DNA from: an uncultured Nocardioidaceae bacterium
GTDB lineage: Bacteria; Actinomycetota; Actinomycetes; Propionibacteriales; Nocardioidaceae
NCBI GenBank assembly: GCA_964385195.1
Contig: CAYLOC010000001.1
Span: forward strand, 1 to 46,757
DNA length: 46,757 bases
Reading direction: 5' to 3'
Shown here: positions 1 through 46,757 of the stretch, piece by piece
Layout: the number at the start of each line of letters is the position of its first letter
Position numbering within the stretch: position 1 is the first letter of the stretch
Made by a program: the position numbers and the translations under genes
Notes under the pieces: generated by a model
What the model saw: the letters and a program-made list of their open reading frames with translations, nothing else
Databases searched by the model: none
What the model was told of the DNA's origin: nothing

Positions 1-92
1 GACCCCCGCGTGGGGACCCGCTCGGAAGTTGAGTTTCAGGTTTCGGACGCAACATCGCTTCAGCGGCCGGTCACCACGGGTAGGGCAGAGGT

Positions 93-1745
93 ATGGGCTT
101 GGTGAAGCCCGGCTGGGTCCTGCGCTCGGCCCGGCTCTACTGCGGAGACCCCCGGCTCCGCGTTGCTGCGACGTTCGCGCAAGGCAACGAGTGGTTCCCG
201 CCCGTCCACCGATCGCAGGTCAGTCGCTGGGAGAACGGTGACATCGCACCATCGCTGGACCTGGTCCGGCGCTATGAGTCCGTCTGCGGGATGCCACCCG
301 GACAACTGGTGAGCGCGATCGACCTCGTCAACCGAGACGAAGAGCCGTTCCGTCCCGGGCCCACACTTCGCCGCCCCCCGAGCGAGGACCGCTTCGACAT
401 CGCAGAGGCAACACTGCACGCCGCCATCACGGACGCGCCCATCAGCGGAGACAACTGGGATGCACTATCGGCGCTGCTGGGACAGAACCCCACCACGCTG
501 CTGCTCGATGAGCATTGGGAGAAACTCATCATCCGCGGACTACAGGAGATGGACGTCAGCGTCGGGCTCGCCTACCAACAACGATCGGAGGCCATGGCAC
601 GCATCGCGAGCCACCCACGCGCCGCCCCCCGAGTGATCTCGGTCGTCCGTCGGGTGCTCGGCGATCCGGCAGCCCAGGTCTACAGCGAGGCCGCCGCCCT
701 GCTCCTGTGCTGCCCCCATCACGACGCCGGCGCCGTCCTGGCAGCGTCCGTGCGTGACCCGGTCAACGAGAACGCGCTGCGCGCGGCGCTGTTCAGCTCC
801 GCGGCACTGCTCCGACGCGGACGTGCGTCCAAGGAGGTGGCGGTGGACCTGGTGCGTGCCGCGCTGCAGCACTGCAGGGACGAGAGCATGACCTACCGGG
901 TACGTCGCGCCGCTGCGGACCTGCTCCTCGCGCTGGACACGACCACGAGACGCCGGCTTTCCGCCACCTTGCGCTCCGACGGTGCCGAGGAGGCCATCGC
1001 CTCGATCGTGCACGGGGACGGGCCGCGGCCGTTGCAGCTGCTGCGAGGGCTGCGACACCGCGTCCGGCAGCGGTTGACCCACCAGCTCGGGCCACGCCTG
1101 GAGGAGGAAGAGCCGTTGCTCCGGCTGGTCGACCACATCACGGTCGAGACCAATGACGAGCAGCGCGGCAAGACGTTACAGCTGCTGATGCTGCTTCCGT
1201 TCGGGCCTGCCGTCGGGCGGGCCTACCTGGCCGAGCTCAGGGAGGCGCTGGCCCAGGGCGACTCGTTGAATGTCCACGAGGCACTGAGCATCCTGTTGTG
1301 CTTGACGCCAGCCGACTCGACCGAACCGGTCGCCGACGTGGCCGTACGGTCCTGTGCCGTTCCCGACGATCCCGATGAGTTGGCCGTGGAGGCGTGCTGG
1401 GCGCTGGGGAATGCCAAGTTCACCCCGGCAACGGACAGCGAACGGACCATCGAGCGGGTCCGGACCGCCGTCGTCGAGGTCCTCGACGGCGACCGGACCG
1501 CGTCCGTGCGGCTGCTGGAGGGATGGGGGTATGTGTTGGGGATCCGGGGAGCGTACGACGTCCTCGAACACCTCCCTCCGAACGGCCATGTCGCGGAGGC
1601 CTGGGAGCACACCCGACGCTGGTGGCTGGACCTCCCCCCTGCCCTGCGGCACGCAGCCACCGAGGACCACGCCCGGATCAGCCCCAGATCTCCTCGGCGG
1701 TCTCCACCACCAACCGCAGCTTCGCGATCTGCTCATCGACGCTGA
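93..1745 (+). CDS. XRE-type HTH protein with long helical-repeat (HEAT/ARM-like) C-terminal region, function unknown
   Basis: 550-codon ORF from ATG 93. The N-terminus (VHRSQVSRWENGDIAPSLDLVRRYESVCGMPPGQL) looks like the recognition part of a Cro/XRE HTH. The rest is Leu/Ala/Arg-rich helical repeats with no catalytic motif I recognise. The last ~23 codons overlap the convergent gene 1678-2799 and look like antisense read-through, so the 3-prime end is uncertain. Confidence 0.5.
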   Translation: MGLVKPGWVLRSARLYCGDPRLRVAATFAQGNEWFPPVHRSQVSRWENGDIAPSLDLVRRYESVCGMPPGQLVSAIDLVNRDEEPFRPGPTLRRPPSEDRFDIAEATLHAAITDAPISGDNWDALSALLGQNPTTLLLDEHWEKLIIRGLQEMDVSVGLAYQQRSEAMARIASHPRAAPRVISVVRRVLGDPAAQVYSEAAALLLCCPHHDAGAVLAASVRDPVNENALRAALFSSAALLRRGRASKEVAVDLVRAALQHCRDESMTYRVRRAAADLLLALDTTTRRRLSATLRSDGAEEAIASIVHGDGPRPLQLLRGLRHRVRQRLTHQLGPRLEEEEPLLRLVDHITVETNDEQRGKTLQLLMLLPFGPAVGRAYLAELREALAQGDSLNVHEALSILLCLTPADSTEPVADVAVRSCAVPDDPDELAVEACWALGNAKFTPATDSERTIERVRTAVVEVLDGDRTASVRLLEGWGYVLGIRGAYDVLEHLPPNGHVAEAWEHTRRWWLDLPPALRHAATEDHARISPRSPRRSPPPTAASRSAHRR

Positions 1746-2799
1746 GCCGGTTCCCCTCGACGGTGGAGGAGAACCCGCACTGCGGAGACAGGCACAGCTG
1801 CTCCACCGGCACGTACGTGCTGGCCTCCTCCACGCGACGCTTCAGCGTGTCCTTGTCCTCCAACGCGGCGGTTTTCGTCGTCACCAGGCCGAGCACGACC
1901 TGCTTGCCCTTCGGCACGAACCGCAACGGCTCGAACCCGCCGGACCGCTCGTCGTCCCACTCGCAGAAGAAGCCGTCCACCTCCAGTCCCGAGAACAGCG
2001 CCTCGGCCACGAACTCGTACCCGCCCTGCGCCACCCAGGAGGAGCGGAAGTTCCCGCGACACATATGCGTCGTGACCTGCATGCCCTCCGGGCGCCCGGC
2101 GAGCGCGGCGTTGATGTTGGCGACGTACTGCTCATGCTGATGGTCCGGATCACCCCCCTGCGCCGCCACCATCGCCCGCTGCTCGGGGTCGTTGAGGTAG
2201 GCCAGGCTCGTGTCGTCCAGCTGCAGGTAGGTACAGCCGAGCTCACCCAGCCGATGGATCTGCTCGGCGTACGCAGCGGTGAGATCGGACCAGAAGCCGT
2301 CCAGCTGCGGGTACACGCGCTCGTCGATCGCTGCGCGTCCGCCGCGGTAGTGCACCATGTTCGGTGAGGGGATGGACAGCTTGGGAACCTGGTCGTCGCC
2401 GACGTGGTCGCGAAGGTAGCCGAACGCATCCGCGAAGATCGTCTTGCCCAGCCGGACCCGGTCGTGCACCGCCAGGGCGGCGGTCTCGAAGTCGAGGTCT
2501 CCGGCAGCATTGCGGAAGTGCACCTGCAGCGTCTCGTCGGTGCGGTCGATGCCGTCCAGGGCATAGATGAAGTCCATGTGCCAGGCGGTACGCCGGAACT
2601 CACCGTCGGTCGCCGACCGCAGTCCCACCGCACGCTGCAGCGCGATGACGTCGTCGATGCAGCGGTCCTCTACCTCCCGCAAGGCCTCGGCATCGATCTC
2701 GCCGGCCGCGTGGCGGGCACGGGCCTGGAGCAGGGCGGGCGGTCGAAGCAGGCTGCCGACGTGGTCGGCCCGGAACGGGGGAAGGTCACGAAGAGTCAT
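1678..2799 (-). CDS. cobalamin-independent methionine synthase (MetE C-terminal domain)-like methyltransferase family protein
   Basis: ORF 1678-3072 trimmed to in-frame ATG 2799 (MTLRDLPPFRADHVGSLLRPPALL, the typical N-terminus of the ~370-aa MetE-C-only family). Zn-ligand-like motifs THMCRGN and LSPQCGFSS are present. The 91 codons upstream are low-complexity. Confidence 0.85.
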   Translation of the reverse strand: MTLRDLPPFRADHVGSLLRPPALLQARARHAAGEIDAEALREVEDRCIDDVIALQRAVGLRSATDGEFRRTAWHMDFIYALDGIDRTDETLQVHFRNAAGDLDFETAALAVHDRVRLGKTIFADAFGYLRDHVGDDQVPKLSIPSPNMVHYRGGRAAIDERVYPQLDGFWSDLTAAYAEQIHRLGELGCTYLQLDDTSLAYLNDPEQRAMVAAQGGDPDHQHEQYVANINAALAGRPEGMQVTTHMCRGNFRSSWVAQGGYEFVAEALFSGLEVDGFFCEWDDERSGGFEPLRFVPKGKQVVLGLVTTKTAALEDKDTLKRRVEEASTYVPVEQLCLSPQCGFSSTVEGNRLSVDEQIAKLRLVVETAEEIWG

Positions 2800-2893
2800 G
2801 TCTTCCAACGTCTGCCCCGAAGCAGCCGTTGTCAACTCCTGTCCGGCGCGGTTGAGGCTGGTGGGACACTGGCCCCGGGAGGTGTGCAGCCAC

Positions 2894-3634
2894 ATGGAGC
2901 AGGGCCGGTCAGACGCCGGGACCGTCGACGAGCACACCGGCGCCATCGCCCGACCGGACGCACTGTTGGCGAAGGTGGCGGCGGCCCCGACGCGCTTCTG
3001 GGTCGGATGCCTGTTCGCGGTCCTCTTCGGGTGGGTGACCCTCGATGTGTTACTGACCGGGCCCCTCGTCACGTTCGACCACGTGGTGGAGTCATGGGTG
3101 GTCCATCACATCCCGCACGACGTCATCCTCACGATGCGACGCTGGGTGGTGCTGCCGGGGCAACGCCTGTACAACGTGCCACCGCTGGGCGTGCTGGCGG
3201 TCCTGGCCGCATGGCGTCACCGGCAGCTCCGGCCGATGGCCGTCCCGCTGGCGGTGATGGTGTTCCTGGCCGTCGTCGTGCCGGCGATGAAGATCTGGAC
3301 CGGTCGCACCAACCCGCTCAGCGGCGGGGACCACCTGTGGGCGGGCGGCACCGAGTACCCCTCCGGCCACGAGATCAACGCCATCGTGGTGTGGGGGATG
3401 ACGTTCCTGCTCGCGACCACGCTGTCCTGGCCGGTCGGTCGCTGGCTGACCGCCAGACGACGGGCGCTGCTGACCACCCTGATGGGGGTCGTCGTCGGTG
3501 GAGCGGTGGTCATCGCCCGTACCCACTGGCTCAGCGACGTGATCGCCAGCATCTTCTTCTCCCTACCACTGCTGTGGGCGATCCAGTGGTACGGGATGGT
3601 GCGACAGACATCGCCTGAAGGAGGCCCGCCATGA
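2894..3634 (+). CDS. PAP2-family membrane phosphatase
   Basis: ORF 2567-3634 trimmed to ATG 2894. Several hydrophobic spans. Motifs KIWTGRTNP / PSGH / ARTHWLSD approximate the three PAP2 acid-phosphatase motifs. Confidence 0.8.
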   Translation: MEQGRSDAGTVDEHTGAIARPDALLAKVAAAPTRFWVGCLFAVLFGWVTLDVLLTGPLVTFDHVVESWVVHHIPHDVILTMRRWVVLPGQRLYNVPPLGVLAVLAAWRHRQLRPMAVPLAVMVFLAVVVPAMKIWTGRTNPLSGGDHLWAGGTEYPSGHEINAIVVWGMTFLLATTLSWPVGRWLTARRRALLTTLMGVVVGGAVVIARTHWLSDVIASIFFSLPLLWAIQWYGMVRQTSPEGGPP

Positions 3635-4380
3635 CCGAAGCGATCCGGGAGTACTGGGACATCGATGCCGCCACCTACGACCGATCCGCGAGCCACCACC
3701 CCAGCACACCGTTGCAGCGTGCCGCCTGGCGGGGTGCGCTCGCGCAACTCGTCGGAGAACGAAACGGCCTACGGGTGCTCGACGTCGGTGCAGGCACCGG
3801 ATTCCTGTCGTTGCTGCTTGCCGAACTCGGTCACCGGGTGACGGCGGCGGACCTGTCCTCCGGGATGCTGGAGCAGTTGCAACGTAAGGCCGCGGAGGGC
3901 GGCTACGCGGTATCGACCACGCAGACCGACGCCACGGGGGTGCCGGCCGGGCCGTTCGACGTGGTCGTCTCCCGGCATCTGATGTGGCTGCTGCCTGACC
4001 CGGTGGCGGCGTTGCGAGCCTGGGCTGCGGCGGCACCCTCTGGCCGGTTGGTGCTCGTGGACAGTGAGTGGGGGTCGTCCGCGGACGCGACGGAGCGGGT
4101 ACGCCGATCCGCCCGGCACGCTCTCGCGCGCGTCCGCCGTACCCCTCCGGCTCACCATGCCGACTTCGACGAGGTGACCCGGGAGCGGCTGCCGCTCGGT
4201 CACGGCCCCAGCCCTGCCGAGTTGCTGGAGGTCGTAACGGCCGCGGGCTGGGCTGCTCCGCAGGCCCATCGGCTGGACACCGTCGAGTGGGCCATGCGCG
4301 AGCGGCTGCCGTGGCCCGAGCGAGCCCTCGGCGTACCACCGCTGTTCGCGATCGTTGCTGACTCCCCGGCGCCCGACTGA
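3631..4380 (+). CDS. class I SAM-dependent methyltransferase
   Basis: Motif I is VLDVGAGTGFLS followed by an acidic residue (AADLS). The ATGA start/stop overlap with the PAP2 gene suggests translational coupling. Confidence 0.85.
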   Translation: MTEAIREYWDIDAATYDRSASHHPSTPLQRAAWRGALAQLVGERNGLRVLDVGAGTGFLSLLLAELGHRVTAADLSSGMLEQLQRKAAEGGYAVSTTQTDATGVPAGPFDVVVSRHLMWLLPDPVAALRAWAAAAPSGRLVLVDSEWGSSADATERVRRSARHALARVRRTPPAHHADFDEVTRERLPLGHGPSPAELLEVVTAAGWAAPQAHRLDTVEWAMRERLPWPERALGVPPLFAIVADSPAPD

Positions 4381-4470
4381 CACATACCCGACATCTCCAA
4401 CGGTGGACAGCCGGCTTCGTGACCCCTAAGTTGGCTCGGTACTACTCATTACCCACCAAGGAGAGTGTCT

Positions 4471-7005
4471 ATGAGGACGGGCCCCCGACGCAGCCTGGCC
4501 ATCGTGTCCAGCGCCGCGCTCGCTGTGGGTACGCTCACCGCGCTCGCCGCCCCTGCACCCGCGGCGAACACGAGCGCCCCCCAGCAGCGTTCCGCACACG
4601 CACCCAACACCGACCATCCGACCCTGACCGACGACCTGCCCGATCCGCTCAGCAGCAAGCAGTCCGCCTTGCGCAAAAAGGCGCTGGCGGACGTCCTCAG
4701 CGGCAAACGGAAAGCGGTCACCATCAACGGCAGCACCGTCGTGAAGATGGGCACCGAGCCCACGAAGGCGGAACGGCCGTCGAAGCGGATGTTCACCCAC
4801 CCGCAGCAGGCCGCCGCGGCGGAGCCGGAGATCACCGCAGACTCCGCGCCGCTGACCCTGCAGTCCCACCGTCGGCACAACGACCGCCAAGATCGCTATG
4901 TCGAGCTGTCGCGGGAGAAGACCGACAACCTGTTCGTGATCCTCGTCGAGTTCGGCAACGAACGGGACCCGAACTACCCCGACGAGGACAGTGACCCGGA
5001 GACTCCCGGGCCCTACAAGTTCGACGGACCGTTGCATGGGAACATCCCCCAGCCGGACCGCACGAAGAACAACTCCACGATCTGGTCACCGAACTTCGAC
5101 AAGGACCACTACCGCAACCTGTACTTCAACGACAACCGCAAACAGTCGCTGACCAGCTACTACCAGAAGCAGTCCTCGGGCCGGTACTCCGTCGAGGGCG
5201 AGATCGCCGGCTGGGTGCAGGTGCCCTACAACGAGGCGCGGTACGGCCGGAACATCTCCTTCAACCCCGACGGCAGCGTGGCCTGCCAGAGCATCGTGTG
5301 CCCGAACGTGTGGCACATGGTCGAGGACGGGCTCGACGCCTGGGTGGCGAAGAAGAAGGGCGCCGGGATGACCACGGCGGAGATCAAGGCCGAGTTGGCG
5401 AAGTTCGACGAGTGGGACCGCTACGACTACGACGGCGACGGCAACTTCAACGAGCCGGACGGCTACATCGACCACTTCCAGATCCTGCACGCCGGTGCCG
5501 GCGAAGCGGCCGGTGCTCCGGTGTACGGCGAGGACGCGGTCTGGTCCCACAGCTGGTACGTCAACGCCGACAAGATCGGTGTGAGCGGCCCGTCGTACAA
5601 CCCCTACGGCGGTTACCAGATCGGCGACACCGGGATGTGGGTCGGCAACTACCTGACCGAGCCGGAGAACGCCGGCCTGGGAGTGCTCGCACACGAGTAC
5701 GGCCATGACCTGGGGCTCCCGGACGAATACGACACCACCTACACCGGCGAGGCGAGCTCGGCGTTCTGGACGCTGATGTCCTCCGGTTCCTACATGTCAC
5801 TGCCGCAGGACGAGGGGATCGGCACCCGGGCCGTCGACCTCAATGCGTGGGACAAGCTGCAGCTCGGGTGGCTGGACTACATCATCGCCACGCCAGGGAT
5901 GAACCGCCGTTATGTCCTGGGTCCGGCAGAGTACAACTCACGACGCCCCCAGGGGATGGTCGTCGTACTGCCCGACAAGGAGGTCACCTACGACTACGGG
6001 GACCCGTACGCCGGTGCGCACATGTGGTGGTCGACGAAGGGCAACCAGATGACCACCACGATGACCCACGCATTCGACCTGTCCGAGGCATCCTCCGCTG
6101 AGGTCACGTTGAAGTCGAGGTTCTCCATCGAGACCGGCTACGACTTCCTCTACGCAGAGGTGTCCACCGACGGCGGTGCCACCTGGACGGCGCTGGACGG
6201 GACGGTGAACGGGGCGCCGTTCTCCTCCGATGCCGGCGGGAACCCGGCGATCACCGGGTCCACCGACGGCGAGTGGGCCGACGTCAGCATCCCGCTGGAT
6301 GCCTATGCCGGCCAACAGGTGGAGTTCCGGTTCCGGTACGCGACCGACCCCGCCGTCGCCGGCGACGGGTTCTTCGCCGACAACTTCGCGCTCACCGCCG
6401 ACGGTGAGACGGTGTACAGCGACGGGGCCGAGGAGGGTGACCACGGCTGGAGCCTTGATGGCTTCAAGGCCACCACCGGAACGGAGACGGTCAGCTACGA
6501 CAACTTCTACATCGTGGCGAACCGGAACTATGTCTCCTACGACAAGACGCTGGAGTACGGTCCGTACAACTTCGGGTTCCCCGACCGCAGGAACTGGGTC
6601 GAGCACTACCCGTACCAGGACGGCGTCTTGATCTCCTACTGGGACACCTCCTACGTGGACAACAACGTGGGTCAACACCCGGGCCACGGCCTGATCCTGC
6701 CGATCGACGCGCATCCGCGCCCGGTCTACAACATGGAGGGCCAGGCATGGAACACCCGGATCCAGGTGTACGACGCCACGTTCGGTACCCAGCGGGTGGA
6801 CTCGTTCATGTTGCACGTGAACGGCAAGCCGAGTTACCTGCGCGGTGGCCACGCGGTCCGCATGTTCAACGACCACCGGCAGTACTGGTACCCGAGTAAG
6901 CCGGACGCCGGCGTCAAGGTGCCCGAGACCGGCACGCACATCAAGGTGCAGCACGAGCGCGGCACCTCGGTCGTGCTGCGGGTGAAGGCGCCAGCGATCG
7001 GCTGA
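4471..7005 (+). CDS. secreted M6-family (immune inhibitor A-like) zinc metalloprotease
   Basis: Zinc-binding site HEYGHDLGLPDEYD (HExxH plus downstream acidic residues, as in InhA). N-terminal signal peptide MRTGPRRSLAIVSSAALAVGTLTALAAPAPA. ATG 4471 is preferred over GTG 4465 because AAGGAGAG sits 6 nt upstream. Confidence 0.85.
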   Translation: MRTGPRRSLAIVSSAALAVGTLTALAAPAPAANTSAPQQRSAHAPNTDHPTLTDDLPDPLSSKQSALRKKALADVLSGKRKAVTINGSTVVKMGTEPTKAERPSKRMFTHPQQAAAAEPEITADSAPLTLQSHRRHNDRQDRYVELSREKTDNLFVILVEFGNERDPNYPDEDSDPETPGPYKFDGPLHGNIPQPDRTKNNSTIWSPNFDKDHYRNLYFNDNRKQSLTSYYQKQSSGRYSVEGEIAGWVQVPYNEARYGRNISFNPDGSVACQSIVCPNVWHMVEDGLDAWVAKKKGAGMTTAEIKAELAKFDEWDRYDYDGDGNFNEPDGYIDHFQILHAGAGEAAGAPVYGEDAVWSHSWYVNADKIGVSGPSYNPYGGYQIGDTGMWVGNYLTEPENAGLGVLAHEYGHDLGLPDEYDTTYTGEASSAFWTLMSSGSYMSLPQDEGIGTRAVDLNAWDKLQLGWLDYIIATPGMNRRYVLGPAEYNSRRPQGMVVVLPDKEVTYDYGDPYAGAHMWWSTKGNQMTTTMTHAFDLSEASSAEVTLKSRFSIETGYDFLYAEVSTDGGATWTALDGTVNGAPFSSDAGGNPAITGSTDGEWADVSIPLDAYAGQQVEFRFRYATDPAVAGDGFFADNFALTADGETVYSDGAEEGDHGWSLDGFKATTGTETVSYDNFYIVANRNYVSYDKTLEYGPYNFGFPDRRNWVEHYPYQDGVLISYWDTSYVDNNVGQHPGHGLILPIDAHPRPVYNMEGQAWNTRIQVYDATFGTQRVDSFMLHVNGKPSYLRGGHAVRMFNDHRQYWYPSKPDAGVKVPETGTHIKVQHERGTSVVLRVKAPAIG

Positions 7006-7052
7006 TCGGCGCGGAGCGGGAACCTGTGCCGACCCGCGTGCGTCCCACCACC

Positions 7053-7514
7053 ATGGGACGTCACCACGGTCTCGGCGCAGTCGTCGCCGGTGTGGCCCTG
7101 CTCGCCTCCGTCTACGGATGCGGGCAGGGCCCTCCGGTCGACCGTGACACCTCCGAGCCTTCGGGTACGTCGACGGGCGCGACCGCGGCGGCCGCCACGA
7201 CACTCAGTGACGCGCTACCGTCGACACCGATGGCTGCCTCCCCCTCACCACCTGGTGGTCCGCGGATCGAACCCGGTCCGCACGGCACCTTCCGGGCCCG
7301 TTACCCGTGGACGGCCACGGGCAAGGTGACGCGCGACCCCGACGATGGCTGCCTGCTGCTCGTCACCGATGACGCGACGTACGCACTGGTCGGCGAGCCG
7401 GACGTCCTCCCCGAACCCGGACGCCGCGTCACGGTGCAGGGCATGGTGGACCGGACGTTGTCCACGCTTTGTACGGAGCTGCCCTTGCAGGTCGACGTCG
7501 TCACCCCGCAGTAG
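7053..7514 (+). CDS. small putative lipoprotein, unknown function
   Basis: MGRHHGLGAVVAGVALLASVYGC is a signal peptide with a lipobox-like VYGC, followed by a Ser/Thr/Ala/Pro-rich linker. The C-terminal ~70-aa module has two Cys (DDGCLLLVTDDATYALVG...TLCTELPLQV). The start could instead be GTG 7026. Confidence 0.55.
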   Translation: MGRHHGLGAVVAGVALLASVYGCGQGPPVDRDTSEPSGTSTGATAAAATTLSDALPSTPMAASPSPPGGPRIEPGPHGTFRARYPWTATGKVTRDPDDGCLLLVTDDATYALVGEPDVLPEPGRRVTVQGMVDRTLSTLCTELPLQVDVVTPQ

Positions 7515-7539
7515 CCGCTCGTCCCGGCCGGGCCGGTTC

Positions 7540-8418
7540 TCACTTGATGGAGCCGGCAGTGAGGCCGCCCACCACCTTCCGTTCGATCAACGCGAACAAG
7601 ACGATCACGGGGATCGTGGCGATCACCGACGCCGCGAACAGGTGCTGCCACTCGATGTTGTACGCCCCGAGGAACCCGTTGATCGCGACGGTCAACGGCT
7701 GTTTGTCCGGGGAGGACGTGAGGGTCAGCGCGACGAGGAACTCGTTCCAGGCCGCGATGAACGTGAAGATCAGCGCGGTCACGATCCCTGGCCCGGCGAG
7801 CGGCAGGGTGATGTGGCGAACGGCCCGCAGCCTGCCGGCGCCCTCGACCATCGCGGACTCTTCGAGCTCCTTGGGGATGGAACCGAAATAGGCCGTGAGG
7901 ATCCACACCGCGAAGGCCATGTTGAAGCCGGCGTTCACCAGGATCAACGCCCATACCGTGTTCAGGCCGTCCAACTGAAGGTACTGCCGGTAGATTCCGA
8001 CGAGCATGGACGCCGGTCGCAACATCTGGGTGACCAGGACGAGCACCAAGAACAGGATCCGACCCCGGAACTTGTGTCGTGCGGTGTAGTAGGCGGCAGG
8101 CGTGGCCACCAGCAGCACCAGAACCGTCGCCCCTCCGGCGATGATCAACGTGATGAACAGGTTGTGGATCAGGCCGGTCTGCAGCAACGTCGAGTAGGCA
8201 GACCCCTCGAAGTGCTTGGGCAGGATCGCCGAGGTCAGCAGCTCCTTCTGCGGCCGCAGCGAGGTGATGACCATGTCGAGGTACGGGAAGATGAAGAGGA
8301 ACGCGATCACGTACGTCGCGGCGCACAGTGCCACGGTCTTCCACCTCGGGCGGCCCCGGAAACGTCGCTTGCGCGGGCGTACTGCCGTCCGCGGCGGATC
8401 CAGCGTCGAGGCGGTCAT
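7540..8418 (-). CDS. carbohydrate ABC transporter permease (MalG/UgpE-like)
   Basis: About six hydrophobic spans and the EAA loop LEESAMVEGAGRLRAVRHITLPLAGP. Adjacent to a second permease and a binding protein on the same strand. Confidence 0.9.
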   Translation of the reverse strand: MTASTLDPPRTAVRPRKRRFRGRPRWKTVALCAATYVIAFLFIFPYLDMVITSLRPQKELLTSAILPKHFEGSAYSTLLQTGLIHNLFITLIIAGGATVLVLLVATPAAYYTARHKFRGRILFLVLVLVTQMLRPASMLVGIYRQYLQLDGLNTVWALILVNAGFNMAFAVWILTAYFGSIPKELEESAMVEGAGRLRAVRHITLPLAGPGIVTALIFTFIAAWNEFLVALTLTSSPDKQPLTVAINGFLGAYNIEWQHLFAASVIATIPVIVLFALIERKVVGGLTAGSIK

Positions 8419-8419
8419 C

Positions 8420-9271
8420 TCACTGCACCTCCGCCCGCCAGCCGCTCATCTTCAAGAAGACCCCGGTGAAGACGGCGACGATGCCGAAGTTGATGACCGA
8501 CATGGCGGCGGACTCCCCCAGGTCCGAGGCCTTGAGGATGTACATGAACACCGTGCTCGTCGTGGTCGAGTAGCCGGGTTGGCCGTGGGTCATGGCCCAG
8601 ATGATCGGAAAGTTGTTGAACACGTTCATGATGTTGATCAACGTGGCCACGGTGATCGCCGGCCGGAGGAGCGGCAGTGTCACCGACCAGTAGCTGCGCC
8701 AACGGGAGGCACCATCGACCTCGGCGGCCTCGTACAGCTCATCAGGGATCGTCGCCAGGCCGGCGAGGATCGCGTACGTCGAGAACGGCAGCGACACGAA
8801 GATGGCAACGAAGATCAGCCACGGCAGCGCGGAGCCGGCCTGGCCGAGGGGATCGGCCCGGTTCAGGGGGCCGACGAGTCCGAGGTCGTGCCCGATCACG
8901 TTGAACAGGCCGTACCCGGCCTGGAGCATCCACTTGAACACGATGGCGGTCATCAGCACCGAGGCAGCCCACGGCGCGACGAGCGCCCACCGCGTGACCC
9001 GCCGCCCCGGGAACCGCTTGTTGAACAGCTGAGCCAGCCCCAGCGAGACGATCATCGTGATGACGACGACCGATACGACCCAGATGACACTCCGTTCGAT
9101 GACGCCGGCGAACGCCGGCTCGTTGAACAGTTTCGTGAAGTTGCCCCACCCGTTGCCCCCTTCGATCACTCCGAAGGAGCTGAACTTCAAAAACGCACTC
9201 CGGAACATGCTCACCACGGGCCAGACCACGACGAACCCGATCAGGGCGATGGCCGGGCCGATCCACACCAA
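8420..9271 (-). CDS. carbohydrate ABC transporter permease (MalF/UgpA-like)
   Basis: EAA loop LYEAAEVDGASRWRSYWSVTLPLLRP. The track start is TTG 9271. The frame stays open up to the TAA of the upstream gene, so the true start is uncertain. Confidence 0.85.
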   Translation of the reverse strand: MVWIGPAIALIGFVVVWPVVSMFRSAFLKFSSFGVIEGGNGWGNFTKLFNEPAFAGVIERSVIWVVSVVVITMIVSLGLAQLFNKRFPGRRVTRWALVAPWAASVLMTAIVFKWMLQAGYGLFNVIGHDLGLVGPLNRADPLGQAGSALPWLIFVAIFVSLPFSTYAILAGLATIPDELYEAAEVDGASRWRSYWSVTLPLLRPAITVATLINIMNVFNNFPIIWAMTHGQPGYSTTTSTVFMYILKASDLGESAAMSVINFGIVAVFTGVFLKMSGWRAEVQ

Positions 9272-9337
9272 CGGGGTCAGCCGACGGGCGAAACGGCGAC
9301 CCGCGGGCGACCGTCTTGTTGTACGCAGCAGCGACTC

Positions 9338-10693
9338 TTAACCCTGGGCGGTGTTCTGGAGTTGCCCCAGAACCGTCTTCGCGTTACCCGGCTGCAGGGC
9401 CTGTCCGACAATCTGCTTCATCTGCTCGTTGACCTGGGTCCAGGTCTTCTTGCTGGTCGGATAGAACGTCGCGTTCGGGAGCGCGTCGAGGAACGGCTTC
9501 AGATGCGGCTTGGACGCCAACTGCTTGCTCGCACCCTTGGTGATCGGCAGCAGCTCATACTCGTTGAAGAACGACTCCTGGTACTTGTCCTGCATGACGA
9601 AGTCCAAGAACGCCTTGATCTGCTGCTGGTGGTCGCCGTCCCCCTTGAACGCCCAGATCCAGTCGCAGACACCCAGCGTGGACTTCGCCGGCCCGTTCTT
9701 GCCGGGGATCGGGGCGATTCCGAAGTTGACGCCGCTGCCCTTCAACTGCGGCAGGAGGGCCGGCTGACCATGCATCTCGCCCACCTTCCCCGCCTTGAAG
9801 GCAGCCCAGCAACCCTTGGTGCGGTCGACGGTGGCGGGGTTGGGCTCGGTGAGGCCGGCGCTGACAAGTCCCTGCAGGTACGTGAACGTCTCGATGTTCG
9901 CTGGGCTGTCCAGTGTCCAGTTGCCGCTGGAGTCGACGAAGCCACCTCCGTTGCCGAGCTCCCAGATCAGCGTCTCGGCCTGGGCCTCTTCGGAGCCGAA
10001 CGGGATGCAGGCGGGGATGTCTGCGCCGGCCTGCTTCAACTTCTGCGCATCCGTCTTGAACTCCGCCCAGGTCTTGGGTGGCGCGGAGATACCCGCCTTG
10101 GAGAACAGGTCCTTGTTGTAGAACAGCGCGCGGGAGCTGGAGATCCACGGAATGCCGTACTGGGTGCCATCGATCTCGCCCTGTTGGGAGAAGGAGGACA
10201 AGATGTTGTTCTGGGTCGTCTTCGACAAGACCTGGTCGGCCGGGTACACCTGATCGGTCAGCCCGGTCCAGTCGGCGCTGGCTTGAGCGATATCCGGCGG
10301 ATTGCCAGCGGCGACCTGCTTCTTGATCTGCGCATCCACGTCATTCCAGTTGATGACGTTGACCTTGACCGTGATCTGCGGGTACTTCTTGTTGAAGTCC
10401 GCGACCACGCCGTCCCACCACTTCTGCCCGCTGTTGGCCGCGCTCGGTCCGTTGCCGTAGTCGGCGGCGATGACGTTCAACGTCGCGGCCGGGATACCCG
10501 ATCCACCTCCGGAGCCGGAGCTACTCGTCGCAGCGCCGCTGGAGGCACTGCCACCGGTCGCCGTGGAGGTGGTGTTGCTGGAACCGCCCGAGCCACAGGC
10601 ACTCAGCGCCAGCGCTGCGACCACCCCCACCGACACCATCGCGGCGGCGTGCCGCCTTGTTCGCGACCCGTGGAACACACGCCGGATCCTCAT
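9338..10693 (-). CDS. extracellular sugar-binding lipoprotein of an ABC importer (family 1 SBP)
   Basis: ORF trimmed to ATG 10693. Signal MRIRRVFHGSRTRRHAAAMVSVGVVAALALSACGSGG carries a lipobox (LSAC) and a Ser/Gly/Thr linker. Length and composition are typical of family 1 solute-binding proteins. Confidence 0.9.
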   Translation of the reverse strand: MRIRRVFHGSRTRRHAAAMVSVGVVAALALSACGSGGSSNTTSTATGGSASSGAATSSSGSGGGSGIPAATLNVIAADYGNGPSAANSGQKWWDGVVADFNKKYPQITVKVNVINWNDVDAQIKKQVAAGNPPDIAQASADWTGLTDQVYPADQVLSKTTQNNILSSFSQQGEIDGTQYGIPWISSSRALFYNKDLFSKAGISAPPKTWAEFKTDAQKLKQAGADIPACIPFGSEEAQAETLIWELGNGGGFVDSSGNWTLDSPANIETFTYLQGLVSAGLTEPNPATVDRTKGCWAAFKAGKVGEMHGQPALLPQLKGSGVNFGIAPIPGKNGPAKSTLGVCDWIWAFKGDGDHQQQIKAFLDFVMQDKYQESFFNEYELLPITKGASKQLASKPHLKPFLDALPNATFYPTSKKTWTQVNEQMKQIVGQALQPGNAKTVLGQLQNTAQG

Positions 10694-10784
10694 GCGCAGC
10701 CCTCTTCCCAAGGATGATCGAACATGATCATATTCACACTGAATCGAGCGTAGGTCAACATCCTTCCGGCACGGACCTGGTCGA

Positions 10785-10790
10785 TAGGGT
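10785..10790 (+). promoter_or_regulatory. candidate -10 hexamer TAGGGT for a leaderless kinase-aldolase transcript
   Basis: TANNNT-type hexamer exactly 7 nt upstream of ATG 10798, with no Shine-Dalgarno in between. The same CGATAGGGTG decamer and spacing recur upstream of galE. Confidence 0.4.
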
Positions 10791-10797
10791 GGCACTC

Positions 10798-11748
10798 ATG
10801 ATCGTGACGGTGACGCCGAATCCGGCCTACGACGTCACGTACCGGATCCGCACCGGCCTGACGCCGGGCGTGGTGCACCGGGTGGGCGAGGTACGCCGAC
10901 GCGTCGGCGGCAAAGGAGTCAACGTCGCGCGGGTCCTGGGTGCGCTCGGCGAGCCGGTGCGCGCGCTTACCTGGGGCGACGTCGCCTTCGGCGCGGCAGC
11001 GGCGGCGGAGGGGCTCGTGGTGGAGGTCGTGCCCGGCCCGTCCCCGGTGCGCACCACCCTCGTCATCCATGACGCTGACGACACCACGACCTCGCTCTGG
11101 GAACGGGGACAGCCGGTGACCACGGAGCAGGCCTCGGGACTGGTCGAACATGTCGCCCGCGCCACGGTCGCGGCCGGGCCTCCGGCGGCCCTGGTGGTGT
11201 CCGGCAGCCTGCCGCCCGGGGCGCCCACCGACCTCCTCTCGCGCCTTGCCGCGAGCGCACGCGGTCTCGACGTACCGGTCGTTGTGGATACCAGTGGACC
11301 AGCGCTTGCGGCGGCAGCCAGGGCCCCCGGGGTGGTGATCACCCCGAACACCGACGAACTCACCGAGCTCACCGGCGAGGCGGTTCGTACCGCGGACGTG
11401 GTGCCGCAGATGACACGGACCCTGTGCGGTCCCGGTCGCCTCGCCGCGGTGGCCGCGACGCTGGGGCCGGAGGGGATCGTGGTGACGACCGGCGACGCCG
11501 CCTGGCATGCCCGGCTGGACCGGCCGCTGGACGGCAACCCCACCGGCGCCGGTGACGCCGCCGTCGCCGCCTTGGCGGCGGGGCTGGCACGAGGACACTC
11601 CTGGCCGGAGATCGCCGCCGCCGCCGTCGCCTGTGCCTCCGCCGCGGTGCTGGCACCGGTCGCGGGCGAGGTCGACCCGCACGTCCGCGACGACCTGGCC
11701 ACGCGGGTGCGGGTCCGGCCACTCGGTGACCACGAGGGGGTGCGATGA
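10798..11748 (+). CDS. PfkB-family sugar-phosphate kinase (1-phosphofructokinase / tagatose-6-phosphate kinase type)
   Basis: ORF 10657-11748 trimmed to ATG 10798 (MIVTVTPNPAYDVTY, the typical FruK/LacC N-terminus). Motifs GGKGVNVA and the PfkB signature NPTGAGDA are present. Confidence 0.85.
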   Translation: MIVTVTPNPAYDVTYRIRTGLTPGVVHRVGEVRRRVGGKGVNVARVLGALGEPVRALTWGDVAFGAAAAAEGLVVEVVPGPSPVRTTLVIHDADDTTTSLWERGQPVTTEQASGLVEHVARATVAAGPPAALVVSGSLPPGAPTDLLSRLAASARGLDVPVVVDTSGPALAAAARAPGVVITPNTDELTELTGEAVRTADVVPQMTRTLCGPGRLAAVAATLGPEGIVVTTGDAAWHARLDRPLDGNPTGAGDAAVAALAAGLARGHSWPEIAAAAVACASAAVLAPVAGEVDPHVRDDLATRVRVRPLGDHEGVR

Positions 11749-12578
11749 GTCTCGCCTCGATGGCCGACGCCCTGATCCAGGCCCAGCCGGGCGGGCTGGC
11801 CGCGTTCAACGTGATCCAGATCGAGCACGCCGAGGCGCTCGTGGCCGCCGCCGAGGACGCCGGGCGCCCGGTCGTGTTGCAGATCTCGCAGAACTGCGTC
11901 CGCTACCACGGTGACCTCACACCCCTGGGCGTCGCGTGCCTGCGCATCGCGGCGACCACGACCGCAACGGTGGTCGTGCACCTGGACCATGCCACGCGGC
12001 GGCACCTCGTCGAGGAAGCGGTGTCGCTCGGTTTCCCGTCGGTGATGTTCGACGCGTCGGCGCTGCCGTACGGCGAGAACGAGTCCACCACTGCCGAGGT
12101 CACGACGTGGTGCCACCGGCGCGGCGTCTGGGTCGAGGCCGAACTCGGCGAGATCGGTGGGAAGGACGGTGTTCACGCCCCCGGGGCGCGGACCGACCCC
12201 GACCAGGCCGCGGCGTTCTGCACTGCCACCGACGTGGACGCGCTGGCGGTCGCTGTCGGATCCTCCCATGCGATGGTGACGCGGGATGCCACGCTCGACC
12301 AGGGGTTGATCGCGACGCTGCGCGGCGCCCTCGACGTACCGCTGGTGCTGCACGGATCCTCCGGCGTACCGGACGACCAACTGCAGGCGGCGGTACGCAA
12401 CGGGATCGCGAAAGTCAACATCGCTACCCACCTGAACAAGGTGCTGACCGACGCGGTACGGCGACGTCTCGCGGAGGATCCCGCGCTGGTGGATCCGCGC
12501 CGCTACCTCGGGGCCGGACGTGACGCCGTACGAGCCGAGGCCCGGCGGTTGCTGGATCTCCTCGGCGACCCTGCCTAG
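11745..12578 (+). CDS. class II ketose-bisphosphate aldolase (fructose/tagatose-bisphosphate aldolase family)
   Basis: Motifs VVHLDHATR, EAELGEIGGKDG and LVLHGSSGVP are typical of class II FBA/GatY/KbaY. ATGA overlap with the kinase. Confidence 0.85.
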   Translation: MSLASMADALIQAQPGGLAAFNVIQIEHAEALVAAAEDAGRPVVLQISQNCVRYHGDLTPLGVACLRIAATTTATVVVHLDHATRRHLVEEAVSLGFPSVMFDASALPYGENESTTAEVTTWCHRRGVWVEAELGEIGGKDGVHAPGARTDPDQAAAFCTATDVDALAVAVGSSHAMVTRDATLDQGLIATLRGALDVPLVLHGSSGVPDDQLQAAVRNGIAKVNIATHLNKVLTDAVRRRLAEDPALVDPRRYLGAGRDAVRAEARRLLDLLGDPA

Positions 12579-13735
12579 ACGATGTTCTGCTCCGGCCGGA
12601 CGGCGTCGGCGGAGAATCGGCGTACGTCGAGGCCGGTCACGTCCACCACCGGCGGCCGGCCCAGGTACAGGTCACGCATGACCTCGCCCACGGCGGGGCC
12701 CATCAAGAACCCGTGGCCGGAGAAGCCGGTGGCGTAGAGGAACCCGTCGATCTCCGCCGCGGCGCCGATCAGCGCGTTGTGGTCGGGGGTGTCCTCATAC
12801 AGCCCGGCCCACCCGGACGCGATCCCGGCTTCGGTCAGGGCCGGAGCCCGCCGCGCCATCGCCTCGCCCAGCCTGGTCAGCCAGGAATCGGACCGGGACA
12901 GCTGGAAACCAGGAGTCTCGTCGGGGTCCGACATCCCCAGCAACAGCCCGGCTCCCTCGGGGTGGAAGTAGAAGCTGGTGCCGAAGTCGATCGTGAACGG
13001 CATCGCCGGGTCCAGGTCCGGGATCGCGTCGGTGATCAGCACCTGCCTGCGCAGCGGGGTCACCGGCAGGTCCACCCCGGCCCAGGCGCCGACTTCCGCC
13101 GACCACGCGCCCGCGGCGCACACCACGCAGTCGGTCGCGATCGGACCGGCGGCGGTGTGGACGGCGGCCACCCGACTGTTGGTGATGTCGATCCCGGTGG
13201 CGGCGCAGTGCGGGATCAGCCGGGCGCCGAGTCGGCGCGCGGCGGTGGCATAGCCCAGCACCACCGCCTCCGGGGTGCAGTGGCCGTCGTCCGGTGAGAA
13301 GGCGGCGCCGACCAGCCCGTCCGGGGCCATCAGCGGTGACATCCGTGTGGCCTCATCGACGGTGAGCATCCGGCTCGGGACGCCGAGGTCGTTCTGCATC
13401 GCCACGTTGGCCTCGAACTGCGCCACCTGCTCCGCGGTGTCGAGGCCGAACAGGTAGCCCACCTGGTGGAAGTCGATCTCCTGGCCGAACAACTCGCCGA
13501 ACCGGGCGAACACCTCCAGGCTGCGGCGGCCGAGCTCGACGTTGGTCCGGTCGGAGAACTGCGCCCGGACGCCGCCGGCAGCCTTCGACGTAGAGCCGGA
13601 CCCGAGGGCTCCAGAGTCCAGTAGCACCACGTCCCGTACCCCGGCCGCGGCGAGGTGGTAGGCGGTGCTGACCCCCATCACGCCGCCACCGATCACCACC
13701 ACCGACGCAGTCGCGGGTCGTTGCGATGGGCTCAC
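12575..13735 (-). CDS. FAD-dependent oxidoreductase (DAO / sarcosine-oxidase-beta-like family)
   Basis: N-terminal dinucleotide fold VVVIGGGVMGVSTAYHLAAAG. C-terminal ATGFSGHGFLMGPAVG is typical of the DAO family. GTG start 13735 has GAGGA upstream. Its stop shares the tetranucleotide CTAG with the convergent aldolase stop. Confidence 0.85.
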   Translation of the reverse strand: MSPSQRPATASVVVIGGGVMGVSTAYHLAAAGVRDVVLLDSGALGSGSTSKAAGGVRAQFSDRTNVELGRRSLEVFARFGELFGQEIDFHQVGYLFGLDTAEQVAQFEANVAMQNDLGVPSRMLTVDEATRMSPLMAPDGLVGAAFSPDDGHCTPEAVVLGYATAARRLGARLIPHCAATGIDITNSRVAAVHTAAGPIATDCVVCAAGAWSAEVGAWAGVDLPVTPLRRQVLITDAIPDLDPAMPFTIDFGTSFYFHPEGAGLLLGMSDPDETPGFQLSRSDSWLTRLGEAMARRAPALTEAGIASGWAGLYEDTPDHNALIGAAAEIDGFLYATGFSGHGFLMGPAVGEVMRDLYLGRPPVVDVTGLDVRRFSADAVRPEQNIV

Positions 13736-13750
13736 CCAGCCATCCTCGCA

Positions 13751-13800
13751 GAGTTGTCAGAATCTGGGCACGCGATGGCGTGCCCAGATTCTGACAACTC
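13751..13800. repeat. 50-nt palindromic repeat, copy A (perfect 23-bp arms)
   Basis: GAGTTGTCAGAATCTGGGCACGC GATG GCGTGCCCAGATTCTGACAACTC. The arms are exact reverse complements. The outer 12 nt are shared with copies at 32246 and 36383. Confidence 0.9.
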
Positions 13801-13805
13801 GGCGA

Positions 13806-13811
13806 TAGGGT
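13806..13811 (+). promoter_or_regulatory. candidate -10 hexamer TAGGGT for leaderless galE
   Basis: TANNNT hexamer 7 nt upstream of ATG 13819, with no Shine-Dalgarno. The CGATAGGGTG context is identical to 10782-10791. Confidence 0.4.
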
Positions 13812-13818
13812 GCCACCT

Positions 13819-14835
13819 ATGCGTGTACTGGTCTCCGGCGGCGCCGGCTACATCGGGTCCCACACGGTCGTGCACCTGGTCGAGTCCGGGTACGACGTCT
13901 TGATCGTGGACAACTTCTGCAACTCCAAGCCCTCCGTCATCGGTCGGCTGGAGGCGATCACCGGCGCCCACCTCCCCGTGCACGGCTTCGACCTGCGGGA
14001 CATGGACAAGACCGAGCACCTGTTCACGCACGAGCCGATCGACGCGGTGATCCACTTTGCCGGCCTGAAGGCGGTCGGGGAGAGCGTGGAGAAGCCCCTG
14101 GAGTACTACGAGAACAACCTCGGCTCGACGTTCTCCCTGGTCCGGGCGATGCGCCGGCACGGGGTCTACAAGCTCGTGTTCTCCTCCTCGGCGACGGTCT
14201 ACGGCGCCGGGCAGGAGGCGGCGACGGAGGACCAGCCGACATCGGCCACCAACCCGTACGGCTGGACCAAGATGATGCAGGAGCAGATCCTGCGTGACGT
14301 CGCCGCGGCCGACACCACGATGCGGGTGGCGCTGCTGCGGTACTTCAACCCGGTCGGTGCCCACCCTTCGGGGCGGATCGGTGAGGACCCGGCGGGGATC
14401 CCGAACAACCTCATGCCGTTCATCGCCCAGGTCGCCGCGGGCCGCCGCGACCGGCTACGGGTGTTCGGCGACGACTACGACACGGTCGACGGCACCGGCG
14501 TCCGGGACTACATCCACGTCGAGGATCTCGCCGCCGGCCACGTCGCCGCGCTCGACAAGCTCGCCACCACCGACCAGCCGGTCAGCACGTGGAACCTCGG
14601 GACGGGACAGGGCACGAGCGTCTTGCAGCTGCTGCACGCGTTCGAACAGGCCATCGGGCGCGAACTCCCCTATGAGATCGTGGGCCGTCGCTCTGGTGAC
14701 ATCGCCACCTCGTACGCCGACCCCTCCCGCGCGCACGCCGAGCTCGGCTGGCGGGCTACGCGGTCGGTCGAGGACATGTGTCGTGATACGTGGCGGTGGC
14801 AGTCCCAGAACCCCCAGGGGTACCCCGACGCCTGA
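13819..14835 (+). CDS. galE: UDP-glucose 4-epimerase
   Basis: MRVLVSGGAGYIGSH Rossmann motif, VDNFCNS, and catalytic YxxxK (PYGWTKMM). Length ~338 aa. ATG 13819 preferred over GTG 13810. Confidence 0.92.
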   Translation: MRVLVSGGAGYIGSHTVVHLVESGYDVLIVDNFCNSKPSVIGRLEAITGAHLPVHGFDLRDMDKTEHLFTHEPIDAVIHFAGLKAVGESVEKPLEYYENNLGSTFSLVRAMRRHGVYKLVFSSSATVYGAGQEAATEDQPTSATNPYGWTKMMQEQILRDVAAADTTMRVALLRYFNPVGAHPSGRIGEDPAGIPNNLMPFIAQVAAGRRDRLRVFGDDYDTVDGTGVRDYIHVEDLAAGHVAALDKLATTDQPVSTWNLGTGQGTSVLQLLHAFEQAIGRELPYEIVGRRSGDIATSYADPSRAHAELGWRATRSVEDMCRDTWRWQSQNPQGYPDA

Positions 14836-14909
14836 GCAGGCGACACCACGCCGCGTCCGGCACTACCCTGGGCGAGGACCACACGCCCGCGACGAACCCG
14901 GGAGGCAGG

Positions 14910-15680
14910 GTGGGGTTCGACACCGAGGAGCACTACGCACGGCTGGCATCGGCGTACAACGGCAACTGGGCACACGATCCGGACTACGTCGCCTGGATGA
15001 GCCGCCGCATCATGGACGCGTTGGCGGTTACCTCCGGCGACCGGGTCGCCGACATCGGCGCCGGCACCGGCTTGTTCCTGGGGTTGCTCGGCGACACGGT
15101 GACGGAGCAGAACCCGGTGGTGTGTATCGACCCGTCCCGTCCGATGCTCGACCAGCTACCCGACGACCCCCGCCTGCGGCGGGTACAGGCCACGGCCGAG
15201 GACGTGGCGAGTGGGGCAGTGGCACTGCCGTATGACCGGCTCGACGCGGTGCTGATCAAGGAGGCCATCCACCACGTCTCCGACATCCCCGGCACGATCG
15301 CGGGCCTGGCGGCCCGGCTGGCGCCCGGCGGACGGTTCCTGATCGTGACCCTGCCGCCGGACCTGGACTACCCGCTGTTCCCGGAGGCGCTGGAGCGGTT
15401 CCGCCGGCACCAGCCCGACCCGGTCCAGATCGTGGCAGCAATGCGCGCGGCCGGTCTGACGGCGCGGCTGGGCTATGCCGGCTACCCGGTACGGGTCGCG
15501 CGGGAGCATTACGTGGAGTTGGTGCGTCACCGGTGGATGTCGGTGTTGTCGACGTTCAGCGACGCCGAACTCGAGGCAGGCGCCCGGCAGATCCAGCGTG
15601 CCCATCCGGCCGAACTGCGGTTCACCGACATGTTCGCGCTCGTACTCGGCGTACGGGACCGACGTGCCGCTGGGTCCTAG
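14910..15680 (+). CDS. class I SAM-dependent methyltransferase
   Basis: Motif I is VADIGAGTGLFLG. GTG 14910 is chosen because GGGAGGCAG lies directly upstream. The upstream part of ORF 14790-15680 overlaps the galE 3-prime end. Confidence 0.75.
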   Translation: MGFDTEEHYARLASAYNGNWAHDPDYVAWMSRRIMDALAVTSGDRVADIGAGTGLFLGLLGDTVTEQNPVVCIDPSRPMLDQLPDDPRLRRVQATAEDVASGAVALPYDRLDAVLIKEAIHHVSDIPGTIAGLAARLAPGGRFLIVTLPPDLDYPLFPEALERFRRHQPDPVQIVAAMRAAGLTARLGYAGYPVRVAREHYVELVRHRWMSVLSTFSDAELEAGARQIQRAHPAELRFTDMFALVLGVRDRRAAGS

Positions 15681-15889
15681 GAGTCGTCGGACTTGCGTGG
15701 CTGGGGTACGCCGGCCAGCAACTCGCGCACCTCCGACTCGCGGTAGCGCCGATGACCACCGAGTGTCCGGATCGAACTCAACTTGCCGGCCTTCGCCCAA
15801 CGGGTGACAGTCTTGGGGTCGACACGAAACATCGCGGCGACCTCGGCCGGAGTAAGCAACGACTCGGACTCAGTGTGCTTGGAGTTCAC
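15677..15889 (-). CDS. bldC: BldC-family MerR-like small DNA-binding developmental regulator
   Basis: The core LLTPAEVAAMFRVDPKTVTRWAKAGKLSSIRTLGGHRRYRESEVRELLAG is nearly the Streptomyces BldC sequence as I recall it. GTG 15889 (70 aa, GGAGGA 4 nt upstream) is preferred over the track start TTG 15916. Confidence 0.85.
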   Translation of the reverse strand: MNSKHTESESLLTPAEVAAMFRVDPKTVTRWAKAGKLSSIRTLGGHRRYRESEVRELLAGVPQPRKSDDS

Positions 15890-16229
15890 CTCGTCCTCCT
15901 CTGGTCGTGCATCCAAGCTGTCCGCTGGACGCCGGGAACGTGGGTGCCGATAGTCGACCGATCCTCACGTTCACCCAATCATGAAGCGGTCATCTCAGGT
16001 AAAGCGTAGTCGATCATCACAAAAACCACGTCCCCCTCAAATAGTTGCTTCCAGCACAAAGTTACAACAATGCCGTGGTCCTCGGCTACCCCCCACCCGC
16101 AGACAACTCAAGCATAGTGCAGCAACCCCCCGCAGTATCGGAAGCCACGGGAAATTTCCGAGCAGATCGCCCTCACCACCCGCGCGGGCCGAGCCGTGAC
16201 CGTCCCGCACGCTGGCCTATCGTGGGAGT

Positions 16230-17387
16230 GTGCCGCTTACCCGCGACACCGAGCCCCACCACTCCCGACACCCCGGGACGGACCCAGAAAGACGCGCAGC
16301 CGTGGCCGAGACCCCTGGATTCACCGTACTGAGCAACGAGACCGGACACGAGCAGGTCGTGTTCTGCCAGCACCCGCCGAGCGGTCTGCGCGCCATCATC
16401 GCGATCTACTCCACTGCGCTCGGTCCCGCGCTGGGCGGCACCCGGTTCTACCCGTATGAGTCCGAAGCCGACGCCGTCCGCGATGTGTTGAACCTCTCCC
16501 AGGGCATGGCCTACAAAGCCGCGTTGACCGGCCTCGACTTCGGCGGCGGCAAGGCCGTGATCATCGGCGACCCCCACACCGACAAGTCCGAAGCCCTCCT
16601 GCGGGCCTATGGCCGGTTCGTGCAGTCCCTCGGTGGCCGCTACCTCACCGCGTGCGACGTCGGCACCTACAGCGAGGACATGGACGTCATCGCCCGGGAG
16701 TGCGACTTCGTGACCGGGCGCACCATCGCCCACGGCGGCGCCGGCGACTCCAGCATCCTCACCGCCTTCGGGGTTTTCCAGGGCATGCGGGCCGCCGCCG
16801 AGGTCGCGTGGGGCACACCGAGCCTGCACGGCAGGCGCGTCGGCGTTGCCGGCGTCGGGAAGGTGGGCCACTACCTGGTGAACCACCTGATCGAAGACGG
16901 TGCCGAGGTCGTGGTGACCGACGTCTACCAGCCGGCGCTGGACCGGGTCCGCTCCGACCACCCTGACGTTGCCGTGGTCACCGACACCGACGAGCTCGTA
17001 CGCAGCGACATCGACGTGTATGCCCCCTGCGCCCTCGGCGACGCCTTGGACGACACCACGGTGAAGGTGCTCAAGGCCACCGTGGTCTGCGGAGCGGCGA
17101 ACAACCAGCTCGCCCATCCCGGCATCGAGGACGTCCTCCAAAGCCGGGGCATCCTCTACGCTCCGGACTACTGCGTCAACGCCGGCGGGCTGATCCAGGT
17201 CAGCGACGAACTCGAGGGGTTCTCGTTCGAGCGCGCCAAGGCCCGCGCCACGAAGATCTACGACACCACGAAGGACGTGTTCGCGGTCGCCACCGCGGAG
17301 GGGCTCACCACGGCCGCTGCAGCGGATCGGATCGCCGAGCGCCGGATGGCCATGGTCGGTGACCTCCGTCGGATCGCGGTCCCCTGA
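16230..17387 (+). CDS. vdh: Leu/Val dehydrogenase (Glu/Leu/Phe/Val dehydrogenase family)
   Basis: Active-site Lys motif [14 protein letters not shown] and NAD fold [12 protein letters not shown]. Synteny with bldC, DUF3073 and purM matches the Streptomyces vdh locus. Start is uncertain: GTG 16230 lies 6 nt after a TATCGT -10-like hexamer; GTG 16302 is an alternative. Confidence 0.85.
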
Positions 17388-17410
17388 CCCCGGAAGGCTG
17401 ACCCCGGGCC

Positions 17411-17605
17411 TTAGCGTCGCTGGGCGGACTCGTCGGCGTGGTCGTCCAGCTCGTCGGCATAGGGGTCGTCATACTCGTCGCCGGGTTCGTCTGCACGCTT
17501 CCCGTGCAGTTCCCGTTCCAGTTCGGCAAAGTCAGTGTTGAACTCGCGGTACTTCAACTCGCGAGCAACCTTCGTCTGCTTCGCCTTCGCACGGCCGCGC
17601 CCCAT
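17411..17605 (-). CDS. DUF3073-family small conserved actinobacterial protein
   Basis: ORF trimmed to ATG 17605. Basic N-terminus MGRGRAKAKQTKVARELKYREF and an acidic C-terminal tail. Conserved position next to purM. Confidence 0.8.
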   Translation of the reverse strand: MGRGRAKAKQTKVARELKYREFNTDFAELERELHGKRADEPGDEYDDPYADELDDHADESAQRR

Positions 17606-17732
17606 AGGGTCGACCCCCTCGCACATCGATGCCGGGTCCACCCATGTGGTGCCCGGTCTTCCTTCTTTGTCATCCGTGGCTCCCACGATACCTGGCCGCG
17701 CGCGCAGATACACACCCCCGGCCCGGCGTTTG

Positions 17733-18803
17733 TCAGCCGGGAGCGTAATCGCCGCTCAACCGGACCCGTCCCCCGGATTCGCCGGCGACAGCACCGCACA
17801 CCCAGGCGGTCAGTGCATGTGCCCGGAGCGTCGCCACGACCTCGTCGGCCGTCTCTGGTGCCGCCACGACCACCAGACCCACCCCCATGTTCAGGGTCTG
17901 CTCCAGGTCGGCCCGCGACACGGACCCCACTCGTCCGACCAGAGTAAACACCGGGAGCGGGGTCCAGGTACGGCGGTCCACGACCGCTTCCACGTCCGGC
18001 GGGAGCACTCGCTGCAGGTTCGCAGCGAGCCCGCCCCCGGTCACATGCGCCATTGCGCGGGTCCCGGCAAGCCGCGCAACGTCCAGGCAGGCGGGAGCGT
18101 AGATCGTGGTCGGCTCCAGCAGCTCCTCCCCCAGTGATCGCTGGAGCTCAGGAACCTCCCGGTCCAGCTCCCACCGGGCGTCCTCAAGCAGCACCCGGCG
18201 TACCAGGGAGTAGCCGTTGGCGTGCAGACCGGAGGAACCGACCGCGACCAGGACGTCTCCGGCGCGTACCCGGTCGGGTCCGAGCATGGCGTCGGCCTCC
18301 ACGACTCCGGTAGCAGCCCCGGCGACGTCGTACTCATCCGGCCCGAGTAGCCCAGGGTGCTCGGCGGTCTCACCACCCAGCAGGGCGCACCCGGCTTCCG
18401 CGCACGCGGCGGCGATGCCGCTGACGATCGCGGCCACCCGCTCGGGAACGACCCGCCCGCACGCGATGTAGTCGGTCAGGAACAACGGCTCGGCGCCACA
18501 CACGACCAGGTCGTCCACACACATGGCCACCAGGTCGAAGCCGAGCGTGTCGTGGCGGTCCATCGCCTGCGCGATCGCCACCTTCGTCCCGACCCCGTCG
18601 GTGCTGCTCGCCAGCAGCGGACGGCGGTACCGGTGGAGGGCGCTGGCGTCGAACAGCCCCGCGAAGCCGCCGATGCCTCCCACGACCTCCGGGCGCTGCG
18701 CCTTCTCCACCGACTGCCGCATCAGTGCGACGGCTCGGTCCCCTTCGGCGACCGAGACACCGGCCGCGGCGTAGGCACCGCCGGCGCGGTCGGATCCGCT
18801 CAC
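17733..18803 (-). CDS. purM: phosphoribosylformylglycinamidine cyclo-ligase (AIR synthetase)
   Basis: Motifs GGIGGFAGLFD and STDGVGTKVAIA. Start moved to GTG 18803, which overlaps the purF stop (GTGA). The 105 upstream codons of the track ORF overlap purF. Confidence 0.93.
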   Translation of the reverse strand: MSGSDRAGGAYAAAGVSVAEGDRAVALMRQSVEKAQRPEVVGGIGGFAGLFDASALHRYRRPLLASSTDGVGTKVAIAQAMDRHDTLGFDLVAMCVDDLVVCGAEPLFLTDYIACGRVVPERVAAIVSGIAAACAEAGCALLGGETAEHPGLLGPDEYDVAGAATGVVEADAMLGPDRVRAGDVLVAVGSSGLHANGYSLVRRVLLEDARWELDREVPELQRSLGEELLEPTTIYAPACLDVARLAGTRAMAHVTGGGLAANLQRVLPPDVEAVVDRRTWTPLPVFTLVGRVGSVSRADLEQTLNMGVGLVVVAAPETADEVVATLRAHALTAWVCGAVAGESGGRVRLSGDYAPG

Positions 18804-20344
18804 GGGCGGCGGAGGCTGTCGGCAGCGCCACCGCCGACGGCGGCGCTGGCCAGGCCGTCGGGGCGCGGGGCTGCGGCGGTGAGCTCCAGGGGGTACGTGT
18901 CCCGGTCCTGCCCGGCGGGCGTCCCCAGCGGGTACTCGCCGTCGAAACACGCCCGGCACAGCTGGTGCTTGGCCACCCCGGAGGACGCGATCAGCGCGTC
19001 GAGGGACACGTACCCCAGCGAGTCCGCGCCGATGGAACGGCCGATCTCCTCCGCGGTCATGGCGGCTCCGACCAGCTCGGCCTTGGTCGCGAAGTCGATC
19101 CCGTAGAAACACGGCCACTTCATCGGGGGGCTCGCGATGCGCACGTGGACCTCTCGTGCCCCGGCCTCCCGCAGCATCCGCACCTGGGCTCGCTGGGTGT
19201 TCCCCCGGACGATCGAGTCGTCGACGACGACCAGCCGCTGGCCCTCCACCACGTCACGCAGGGCGTTGAGCTTCAACCGGATACCGAGTTGCCGGATGGT
19301 GTCGCTGGGCTGGATGAACGTACGCCCCACGTAGGAGTTCTTGACGAACCCCTGGCCATAGGGGATCTTGCTCTCCTGGGCGTAGCCGATCGCCGCCGGC
19401 GTGCCGGACTCGGGCACCGGGATCACCAGGTCGGCGTCGACGGGGTGCTCTCGGGCCAGCGCCCGGCCGATCTCGGTACGGACGCTGTGTACCCGGTGGC
19501 CGCTGACCACGGTGTCCGGTCGGGCGAGGTAGACGAACTCGAACAGGCACCCCTTGGGTGTCGGCGGTGCGAACTGCCGGCTGCGGACGCCGTTCTCGTC
19601 GATGGCCAGGAGCTCGCCCGGGGCCACGTCGCGAACATACCCGGCCCCGACGATGTCCAGTGCCGCGGTCTCGGAGGCCACCACCCAGCCGCGTTCCAGC
19701 CGCCCCAGCACCAGCGGCCGCACCCCGTAGGGGTCGCGGGCGGCGTACAGCGTCCCCTCATCCATGAACGTGAAGCAGTACGCACCGGCGAGCATCGGGA
19801 ACAGGTCCGCGGCGGCATCTTCCAGCGACCGGTCGGCGTACGTCGAGAGCAGCGCGGTGACCAGCTCGGTGTCGCTGGAGTCGGTGTGGCCGTTCCCGAC
19901 CCGCACGCCCAGTCCGCGCCTCGCGCGCTCTTCGGAGAGGGCGGCCAGTTCGGGGGAGTTGGTCAGGTTGCCGTTGTGACACAGGGCGAGCGAGCCGGCC
20001 GGCGTCGGCCGGAACGTCGGCTGCGAGTTCGCCCACACGCTGGCCCCGGTAGTGGAGTAGCGGGTGTGCCCGATCGCGAGGTGACCTTTCAGAGTCTCCA
20101 GCGTTGGCTCGTCGAACACCTGCGAGACCAGGCCCATGTCCTTGTAGACCAGGATCTGCTCACCATTACTGGCCGCGATCCCGGCCGACTCCTGTCCCCG
20201 GTGTTGCAGGGCGTACAGGCCGAAGTAGGTCAGTTTGGCCACGTCCTCGCCCGGTGCCCACACGCCGAAAACGCCGCAGGCATCCTGCGGTCCGGGGTGC
20301 TGGGGGTCGATCTCGTGGGTGAGGCGTCCGTCTCCGCGAGGCAC
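18800..20344 (-). CDS. purF: amidophosphoribosyltransferase
   Basis: Propeptide followed by the nucleophile Cys in CGVFGVWAP. PRTase motif RLVVVDDSIVRGNT. C-terminal Cys residues consistent with the Fe-S type. Confidence 0.93.
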   Translation of the reverse strand: MPRGDGRLTHEIDPQHPGPQDACGVFGVWAPGEDVAKLTYFGLYALQHRGQESAGIAASNGEQILVYKDMGLVSQVFDEPTLETLKGHLAIGHTRYSTTGASVWANSQPTFRPTPAGSLALCHNGNLTNSPELAALSEERARRGLGVRVGNGHTDSSDTELVTALLSTYADRSLEDAAADLFPMLAGAYCFTFMDEGTLYAARDPYGVRPLVLGRLERGWVVASETAALDIVGAGYVRDVAPGELLAIDENGVRSRQFAPPTPKGCLFEFVYLARPDTVVSGHRVHSVRTEIGRALAREHPVDADLVIPVPESGTPAAIGYAQESKIPYGQGFVKNSYVGRTFIQPSDTIRQLGIRLKLNALRDVVEGQRLVVVDDSIVRGNTQRAQVRMLREAGAREVHVRIASPPMKWPCFYGIDFATKAELVGAAMTAEEIGRSIGADSLGYVSLDALIASSGVAKHQLCRACFDGEYPLGTPAGQDRDTYPLELTAAAPRPDGLASAAVGGGAADSLRRP

Positions 20345-20353
20345 GGCCTCAGT

Positions 20354-21694
20354 CTAGGTGGTGGCCAGGTTGCGAAGAAGCAGCGCCTCCGCGTGACACA
20401 CGCGGGCGAACTCTCCCAGGTGCAGGCCCTCGTTGGCGCCGTGCGCACGAGTGTCCGGGTCCTCGACGCCGGTGACCAGGATCGCCGCGTCCGGGAAGAT
20501 CTGTGCGAACTCGGCGATGAACGGGATCGACCCGCCGACGCCCATGTCCACCGGTGCGGTTCCGTCCCACGCCTTCGTGAACGCGGCGCGGGCGGCATCG
20601 TACGCCGGCCCGGTGGCGTCGACCGCGAACGGCTCACCGGAGTCTTCGTGGCCGAACGTGACGTGCGCGCCCCACGGCGCGTGCGCGACCAGGTGCTGCT
20701 TCAGGCGCTCCAGCGCCTGGGCGGCGTGATCGCCGGGGGCGACCCGCAGACTCACCTTGGCCCGTGCCGTCGGCAGCAGGGTGTTGCTGGCATCGGCGAC
20801 CCGGGTAGCGTCCAGCGCCACGACCGATATCGCCGGCCGCGTCCAGAGCCGGGACACCACCGAGCCGCTGCCGATGAGCTGTACGCCGTCCGGGATGCCG
20901 GCCTCGGCCCGCACCCGCTCCTCGGGATAGTCCAGGTCGGCGGCCGGCCCGGAGACGAGCCCGTCGACCGCGACGTTTCCCGCCTCGTCGTGCAACGTGG
21001 CAAGCAGCCGGCACAGTGCGGTCAGCGCGTCCGGCGCCACTCCTCCCCACATTCCGGAGTGGACGGCATGGTGCAGCGTCCGCAGCTCGACCACGACGCT
21101 GGCCATGCCGCGCAAGGAGGTGGTGAGCGCCGGCGTACCGATGTCCCAGTTGCCGGAGTCGGCGATCACGATCGCGTCGCTGGCGAGCAGGTCGCGGTGC
21201 TCGGCGAGAATCGCCGACAGCGAGGGCGAACCGGACTCCTCCTCGCCCTCGACGAACACGGTGACCCCGACCGGGAGGTTGGCGGCACCGTGAGCACGGA
21301 TCGCGGCCAGGTGGGCAGCAACCCCTGCCTTGTCGTCGGCCGCGCCCCGACCGAACAGACGGCCATCACGCTCGACCGGCTCGAACGGGAGCGAGTCCCA
21401 CGCATGGTGGCTGCCCTCCGGCTGGACGTCGTGGTGGGCGTACAACAGCACCGTGGGTTGGCCCGGAGGTGCGGGTTTGCGGGCGATCACCGCGGGCAGC
21501 CCGTCGCCGATCTGCACCGTCTGGGTGTCCAGTCCCTCGGCCTCGAACAGGGCCGCCACGGCTGCGGCGGACCGGCGTACCTCGTCGTGCCGGTTCGGGT
21601 CCGCCCCGACGGACTGGATGCGGACGAGGGACTCCAGGTCGGCCCGCACCTGCGGAAGAACACGGTCAACGGCAGCACGTAGGTCTTCGCTCAT
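20354..21694 (-). CDS. M20-family dipeptidase / peptidase
   Basis: 446 aa. [12 protein letters not shown] and downstream [10 protein letters not shown] metal-site motifs are typical of M20 (ArgE/DapE/dipeptidase) enzymes. Confidence 0.85.
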
Positions 21695-21712
21695 GACGGG
21701 GATGCTATCGAC

Positions 21713-22087
21713 TCAGGTCAGCGGCAGGTACGCCGAGAGGTCCGACCGCTCCCCCGAGGCCCGGACGCTGCCGTCGTGGACCGCCTCCGCGAACCGGCTC
21801 TCCCCGCGCGCGAGCCGCAGCCAGGTGGCGGCGTCGGTCTCCACCACGGCCGGCGGGGTTCCGCGGGTATGGCGAGCACCTTCGATGCACTGCACCGCCG
21901 CATACGGCGGGACCCGCACTTCCACGCTCTTGCCCGGATGCCGCTCGGCGAGTACCGCCAGGAAGTGCTGCACCGCCGTACGGACGTCCGCATCGTCCGG
22001 CCGCCCGCCGGTGGTCACCGAGAGGTCCAGTCGCTCCAGCAACGCCGCGGCCTCGGAGGGGGAAAGGGGGCGCAGACGGCGGGCCAC
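21713..22087 (-). CDS. sterol carrier family protein (small actinobacterial protein of unknown function)
   Basis: 124 aa. VEVRVPPYAAVQCIEGARHTRGTPPAVVETD...SGERSDLSAYLPL matches my recollection of the family commonly found near purF in actinobacteria. Confidence 0.7.
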   Translation of the reverse strand: MARRLRPLSPSEAAALLERLDLSVTTGGRPDDADVRTAVQHFLAVLAERHPGKSVEVRVPPYAAVQCIEGARHTRGTPPAVVETDAATWLRLARGESRFAEAVHDGSVRASGERSDLSAYLPLT

Positions 22088-22137
22088 GGACTCAGCATAT
22101 TCCGCAGCGTGCAGCGGTCATGCTGTTCCCCCGGGTG

Positions 22138-23247
22138 TTACCCGGCCTCGTCCTCGGCCAGACGGTTGCTCCACCGTTGCTCCACACCACCGAGCTTCCA
22201 CACCGCGATCGCCAGTGCCCAGGCGAGCACGAAGACGACCACGATCCCGTACCCGACGTAGTTCAGGTCCAGCCCCCCGATCCAGCCGATCGGGCCGCCG
22301 GTGACCCCGGTCTTGGCGGAGATGACGCCGATCACCTCGATCAGGCCGATCACCAGCGCCACGACGACGGAGACGGTGGTCACCGCCATGTTGTAGAAGA
22401 CCTTGCGGACCGGCCGGGCGAACGCCCATCCGTACGCGGAGTTCATGAACGCACCGTCGGTGGTGTCCAGCAAGGACATGCCGGCGGTGAACAGAATCGG
22501 CAGCACCAGTACGGCGTACCAGGGCAGTCCACCCGCCACTGCGGTCCCGGCGATGGCAAGCAGTGCGATCTCACTGACGGTGTCGAAGCCGAAGCCGAAC
22601 AGGACGCCGATGGGATAGATGTGCACGGGCTTGGTGACGAACTTCATCAGGCCGCCGAAGAAGCGGTTCATCAAGCCCCGTTTGGCCAGCTGCTCCTCCA
22701 GCTCGGCCTCGTCATAGCGTCCCTCGCGCATCCGGCGGAAGACGCCGATGATCCCGAACAGCACGACGAGGTTGAGGATCCCGATGATGATCAGGAAGAC
22801 GCCGGAGACCGACGCGCCGAAGAGGCCGGCATAGCGCGACACGAACGAGTCGGAGCTGGTGACCTCGCTGGTGAGCGCACGGACGCCGAACGCGATCAGG
22901 CCGACCATCACCACGACCACCGTGGAGTGGCCGAGGGAGAACCAGAATCCGACCGACAGCGGCTGTTTCCCGCGATCCTCACGGATCTTCCGGGTCGTGT
23001 TGTCGATCGCGGCGATGTGGTCGGCGTCGAACGCGTGCCGCATCCCCAGCGTGTAGGCAGTCAGGCCGAGACCGATCCCGAATGCCTCGCCGCCGACGTT
23101 GTAGTCACCGGGGACGACGAACAGCAGCAGGGTCCCCCAGCCGAGCACGTGCAACAGCGCGATGAAGCCGTACATCCCCAGGTAGGAGCGCCACTGCTCC
23201 CGGCCCACCCGCGACCGCACCCGTTCCGGAGCCATCAACTGCTGCAT
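22138..23247 (-). CDS. HoxN/HupN/NixA-family nickel/cobalt transporter (NiCoT)
   Basis: Signature RHAFDADHIAAIDNTTRK and about eight hydrophobic spans. Start trimmed to ATG 23247 because the longer ORF overlaps the purL 3-prime end. Confidence 0.85.
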   Translation of the reverse strand: MQQLMAPERVRSRVGREQWRSYLGMYGFIALLHVLGWGTLLLFVVPGDYNVGGEAFGIGLGLTAYTLGMRHAFDADHIAAIDNTTRKIREDRGKQPLSVGFWFSLGHSTVVVVMVGLIAFGVRALTSEVTSSDSFVSRYAGLFGASVSGVFLIIIGILNLVVLFGIIGVFRRMREGRYDEAELEEQLAKRGLMNRFFGGLMKFVTKPVHIYPIGVLFGFGFDTVSEIALLAIAGTAVAGGLPWYAVLVLPILFTAGMSLLDTTDGAFMNSAYGWAFARPVRKVFYNMAVTTVSVVVALVIGLIEVIGVISAKTGVTGGPIGWIGGLDLNYVGYGIVVVFVLAWALAIAVWKLGGVEQRWSNRLAEDEAG

Positions 23248-23305
23248 GATGAACGACCCTACCTGCGAAGAGGTTGCTGTTGCAAGATGTTCGCAATTAG
23301 CCGCT

Positions 23306-25588
23306 TCAGCCGAAGATGCGCGGCAGGGTCGCGGACCAGACATCGCGGATCTCGGCCAGCGGCAGCGTGAACTGCCCGTGCACCGCTAGCGCGGCACCGT
23401 CCCCTCCGTCGGTGGTGGTGCCCAACGGCGTCACCGGGACGCCGTCCCGACGGCACCGATCGATGACCGCGTCGGCGGACTCCGGCGCCGTCGCGACGAC
23501 AGCGCGCGCGGCGGACTCGGCGAACAGGGCGACGAACGGGTCGAGCGCGTCCGGCAGCTCGACCTCGACACCGACACCGCAGCGGAGGCAGGACTCCACC
23601 AGCGCCTGCGCCAGCCCGCCCTCGGACAGGTCGTGCGCGGCCGCCAGCAGGCCCTCGGCCGCTGACTGCACGAGTACGTCGGCCAGCCGTCGCTCCGCGT
23701 CCAGGTCGACCCGGGGTGGTCGCCCGCCGAGGTGGCCGTGCACGGTGCGCGCCCATTCCGAGCCGTCCAGCTCGTCCCGGGTCGCACCGAGCAGGAGCAC
23801 CGGCCTGCGGGTGCCGTCGTCCGGCCAGCCCATCGGCGTACGGCGGCTCACGTCGTCGAGGACACCGAGCACGCCGACGACCGGGGTGGGCAGGATCGGG
23901 GTGTCGCCGGTCTGGTTGTAGAGGCTGACGTTGCCGCCGGTGACCGGCACCTCCAAGGTCCGGCACGCGTCGGCCAACCCGCGGCATGCCTCGGCGAACT
24001 GCCACATCACCTCCGGGTCCTCCGGGGAGCCGAAGTTGAGGCAGTCGGTCGCCGCGAGCGGGCGGGCGCCGCAGGTGGCCACGTTGCGGTACGCCTCGGC
24101 CGCCGCCAGCTGTGCCCCGGCATAGGGGTCGAGCCGGGCGAACCGGCCGTTCCCGTCCAGCGCCAGCGCCACCCCCAGGCGGGTGGACTCGTCCACGCGG
24201 ATCACCCCGGCGTCCTCGGGCTGGGCGAGGGCCGTGTTGCCGCGGACGTAGCGGTCGTACTGGTCGGTGACCCAGGACCGGTCGCACAGCCCGGCGCCGC
24301 CGAGCATGCACAGCAGGGCCTCCCGCAGGCCGGCGCCGTCGCGGGGACGCGGCAGGCGTGCCGTCGTGTCCGCTGCCAGGGCATCCTGGTCACCGGGTCG
24401 CGTATACGGCCGCTGGTAGACCGGGCCTTCGTGTGCCACGGTGCGGGGTGGGACGTCGACGATCGTCTCGCCGTACCAGTCGACCGTGAGCCGGCCGGAG
24501 TCGTCGACCTCGCCGATGACCGTGGCGTCGACCTCCCACTTGGCGCAGATCTTCATGAACCGTTCGACGGCACCGGGCGGGACGACGGCCATCATCCGCT
24601 CCTGTGACTCGCTCATCAAGATCTCCTCCGGCGCCAGGGAGGCGTCCCGGAGCGGTACCCGGTCCAGCCAGATGTGCATGCCGCCGTCGCCGGCACTGGC
24701 CAGCTCCGATGTCGCACAGGACAGCCCGGCCCCTCCCAAGTCCTGGATCCCGGTGACCAGCCGCGCGGCGAACAGCTCCAAGGTGCACTCGATCAGCAGC
24801 TTCTCCATGAACGGGTCACCGACCTGGACGCTGGGTCGCTTCGCGGGACCACTGCTGCGGAACGTCTCCGAGGCGAGCACGGAGACGCCGCCGATACCGT
24901 CGCCGCCGGTCCTCGCGCCGTACAGGATGACCTGGTTCCCGGCACCGGATGCGGCGGCACGCTGGATCTCGTCATGCCGCAGTACGCCGACGCACAGCGC
25001 GTTCACCAGCGGGTTCCCCGCGTAGGAGGCGTCGAACCCGGTCTCGCCGCCGATGTTCGGCAGGCCGAGGCAGTTTCCGTACCCGCCGACCCCGGCCACG
25101 ACCCCGGGGAGTACTCGCTGGGTATCGGGTGCCTCCAACGGCCCGAACCGCAACGAGTCCAGGACGGCGACCGGTCGCGCCCCCATCGCGAGGATGTCGC
25201 GGACGATGCCGCCGACGCCGGTGGCTGCGCCCTGGTAGGGCTCCACGTAGGAGGGGTGGTTGTGCGACTCCACCTTGAAGGTCACGGCGTACCCGTCGCC
25301 GATGTCGACCACGCCCGCGTTCTCTCCCATACCCACCATCAGGCGGTCCCGCATGGTGTCGGTCAGGCCCTCGCCGAACTGGCGCAGATGTGCCTTGGAG
25401 GACTTGTAGGAGCAGTGTTCACTCCACATCACCGAGTACATCGCCAGTTCCGACGACGTGGCGCGACGGCCCAGGATCTCCCGGAGCTGGGCGTACTCCT
25501 CGGCCTTCAGTCCCAGCTGTTCCCACGGCTGGGCGGTATCGGGGGTGGCTCGAGCGTGCTCGACGGTGTCCAGGGACGGGGCGGTCAC
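23306..25588 (-). CDS. purL: phosphoribosylformylglycinamidine synthase subunit PurL (FGAM synthase II)
   Basis: 760 aa. Contains [12 protein letters not shown] and duplicated PurM-like domains. Belongs to the small-PurL type that works with PurQ and PurS. Confidence 0.95.
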
Positions 25589-25597
25589 CCGGTTAGG

Positions 25598-27235
25598 CTA
25601 CCGAGTGCGGAGATGGGCCGCCTTCCAGCATTGTCTGCCGCCGTGACAGTCCTGCATCGCGTGCAGCGCGGAGGCGAGTTCGTGGTGCAGGCTCGCTGGC
25701 ATGCTGCCCGCCCGGTTGTCCATCTCCCAGGGGTCGGTACGCAGGTTGTAGTACTCCTGTGCGCCGGTGACGTACTCGACGTACAGCGAGTCGTGGGTGC
25801 GGATCGCTGCGTAGGAGGGCGGGTTGCCGGAGTGCTTGCCGGGGAAGTCGGGGTCGGACGGGTCGGTGTCCGGCCCGTGGTGTTCGACCAGCACCGCATC
25901 CCGCCAGTTCTTCGGGTGCTTCCCGCGGATCCACGGAGCGAGGCTGCGGCCGTCGACATCAGCGGGGATCGTGGCACCGCCGAGGTCTTCGAACGTCGGG
26001 CACATGTCGATGTTCGCCGTCATCGCGTCCACCTTCTTACCAGCCGGTACGCCGGGGCCGACGACGACCAGCGGCACCCGGATGTCGGTGTCGAACGCGG
26101 TCTGCTTCCCCGCACGCAGCTCGTGCTCCCCGAGGTGGTAGCCGTTGTCGGAGCTGAAGATGATGTAGGTCTCGCGCTGCAGGTGCAGGTTCCACACCAG
26201 TTTCTCCAGGCGCCCGATCATGCGGTCCACTGCCTGCACCGACCGCACCCGCTTGCGGAACTCCGCATTGGTGCGGCGCTCCTCCTGCTGCGTCATCGCC
26301 GGGAAACCGCTCAGCCACGACGTGGCGTTGCGAACCGGTTGGGCGTACGCCGGGCTGCGCGGCGCCCGGAGCCAGGGGAACTTGTGCAGATCCTGCTTCG
26401 CCGGAGTGAACGGCCGGTGGGGGGCATAGGTGGCGACCTCCAGCATGAACGGCTTGTCGGTCCGTGCAGACTGTCGGACGAACCTCGCGGCGTGGTTCGA
26501 CAGCACTGTGGTGGAGTAGTCCCGGGGCGACGTGCCGTAGTGGGTGAGCTTCTGGTTGTCAGCCATCCAGTAGTTGTACTGGTTGTAGGCGCCTCCGCTT
26601 TGCGGCATCCACACGTCCCAGCCGGGGCTGACCCACGGCCGATGCCCGTACTCCCAACGGTGTGGCTTGTAACCGTTGAGAAACTTGCCCATGAAGCCGG
26701 TGCGGTAACCCACCTTGTGCAAGGCGGTGGCGAAGGTATGGCCCACGTTGCCGTGGCTGACGTAGGCGTCGAAGCCGCCGTCGGGTGCGGTGTTGTCGAA
26801 CACGCCGGTGTCGTGGGGGAACTTACCGGTCAGGATCGACGACCGCGACGGACAGCACAGCGAGTCGGTGGCGAAGAAATGCGTGAAACTGAGTCCCCGC
26901 CGTTTCATGTCCACCACGTGCGGCATGAAGGGAACCAGATCCGTCGACAGGTCGTCGGTCAGCACGTAGATGATGTTCGGCTGCTTCTTCGGAGGGTTTC
27001 CAACTCCCTGGCCCGTGGCGCCGACCGGCCGGGGACGGACGCGCGGATGCGGAGCCGTCGTGACCGGTTGCTGTGCGTTGACCGTCACCCCGGCCACCTG
27101 TGGCGGCGGCGCCACGTGAGTCTGTCTGGTCACCGCCGTACATGCAGCGACGGTGGCTACCGCCACCGCCAACGCTGCCGCTGCCCCGATCTTCCTGTTG
27201 ACCGCCAAGGCTCTCTCCCCGAAAACTCCGTGCAT
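25598..27235 (-). CDS. Cys-type sulfatase, predicted lipoprotein (N-acetylglucosamine-6-sulfatase-like)
   Basis: Formylglycine motif SLCCPSRSSILTGKFPH. Signal NRKIGAAAALAVAVATVAAC has a lipobox. Start is uncertain: ATG 27235, or TTG 27208 preceded by GGGGAGAGA. The stop lies 9 nt before the purL GTG. Confidence 0.85.
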   Translation of the reverse strand: MHGVFGERALAVNRKIGAAAALAVAVATVAACTAVTRQTHVAPPPQVAGVTVNAQQPVTTAPHPRVRPRPVGATGQGVGNPPKKQPNIIYVLTDDLSTDLVPFMPHVVDMKRRGLSFTHFFATDSLCCPSRSSILTGKFPHDTGVFDNTAPDGGFDAYVSHGNVGHTFATALHKVGYRTGFMGKFLNGYKPHRWEYGHRPWVSPGWDVWMPQSGGAYNQYNYWMADNQKLTHYGTSPRDYSTTVLSNHAARFVRQSARTDKPFMLEVATYAPHRPFTPAKQDLHKFPWLRAPRSPAYAQPVRNATSWLSGFPAMTQQEERRTNAEFRKRVRSVQAVDRMIGRLEKLVWNLHLQRETYIIFSSDNGYHLGEHELRAGKQTAFDTDIRVPLVVVGPGVPAGKKVDAMTANIDMCPTFEDLGGATIPADVDGRSLAPWIRGKHPKNWRDAVLVEHHGPDTDPSDPDFPGKHSGNPPSYAAIRTHDSLYVEYVTGAQEYYNLRTDPWEMDNRAGSMPASLHHELASALHAMQDCHGGRQCWKAAHLRTR

Positions 27236-27255
27236 CCCGACATCGCGGCGCCTGG

Positions 27256-27300
27256 CCATGCACGGGCCGGCGAACCAGACATGTGCATGGTCCCATGCAC
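27256..27300. promoter_or_regulatory. operator-like CCATGCAC / GTGCATGG repeats upstream of the sulfatase
   Basis: CCATGCAC at 27256-27263. An 18-bp palindrome GTGCATGG-TC-CCATGCAC at 27283-27300. Both lie in the purQ-sulfatase spacer. Confidence 0.35.
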
Positions 27301-27352
27301 GCCGCAACATGTGAGCGGCTTTGGCGATAAGAGTGGATAACGATTCAGCTGG

Positions 27353-28021
27353 TCACGCAGCCACGGCATCGGTCGCCGAGGCGAAGAACCCCAGGCCGTC
27401 GGTACCGGCGCCGAACAGGGTGTCGACGGCATGCTCCGGGTGCGGCATCAGGCCGACGATGTTGCCTGCCTCGTTGCATACACCGGCAATGTCGCGCAGG
27501 GAGCCGTTCGGGTTCCCCTCGACGTACCGGGCCACGACCCGGCCCTCGCCCTCCAGCCGGTCGAGCGTCGCATCGTCGGCCACGTACCCGCCCTCCCCGT
27601 TCTTGAGGACGATCGTGACCTCGGCGCCGGCGGCGTAGCGCGAGGTCCAGGCGGTCTCGGTGTTCTCGATCCGGAGCCGCTGGTCGCGGCAGAGGAACCG
27701 CTGGTGGTCGTTCCGGATCAACGCCCCCGGCAGCAGCCCGGACTCACACAGGATCTGGAACCCGTTGCAGATCCCGAGCACCGGCATCCCCCTCGCTGCG
27801 GCAGTCACGACCTCGTCCATCACCGGGGCGAACCGAGCGATGGCACCGCAGCGCAGGTAGTCGCCGTAGGAGAACCCACCGGGGAGGACGACGGCGTCGA
27901 CACCGCGCAGGTCGGCGTCCCCGTGCCACAGCGGCACCGCCTCAGCACCGGCCACGCGGACAGCTCGTTGGGCGTCGGTGTCATCCAGCGAGCCGGGGAA
28001 GGTGACGACGCCGACCCTCAT
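27353..28021 (-). CDS. purQ: phosphoribosylformylglycinamidine synthase subunit PurQ (glutaminase)
   Basis: Class I amidotransferase with nucleophile Cys in [10 protein letters not shown] and the His/Glu pair in MPHPEHAV. Confidence 0.95.
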
Positions 28022-28296
28022 GCGTCCGCGTCCGCAGACGCCGCCTGCGCCGACGCCTCGACCCGCACCGTGAAGTCCTCGATCACCGGGTTGGACAACA
28101 GCGTCTCCGCGGCCCGCCGCACGTCCGCGAGCCGCTCCTCGGTCGCCGGGCCGTCCAGCTCCAGCTCGAACCGCTTCCCCTGACGCACCGCGCGGATCCC
28201 GGAGAACCCGAGCCGGGGCAATGCACCCTGGACCGCCTTCCCCTGCGGGTCGAGGATCTCCGGCTTCAACATGACGTCGACGACGACGCGTGCCAC
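28018..28296 (-). CDS. purS: phosphoribosylformylglycinamidine synthase subunit PurS
   Basis: [22 protein letters not shown] is the typical PurS N-terminus. GTG 28296 is preceded by AGAGGAG. ATGA overlap with purQ. Confidence 0.9.
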
Positions 28297-28522
28297 GGGC
28301 GCTCCTCTGCTGATGCGGTCAGGCGGGCGGGTGCAGCCACAGTCTACGGAAGGGCCCCGAGAAAAGTGCGCCCGGAAGGCAACCAAATCCGTCTGGCAGA
28401 CGTCTGTATCAGTGAAACACCGGGGACCTCCTAGGTTTCCGGGGAGACCAGAGCGTGGAAAACGCTCCAGGGGTCCGCACGGTGACTCGGGGGAGCCGCC
28501 CGCGGGCCAAACGGGGGATTGG

Positions 28523-28560
28523 AAGGGCCGGGTAACGGCGAATAGCCCGGCCCTTTCTCC
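28523..28560 (+). terminator. terminator-like hairpin in the purS / LLM divergent region
   Basis: AAGGGCCGGG - 13 nt - CCCGGCCCTT followed by TCTCC (a weak U tract on the plus strand; none on the minus strand). Confidence 0.3.
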
Positions 28561-28605
28561 CTGTCCCCTTGCTCCCTTTGCACTTTCTGCCTGGCCCCTT
28601 GCTCC
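28553..28605. repeat. two 23-nt direct repeats with 30-nt period
   Basis: CTTTCTCCCTGTCCCCTTGCTCC (28553-28575) and CTTTCTGCCTGGCCCCTTGCTCC (28583-28605), 21/23 identical. Pyrimidine-rich on the plus strand. Confidence 0.8.
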
Positions 28606-28653
28606 TGGCCACGATCAGGTGCCGGTCTGCCGGTGGCTAGGCTTGAGGCTGTC

Positions 28654-29673
28654 ATGGCCTCCCCCGCGTCACCGCTGCCACTGTCCGTCCTCGACTTCGT
28701 CGGCATCGAGTACGGCGAGCCAGCCAGCGCGTCGATCGCCGGCGCCGTCGACGTAGCCCGGGCCGTCGAGGAGGCCGGGTACCGCCGGTACTGGGTGTCG
28801 GAGCATCACAACATGCGGAGCCTGGCGTGTACCGCCCCGGAGATCCTGATCAGCCACATCGCCGCGCACACCCAACGGATCCGGGTCGGCGCGGCCGGGA
28901 TCATGCTGCCCAACCACTCGCCGTACAAGGTGGCGGAGATGTTCCGGACGCTGCTCGCGGCGTACCCGGGCCGGATCGACCTCGGGCTGGGTCGCGCCCC
29001 CGGCACGGACCCGCTGACCGCGCACGTGCTCCGCCGTGGCATCGACGTCGACCCGGGGGCGGAGTTCCCCGCGCAGGTGGCCGAGTTGCTGGCGTTCCTC
29101 GACGCGGGGCAGGACTTCCCGCCCGACCACCCCTACCGTCGGCTGCTCGCGGCACCCGAGGTGGACGAGCAGCCCGAGATCTTCATGCTCGGCTCCAGCC
29201 AGTACGGACCGAAGTTCGCCGCGGTCAACGGGATGACGGCCGTCTTCGCCCACCACATGAGCCCGGACATCGCGTTCGACCTGCTGCGGCAGTACCGGAC
29301 GGAGTTCCAGCCCCGGCGGGAGGGCGACACGCCGTACTCGGCGATGTCGGTCCTCGCGTTTGCCAGCGACGACGAGACCGACGTGATGGAGTTCGAGGCG
29401 GGTTGGACCCTGACGATGCACAACCTACGGCGCAACATCCGGGAACCGCTGCGTCCGGAGGAGGTCACCGAGTTCGCCCGCTCCGAGGAGTTCCGCAGTC
29501 AGCGCCGGGGCCCGGACTCCCGGATGGTGACCGGACCCGCGCCGGAGGTGGTGCAGCGGCTCCGTGCCATGCGTGAGCAGGCCGAGGCCGATGAGCTGGT
29601 GATCGTGACCCCGAGCATCGGCCGCAACCGCCGGATCACCAGTTACCGCCAGATCGCCGACGCCTGGCGCTGA
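28654..29673 (+). CDS. LLM-class flavin-dependent oxidoreductase (luciferase-like monooxygenase family)
   Basis: LSVLDFVG..., YRRYWVSEHHNM, LPNHSPYKVAE and IDLGLGRAPG are typical of the YhbW-like LLM subgroup. ATG 28654 has GAGG 6 nt upstream. Confidence 0.85.
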   Translation: MASPASPLPLSVLDFVGIEYGEPASASIAGAVDVARAVEEAGYRRYWVSEHHNMRSLACTAPEILISHIAAHTQRIRVGAAGIMLPNHSPYKVAEMFRTLLAAYPGRIDLGLGRAPGTDPLTAHVLRRGIDVDPGAEFPAQVAELLAFLDAGQDFPPDHPYRRLLAAPEVDEQPEIFMLGSSQYGPKFAAVNGMTAVFAHHMSPDIAFDLLRQYRTEFQPRREGDTPYSAMSVLAFASDDETDVMEFEAGWTLTMHNLRRNIREPLRPEEVTEFARSEEFRSQRRGPDSRMVTGPAPEVVQRLRAMREQAEADELVIVTPSIGRNRRITSYRQIADAWR

Positions 29674-29689
29674 CCCCTCCCCCAACCCC

Positions 29690-29760
29690 GACCGAACACC
29701 TCTCCCCCACCGAATCCGGCCGTTCTGACCCCGAAAACGGTGGGTCGGGGGTGTTCGGTC
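29690..29760. terminator. imperfect long hairpin between convergent genes (possible bidirectional terminator)
   Basis: GACCGAACACC...CCCACCG (29690-29712) pairs with CGGTGGG...GGTGTTCGGTC (29738-29760). No clear U tract. Overlaps the stop of the acyl-CoA synthetase. Confidence 0.35.
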
Positions 29761-31312
29761 AGGCGAGCTCGCGTTTGAGGATCTTTCCGGTGGCGGTCAT
29801 CGGGAGCTCGTCGCGGAACTCGACGGTGCGGGGATACTTGTACGCCGCCATCTGCTCCTTGCACCAGGCGACCAGGTCGGCCTCGGTGAGGTCGTCGTGG
29901 TCCTTCTCCCGGATCACGAACGCCTTGATCTCCTCGCCGTGCGCCTCATCCGGTACGCCGACCACGGCCACCAGTGACACCGCTGGGTGGGTGAGCATGA
30001 CCTCCTCCACCTCCCGCGGATACACGTTGAACCCGCCGCGGAGGATCATGTCCTTGGCGCGGTCGACGATGAAGTAGTACCCGTCCTCGTCACGGGTGGC
30101 AAGGTCGCCGGAGCGGAACCAGCCGTCCTGCATCACCGCCGCGGTCTCGTCCGGGCGCTTGTAGTAGCCCTTCATGATGTTGTGGCCGCGCATCGCGATC
30201 TCGCCGACCGCCCCGACCTCGGTGACCTCGTTCCAGTCCTCGTCGACCAGTGTGGCCTGCACGCCCCAGATCGGCGTCCCGATCGAGCCGGGCCGCGGGT
30301 CGCCCTCGCGCGGGGTGAACGTGGCCACCGGGGAGGTCTCCGACAGCCCGTACCCCTCCTGGATGTTGATGTGGAACCGGGACTTGATCTCCTTCAGGAT
30401 CTCCACCGGCAGCGGGGACCCACCGGAGGCAGCGAACCGGAGGTTGGCCGCGATCGTGTCCACGTCCACGTCGTCGGTCAGGGCACCGAGCAGACCCCAC
30501 CACATCGTGGGTACGCCGGCGAACGACGTCACGCCCTCGGCGACCATCAGCCGCAGCGCCTGCGCGGGGTCGAAGCGGGGCAGCATCACCAGGGTCCCGG
30601 CACCGAAGAACCCGCAGTTCATGACCACGGTCTGCCCGAAGGAGTGGAACAGCGGCAGGGCGAGCAGGTACACGTCGTACCCGGACTCCCGGGGCGCCGC
30701 GAGCTTGGCGGACTCGATGGCGTTGAACACCATGTTGGAATGGGTCAGCTCCGCGCCCTTCGGCTGTCCGGTCGTGCCGCTGGTGTAGAGGATGACCGCG
30801 GTGTCGCTTTCGCTGGTGGCCCGCGACTCGAACGTCGCCGGCCGGTCGGCGACGGCCGCGCCCAGCGTCTCCGCTCCCTCGATCGGCGACGCCGCGGCCG
30901 GGTCGGCGGTGATCAAGAAGAAGTGCTCGCAGGCCTCGGCCTCGCCGTACGCCTGCCACCCTGCCTGGCCCATCGGGAGCTCGGCGGTGCCTTCGAAGCA
31001 GAAGTACGCCTTGGCATCGGAGTCACGCAGGTGGTAGGCCACCTCGCGTGCCTTGAACAAGACGTTGAGCGGCACGACGACCGCTCCGGCCTTGAGGATG
31101 CCGTAGTAGACCATCGGGAAGAACGGCAGGTTCGGGCATGACAGCGCGACCTTGTCACCGGGCTCGATCCCGCGGTCGGTCAGCAGGTGCGCCACCTTGC
31201 TGGCCATCGCCTCGATCTGGGCGTAGGTGAAGCGGGAGTCGCCGAGCACGACCGCGTCGCGGTCAGGGAAGTTGCGGGCGCTGTCTTCCAGCATCACGGC
31301 GAGGTTCAACAT
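29759..31312 (-). CDS. long-chain acyl-CoA synthetase / AMP-dependent ligase
   Basis: AMP-binding motifs ILYTSGTTGQPKG and QEGYGLSETSP. Start trimmed to ATG 31312 (MLNLAVMLEDSARNFPDRDAVV) with GAAGGAGG upstream. The track ORF extension up to 31963 overlaps purC. Confidence 0.9.
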   Translation of the reverse strand: MLNLAVMLEDSARNFPDRDAVVLGDSRFTYAQIEAMASKVAHLLTDRGIEPGDKVALSCPNLPFFPMVYYGILKAGAVVVPLNVLFKAREVAYHLRDSDAKAYFCFEGTAELPMGQAGWQAYGEAEACEHFFLITADPAAASPIEGAETLGAAVADRPATFESRATSESDTAVILYTSGTTGQPKGAELTHSNMVFNAIESAKLAAPRESGYDVYLLALPLFHSFGQTVVMNCGFFGAGTLVMLPRFDPAQALRLMVAEGVTSFAGVPTMWWGLLGALTDDVDVDTIAANLRFAASGGSPLPVEILKEIKSRFHINIQEGYGLSETSPVATFTPREGDPRPGSIGTPIWGVQATLVDEDWNEVTEVGAVGEIAMRGHNIMKGYYKRPDETAAVMQDGWFRSGDLATRDEDGYYFIVDRAKDMILRGGFNVYPREVEEVMLTHPAVSLVAVVGVPDEAHGEEIKAFVIREKDHDDLTEADLVAWCKEQMAAYKYPRTVEFRDELPMTATGKILKRELA

Positions 31313-31332
31313 CGGCGGCAGCCTCCTTCGTC

Positions 31333-31376
31333 GGGTTGTCAGGCCGTCGCCGGGTGAGGGGCCACAGTCTGACACC
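31333..31376. repeat. possible decayed copy (D) of the palindromic repeat
   Basis: GGGTTGTCAGG...GGCCACAGTCTGACACC keeps TTGTCAG at the left and CCAC..TCTGACA.C at the right. Length is 44 nt instead of 50 and the interior is unrelated. Confidence 0.25.
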
Positions 31377-31383
31377 ACGGAGC

Positions 31384-32238
31384 CTACGTCGAGAAGCGGT
31401 GCCCCGTCAGCCGCTCGTACGCCTCGACGTACCGGGAGCGCGTCTTCTCGACCACGTCCGCGGGCAGTTCCGGCGGCGGCGTGTCGGAGTGCCGGTCCCA
31501 GCCGGACGCCGGCGAGGTGAGCCAGTCGCGCACGAACTGCTTGTCGTACGACGGCTGCGGGCGGCCCGGCTCCCAGGCGTCGGCGGGCCAGAACCGCGAG
31601 GAGTCCGGGGTGAGCACCTCGTCGGCGAGTACGACGGTCCCGTCGGCCCGCCGACCGAACTCCAGTTTCGTGTCGGCGAGGATGATCCCGCGGTCCCGGG
31701 CGAGCGTCTCGGCGCGGGCGTAGACACGCAGGGTCAGGTCGCGGAGGGTGGCTGCGGTGTCGGCACCGACCGCGGCCGCTACGTCGTCGAAGGACACGTT
31801 CTGGTCGTGGTCGCCCTGCGCGGCCTTGGTGGCCGGGGTGAACACCGGCTCCGGGAGCCGGGACCCGTCCAGGAGTCCGTCCGGCAGCGGCACTCCGCAG
31901 ACGGAGCCGGTGGCCTGGTAGTCGGCCAGCCCGGACCCGGTCAGGTAGCCACGGGCGACGCACTCCACCGGGTACATCTCCAGCCGCTCACAGACCACCG
32001 CTCTCCCGGCGAACTCCCCGGGAACGTCCGCGGAGACCACGTGGTTCGGCACCAGATCGGCGAGCTCCTCGAACCACCACAGCGACATCCGGGTGAGCAC
32101 CGTGCCCTTGTCCGGGATCGGGGTCGGCAGGACGTAGTCGTAGGCGGAGATGCGGTCCGAGGCGACCATCAGCAGCCGCCCCTCGGCGTACTCGTAGAGA
32201 TCGCGCACCTTGCCGGAGTAGACGTGACGCACACCCAC
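31384..32238 (-). CDS. purC: phosphoribosylaminoimidazole-succinocarboxamide synthase
   Basis: Motifs [11 protein letters not shown] and [17 protein letters not shown] start 32238. Confidence 0.93.
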
Positions 32239-32245
32239 ACCCTAC

Positions 32246-32295
32246 GAGTTGTCAGACGTTGAGCACGTCATGACGTGTCCCACTTCTGACAACTC
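32246..32295. repeat. 50-nt palindromic repeat, copy B
   Basis: GAGTTGTCAGACGTTGAGCACGTCATGACGTGTCCCACTTCTGACAACTC. Lies 7 nt upstream of the purC start and contains the last 14 codons and the stop of the MMPL gene. Confidence 0.9.
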
Positions 32296-34357
32296 CGATG
32301 CCGGTGAGGGCGGTGACCGCGGGGACGAGGACGCCGCGGACCACGGTGGCGTCGAGCAGGATCCCGATCCCCAACGTGGTGGCCATGACCTTGACGTCGA
32401 CGGCCGGAACCGCCGACAACGACACGAACGCCAGGAACAAGATCACCGCCGCGCCGGTCACCAGCCGCCCGACCCGCCCCAGGCCTTCGACCACAGCCGT
32501 ATGCAACGACCCGGACTCGTCATAGGTCTCGCGCATGCGGGAGAGGAGGAACACCTCGTAGTCCATCGAGAGGCCGAACAAGAACGCGAACGTGATCAGC
32601 GGCACCCAGAACGTGATCGAGCCCAGCGCGTGGTACCCGAACAGCAACTGCGAGCCGAACCCGTCCTGCCAGATCAGGACCGCGGCCCCGTACGCGGCGG
32701 CGATCGAGACGACGTTGAGCAGCACCGCCTGCGCGGCCAACCGGAACGAACGAAACGCCCGAGCCAGCAGCACGAACGCCACAGCGGCCACCACGACCAG
32801 CAGCCAGATGATGTTGCTGTACAACGCGTCGACGGCGTCGACGAGCTGCGCGCCGCTGCCACCGACCCTGGCCCGGGGGAAGCGCTCGGCGACCACGTCC
32901 CGGACCGTGGCCAGCGTGTCCTGCCCGGCGTCGGTGCTGGTCTCGTGGCGCGGGAGGACATCGACCAGCGCCGCCGGGGCTCCAGCGGCGGTCCCCGTTG
33001 CGGGCGTCGCCGCGAACACGCCGTCGACCCCGTCCAGCGTCGTCGCGACGCGCTGCGGATCCTCGCCACCGGGGACGAGCACCTCGATGGGCGTCAACAC
33101 GCCGCTCGGAACGCCGGTCGCGGACAGGTGCTGTACGGCGACCCGCGCCGGGCCGTCTCCGGGCAGCGCGTCCGAGGGCGCGGTACCCAGCCGGATCGTG
33201 GTCGCGGCCACCACCAGCGGTGCCAGCACCGCCAACGCCGCACCCGCCGCGACCCACCGGTGCCGTACCACCAGGCCGGCCCATCGTGTCCACACCCTGC
33301 CGGTACGGCGTGCACCGCGGCCGCGGGCGCGGCGGCGCGGCCAGTCCACGCGCGGGCCGACTTTCGACAGCAGCGCCGGCAGCAAGGTCAGCGTCACCAG
33401 GACGCTGACCGCGGGGATCAGCGCGCCGGCGTATCCGACGCTGCGCAGGAACGGCACCGGTACCAGCACCAGCACCACCAACCCCAGGGCAACGGTCACG
33501 CCGCTGAACACCACCGACCGGCCCGCCGTGGACATGGCGACGCGGACCGCATCATCGTTGTCCCGGCCACGGCCACGTTCCTCCCGCCACCGCGTCACCA
33601 GCAGCAGCGAGTAGTCGATCGCGACCCCGAGGCCGATCAAGGCGATGAGGAACTGCACCAGGAAGCTCACATCGGTGAACGTGGTCAACCCGAGCACCGC
33701 AAGGAACGTGGACAGGATCGACACCCCGGCCACCAGCATCGGCAGCAGCGCCAGCAGCGAGCCGAACACGAGCGCCAACACCACCAACGCTCCCCCCGCG
33801 GCAACCAGGGTCTCCACGAGTACGCCGGTGCTACCGCCGGACTCCGCCGCCTGGGCGCTGAGCTGGCTTACACCGGTGACGCGCACCGTCGTACCGGCCG
33901 GCAGGGCCTGGTCCAGTCGCTGTTGCACCAGATCGGCCAACGACGCGTTCTGGTCGCCGGGTGGCGGGTAGACCAGCGCGAAGACGGTCTGCCCGTGGTC
34001 GGCGATGAACGCATCGTCACCGGTGGTAGAGGAGGAGACCACGCGCAAGCGCGGATCCTCGTCCAGACGGGCGAAGGCCTTGACGAGTGACGATCGGACC
34101 GCGGGGTCGCTCGCCGTGTGGTCTCCCGACAGCGTGACCACGGGCACGAGCGGGGTCGTGGGGCCGCCGGTGCCGTAGTGCCGCAGGATGGCGGTGTTGG
34201 CCTCGTAGCCGGGCTGGCCCGGGAAGCTGAACTGCGTCGACAGCCGATCGGTGACGGAGGAGGAGGCCGCTACGCCGGCGACCAGCACCACCGACCAGAG
34301 CACCACCACGAGCAGCCGATGACCGAGTACGAAACGAGTGAGACGCTGCATGCCCAT
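32252..34357 (-). CDS. MMPL-family (RND superfamily) membrane transporter
   Basis: 701 aa in two homologous halves. Each half has a hydrophobic cluster followed by TRWREERGRG / LLSRMRETYDE type motifs. The last 14 codons (GVVRSGTRHDVLNV) are encoded by repeat copy B. Confidence 0.9.
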   Translation of the reverse strand: MGMQRLTRFVLGHRLLVVVLWSVVLVAGVAASSSVTDRLSTQFSFPGQPGYEANTAILRHYGTGGPTTPLVPVVTLSGDHTASDPAVRSSLVKAFARLDEDPRLRVVSSSTTGDDAFIADHGQTVFALVYPPPGDQNASLADLVQQRLDQALPAGTTVRVTGVSQLSAQAAESGGSTGVLVETLVAAGGALVVLALVFGSLLALLPMLVAGVSILSTFLAVLGLTTFTDVSFLVQFLIALIGLGVAIDYSLLLVTRWREERGRGRDNDDAVRVAMSTAGRSVVFSGVTVALGLVVLVLVPVPFLRSVGYAGALIPAVSVLVTLTLLPALLSKVGPRVDWPRRRARGRGARRTGRVWTRWAGLVVRHRWVAAGAALAVLAPLVVAATTIRLGTAPSDALPGDGPARVAVQHLSATGVPSGVLTPIEVLVPGGEDPQRVATTLDGVDGVFAATPATGTAAGAPAALVDVLPRHETSTDAGQDTLATVRDVVAERFPRARVGGSGAQLVDAVDALYSNIIWLLVVVAAVAFVLLARAFRSFRLAAQAVLLNVVSIAAAYGAAVLIWQDGFGSQLLFGYHALGSITFWVPLITFAFLFGLSMDYEVFLLSRMRETYDESGSLHTAVVEGLGRVGRLVTGAAVILFLAFVSLSAVPAVDVKVMATTLGIGILLDATVVRGVLVPAVTALTGIGVVRSGTRHDVLNV

Positions 34358-34483
34358 GACGCTAGAAAGTCAGCGGCCGCTGCGGAATGTGGTTACCTGG
34401 CCGGTTCGCGGTAGGGAAAACCCGATGTCGATACGCCGGTAAGCACCCTGGTACGTCGCTGCCCCGCCCAGCATGATGAGGTC

Positions 34484-35767
34484 ATGAACGCCTTTCGTCT
34501 GTTGGCTCGTCTCTTGGCGCCGCTGGTGCATCGGCGTACCTGGATGATCACCGGCTCTCTGCTGCTCGCCATGGTCACCGGCACGTTCTGGTTCATCGTG
34601 CTGAGTGTCGGGGTCACGTTCGGTGCGGGCACGTTGCTGATCTGGGTCGGCGTGGTCGTCCTGGCGGGGCTGCCGCTGGTGTGGCGGTACGGCGCCCGGA
34701 TCGAGCGGCGGGTGGTGTGGGCCCTCCTCGGGGTGCCGATCGACCCGCCGTACCGGCCGCTGCCCCGTGGCTCGGTGTTCACCCGCGCCCGGGTGGTCGC
34801 GGCGGACCCGGCGACGTGGAAGGACCTGGCCTACCTGCTGCTGCTGTTCCCGCTCGGAACCGTGTGGGCCGCGATCACCCTCGCTTTCTGGGGGTGGGGA
34901 CTGACCCTGCTCACCACACCGGCGTACTACTACGCGTTACCGGAGGGAGGCATCGGGTGGCTGGGGCTGGACCGGATCGCGCCGCCGGTGGACAGCCTGC
35001 CGCGGGCGGTGCTCGCGTGTGCTGTCGGGGCGCTGCTCACGATCGCAGCGCCGTACGTCGTCCGCGGGCTCGGCCACGTATACGGCCAGGTGGCGCGGGG
35101 ACTGCTGGGTCCGACCCCCGGTCAGCGAGTGGCCAACGAGGCCGCGCGGTTGCGGCACAGCCGAGACCGGGCGGTGGAGGCGGCCGCCGCCGAGCGGCGC
35201 CGGGTGGAGCGGGACTTGCACGACGGAGCGCAGCAACGCCTGATCTCGGTGGCGATGGACGTCGGGCTGGCGCGGCAGAAGCTCGCCGCGGACCCGCAAG
35301 CGGCCGACGACCTCCTCCGCTCCGCCCACTCCGACGCGAAGCAGGCGATCGCCGAGCTCCGGGACCTCGCCCGCGGACTGCGTCCGGCCATGCTCGCCGA
35401 ACACGGGCTGGACGCCGCACTGTCCGCGCTGGCCGGGCGGTCACCGGTCCCGGTGGAGGTAGACGTCGACCTCGACCGCCGTCCGCCCGCCACGATCGAG
35501 GAGGCGGCGTACTTTCTGGTGGCCGAGGCGCTGACCAACGTCGCCAAACACGCCGCGGCCAGCCGCGCATGGGTCCAGATCTCCTGTGCGAGCGGGAAGG
35601 TGCGGATCGAGGTCGGCGACGACGGCGCTGGCGGCGCATCGAGCGTTCCCGGCGGCGGGCTGGCCGGCCTGGCCGACCGGTTCGCCGGGCTGGACGGGAC
35701 CATGGACGTCATGAGCCCACCCGGAGGACCGACCGTGATCCGGGCGGAGTTGCCATGCGGGTCGTGA
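34484..35767 (+). CDS. sensor histidine kinase (HisKA_3 / NarL-partner type) with multi-span membrane sensor domain
   Basis: H box LHDGAQQRLISVAMD, N box AEALTNVAKHA and G box VGDDGAGG. The N-terminal ~190 aa are strongly hydrophobic. Confidence 0.9.
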   Translation: MNAFRLLARLLAPLVHRRTWMITGSLLLAMVTGTFWFIVLSVGVTFGAGTLLIWVGVVVLAGLPLVWRYGARIERRVVWALLGVPIDPPYRPLPRGSVFTRARVVAADPATWKDLAYLLLLFPLGTVWAAITLAFWGWGLTLLTTPAYYYALPEGGIGWLGLDRIAPPVDSLPRAVLACAVGALLTIAAPYVVRGLGHVYGQVARGLLGPTPGQRVANEAARLRHSRDRAVEAAAAERRRVERDLHDGAQQRLISVAMDVGLARQKLAADPQAADDLLRSAHSDAKQAIAELRDLARGLRPAMLAEHGLDAALSALAGRSPVPVEVDVDLDRRPPATIEEAAYFLVAEALTNVAKHAAASRAWVQISCASGKVRIEVGDDGAGGASSVPGGGLAGLADRFAGLDGTMDVMSPPGGPTVIRAELPCGS

Positions 35768-36426
35768 TCTGTGAGGACTCGGTCCTCCTCCGTGAGGGGT
35801 TGACGCGGCTGCTTGCCGAGGGCGGCCACGAGGTGGTCGCGGCCGTGGGCGACGCCGATGCCCTGATGGCGTCGGTCGAGGCTGATGCCCCGGAGCTGGC
35901 GCTGGTCGACGTACGCCTGCCGCCGACCCAGACGACCGAGGGTCTCCAAGCCGCACTTCGGATCCGCGCCGAACACACCGACGTCGCCGTCCTCGTCCTG
36001 TCGCAGTACGTCGAGGAGCGCTACGCCGTCGACCTGGTCGGGGGTGGGGACCGAGGCGTGGGGTATCTGCTGAAGGAGCGGGTGGCCGACGTCACCGAGT
36101 TCCTCGACGCCGTGGAGCGGGTCGGCCACGGCGGCACCGCCATCGACCCGGAGGTGGTAGCGCAGCTGCTTGGCCGGCGGCGGCGGGGCAGCCCGGTCGA
36201 CGCCCTCACACCCCGGGAACGGGAGGTGCTGGGCCTGATGGCCGAGGGACGGTCCAACGGGGGGATCGCGGAGGAGCTGGTGCTGACGCTGGGGGCGGTG
36301 GAGAAGCACGTCAGCAACGTCTTCACCAAGCTGCAGCTGGACGACGTCGCGACCGACAACCGCCGGGTCCGCGCCGTCCTCCGAGTTGTCAGAAGTGGAG
36401 CACGCTATGGCGGGTCCCACTTCTGA
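35755..36426 (+). CDS. NarL/LuxR-family response regulator
   Basis: Found in the C-terminal part of track ORF 34681-36426. ATG 35755 overlaps the kinase stop by 13 nt. Receiver domain MRVVICEDSVLLREGL...LALVDVRLPP and LuxR HTH LTPREREVLGLMAEGRSNGGIAEELVLTLGAVEKHVSNVFTKL. The last 14 codons (RVVRSGARYGGSHF) are encoded by repeat copy C. Confidence 0.9.
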   Translation: MRVVICEDSVLLREGLTRLLAEGGHEVVAAVGDADALMASVEADAPELALVDVRLPPTQTTEGLQAALRIRAEHTDVAVLVLSQYVEERYAVDLVGGGDRGVGYLLKERVADVTEFLDAVERVGHGGTAIDPEVVAQLLGRRRRGSPVDALTPREREVLGLMAEGRSNGGIAEELVLTLGAVEKHVSNVFTKLQLDDVATDNRRVRAVLRVVRSGARYGGSHF

Positions 36427-36432
36427 CAACTC
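36383..36432. repeat. 50-nt palindromic repeat, copy C
   Basis: GAGTTGTCAGAAGTGGAGCACGCTATGGCGGGTCCCACTTCTGACAACTC. 44/50 identical to copy B in direct orientation. Ends 3 nt before the purB stop codon. Confidence 0.9.
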
Positions 36433-36435
36433 GGG

Positions 36436-37857
36436 TTAGAGGATGGCCCCAGGGCGGTACGACGCGGCTTCCGGGTTGGCCGTGACCACGTCTTCAATCC
36501 GGTGGACGACGGCCGCGACCTGGTCGGCGGCAGCTCCGGTGAACGCCAGCGGGTCCGCGACCAGCGCATCCAGGTCGCCCCGCGTCAGCCCCAGCCGGTC
36601 ATCCGCGGCCAACCGGTCGAACAGGTCGTTGGTGTCCGCGCCCTCCTCGCGCATCCGCAGTGCGACGGCAACGGCGTGCTCACGGATCGCGCCGTGCGCG
36701 GTCTCCCGGCCCACCCCTCGGCGTACGGCGGCCATCAGGACCTTGGTCGTGGCGAGGAACGGCAGGTACCGGTCCAGCTCTCGTTGGACGACGGCGGGGT
36801 AGACGCCGAACTCGGCGAGCACGGTCAGCGTGGTCTGCAGCAGGCCGTCGGCGGCGAAGAACGCGTCCGGCAGTGCGACCCGGCGTACCACCGAGTCCGA
36901 CACATCACCCTCGTTCCACTGCGCGCCGGCCAGCTCGCTGACCATCGACAGGTGGCCGCGCAGCACGACGGCGAGTCCGTTGATCCGTTCACACGATCGG
37001 GTGTTCATCTTGTGCGGCATCGCCGATGACCCCACCTGGCCCGGCGCGAAGCCCTCGGTGACCAGCTCGTTGCCGGCCATCAGCCGTACCGTCGTCGCCA
37101 GGTCTGAGGGACCGGCGGCGCACTGCACGAGCGTGGAGACCACGTCGAAGTCCAGCGACCGTGGGTAGACCTGGCCCACGCTGGTGGCCACGCGGTCGAA
37201 GCCCAGGTGGTCGGCGATCCGCCGCTCCAGGTCAGCAAGGGACTCCGCGCCGCCGAGCAGGTCCAGCTGGTCCTGCGCGGTCCCCATCGGCCCCTTGATA
37301 CCGCGCAGCGGATACCGAGCGAGCAGGTCGTCAAGCCGCTGCAACGCGGCCAGCATCTCCTCGGCGACGGTGGCGAACCGCTTGCCGAGCGTGGTGGCCT
37401 GCGCGGCCACGTTGTGCGAGCGGCCGACCATCACCAGTGTCTGGTACTGCGTGGCCAGCTCGGCGAGGCGGGCGAGGGTGGCGACGAGGCGGACGCGGAT
37501 CGTGCGGAGCGAGTCGCGAACCTGGGTCTGCTCGACGTTCTCGGTGAGGTCGCGGCTGGTCATCCCCATATGGACGTGCTCGAACCCAGCGAGAGCGTTG
37601 AACTCCTCGATGCGGGCCTTCACGTCGTGCCGGGTGACCCGCTCCCGTGCCGCGATCGAGTCCAGGTCGACGTCGTCGATGTTCTTCTCGTACGCCGCGA
37701 CCGCCGCGGTGGGGACGTCGACGCCGAGGTCGCGCTGTGCCTTCAGTACGCCGAGCCACAGCTTGCGCTCGGCGCGGACCTTGGCCTCCGGTGACCACAG
37801 GTCACGGATCTCGGCGGAGGCGTAGCGGGCGGCGAGCACGTTGGGGATCGGCGACAC
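36436..37857 (-). CDS. purB: adenylosuccinate lyase
   Basis: Fumarate-lyase signature GSSAMPHKMNTRS. N-terminus VSPIPNVLAARYAS. Start moved to GTG 37857 (purine-rich GGGAGTAGGGGA upstream). Confidence 0.93.
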   Translation of the reverse strand: MSPIPNVLAARYASAEIRDLWSPEAKVRAERKLWLGVLKAQRDLGVDVPTAAVAAYEKNIDDVDLDSIAARERVTRHDVKARIEEFNALAGFEHVHMGMTSRDLTENVEQTQVRDSLRTIRVRLVATLARLAELATQYQTLVMVGRSHNVAAQATTLGKRFATVAEEMLAALQRLDDLLARYPLRGIKGPMGTAQDQLDLLGGAESLADLERRIADHLGFDRVATSVGQVYPRSLDFDVVSTLVQCAAGPSDLATTVRLMAGNELVTEGFAPGQVGSSAMPHKMNTRSCERINGLAVVLRGHLSMVSELAGAQWNEGDVSDSVVRRVALPDAFFAADGLLQTTLTVLAEFGVYPAVVQRELDRYLPFLATTKVLMAAVRRGVGRETAHGAIREHAVAVALRMREEGADTNDLFDRLAADDRLGLTRGDLDALVADPLAFTGAAADQVAAVVHRIEDVVTANPEAASYRPGAIL

Positions 37858-37975
37858 GTGACGATTGTCCCCTACTCCCGTGTGGGGTGGTAAGCGGTCC
37901 TGCGGCGACCGCAACCCGGTGACGACCGATCGGGGAACGACGCCCCGTCACCATCGTCCACCTGCACCCTGGCGG

Positions 37976-38009
37976 CCCTCCGCAGACAAGAACCCTCCGC
38001 AGATAAGAA
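37976..38009. repeat. tandem 17-nt direct repeat
   Basis: CCCTCCGCAGACAAGAA (37976-37992) is immediately followed by CCCTCCGCAGATAAGAA (37993-38009), with one mismatch. A looser third unit GAACCCTCGCGG lies near 38032. Confidence 0.85.
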
Positions 38010-38148
38010 GTGGGGCTGCGAGCGGCCACGTGAACCCTCGCGGTCTCTCCTCATGGCTCCCGATAGGGGTCCCCGGCTTGCGGCGACGAACGTCTTCCAA
38101 CAGTGATCCAGGCCGGTCGCCGGCGAACCCGCCGTCGTATGTCGTCGT

Positions 38149-38565
38149 TCAGCGGGACACCGGGTCGTCGGCATCATTCGATCCAGGTGCCACCTTGAGG
38201 TGTCGGTTGCGGGCGGCCATGGCCAGGTGGTCATCGAGGGTGGCCAGGGTGGACGCGGTAGTCAGGGCAGTGTCCAAGGCGCAGCAGTCGGGCAACTTCA
38301 GCCCGGTGTCCACTCGCAACGCGGCCAGTCGTAGCGGCTCACCATCGCTGTGGTCGGCAACCTGTAGTCCGATTGCGTGCAGGTCGGTAAGCATCTCTTG
38401 TCCGCGTCCTGCCCGGACGCCGCCGACGAGTACTTCGGCGAGGTTCACCGAATGGATGAGCAGCCGTTCGTCGCTGTGGTCACGCAGATACGCCGTGGCT
38501 GTCTGGTGGTGAAGGTCGCGCGGCCGTAGGTGAGCGATGACGACGCCGGCGTCGAGGGTGATCAC
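38149..38565 (-). CDS. vapC: type II toxin, PIN-domain ribonuclease VapC
   Basis: 138 aa. Acidic residues at the expected PIN positions (MITLDAG..., NLAEVL, PDCCALDTAL, LATLDDHL). ATGA overlap with the upstream small gene. Confidence 0.85.
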   Translation of the reverse strand: MITLDAGVVIAHLRPRDLHHQTATAYLRDHSDERLLIHSVNLAEVLVGGVRAGRGQEMLTDLHAIGLQVADHSDGEPLRLAALRVDTGLKLPDCCALDTALTTASTLATLDDHLAMAARNRHLKVAPGSNDADDPVSR

Positions 38566-38825
38566 TCAGGCCAGTCCCGGCGAAGCTCGGCCAGGTAGTC
38601 CTCGCCGAACACGTCGGCGTACTTGCCGCTGGTGGCGTCGATCGCGACGAGCCGGTTGTGGGCCGCCTCGGCACGCTCCCCCTGCAAAGCAGTGCTGCCG
38701 GCATGGACCAGGCGCAACAGCAGTTTGGAGCGTGATTCGTGCGGCCACCGTCGAGCCGCAAGGTCGAGCGCGTGCGCCACGTCCGGAGTTTCGGTGATCT
38801 GGTGGCGCGGTCGCGTGGTCGGCAT
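38562..38825 (-). CDS. vapB: type II antitoxin (VapB-like)
   Basis: 87-aa ORF directly upstream of vapC and overlapping it by 4 nt. The call rests mainly on position and size. Confidence 0.7.
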   Translation of the reverse strand: MPTTRPRHQITETPDVAHALDLAARRWPHESRSKLLLRLVHAGSTALQGERAEAAHNRLVAIDATSGKYADVFGEDYLAELRRDWPE

Positions 38826-38861
38826 GGCGCAAGTGTACCACTTTTAGCCTGGTGACCCACC

Positions 38862-39209
38862 TCATGGCATGACCTTTCCGCCCGCCCCATCGAGTGTGGT
38901 GCCGGTGATCCACGATGAGGAGTCCAAGGCCAGGAAGAGCGTGGCCGCAGCCACGTCGTTAGGCTGTCCGATGCGACGTAACGGAAACGCTTCGGCGAGG
39001 GCGCATCGCTGCTCTTCGGGGACCCAAGACCTCATGTGGTCGTTCTCGATCGCCGACGGCGCGAGGCAGTTGATGCGGATGCCGTCCGGTCCGTATTCGG
39101 CGGCGAGGTGCCGGCTGAACGCGATGACGCCGGCCTTGGCTGCCGGGAGGCGCTGGACCAGATCGAGCAGGGGCTCGCCGGGTACGGCGCGGGACCCACG
39201 TGAGCGTCG
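38862..39209 (-). pseudogene. remnant (C-terminal ~100 codons) of a short-chain dehydrogenase/reductase gene
   Basis: My own translation of the minus strand is open for 115 codons with no start: ...LPAAKAGVIAFSRHLAAEYGPDGIRINCLAPSAIENDHM...PLRRIGQPNDVAAATLFLALDSSSWITGTTLDGAGGKVMP*. This is the SDR region from the YxxxK helix to the C-terminus. The Rossmann fold is missing and the catalytic Tyr position is Leu. Confidence 0.6.
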
Positions 39210-41453
39210 TCAGCGAGCCTGACCACCTGCCGTGACGGGCACGCGCTCGTCGCCCTCGGCCGCTTCGTCTGCTGCGGCCGGTCCCGGACGCTGCAAGGCC
39301 TTACCCTCCACGTCCACGTGGGGCAGGACCCGCGCGAACCATCGCGGCAGCCACCAGGCGCCCCGCCCGGCGAGCACCAGCACCGCCGGCATGATGACCA
39401 TCCGCACGATGAACGCGTCGGCGAGTACGCCGACCGAGAGCGTGACCGCGATCGAGCCGACCATGGGGTTGGCGCTGCCGATGAACCCGGCGAAGACCGC
39501 GGCCATGATCGTCGCCGCGGCGACGACCACCGGCGCGGACCGACGGAAGCCGTCCACCACCGCCTGGGTGGCGTCGGCGCCGTGGACGTAGGCCTCCCGC
39601 ATCCGCGAGACGAGGAACACCTGGTAGTCCATCGCCAGGCCGAACAGGATGCCCACGGTGATGATCGGCAGCAGGCTCATCAGCGGTGCGGGCTGCGCCA
39701 CTCCGAACACGCTCGCCAGCCAGCCCCACTGGTACGTCGCGACCGCGGCACCCAGCCCGGCGCCGTACGACAGCAGGAACCCGATGGTTGCCAGCACCGG
39801 CACGAACAGCGAGCGGAACATCCACAGCAGCAACACCAGTGCCAGGCCGACGATCAACGCCAGGTAGACCGGCAGTGCGTCGGAGAGCTTGTGGTCGACG
39901 TCGACGTTGACCGCGGTGTGACCGGTGACGGCGACCTCCGCTCCGCCCACCTCTGACGGGTCATCGGTGGCGGCGCGGATTGCCGAGACCAGTTCGGTGG
40001 TCTGCGGGTCGGTCGGACCGCTCGCGGGGATCACGGTCACCAGCGCCGCGCTCCCGTCCGGGTTTGCCTGCGGCGGCGTGACCATGGCGACGTCGTCCAT
40101 GCCGGACACGGTGCGCGAGACCTGTTGTGCGGCGTCCCGGGCGTTGTCACCTTGCACGAGCAGCAGGAGCGGCCCGTTCGCGCCGGGGCCGAACCCGTCG
40201 CTGATCAGGTCGTAGGCCTGCCGCTCCGATGTGGCAGGAGCCGCGTCGCCGCTGGTCGGCAGGGCGGTCTGCAGGCTCGCAACCGGAACCGCCAGCGCCA
40301 CCAGCGCCGCGACGGCAGCACCGAGCGACAGCAATGGGTGGGATGAGACGCCGCCGGCCCATCGCGCCAGGAGGCCGGGACGGGTACGCCGACCGGTCCG
40401 GCTGCGGTGCCGGACGGTGGCTGCCCGGCGCTCCGTGCGGCCGAGCACGCGGTGACCGAGGGTCCGGAGCAGCGCCGGGACGAGCGTCAGCGCCACCAGG
40501 ACGGCGACCACCACCGTCCCGGACGCGGCCAGACCCATCTGGGTCAGGAACGGGATGCCGACCACGGACAAGCCTGCCAGGGCGAGGACGACCGTCGTAC
40601 CTGCGAACACCACCGCGGATCCTGCGGTGGCCACCGCTCTTCCCGCAGCTTCGGTGGGCACGTACCCGTCGCGCAGCTCGGAGCGGAACCGGGCGAAGAT
40701 GAACAGCGCGTAGTCGATGCCGACGGCCAGCCCCAGCATGACGGCGAGGATCGAGGTCGTCGACTGCAGGTCCAAGAACCCGGTCAGTGTGGTGATCGTG
40801 GCCGCTCCGATACCGACGCCGATCCCGGCGGTGAGGATGTTCGCACCGGCCGCCACCAGCGAGCCGTAGGTGAGCAGCAGGACGCCGAACGCGATGGCGA
40901 CGCCGACGAGCTCGGTGGGGCCGAGGACGTCCGGTGCCTGCTGCAGCGCGGAACCACCGACTTCCGTGCGCAGCCCGTCGGCGCCCGTGTCCGCGGCGAT
41001 GTCGTGGAGCGCGTCGATGGCCTGCGGGCTTACCGCTCCCTCCCCTGCGGAGAACGTCACCGTGGCCAGGCCGATGCGATGGTTGGGCGAGACCCGCGGT
41101 GCCTGCGGGTCGAGCGGGTCGGCGACGGAAACGACCCCGTGGACGTCCTCCAGTCGCTGCACTGCTTGTTGGACCAGCGCCGCGTTCTCCGGGTCGGTGA
41201 GCGACTCACCGGTCGGTGCCTGGAACACGACCTTGGCCTCGGCACCGGAGGCCGCCATGCTCGGGAACTCCTGGTCCAGTTGCTGCAGGGCCCGGGTGGA
41301 CTCCACCCCCGGGATCGAGAAGCTGTCCTTGGTCGGGCCGGAGAGGGTGGCGGCGCCGCCGGCGGCCAGGGCGAGCAGCACCACCCAGGCGGCGACGGTG
41401 ACGAACCGGTACCGTGCGCAGAACCGGCCGAGCCGGTACAGCAGCTGTGCCAT
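39210..41453 (-). CDS. MMPL-family (RND superfamily) membrane transporter
   Basis: 747 aa, two-halves architecture with ARFRSELRDG and LVSRMREAYVHG motifs. The start ATG overlaps the TetR stop by 1 nt. Confidence 0.9.
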   Translation of the reverse strand: MAQLLYRLGRFCARYRFVTVAAWVVLLALAAGGAATLSGPTKDSFSIPGVESTRALQQLDQEFPSMAASGAEAKVVFQAPTGESLTDPENAALVQQAVQRLEDVHGVVSVADPLDPQAPRVSPNHRIGLATVTFSAGEGAVSPQAIDALHDIAADTGADGLRTEVGGSALQQAPDVLGPTELVGVAIAFGVLLLTYGSLVAAGANILTAGIGVGIGAATITTLTGFLDLQSTTSILAVMLGLAVGIDYALFIFARFRSELRDGYVPTEAAGRAVATAGSAVVFAGTTVVLALAGLSVVGIPFLTQMGLAASGTVVVAVLVALTLVPALLRTLGHRVLGRTERRAATVRHRSRTGRRTRPGLLARWAGGVSSHPLLSLGAAVAALVALAVPVASLQTALPTSGDAAPATSERQAYDLISDGFGPGANGPLLLLVQGDNARDAAQQVSRTVSGMDDVAMVTPPQANPDGSAALVTVIPASGPTDPQTTELVSAIRAATDDPSEVGGAEVAVTGHTAVNVDVDHKLSDALPVYLALIVGLALVLLLWMFRSLFVPVLATIGFLLSYGAGLGAAVATYQWGWLASVFGVAQPAPLMSLLPIITVGILFGLAMDYQVFLVSRMREAYVHGADATQAVVDGFRRSAPVVVAAATIMAAVFAGFIGSANPMVGSIAVTLSVGVLADAFIVRMVIMPAVLVLAGRGAWWLPRWFARVLPHVDVEGKALQRPGPAAADEAAEGDERVPVTAGGQAR

Positions 41454-42022
41454 CAGCGGTCTCCTTCGGAGGTGGTGGGCAAGACGATGGTGCGTGCGAG
41501 CTCCCGGGCGACGGCCGCCCGCTGGTCACGGGAGAGGCCCTTGTCCTCAAGGAGGGCCGCGTTGACGATCAGGTAGAACCCGAGTCCGATACGCAGGCGC
41601 TCCTCAGGGGAGGCGTCCTCGAAGCCGATGATGCTCTCGAACCGCTTGATCCGTGCGGCCAGCGGGGCAGGGGCCTGGTCGATGGTGTGTGGCTGGGTGG
41701 ATTCGAAGAACAGTCGCGCCAGCCCCGGGTTGTCCATGGCGAGTCCGGTGATGCGGTCGATCAGCACCGTGTTCCGTCGGGTGCCCCGCGGCTCTTCCTC
41801 GGCCTCGTCCAAGACGATGTCGAACGCGCAGGTGATCGCATCGACGGCCGCCTCGTACAGCGCCTCCTTGGAGCCGAACCGGTGCAGCAGACCGGTCTTG
41901 GAGTACCCCTCGGCGTCGGCGATCTGTTGCACCGACGTCCGCGACAAGCCCTGGATCGCGAACAGCCGGGCTGCGGTGTCGATGATGGCCCGGTCGATCT
42001 CCTCGTCACTGGGACGTGCCAC
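41453..42022 (-). CDS. TetR-family transcriptional regulator
   Basis: HTH TSVQQIADAEGYSKTGLLHRFGSKEALY. Start moved to GTG 42022, preceded by AAGGAGAGGAGAA. Confidence 0.9.
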   Translation of the reverse strand: MARPSDEEIDRAIIDTAARLFAIQGLSRTSVQQIADAEGYSKTGLLHRFGSKEALYEAAVDAITCAFDIVLDEAEEEPRGTRRNTVLIDRITGLAMDNPGLARLFFESTQPHTIDQAPAPLAARIKRFESIIGFEDASPEERLRIGLGFYLIVNAALLEDKGLSRDQRAAVARELARTIVLPTTSEGDR

Positions 42023-42041
42023 GGGTTCTCCTCTCCTTGTC

Positions 42042-42080
42042 AGGGACCAGTTTGGTCCGCCACCGACCAATATGGTCCCT
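42042..42080. promoter_or_regulatory. putative TetR operator: two adjacent palindromes
   Basis: GGACCA-GTT-TGGTCC (42044-42058) and GACCA-ATA-TGGTC (42065-42077), centres 20 bp apart. Together they form a larger 14/16 inverted repeat, AGGGACCAGTTTGGTC / GACCAATATGGTCCCT. Located 20-58 nt upstream of the TetR start. Confidence 0.5.
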
Positions 42081-42162
42081 GGCGAGAGGCCATGCAAGCC
42101 CAGGCGACGTGATGCTGGTCTCAGTCGGTCCGGAGCGCGCGGGATGCGTCGTGAGGACGCCG

Positions 42163-43401
42163 TTAGAACGCGGCGATGTCGGTGCGGTACTGCGCGCCGT
42201 CGAAGTGGATCCGCTCCACACCGGCGTACGCCGAGGCGCGGGCGGCCGCGATCGACGCACCGGTCGCGGTCACGGCAAGCACCCGGCCGCCCGCGGTGAG
42301 GAGTCCGTGTGCGCCGCGCGCTGTCCCCGCTTGGTCCACCTCGACCGCCGGGAGTGCCTCAGCCGCCGCGATACCGGAGACGAGGTCCCCGGTACGGGGG
42401 CCGGCCGGGTAGCCGGCGCTGGCCATCACGACCGTGACCGCCGCGCCGGGCTCCCAGCGCAGGGACGACGGACCGGCTCCGGCCAGATCACCGGTGGCGG
42501 CGACGGACAACAGTTCACCGAGGGGGGTGTCCAGCAGTTCCACCAGCGCCTGGGTCTCGGGGTCGCCGAACCGGGCGTTGAACTCCACCACTTTCGGGCC
42601 CGCGGAGGTGAGGGCCAATCCGGCGTAGAGCAGACCGGCGTACGGGGTGCCCCGGCGCGCGAGCTCGTCGACGCACGGCTGCAGGATTCGCTCCCGGACC
42701 TCATCGACGAGCCCGTCCGGTGCCCAGGGCAGCGGGGAGTAGGCACCCATTCCGCCGGTGTTGGGTCCGTCGCCGCCGTCGCGGAGCCGCTTGAAGTCCT
42801 GTGCCGGCTGCATCGGCAGGACGGTCCGGCCGTCGCAGACGGCGAACAGCGACACCTCGGGGCCGTCGAGGAACTCCTCCACCACCACGCAGTCGCACCC
42901 GCCGGCATGCTCGAGCGCGCGTTCCCTGTCGTCGGTGACCACGACGCCCTTGCCGCCGGCCAGACCGTCGTTCTTCACCACGTACGGTGGGCCGATCTGC
43001 TCCAGCGCCGCAGTGGTCTCCGCCGCGGACCTGCAGACCCGGCACCCGGCGGTCGAGATCCCCGCGGCGGCCATCACGTCTTTGGCGAAGGACTTGGAGC
43101 CCTCGATCCGTGCGGCCGCGGCACTCGGGCCGAAACAGGCGATCCCGACATCGCGGACCGCGTCGGCCACCCCGGCCACCAGTGGCGCCTCCGGCCCGAT
43201 CACCACCAGGTCGGCGCCGACCCGCTTGGCCAGGGTCGCCACGTCGTTCCCGTCGAGCGCGTTGACGTCGTGCAGCGTCGCCAGCTCGCCGATTCCGGGG
43301 TTGCCGCAGGCGGCGTGCACCTGGTCGACGGCGGGGTCGCGGCTCAGCCCGCGGACCAGTGCGTGCTCCCGGCCGCCGTTGCCGATCACCAGGGTCTTCA
43401 C
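42163..43401 (-). CDS. purD: phosphoribosylamine-glycine ligase
   Basis: VKTLVIGNGGREHALV N-terminus and ATP-grasp core. Start moved to GTG 43401. The track ORF extension runs through the purA terminator hairpin. Confidence 0.93.
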   Translation of the reverse strand: MKTLVIGNGGREHALVRGLSRDPAVDQVHAACGNPGIGELATLHDVNALDGNDVATLAKRVGADLVVIGPEAPLVAGVADAVRDVGIACFGPSAAAARIEGSKSFAKDVMAAAGISTAGCRVCRSAAETTAALEQIGPPYVVKNDGLAGGKGVVVTDDRERALEHAGGCDCVVVEEFLDGPEVSLFAVCDGRTVLPMQPAQDFKRLRDGGDGPNTGGMGAYSPLPWAPDGLVDEVRERILQPCVDELARRGTPYAGLLYAGLALTSAGPKVVEFNARFGDPETQALVELLDTPLGELLSVAATGDLAGAGPSSLRWEPGAAVTVVMASAGYPAGPRTGDLVSGIAAAEALPAVEVDQAGTARGAHGLLTAGGRVLAVTATGASIAAARASAYAGVERIHFDGAQYRTDIAAF

Positions 43402-43425
43402 GGGGCCTGACCCTACCGGCCCGCC

Positions 43426-43475
43426 GCAACGTCCTGCACCCCGCGCGCGGTACGCGGCGGGGTGCAGGACGTTGC
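43426..43475 (-). terminator. strong hairpin between purA and purD (19-bp perfect stem)
   Basis: GCAACGTCCTGCACCCCGC - 12 nt - GCGGGGTGCAGGACGTTGC. Lies 9 nt after the purA stop and 24 nt before the purD GTG. No U tract. Confidence 0.5.
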
Positions 43476-43484
43476 GTGGGGCGG

Positions 43485-44777
<1,293 letters not shown>

Positions 44778-44811
44778 CTATCGGCAGCCCGCACGAGCCA
44801 GGGCCGGGCCG

Positions 44812-45702
44812 TCAGCGCGGTACCGGCGCCAGCAGTTCCCACGCCCCCGGAAGCACCCGCCACTCCCGTTCCCGGACGGGCTCGCCGATGTCCCCGTCGG
44901 TGTTACAGCGCAGCGTCTCGGTACTGCTGACCCGGACCCGGCGGGCAAGCACCCGGCGTACGTCGTGCCGCTCGTCATGAGTACCGCGCCGCAGGTGCAC
45001 GGCGTACAGCAACCGATCCTTGCGGGGCACCGCGAACGACACGATGACGTCCCCCCGGCCGTCGGACACGTCTGCGTCGGGAGCCAGCTCGGTGCCGCCT
45101 CCGATACTGGGGCCGTTGGCGAACCCGAACTGCAGCACCCGCCGGTCGCCATCGGCCAGCACCTGCCCGTCGGCCTCCACCCGCAGGTGGACTCCGGTGG
45201 AGCGCAGGCCGGCGATGACGGCACTCACCGGATATCCCAGCCGGCCGAGGTACGGCTTCCACGCCTCGGCGTCGGCACCAGCCTCGGCCCCGACTCCGAC
45301 GTGAACGGCGTTGACCACGACCTGGTCCTCGGAGTCGACGATCAGGTCGACGGGGCGCCGGTGGCCCTGCACGACAACGGCGGCCGCCGCTTCGGGGTCG
45401 GCAGGGATCCCGACCCCTCGAGCGAAGTCGTTGCCGGTGCCGAGGGGGATGAGCCCGATCGGACCGCGGTCCAGTCGCTGGAGCCGGTACAGCGCCGAGA
45501 CCACCGCGTGCAGGCTGCCGTCACCGCCGGCGACGACCACCGGGCCGCTGCCCTCGCGGAGCAGGTCGTCGAGGTCGTCCGGGGCAACGTTCTGCTCATG
45601 GCGTACGTCGATATCGCGCTCCAGCACCGCCCGCGCGGCCTCGATGGTGGCCATCGTGTGCGTGCCCGCTTCGGCGTTGCTCACCAGGAGGGTCGGTGAC
45701 AC
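44812..45702 (-). CDS. diacylglycerol/lipid kinase family protein (DAGK catalytic domain)
   Basis: Motifs VVAGGDGSLHAVVSAL and LIPLGTGNDFARGVG. Confidence 0.85.
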   Translation of the reverse strand: MSPTLLVSNAEAGTHTMATIEAARAVLERDIDVRHEQNVAPDDLDDLLREGSGPVVVAGGDGSLHAVVSALYRLQRLDRGPIGLIPLGTGNDFARGVGIPADPEAAAAVVVQGHRRPVDLIVDSEDQVVVNAVHVGVGAEAGADAEAWKPYLGRLGYPVSAVIAGLRSTGVHLRVEADGQVLADGDRRVLQFGFANGPSIGGGTELAPDADVSDGRGDVIVSFAVPRKDRLLYAVHLRRGTHDERHDVRRVLARRVRVSSTETLRCNTDGDIGEPVREREWRVLPGAWELLAPVPR

Positions 45703-45763
45703 GACAGTCAGCGTACGGGCTGCAGAGGCTGTCCGCCGGTCATGCGCTGGACCGCTGCTCCGG

Positions 45764-46753
45764 TCAAAGCCAGCCCCGCCGTACCGCCTCCGCTCCGGCC
45801 TCGAAACGGGAGTCCGCGCCGAGCTCGCGCATCAGCTCGGCAACCCGCCGACGGACCGTGCGCAGCGACAGCCCGGTGACGCGTGCGATCACGTCGTCCT
45901 TCACCCCACGCCCCAGCAGTTCAACCAGCTGGTGTCGTTCGCGGTCTCCTGGCTCGGGGGTGCCCCAGCCGCGCACGCTCACCGCGTGGCTCCACGCGTT
46001 CTCGAACAACGTGCGGCAGATCTCGACCACGGCCTGCTGCCGGATCACCAGCAGGTTGCGCGCCACCGCTCCCCACAGCTCGGGGACCACCACCGCGGTC
46101 CCGAACACCGACATCCGGCTCGGCACCTCCTTCAGGACCCGCACCTCCTCCCCGGCGGACGCCCGCTGCTGCGCGGCCGCGGAGTACCCGTCCAGGATGT
46201 GGTGCGGGTACAGGGCGCGGGACGGGCGGCCGGAGGCCAGTTCGGCGATCACCACATCGTCCATCTCGCGGCCACTGGGCAGCCGCCACTGGTCCGGACG
46301 GAAGAACAGCATCTCGCCGCTGGTCTCCCGCACCAGCCGGCGCATGGTGTGCAACACCTCCGTGGGCTCGATGACCTGGAACGACACGGGGTTGTGGTCG
46401 TGGCTCTGCCCCGCCAGGTGCTCGGCCACGTAACTGTGCAGCTCAAGCCGGGCAACAGCGAGCGCGTCCTCGGCCTGGATGAGTCGCTGGGACTCCGCGG
46501 TGAGCAGCCGCCCCAAGGTCCGCTCGGGCGGCTCGGCCCAGACTTCCTCGCCTGATCGGCGTACCAGCCCGACGGCGGCGAGGTCGATGAGGTCGGCCTC
46601 GACCTCCGCGTACGGCCGGCCGGACCGGTCCACGATCGTGCGCAGCCGCTCGCCCGGGGCACGTAGGACAATGCGGTACAGGCGTTCGGCCCGTGCAGAG
46701 ATCCCCAGCGCCGCGAGCGGTCCCCCCGGCTCTTCGATCAATTCTGCGTCCAT
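45764..46753 (-). CDS. LuxR-family transcriptional regulator with N-terminal winged-helix (TrmB-like) region
   Basis: C-terminal LuxR-type HTH DDVIARVTGLSLRTVRRRVAELMRELG. ATG 46753 lies 4 nt from the window edge and the frame is open to the edge, so the gene may be 5-prime partial. Confidence 0.7.
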   Translation of the reverse strand: MDAELIEEPGGPLAALGISARAERLYRIVLRAPGERLRTIVDRSGRPYAEVEADLIDLAAVGLVRRSGEEVWAEPPERTLGRLLTAESQRLIQAEDALAVARLELHSYVAEHLAGQSHDHNPVSFQVIEPTEVLHTMRRLVRETSGEMLFFRPDQWRLPSGREMDDVVIAELASGRPSRALYPHHILDGYSAAAQQRASAGEEVRVLKEVPSRMSVFGTAVVVPELWGAVARNLLVIRQQAVVEICRTLFENAWSHAVSVRGWGTPEPGDRERHQLVELLGRGVKDDVIARVTGLSLRTVRRRVAELMRELGADSRFEAGAEAVRRGWL

Positions 46754-46757
46754 CAAT

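Follow-up and report, generated by a model that had tools for sequence, protein, structure and literature searches.

A family of REP-like palindromes in Actinomycetota and its genetic linkage to an AbiEi-DUF559 protein

To our knowledge, the spread of REP-like palindromes through bacterial genomes is well understood for a single route, that of RAYT, an HUH transposase. A terminal tetranucleotide, GTAG or CGTC, constitutes the RAYT cleavage motif, and for the CGTC-tagged REPs and other palindromic families the enzyme is not known (PMC3733652). Palindromic sites of another kind are found in type IV toxin-antitoxin systems, in which the AbiEi operator is made up of two inverted repeats of 23 bp with 3 bp between them and Rv2827c binds pairs with a 13-bp separation (PMC7319586). 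The family analyzed here resembles the REP and REPIN sequences of the RAYT systems of Proteobacteria (REPtrons) in several respects. Each consists of short extragenic palindromes, interspersed in tens to hundreds of copies, that frequently lie against a stop codon or provide one; in each, repeat copies bracket a chromosomal gene, the sequence populations are genome-specific, and tandem doublets or clusters occur. The RAYT gene is single and vertically inherited, and the synteny of the bracketed gene described here is conserved across several genomes. By contrast, the hosts belong to the phylum Actinomycetota, and a single long palindrome of 54 nt, conserved in its outer core, is found instead of paired 20–25-nt imperfect hairpins. 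The partner protein combines an AbiEi winged helix with a DUF559/Vsr-like PD-(D/E)XK domain in place of an HUH/Y1 (IS200/IS605-type) transposase.

The window, i.e., the whole stretch of 46,757 nucleotides from an uncultured Nocardioidaceae bacterium that was analyzed, had been predicted to contain three copies of the palindrome (A, B and C), all of which were recovered at the same coordinates with exact 11-nt arms (Table 1). Six exact 11-nt arm matches are present in the window, where 0.47 are expected, and none of 100 shuffles reaches six. A covariance model trained on 112 copies from other genomes detects four sites only in the window, A, B, C and a site D, with scores of 53–75 bits for the first three. 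Copy A scores 74.5 bits (E 2.5e-18) and forms a DNA hairpin of -35.5 kcal/mol (z -13.3), copy C scores 67.5 bits (-25.7 kcal/mol, z -8.7), and copy B scores 55.1 bits (-15.1 kcal/mol, z -4.2). The complete unit comprises 54 nt, CC-GAGTTGTCAGA-N28-TCTGACAACTC-GG, and the consensus ends of the element are CCGAGTTGTCAGA...TCTGACAACTCGG.

Table 1. Coordinates of the palindrome copies in the window and of the adjoining genes.
Feature	Coordinates	Strand	Description
Copy A	13746..13805 (core 13751–13800)		28-nt arms, 4-nt centre, 96% complementary
DAO-type oxidoreductase gene	12575..13735	-	Flanks copy A
NAD-epimerase gene	13810..14835	+	Flanks copy A
Copy D, decayed relic	31328..31383		Arms GTTGTCAGG / TCTGACACC, spacer 4 nt short
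purC ORF	31384..32238	-	8 nt from copy B, which lies upstream
Copy B	32246..32295		84% complementary, most degenerate among A, B and C
MMPL gene	32252..34357	-	Last ~14 codons are copy B
TGA stop of MMPL gene	32252..32254	-	Within the copy B far arm TCTGACAACTC, minus-strand reading
Response-regulator gene (LuxR-type)	about 35767..36426	+	Last ~14 codons are copy C
TGA stop of response-regulator gene	36424..36426	+	Within the copy C far arm TCTGACAACTC
Copy C with CC/GG extension	36381..36434 (core 36383–36432)		88% complementary
purB	36436..37914	-	Convergent with the response-regulator gene

All copies had been described as sitting at gene junctions. Strictly, this does not hold for copies B and C, which overlap coding ends. 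Copy A is flanked by divergent genes and copy C is located between convergent ones. The decayed candidate, copy D, proved to be real yet weak, with a score of 16.6 bits, an E value of about 0.02 (0.018) and no stable hairpin. Its arms carry one mismatch apiece with respect to the 9-nt core GTTGTCAGA/TCTGACAAC, and the pairing of the interior is lost (folding z 0.03). It is bounded by the purC stop (31384) on one side and by the RBS and start of the AMP-ligase gene on the other.

Outside the window the family is large and widespread, with more than 116 stretches among the matches listed and at least 26 copies in 20 loci of M. speluncae; the window itself has a density of three strong copies per 46.7 kb. 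The 28-nt spacing of the arms is kept in nearly all copies, across many Actinomycetota. The element is built of two inverted half-sites of ~25 bp (23–25 bp) around a 4-nt centre (2–6 bp), with a conserved outer core, CC-GA-S-TTGTCAG, and an inner part that is variable yet symmetric. Tandem doublets and clusters with a 61-nt period occur in Isoptericola, Oerskovia and Luteimicrobium. In agreement with the initial impression that the sequence belongs to no described family, no match was found in Rfam or in the literature searched, and an Rfam scan of the entire window gave 0 matches at family gathering score. The palindromes apparently constitute a large family, scattered through actinobacterial genomes, that is undescribed so far.

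The original prediction had pointed to paired changes in the arms, and direct reading bears them out. Between copies A and C the pairs 13/38, 14/37 and 15/36 go from T-A, C-G and T-A to G-C, T-A and G-C, respectively, and between B and C the pair 23/28 goes from T-A to C-G. Covariation is statistically overwhelming across the family, in which 88.5% of the cells are paired versus 73.6% in shuffles, double-sided changes number 445 versus 169 ± 13, and the covariation score is 0.364 versus 0.06–0.10 in slid controls. Nevertheless, paired changes need not mean selection, as subfamily replicative descent and template switching can also suffice. Copies B and C have identical asymmetric mismatches and are, therefore, one subfamily by descent, so that some of their differences from copy A represent subfamily identity and not in-place compensation.

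A mechanical origin of the pairing, through intrastrand template switching at quasi-palindromes combined with different master copies, has to be considered in this context. Quasi-palindrome correction is established mutational biology, and the many transversion mismatches (C.C, G.G) point to decay followed by correction instead of stepwise G.U intermediates. Subfamilies with common asymmetric mismatches, such as copies B and C or the Propionicimonas AS-MESO copies, also imply that many of the differences between copies are due to descent. Against this, 12 interior pairs show 16–56 double changes each over more than 50 genomes, with pairing of 73–89% across copies, and an interior that was neither constrained nor continuously regenerated would decay, as it did in copy D. 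We regard the mechanical origin as a lesser possibility, albeit one that is compatible with the explanation favored below.

The copies evolve in concert and are gained and lost over time. For 92 of 128 copies the nearest neighbor lies within the same genome, where 7.2 are expected, and out of 28 interior positions orthologous copies differ at 10–14 and same-genome paralogues at 1–6. Presence/absence differences are seen at L008:2523, which is filled while the L016 equivalent is empty, and at copy D, whose orthologous junction in L201 is empty and 16 nt long, in comparisons that involve diverged genomes with insertion boundaries that are not clean. M. speluncae alone contains several very different interior subfamilies. 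The interior is, therefore, unreadable by a single protein, and dimer binding alone consequently leaves the interior symmetry unexplained.

Tabulation of the positions relative to genes revealed that the stop codon is mostly 1–26 nt ahead of the element, and the 62 resolved gene contexts comprise 40 tandem, 13 convergent and 9 divergent arrangements. In many lineages, including that of the window, multiplication has carried the site to numerous intergenic locations, the majority directly behind stop codons. Such placement, and the depletion of divergent contexts, would suit bidirectional terminators or mRNA-stabilizing 3'-end hairpins, for which the link to a gene would be incidental or would reflect only their origin. 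A role as mRNA-stabilizing 3'-end hairpin has been proposed for REPs. The hairpins are stable (-15 to -35 kcal/mol, z -4 to -13), and the termini of REPs likewise abut or supply stop codons (PMC3733652). However, no T-tract follows the stem, a terminator scan around the copies found 0 sites, and the 3' flank is G-rich (46% G); the intrinsic (Rho-independent) terminator was rejected as a class, since the hairpin is present and the T/U tract is not. Mismatches on the transcribed strand are G.U in 20 cases versus A.C in 24. Furthermore, a terminator needs no specific sequence of 11–13 nt kept across orders, copy A is located between divergent gene starts, and Rfam holds no match. We therefore prefer action at the DNA level over the RNA level because of the lack of a G.U excess, the lack of T-tracts and the G-rich flanks; a selected RNA hairpin on one strand is disfavored, and a host RNA or transcription element is an unlikely account of the family. 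Terminator or hairpin activity may be a side effect of the elements.

The palindromes are genetically linked to a gene that encodes a protein of ~320 amino acids, in which an AbiEi module (winged helix and AbiEi C-domain) is fused to a DUF559/Vsr-like PD-(D/E)XK nuclease domain. This gene lies between two palindromes in 10/10 genome loci (7/7 from the palindrome-selected set and 3/3 homologues picked by protein similarity). Among 80 metagenome loci, for which protein similarity was the sole criterion, the upstream copy is found in 52/58, the downstream copy in 69/74 and both in 43/53, and the two bracketing copies are usually the sole ones. The upstream copy is positioned about 80–130 nt before the start (about -128 in protein-selected loci), and the downstream copy overlaps the gene at its 3' end. 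Within ±2.5 kb, most metagenome loci have no copies beyond the two beside the gene. In many lineages the site may be no more than a pair of operators that has not spread. Gene neighbors include icd, a glycosyltransferase, UDP-glucose dehydrogenase, Sir2, acpS and yjeF; the order icd-gene-glycosyltransferase is conserved in L008, L016, L029, L117 and L119, and two Nocardioides species share the order yjeF-gene-acpS. Plasmids lack the gene. A tblastn search found none in the window, which, as predicted, has no transposase gene and holds no nuclease gene either. Copies A, B and C and the relic D are solo members, without a linked protein gene in the window, and the cognate gene is elsewhere in the genome or not visible in the window.

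The AbiEi module encompasses the N-terminal ~190 residues, as judged by profile and by fold. It matches the PADLOC AbiEi profile with an E value of 1.6e-19, and the AF2 model (pLDDT 85.7) gives AbiEi (6y8q, E 2.6e-6) and Rv2827c (1zel) as the top Foldseek matches. For the C-terminal ~100 residues the match is to DUF559; 20/35 family members give profile hits (best E 1.1e-5), and single sequences match weakly (E 0.1). Invariant residues comprise the motif E255-x-D257-G-x-x-H261 together with D270 and E274-R275. Vsr itself nicks T/G mismatches as a stand-alone enzyme, whereas the domain described here is tethered to a sequence-specific AbiEi module and encoded by a gene linked to a family of repeats. 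The Vsr/DUF559 clade also includes a group I intron homing endonuclease (PMC3424549). The AbiEi-DUF559 family, a large actinobacterial one with no assigned function, is composed of 4,124 representative clusters at E <= 1e-3.

The palindromes had been called REP/MITE-like, a description that holds for REP-like interspersed palindromes and fails for the classical MITE and the RAYT-type REP. They share with MITEs a small size, the lack of coding capacity, inverted termini, presence/absence polymorphism and insertion at the ends of genes. At the five boundary offsets examined, however, direct repeats are no commoner than in shuffled flank pairs, with the exception of a GC that belongs to the palindrome itself, and the elements are not classical MITEs because of this lack of target-site duplication. 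In addition, no parent IS with arm-identical ends was found in 116 loci, and the gene unit is bracketed by whole palindromes and not by single arms. Neither GTAG nor CGTC is present at the consensus ends, and the product of the palindrome-flanked gene has no Y1_Tnp match; the elements are not RAYT-type REPs because they lack both the tag and an HUH transposase. Movement by an IS or HUH/Y1 transposase encoded elsewhere, with the AbiEi-DUF559 gene as a mere neighbor, would account for short, interspersed palindromes that differ in copy number among genomes and overlap ORF ends in an insertion-like manner. It is nonetheless very improbable. Target-site duplications and tag are missing on direct reading, by the criteria of PMC3733652, and the search for a co-occurring RAYT or other transposase turned up no recurrent gene of this kind in 116 eight-kb loci. 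The AbiEi-DUF559 gene, by contrast, has a palindrome on either side in essentially all cases, protein-selected samples included, and its distant relatives have different palindromes.

Comparison with AbiEi operators reveals the same geometry of two inverted repeats of ~23–25 bp around a 2–6-bp centre, with one copy upstream of an abiEi-family gene. In contrast to the AbiEi/Rv2827c type IV toxin-antitoxin systems, no DUF1814 (AbiEii) toxin gene was seen beside the gene at the loci inspected, and a fused nuclease domain is found instead; a second putative site overlaps with the gene's 3' end, and the site is multiplied genome-wide. Homologues with 45–50% identity vary at arm positions 10–12, and a 33%-identical Nocardioides subfamily has palindromes of ~52 nt at the same two positions with the arms CGAGTCGTG.../GGTCGTG.... 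The sequence of the arms tracks the protein subfamily, in indirect support of putative binding by the protein and of autoregulation. The original prediction had left a choice between a selected hairpin or cruciform and a site bound by a dimer, and the dimer site is best supported, by operator geometry and genetic linkage.

The dispersed copies could, alternatively, be regulon operators for a protein of the AbiEi family, or for a different dimeric regulator, that would repress or roadblock transcription of the neighboring genes, e.g., purC or the epimerase operon, with no mobility involved. AbiEi proteins are sequence-specific autorepressors that act on inverted repeats (PMC7319586), the upstream copy has a fixed distance from the AbiEi-DUF559 gene, and in the window copy B precedes purC and copy A separates divergent starts. 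Most copies, though, are found at the 3' ends of genes and not at promoters, the neighboring genes have no common function, and the site is missing from orthologous junctions. Near-identical subfamilies within a genome, presence/absence differences and relics have the look of replicative spread. A regulon is, therefore, rather improbable.

We consider that the palindromes are probably REP-like, proliferated cognate DNA sites of the AbiEi-DUF559 protein; binding, cleavage and mobilization by this protein are inferred. Two monomers would occupy the two conserved outer cores in an AbiEi-like manner, and the upstream copy would serve the autoregulation of the gene. The nuclease domain would nick or cut at or near bound, possibly extruded, palindromes, and repair or copying from other copies would result in spread and homogenization. 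This arrangement would amount to a REPIN-RAYT-like relationship with a non-HUH enzyme. A broader proposal, put forward tentatively and with less than even confidence, is that AbiEi-DUF559 proteins drive a second, independently evolved system of repeat and resident enzyme, analogous to REPIN-RAYT and based on subfamily-specific recognition of ~52–54-bp palindromes by the AbiEi module, nicking or cutting by the Vsr-like nuclease, possibly of an extruded cruciform, and repair-templated spread and homogenization along the chromosome.

Strong and independent genomic statistics tie this repeat family, from another phylum, to an unrelated protein architecture, a sequence-specific AbiEi module with a Vsr-like nuclease. 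Were the link functional, it would provide the first concrete substrate and role for a very large orphan family whose sole annotations are 'DUF559' or 'AbiEi antitoxin domain', and a second, convergent case in which a population of repeats and a resident gene of the chromosome coexist over the long term. The defined 54-bp site and the 320-aa protein would then be directly testable in vitro. It would also flag a repeat that breaks metagenome assemblies and changes the C-terminal sequence of host proteins; in the window, the MMPL protein ends in ...VVRSGTRHDVLNV and the response regulator in ...VVRSGARYGGSHF.

Direct reading placed copies A, B and C exactly where the original prediction had located them, and every paired substitution that it listed was correct. 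The 11-nt near arm GAGTTGTCAGA occurs six times in the window, once per arm, against 0.47 expected occurrences, and none of 100 shuffles reached six. A covariance model built from 112 copies of other genomes, with which the whole window was scanned with filters off, recovered A, B and C (53-75 bits, E 1e-12 to 1e-18) and, besides these, only the suspected decayed copy D, which proved to be a real but weak match (16.6 bits, E about 0.02). As single-stranded DNA, copies A, C and B fold with -35.5, -25.7 and -15.1 kcal/mol, respectively, and the fold of D is no better than that of shuffles. The window has a G+C content of 69%, and third-position GC together with Pfam matches revealed a purine-biosynthesis region around the copies (purM, purF, purL, purQ, purC, purB, purA and fba). 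The stop codon held by B and C is a TGA within the far arm TCTGACAACTC, and the MMPL and response-regulator proteins share an element-encoded end, ...VVRSG.R.... A PurR-type or other purine operator was rejected, since the copies do not keep a consistent position relative to purC and purB and the palindromes adjoin unrelated genes everywhere.

Palindromes and other features in the window and in loci fetched from other genomes or MAGs (L-numbers)
Feature	Sequence	Positions	Setting
Copy A	window	13751-13800	between divergent gene starts, FAD oxidoreductase / NAD-epimerase
Copy B	window	32246-32295	holds final ~14 codons and stop of MMPL transporter gene; ends 8 nt before purC ORF
Copy C	window	36383-36432	holds final ~14 codons and stop of LuxR-type response regulator, convergent with purB
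Copy D	window	31328-31383	between purC stop and ribosome-binding site of AMP-ligase gene
Strong hairpin	window	43419-43482	26-nt arms, 92% complementary, 12-nt loop; directly downstream of purA stop (43485)
Imperfect 33-nt inverted repeat	window	29687-29763	76% complementary; between convergent genes for luciferase-like monooxygenase (ends 29673) and AMP-ligase (stop at 29759)
MMPL transporter, histidine kinase/response regulator pair	window	32252-36426	lies between purC and purB
purB/purC	L200	1399-3906	adjacent, 156-nt gap
Doublets of copies	L018	6731/6792, 7862/7923	
Doublet	L010	6050/6111	
Doublet	L025	6805/6866	
Doublet	L066	723/784	
Doublet	L080	729/789	
Further multi-copy locus	L077	3895/3949	
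Further multi-copy locus	L088	313/417/521	
Further multi-copy locus	L005	5719/6024/6253/6559	
TT(A/G)TCCACAG	L120	2420-2500	
TT(A/G)TCCACAG	L117	about 3935-3960	
TT(A/G)TCCACAG	L202	2947-2960	
TT(A/G)TCCACAG	L203	2950-2960	
TT(A/G)TCCACAG	L124, L125, L127, L118		
Palindrome at contig end	L160	1-53	contig starts or ends within it
Palindrome at contig end	L185	1-55	contig starts or ends within it
Palindrome at contig end	L123	1-41	contig starts or ends within it
Match to AbiEi-DUF559 protein	MT837139.1	3685-4500	33% identity over 87% of query

The window holds neither a transposase, as anticipated, nor an integrase or nuclease gene, and a tRNA scan found none. The hairpin downstream of purA looks like a gene-end hairpin outside the palindrome family. 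At the DNA level, the fetched loci include no orthologue of the window, the closest purC being ~80% identical (in L200). L100 was considered as an orthologue of copy C on account of a similar right flank; it contains neither purB nor the response-regulator gene, and the likeness was judged a coincidence. The MMPL-kinase-regulator block has a palindrome at each end (B and C).

When prokaryotic genomes, one for each species, were scanned for GAGTTGTCAGA-N22-36-TCTGACAACTC, at least 116 stretches matched, which bears out the existence of a large family. Complete genomes in which the family occurs include those of Isoptericola halotolerans (CP140108) and Microlunatus speluncae. The hosts among the matches listed are Propionicimonas, Microlunatus, Friedmanniella, Propioniciclava, Nocardioidaceae, Isoptericola, Luteimicrobium, Cellulomonas, Oerskovia, Krasilnikoviella, Leifsonia, Dermatophilaceae, Frankiaceae, Geodermatophilaceae and Gaiellaceae. 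Among these matches the spacer is exactly 28 nt in 124 of 125 exact-arm copies, a set whose arm invariance follows from the construction of the scan; with up to five arm mismatches allowed, 158 of the 162 copies among the matches listed keep the 28-nt spacing, and the commonest arm variant is a covarying swap of G-C to C-G at arm position 3/48. The position profile adds a further CC/GG to the palindrome, which thereby measures 54 nt. Literature searches of incomplete coverage, including DUF559 with palindromic, AbiEi with DUF559 and REP with Actinobacteria, gave no description of the palindrome family and matched the arm sequence only to unrelated primers.

At the interior pairs 12-23/28-39, 73-89% of copies have a Watson-Crick match, compared with 28-61% expected from column composition. 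The predicted covariation passed a statistical test on 112 copies, at most five per genome: two-sided changes affected 445 cells, compared with 169 ± 13 after shuffling, and the covariation score of 0.364 fell to 0.116 on shuffling and to 0.06-0.10 when the partner was slid by 1-3 columns. The central 4 nt (consensus YATR) are not palindromic beyond composition (0.51 versus 0.45; 0.66 versus 0.57). For ~12 nt beyond the palindrome the 5' side is C-rich and the 3' side G-rich. An extension of the stem through these flanks was rejected, because own-flank duplexes are barely better than those with flanks of other copies (means of -14.6 versus -13.4 kcal/mol); the flanks are thus compositional and not specifically paired.

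Tabulation of 125 copies among the matches listed revealed a gene-end setting, with the nearest stop codon usually 1-26 nt before the palindrome or inside it. Where both neighbours were resolved (n = 62), the context was tandem in 40 cases, convergent in 13 and divergent in nine. An RNA signal is disfavoured: on the transcribed strand of 45 copies between co-directional genes, mismatches are balanced between G.U (20) and A.C (24), no T-tract follows the stem, the terminator scan gave no matches, and the Rfam gathering scan of the whole window gave zero. The palindromes may have a side effect on mRNA 3' ends.

The copies evolve in concert within genomes. By interior sequence, 92 of 128 copies have their nearest relative within their own genome (7.2 expected). 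In ten orthologous pairs with alignable flanks 70-90% identical, 10-14 of the 28 interior positions differ in seven and 3-4 in three, and the nearest paralogue of each copy shows 1-6 interior differences in all but one case. A single genome, such as that of M. speluncae, may carry several distinct interior subfamilies, each of near-identical members. Copies are also gained or lost. One lies between two convergent genes in L008, where the syntenic L016 has a 12-nt gap, and the purC/AMP-ligase junction occupied by copy D measures 16 nt and is empty in L201, from a Nocardioidaceae MAG in which another locus contains a family member. Alignments at empty sites (L008/L016, and L083/L024, the latter two sharing a MAG of their own) have no clean boundaries, and no target-site duplication was found at the palindromes. 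Position, DNA-level traits, concerted evolution, gain and loss and the lack of a target-site duplication are together those of a REP-like replicating or homogenising DNA element, and match neither an RNA motif nor a regulatory site kept by conservation. L024, L083 and L032 (MAG CAVUZU / MFD04212.bin.2.25) have flanks 75-93% identical, with a palindrome present in one and missing in another, and are paralogous segments or co-binned strains.

Three loci (L008, L016 and L046) contain two copies about 1.05 kb apart with the same ~320-aa ORF between them. Using tblastn, this AbiEi-DUF559 gene was found in seven of the at least 116 palindrome loci and was not found in the window. When degenerate arms are allowed, all seven loci have a palindrome on both sides of the ORF, as do three of three further homologues on long contigs picked by protein similarity only. 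A metagenome scan with a protein alignment yielded 80 loci. Of the testable ones, 52 of 58 have a copy upstream (its start typically ~128 nt ahead of the match), 69 of 74 have one at the gene 3' end, and 43 of 53 have both. These are usually the sole copies within +/-2.5 kb, and the median separation of gene-flanking copies is 1,059 nt. The ORF runs into the downstream copy, so that the arm encodes the conserved C-terminal 'ELS' (GAG-TTG-TCA). Strict mutual inversion of the flanking copies did not hold beyond a trend (C/C versus G/G 10:4 upstream, 2:13 downstream). Synteny is kept in five Propionibacteriales loci, where the gene follows icd. No match was found in 72,556 plasmids, and a phage collection is essentially devoid of the gene; the sole match, MT837139.1, is a 7.6-kb contig from human faeces that is titled 'Bacteriophage sp.' and carries no annotation. 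Very likely, the copies in the window are members of a REP-like DNA family with a genetic tie to this gene.

Single sequences of the protein fall below Pfam and NCBIfam thresholds, and PDB sequence searches gave no match. PADLOC AbiEi models match residues ~10-190 (E 1e-19). Of 35 family members, 20 have a DUF559 match over the C-terminal ~100 residues (best E 1.1e-5), and two match MTES_1575. The AlphaFold model (pLDDT 85.7) has its top PDB fold matches in the AbiEi antitoxin 6y8q (E 2.6e-6) and Rv2827c (1zel), with weak C-terminal matches to EndoMS and the DUF559-like protein 3hrl. The residues E255-x-D257-G-x-x-H261, D270 and E274-R275 are invariant in 35 of 35 sequences, and the first motif resembles the Vsr active-site strand, FVDGCFWH. 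Source annotations read 'hypothetical', 'DUF559 domain-containing', 'AbiEi family antitoxin domain-containing' or 'very-short-patch-repair endonuclease', and the superfamily comprises 4,124 representative clusters (E <= 1e-3). Within the PD-(D/E)XK nucleases, DUF559 is placed in the Vsr clade, which includes a homing endonuclease (PMC3424549).

Two monomers of AbiEi from S. agalactiae occupy two 23-bp inverted repeats 3 bp apart, and Rv2827c recognises paired 23-bp repeats with 13 bp between them, both sites lying in the protein's own promoter (PMC7319586). The palindrome has a comparable geometry of 23-25 + 4 + 23-25 bp, with one copy just upstream of the AbiEi-DUF559 gene. In the profile of protein-selected loci, conservation of the half-site is strong in the outer core, CC-GA-S-TTGTCAG, and moderate in the middle, AAyCTCA; further in, four positions are free but covary, and the centre, GC-TA, is conserved. 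Arm sequence tracks protein divergence, as homologues 45-50% identical vary at arm positions 10-12 (GTCAGCG, GTCAGGC, GTCACCG). Nocardioides scoriae (LT629757) and N. dokdonensis (CP015079) have a subfamily of 33% identity in another synteny (yjeF-gene-acpS), whose gene is accompanied at the same two positions by palindromes of ~52 nt, with arms CGAGTCGTG... and GGTCGTG... and interiors that differ between the two species and are alike between copies within a genome. The putative DNA-binding protein thus probably recognises the palindromes. The originally hedged reading is thereby supported and sharpened: a covarying family and, through the gene link, a candidate dimer-bound site.

Genetic linkage, geometry, DNA-level symmetry, concerted evolution, gain and loss, and the lack of a terminator or RNA signature are directly supported. 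Two protein monomers would sit on the two outer cores, and the upstream palindrome would serve autoregulation of the gene. The nuclease domain might nick or cleave at bound, perhaps extruded, palindromes, and recombinational repair or copying would then spread and homogenise the copies. That the protein mobilises or homogenises the palindromes as well is a tentative proposal, to which we give somewhat less than even chances. Since one genome holds several interior types, dimer binding alone leaves the symmetry of the variable interior unexplained, which points to template switching in quasi-palindromes, to descent by replication from masters that were palindromic, or to an intermediate in hairpin or cruciform form.

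Functionally, the present system comes closest to the REPIN-RAYT or 'REPtron' arrangement (PMC3733652), from which it differs in that the palindrome has no GTAG/CGTC tag and the linked gene no HUH transposase. Unlike a classical MITE, the palindrome has no target-site duplication, and unlike an AbiE toxin-antitoxin locus, the gene has no toxin gene, no AbiEii gene adjoining it. We rate gene and palindromes as a repeat population with a resident cognate gene, an association not found described in literature of incomplete coverage. Two other motifs were compared. Integron attC sites, with the core-site consensus RYYYAAC/GTTRRRY, were rejected because the arms do not fit it on direct reading. The PafBC/RecA-NDp promoter motif, TGTCRGTG-N8-TANNNT, is similar to the TTGTCAG core, but the TATAG at the centre follows at a spacing of 11 instead of 8, the final T is absent, and the palindrome is symmetric.

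In Micrococcales (Isoptericola, Oerskovia), back-to-back doublets of copies with a ~61-nt period are frequent, and M. speluncae has arrays with a 104-nt period and a higher-order tandem unit of ~535 nt with two copies; these recall BIME-like REP clusters. Some metagenome contigs start or end within a palindrome, and many that bear the AbiEi-DUF559 gene are just 1-3 kb long, which suggests that the palindrome breaks short-read assemblies.

In the stretch from the upstream palindrome to the AbiEi-DUF559 gene start, a motif, TT(A/G)TCCACAG, is conserved. It corresponds to the DnaA-box consensus TTATCCACA/TTGTCCACA, often forms an inverted pair (TGTGGAT-N10-12-ATCCACA), and resembles the palindrome arm with a 3-nt insertion (TTGTC-CAC-AGA). 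The motif lies within 130 nt upstream of the gene in 27 of 38 loci, compared with 0.06 per kb elsewhere; it shows no association with dispersed palindromes (5 of 144) and no enrichment in the window. The distant Nocardioides subfamily carries it as CTGTGGA(T/A). The box could reflect DnaA-coupled control of the gene or a second type of site for its protein.

Follow-up and report, generated by a model that had tools for sequence, protein, structure and literature searches.

A three-gene accessory block, in which a transporter gene diverges from the two genes of a two-component system, appears to have been transplanted into the spacer between purB and purC in the stretch of DNA analyzed here (46,757 nucleotides; hereafter, the window), and both joints of the transplant, as located by sequence comparison, coincide to the base with the edges of two palindromes of the same orientation that belong to a large dispersed family. 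The chances are about even that this cassette was built by the mobilization of two palindromes together with the cargo between them, or by recombination mediated by the palindromes.

The left joint is formed by palindrome copy B (positions 32246–32295; 51.8 bits and E 4e-13 with a covariance model; dG of the DNA hairpin −15.5 kcal/mol) and the right joint by copy C (36383–36432; 66.7 bits, E 2e-17; dG −25.7 kcal/mol). A preliminary description of this DNA had given these coordinates, an identity of 44/50 between the direct repeats versus 40/50 when one of them is reverse-complemented, and two shared non-Watson-Crick pairs (17/34, A.C, and 18/33, G.T); recomputation by script returned every one of these values exactly to the base, with C in the same orientation as B. 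Two further non-Watson-Crick pairs are confined to B (12/39 and 15/36), which is thus an imperfect palindrome with four such pairs in all, and two are confined to C (20/31 and 24/27). With its flanks (36381–36434), C displays the full consensus CCGAGTTGTCAGA...TCTGACAACTCGG. Each of the two copies is the nearest relative of the other (44/50, versus 39–40/50 to copy A, described below), and because they differ at 6 of 50 positions, any duplication must be old, or the copies were never identical. The pattern GTTGTCAGA-N20-36-TCTGACAAC is matched three times in the 47-kb window and in none of 100 shuffles, so that its occurrence is not due to chance.

The two copies bracket an MMPL-family (RND superfamily) transporter gene with a truncated 3′ end (32252–34357, minus strand; Pfam MMPL PF03176, E 5e-72, in two stretches) and, on the plus strand, the genes for a sensor histidine kinase (34484–35767; Pfam PF13796 Sensor, HisKA_3 and HATPase_c) and a NarL/LuxR-type response regulator (35755–36426; Pfam Response_reg and GerE). 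The pair of MMPL domains spans about 700 amino acids, as in MMPL transporters, and the HisKA_3–HATPase_c kinase and the REC–GerE regulator have the makeup of a NarL-type two-component system. The region between the divergent genes (34358–34483) presumably holds a shared promoter or operator and is conserved, within a contiguous blastn alignment, in metagenome contig L207. Outside the bracket lie purC (SAICAR synthetase; 31384–32238, minus strand; Pfam SAICAR_synt) and purB (adenylosuccinate lyase; 36436–37914, minus strand, with the likely true start near 37857; Pfam Lyase_1 and ADSL_C).

As the preliminary description had it, and as is seen in the sequence, B overlaps the MMPL stop, C overlaps the regulator stop, and C ends 3 nt from the purB stop codon. 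The far arm of B supplies the MMPL stop TGA (complement of 32252–32254), and the far arm of C supplies that of the regulator (36424–36426). The 7 nt originally reported between the purC start and B hold for the GTG at 32238; the database call for purC (282 aa) places the start at the GTG that follows (32232), 13 nt away from B. The transporter ends in ...VTALTG|IGVVRSGTRHDVLNV*, palindrome B contributing the final ~13 codons, and alignment with homologs indicates the loss of some 35–45 residues from the C-terminus, among them the conserved WWLP segment: the tail GRWNWWLPxWxxRxLRVP, present in all homologs, is absent and residues encoded by the palindrome stand in its place. The regulator has lost its last seven residues, AYLDDRY* of the L207 protein being exchanged for the palindrome-encoded RVVRSGARYGGSHF*, and part of the final GerE helix is thereby substituted. 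Remnants of the ~110–130-nt MMPL tail or of the 25-nt regulator tail were not found beyond the palindromes, where the purC start and the purB stop follow instead. Both genes thus read on into the palindromes, with their original 3′ ends missing, which makes the palindrome edges the joints. An open reading frame that reaches 44 nt into the palindrome is found at both B and C, and at only 2 of ~95 other stop-facing junctions of the family.

Comparison with related genomes places the 4.1-kb block as an insertion that splits an ancestral purB-purC pair, in keeping with the original picture of a cassette dropped into this slot. Some 25 relatives have purB next to purC, with 27 bp to a few kb between the two genes, and in none does the gap contain the MMPL, kinase and regulator genes; six of them show a tight spacing of 27–160 bp. 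No palindrome-free relative with the three genes at the purB-purC position was found, nor was an empty-site allele in a sibling strain; identity to the window peaks at 81% for purC and, leaving L207 aside, at 63% for MMPL. Other cargo occupies the gap in one relative with PIN and PhdYeFM genes, in another with genes for a UvrA-like protein, an MFS protein and a DUF421 protein (5.5 kb), and in three more. Judged by these gene orders, differing cargo has entered the purB-purC spacer time and again in Nocardioidaceae.

The module also exists in a different context in L207, with 80.6% nucleotide identity over 3025 nt in one contiguous blastn alignment (window 33366–36380 against L207 3–3005) and amino acid identities of 86% for the transporter (partial gene), 81% for the kinase and 86% for the regulator. 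This homology ends at 36380, 2 nt short of palindrome C. In L207, DoxX and rhodanese genes come after the regulator gene, at whose end no palindrome is present; hence, palindromes are not an inherent part of the module. The same divergent arrangement recurs in contig L209. The notion of a self-contained unit therefore holds insofar as the three genes are conserved together, in divergent orientation, elsewhere, but the unit in the window is not intact, having lost the tails of the transporter and the regulator; likewise, the module recurs in these two contigs, but a second copy of the B–cassette–C unit was found nowhere. The nearest full-length MMPL homologs are 61–63% identical, and an exact-sequence look-up of the MMPL gene from the window returned no record.

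Several other origins of the cassette were considered and rejected. A recent tandem duplication of the neighboring MMPL gene (39210–41453) is ruled out by the amino acid identity of 31%; a plasmid search recovered only generic kinase–regulator homologs with 65–69% nucleotide identity, and for a phage origin there was a single viral-contig match. Nor is the composition clearly foreign, or informative: GC3 is 0.875–0.90 in the cassette versus 0.905–0.94 in the pur genes, and the RSCU distances lie within the host range, with no more than a mild G3>=C3 shift.

It should be noted that the palindromes are not specific to the cassette. They form what is apparently an undescribed, large REP/TRIT-like repeat family of high-GC soil Actinomycetota, which among the matches listed is spread over more than 120 metagenome contigs of high-GC Actinomycetota. 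The palindromes are 50–54 bp long, with fixed arms CCGAGTTGTCAGA, an inner stem with compensating changes and a CTATAG center; the conserved 13-bp arms hold across lineages in which PurA proteins are just 64–71% identical, whereas the inner stems are lineage-specific and common to many loci, which indicates recent amplification. Four loci exemplify genomes that have a copy every 1–3 kb, and as many as three copies were counted within 3.6 kb in some contigs; relatives' loci, 1.5 Mb in total, contain none. The context faces the 3′ end of a gene in 56 of the 63 cases classified (30 convergent and 26 tandem versus 7 divergent), and most copies lie 2–30 nt past a stop codon, with ~10% overlapping ORF ends. 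Flanks of single copies that depart from CC/GG show a tendency towards complementarity, not identity (two loci). Rfam gave no match in the whole window at gathering thresholds, and permissive searching with copy A gave only sub-threshold eukaryotic miRNA hairpins; the TRIT model was among neither set of matches. A search for full-length IS elements with the same ends yielded only isolated arms in two loci, which are chance matches or degenerate palindromes, and nothing relevant was found in the literature on the arm sequence, on actinobacterial REP/MITE families, or on DUF559/AbiEi proteins associated with repeats. Thus, the original idea of a repeat-delimited cassette survives in that the joints coincide with palindrome edges, and fails in that the repeats are not peculiar to it and no target-site duplication exists: by inspection, neither such a duplication nor complementarity of the outer or of the inner flanks was found at B and C, the outer flanks sharing only CG, which is part of the consensus.

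The window contains four copies of the family. Copy A (13751–13800; 73.8 bits; dG −35.8 kcal/mol) is nearly perfect, with 24 of 25 pairs, and sits between the divergent starts of genes for a DAO-type oxidoreductase (minus strand) and an NAD-epimerase (plus strand). Copy D (CGGGTTGTCAGG...GTCTGACACCACG; 31328–31383; 14.3 bits, E 0.04 with the covariance model) is decayed and fills the purC-acs spacer immediately past the purC stop; in relatives, this spacer measures just 16–24 nt. If copies A and D were removed, their spacers would shorten to the sizes seen in palindrome-free relatives, which indicates that members of the family behave as insertions.

A gene of ~320 codons accompanies the family. 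At 10 family loci, it lies exactly between two copies 1.02–1.16 kb apart or abuts one copy, as compared with one weak match in 1.63 Mb of control loci; the window has no homolog, and a plasmid match for the protein was not found. The N-terminal ~180 residues match AbiEi (PADLOC, E down to 8e-21), and at the C-terminus, DUF559 is detected below threshold at the same positions in three of five members (E 0.013–0.08). Weak PDB profile matches to 3HRL (E 1.0) and PvuRts1I (E 0.9) were obtained, the whole protein giving only spurious matches to RNA polymerase alpha, and D29, E43, D45, G46 and H49, which would correspond to a nuclease motif D...E-x-D-G-x-x-H, are invariant in the alignment of the associated proteins. 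Y1_Tnp was not matched in Pfam or NCBIfam. On these partly sub-threshold matches, the protein is a candidate fusion of an AbiEi-type winged helix with a putative DUF559/Vsr-like nuclease of the PD-(D/E)xK kind.

The palindrome-flanked gene provides a natural precedent for the cassette. The characteristic home arrangement of the family is palindrome, AbiEi/DUF559-like gene, palindrome, and two copies that had landed in the 3′ ends of the MMPL and regulator genes could have moved together with the intervening DNA, in the same manner as the palindrome–gene–palindrome unit; in a second form of the mechanism, the segment would have been joined into the purB-purC spacer via recombination at the palindromes. 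In both forms, the end genes would lose their native 3′ ends and their frames would run on to the TGA in the far arm. We infer that the palindromes or the associated protein caused the joining, and that events took this order; the B–cassette–C unit as a whole may be mobile.

The main rival reading, less likely but plausible, is that the module entered by an unrelated event and that two copies landed in the MMPL and regulator 3′ ends only later, followed by short adjacent deletions that removed the gene remnants, so that the bracket would be a by-product of local accumulation. Separate landings at these places would be understandable because the family targets gene ends, as its spacing from stop codons and its overlaps with ORF ends attest. 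Copy D at the neighboring purC-acs junction implies that this stretch gathers palindromes independently, the density of copies in some genomes points in the same direction, B, C and D have decayed to differing degrees, and the common orientation of B and C, for which the prior is 1/2, could equally stem from an insertion strand bias. However, this scenario takes at least five events (entry of the module, a palindrome insertion at each end, and at each end a deletion stopping exactly at the palindrome edge). Against it also stand the missing remnants of the two gene tails and the derived mismatches common to B and C, which resemble each other more than they resemble A. Moreover, given three copies (B, C and D) over the ~28 intergenic junctions at which a gene terminates, the probability that palindromes hit both boundaries is, by our estimate, only ~26/3276, or 0.8%.

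It is unlikely that the copies are TRIT-like terminators or protein-binding hairpins that were selected at operon boundaries and had no part in the rearrangement; they might then end transcription in both directions, shield mRNA 3′ ends or bind the AbiEi-like protein. The excess of convergent and tandem contexts would fit such roles, the hairpin is identical from either strand, TRIT is also palindromic, bidirectional and located at stop codons (PMC3152330), and there is one compensated change (pair 23/28, B versus C and A); in their present positions, B would insulate purC from the MMPL gene, and C would part the convergent regulator and purB genes. But there is no T-tail, a simple terminator scan flags none of the copies, copy A lies between two gene starts, and B and D are decaying in place rather than being maintained. 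G-T pairs are scarce (~4% of cells) and not above the random-decay expectation, which suggests a constraint on DNA rather than on RNA; the inner stems point to recent amplification, and the gene truncations are left unexplained.

Highly improbable, finally, is a site-specific (Campbell- or integron-like) integration of a circular one-palindrome cassette into a resident purB-purC palindrome to give attL and attR: two direct copies, precise joints, no target duplication, unpaired positions common to both imperfect palindromes that recall attC sites, and a 60–66-nt spacer with a palindrome 3 nt past the purB stop, typical of the family, on removal of the cassette and one copy, would all agree with it, but the arms read GTTG...CAAC, the reverse of the order in attC core sites (RYYYAAC...GTTRRRY), the cargo, unlike the promoterless single-ORF cassettes of integrons, consists of three genes spread over both strands and brings its own promoter region, no integrase or recombinase was noticed among the window ORFs (10 of them family-scanned), hundreds of scattered sites would make recombination hazardous, and the circular form would require the MMPL and regulator genes to overlap each other by 44 nt within one palindrome. 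An integron gene cassette with attC was rejected on the arm order and the cargo structure.

If the palindromes indeed are the joints, chromosomal accessory genes that carry neither an integrase nor a transposase could be shuffled into housekeeping operons. The cargo here is a regulated MMPL exporter, of a class involved in actinobacterial envelope lipid export and drug tolerance, and since a hairpin and, ahead of it, the transporter gene now lie upstream of purC, expression of the purine genes may have been rewired. The family itself is a candidate for a new type of element that structures the genomes of abundant soil actinobacteria, and in metagenome-assembled genomes it can readily mark gene 3′ ends and hot spots of rearrangement.

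Several known systems resemble parts of this picture. With IS200/IS605, the family has in common imperfect hairpin ends of the same orientation, absence of target duplication, a constraint at the level of the DNA hairpin and few G-T pairs; in contrast, there is no TnpA/TnpB gene here, the hairpins are symmetric on both strands, and no conserved tetranucleotide target is seen. In MITE-flanked composites (integron mobilization units, MITE-bracketed integrons), two small non-autonomous repeats bracket cargo without mobility genes and are presumed to move by an enzyme supplied in trans. B and C likewise bracket cargo that lacks mobility genes of its own; however, there is no target-site duplication, no DDE transposase parent was found, mobility is only inferred, and each repeat is one perfect palindrome, with no distinction between its ends. 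AbiEi proteins bind inverted repeats. They are the antitoxins of type IV AbiE systems (Dy et al. 2014, PMC3985639). The associated protein resembles them in its N-terminal part, but its gene stands alone between two palindromes, with no adjoining AbiEii toxin gene, and encodes the additional C-terminal DUF559-like domain.

The TRIT elements, reported as restricted to Mycobacterium with 147 copies in M. tuberculosis, are conserved, palindromic and bidirectional and lie tight at stop codons, often overlapping the coding end (Gardner et al. 2011, PMC3152330). By this description, the present family is similar in being palindromic, bidirectional and associated with stop codons, but its copies lie mostly 2–30 nt past the stop, as opposed to about −8 for TRIT, for which neither an associated gene nor a role in rearrangements is reported.

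RAYT genes are reportedly flanked by REPs, as described by Nunvar in 2010, and Shyamala and coworkers are said to have recognized REPs in 1990 as join-points of chromosomal rearrangements. Like the present family, the REP/BIME and REPIN-RAYT systems of Enterobacteria, Pseudomonas and Stenotrophomonas consist of numerous short palindromes that lie outside genes and mainly at their 3′ ends, have stems that are lineage-specific apart from a conserved part, and come with a gene that has the repeats on either side. They differ in that the family consensus has no GTAG or CGTC head at either end, in that its unit is one perfect 50-nt palindrome with a conserved 13-nt outer stem rather than a REP of 20–40 nt or a doublet, and in that the associated protein is an AbiEi-wHTH plus DUF559-like protein and not a Y1 HUH transposase. 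The REPIN/RAYT concept is set out in PMC3116915 and PMC3337134, and actinobacteria are not among the bacteria listed in a REP survey (PMC3733652). We tentatively suggest that the palindromes and the flanked AbiEi-wHTH/DUF559-nuclease gene may constitute an undescribed REP-RAYT-like system of Actinomycetota with a non-HUH enzyme, of which the MMPL transporter and its two-component system would be captured cargo. If this were true, any DNA between two copies could be moved or recombined as a palindrome–cargo–palindrome unit.

The preliminary description had read the MMPL transporter and the diverging sensor kinase-response regulator pair (HK-RR) as a cassette delimited by same-orientation repeats and dropped into the purC-purB slot. 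Scanning one genome per species with PurC gave 80 loci, of which the best had 77% identity (Aeromicrobium, Nocardioidaceae, Propionibacteriales), and tblastn with the window proteins showed that the relatives have the order purB, purC, acyl-CoA synthetase gene (acs), with strand and order as in the window. The purB-purC gap is 27-45 bp in four of these loci (L004, L008, L023 and L036) and in others measures a few hundred bp, reaching 4-9 kb in L014, L033 and L034; among the PurC-scan loci, tblastn detected no MMPL, HK or RR in the gap. The same pattern holds for the three relatives whose PurC is most similar (79-81%) in the protein database: the spacer of L204 has 156 nt and holds a different element of about 135 nt with 26-nt terminal inverted repeats (L204:9850-9996), the gap of L205 (L205:4785-5460) holds a PIN+PhdYeFM toxin-antitoxin pair, and that of L206 (L206:4507-9939) a 5.5-kb block with a UvrA-like gene, an MFS transporter, an unannotated 201-aa ORF and DUF421. 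The purB-purC spacer is thus a slot for recurrent insertion, with cargo that differs between lineages, and the 4.1-kb block of the window is one such cargo inserted into this hot slot. The databases contained no sibling strain. It should be noted that a second variable patch of lower GC (0.658) lies just upstream of purB (37915-39209), with three minus-strand features: a PIN/VapC-like ORF (38149-38565), a small antitoxin-like ORF of atypical codon usage (38562-38825) and an apparent C-terminal fragment of a short-chain dehydrogenase (38862-39035).

The MMPL-HK-RR block is a conserved module that is also present elsewhere. The 4.8-kb metagenome contig L207 encodes an HK homolog 81% identical to that of the window in the same divergent arrangement, MMPL on the minus strand, then HK, then RR, with 86% identity for the RR and also for the MMPL protein, which can be read there over its first 329 residues. 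L209 carries the module as well, at 70/64/75% identity. In a DNA alignment, L207 3-3005 and window 33366-36380 are 80.6% identical, and the match stops 2 nt short of the right-hand palindrome, C. L207 has no palindrome after the RR gene, which is followed by DoxX and rhodanese genes.

Pfam bears out all gene identities (purC, MMPL, HK, RR, purB), and both joints of the block are base-precise at the palindrome edges, cutting short the genes at both ends. Two stop codons are placed inside far arms, that of MMPL in the left-hand palindrome, B, and that of RR in C. On the other sides, purB has its stop codon starting 3 nt past C, and the distance between B and the purC start is 7 nt (GTG at 32238) or 13 nt (database call at 32232). 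The RR protein of the window ends ...RRVRAVL-RVVRSGARYGGSHF, the tail being coded by C, and that of L207 ends ...RRVRAAL-AYLDDRY. The MMPL protein ends ...VTALTG-IGVVRSGTRHDVLNV*, again coded by the palindrome, at a point where every full-length homolog (59-63%), and also the distant paralog in the window, goes on as ...LxG-RWNWWLPxWxxRxLRVP... over some 35-45 residues. These lost gene ends are absent from the far sides of the palindromes, where just 3 nt (purB) and 7-13 nt (purC) remain, and the edges of B and C are thus rearrangement joints and not plain repeat insertions into intact genes. An ORF running 44 nt into a palindrome, found at both ends here, is otherwise rare: of about 95 other stop-facing junctions of the family, 2 show it. 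Apart from the truncation, the MMPL and RR ORFs are intact (GC3 0.90 and 0.875). The paralog is the product of another MMPL gene, full-length, at a distance of 3 kb from the cassette (39210-41453); it has just 31% identity to the cassette MMPL and keeps the WWLP C-terminal segment.

B (32246-32295) and C (36383-36432), each of 50 nt, were confirmed in the sequence where they had been placed, and a script reproduced the reported identities of 44/50 as direct repeats and 40/50 with one copy reverse-complemented, as well as the two common non-Watson-Crick pairs, 17/34 (A.C) and 18/33 (G.T). Each copy has two more mismatches of its own, and pair 23/28, one of the six B/C differences, is compensated (T-A in B, C-G in C and in a third copy, A). 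The window, actinobacterial DNA with a GC content of about 69%, contains the core pattern three times, and 100 shuffles did not produce it once. A (13751-13800) is the best preserved copy, with 24/25 pairs. It is flanked by the starts of two divergent genes, for a DAO-type oxidoreductase and an NAD-dependent epimerase, a promoter region and not a gene end. With a later covariance model, a decayed fourth copy, D (31328-31383, CGGGTTGTCAGG...GTCTGACACCACG), was detected directly after the purC stop; it occupies the whole purC-acs spacer, compared to only 16-24 nt of spacer in relatives. Ranked by the free energy of their DNA hairpins, the window copies form a series of increasing decay (A -35.8, C -25.7, B -15.5 and D -12.7 kcal/mol).

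All of these belong to a large dispersed family, in which they are ordinary members. A metagenome scan with the pattern AGTTGTCAGA-N22-34-TCTGACAACT yielded at least 120 contigs, mostly from soil, and the GC content is 62-77% in nearly all matching contigs listed. The scan also drew in unrelated tandem arrays of CAGTTGT-type heptamers (L120, L156, L158, L185, L195), and low-GC human-gut contigs (GC about 0.4: L094, L096, L107, L142, L162, L169) carry an unrelated 54-nt palindrome, AGTTGTCAGATT...AATCTGACAACT, that adjoins TACATTGTCAGA. The anatomy was drawn from 92 copies, in which the arms GAGTTGTCAGA/TCTGACAACTC are invariant because the search pattern itself sets them. CC/GG flank the arms in about 86% of the copies, the centre is CTATAG, and the total length is nearly always 50 nt. 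The 12 inner pairs are free to vary with complementarity kept: 90% of the inner cells are paired (74% in shuffles, 32-40% in slid controls), double-change cells number 299 versus 108, and the covariation score is 0.38 versus 0.11, the last two values being reached in 0 of 500 shuffles. G-T pairs make up just about 4% of cells, not above random decay of perfect palindromes, and their rarity points to a constraint at the DNA rather than the RNA level. The inner stems are lineage-specific, and numerous unrelated loci of similar GC share them, which is what amplification within genomes would be expected to produce. In variant copies, the two arms have changed in concert (GAGTTGCCAGG/CCTGGCAAGTC in L206:13224-13283; GACTTG.../...CAAGTC in L119:2630-2682 and L125:32-81), and the exact-pattern scan therefore under-counts the family.

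Most copies lie 2-30 nt past a stop codon, and the 63 with both neighbouring genes called are divided into 30 convergent, 26 tandem and 7 divergent sites. About 9% are centred in a longer, locus-specific inverted repeat with 6-13 extra complementary bp (L091, L095, L111, L184, L192, L199 and others; at least 6 extra bp in 8 copies versus 0.18 expected), as if a hairpin already present had taken them up at its tip. No target-site duplication was detected at family copies, no T-tail at the palindromes, no matching family in Rfam, and no copy in 1.5 Mb of the relatives' purC loci. The family is taxonomically broad: in one bearer, a protein clusters at 90% or more with Tenggerimyces flavus (Nocardioidaceae), and in another, PurA shares only 64-71% identity with the PurA proteins of the named Actinomycetes genomes among the fetched loci.

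The most economical history that we infer for the cassette is that the 3' ends of the MMPL and RR genes acquired two family copies, and that the segment between these copies would then have moved into the purB-purC spacer along with them or, alternatively, would have been recombined in at the palindromes. The main rival, separate and later arrival of the palindromes with adjacent deletions, gains support from the family's preference for 3' ends and from copy D at the neighbouring junction, but it requires more events and leaves the common derived mismatches of B and C unexplained. A purely functional terminator similar to TRITs (PMC3152330) may well describe the effect of the family on transcription, but offers no explanation for the truncated MMPL and RR. 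Site-specific integration of the integron type is contradicted by the order of the arms and by the structure of the cargo.

The family has a gene of its own, which sits in a palindrome-gene-palindrome unit. Two family loci, L125 and L168, contain an ORF of about 320 aa exactly between two copies 1.05-1.1 kb or so apart, and tblastn and profile searches uncovered homologs (40-68% identity) beside or between palindromes in 10 family loci, which stand for no fewer than 9 distinct lineages in 672 kb; a single weak match came from 1.63 Mb of control loci. The units (L125:2196-3353, L168:98-1186, L170:1300-2451, L188:~206-1228 and L145:277-1371; L085, L117, L176, L193 and L201 also carry the gene) span 1.02-1.16 kb between their outer edges, with the upstream copy ending about 80 nt ahead of the gene start and the downstream copy overlapping the stop or following within 26 nt. 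The N-terminal 180 or so residues of the protein match AbiEi models (PADLOC, E down to 8e-21). Its C-terminus appears DUF559/Vsr-like, judging from below-threshold DUF559 matches at consistent positions in the last 100 or so residues, an invariant pattern ...LD...E-x-D-G-x-x-H...D...LR, and weak PDB profile matches to the DUF559 structure 3HRL and the PvuRts1I nuclease. The window contains no homolog of this gene, which is a candidate for a trans-acting protein or the autonomous form of the palindrome family. No description of a palindrome-flanked AbiEi/DUF559-like gene was found in the literature. RAYT genes are flanked by REPs, and the gene described here is likewise flanked by the palindromes of its family, but the protein that it encodes is unrelated to RAYT.
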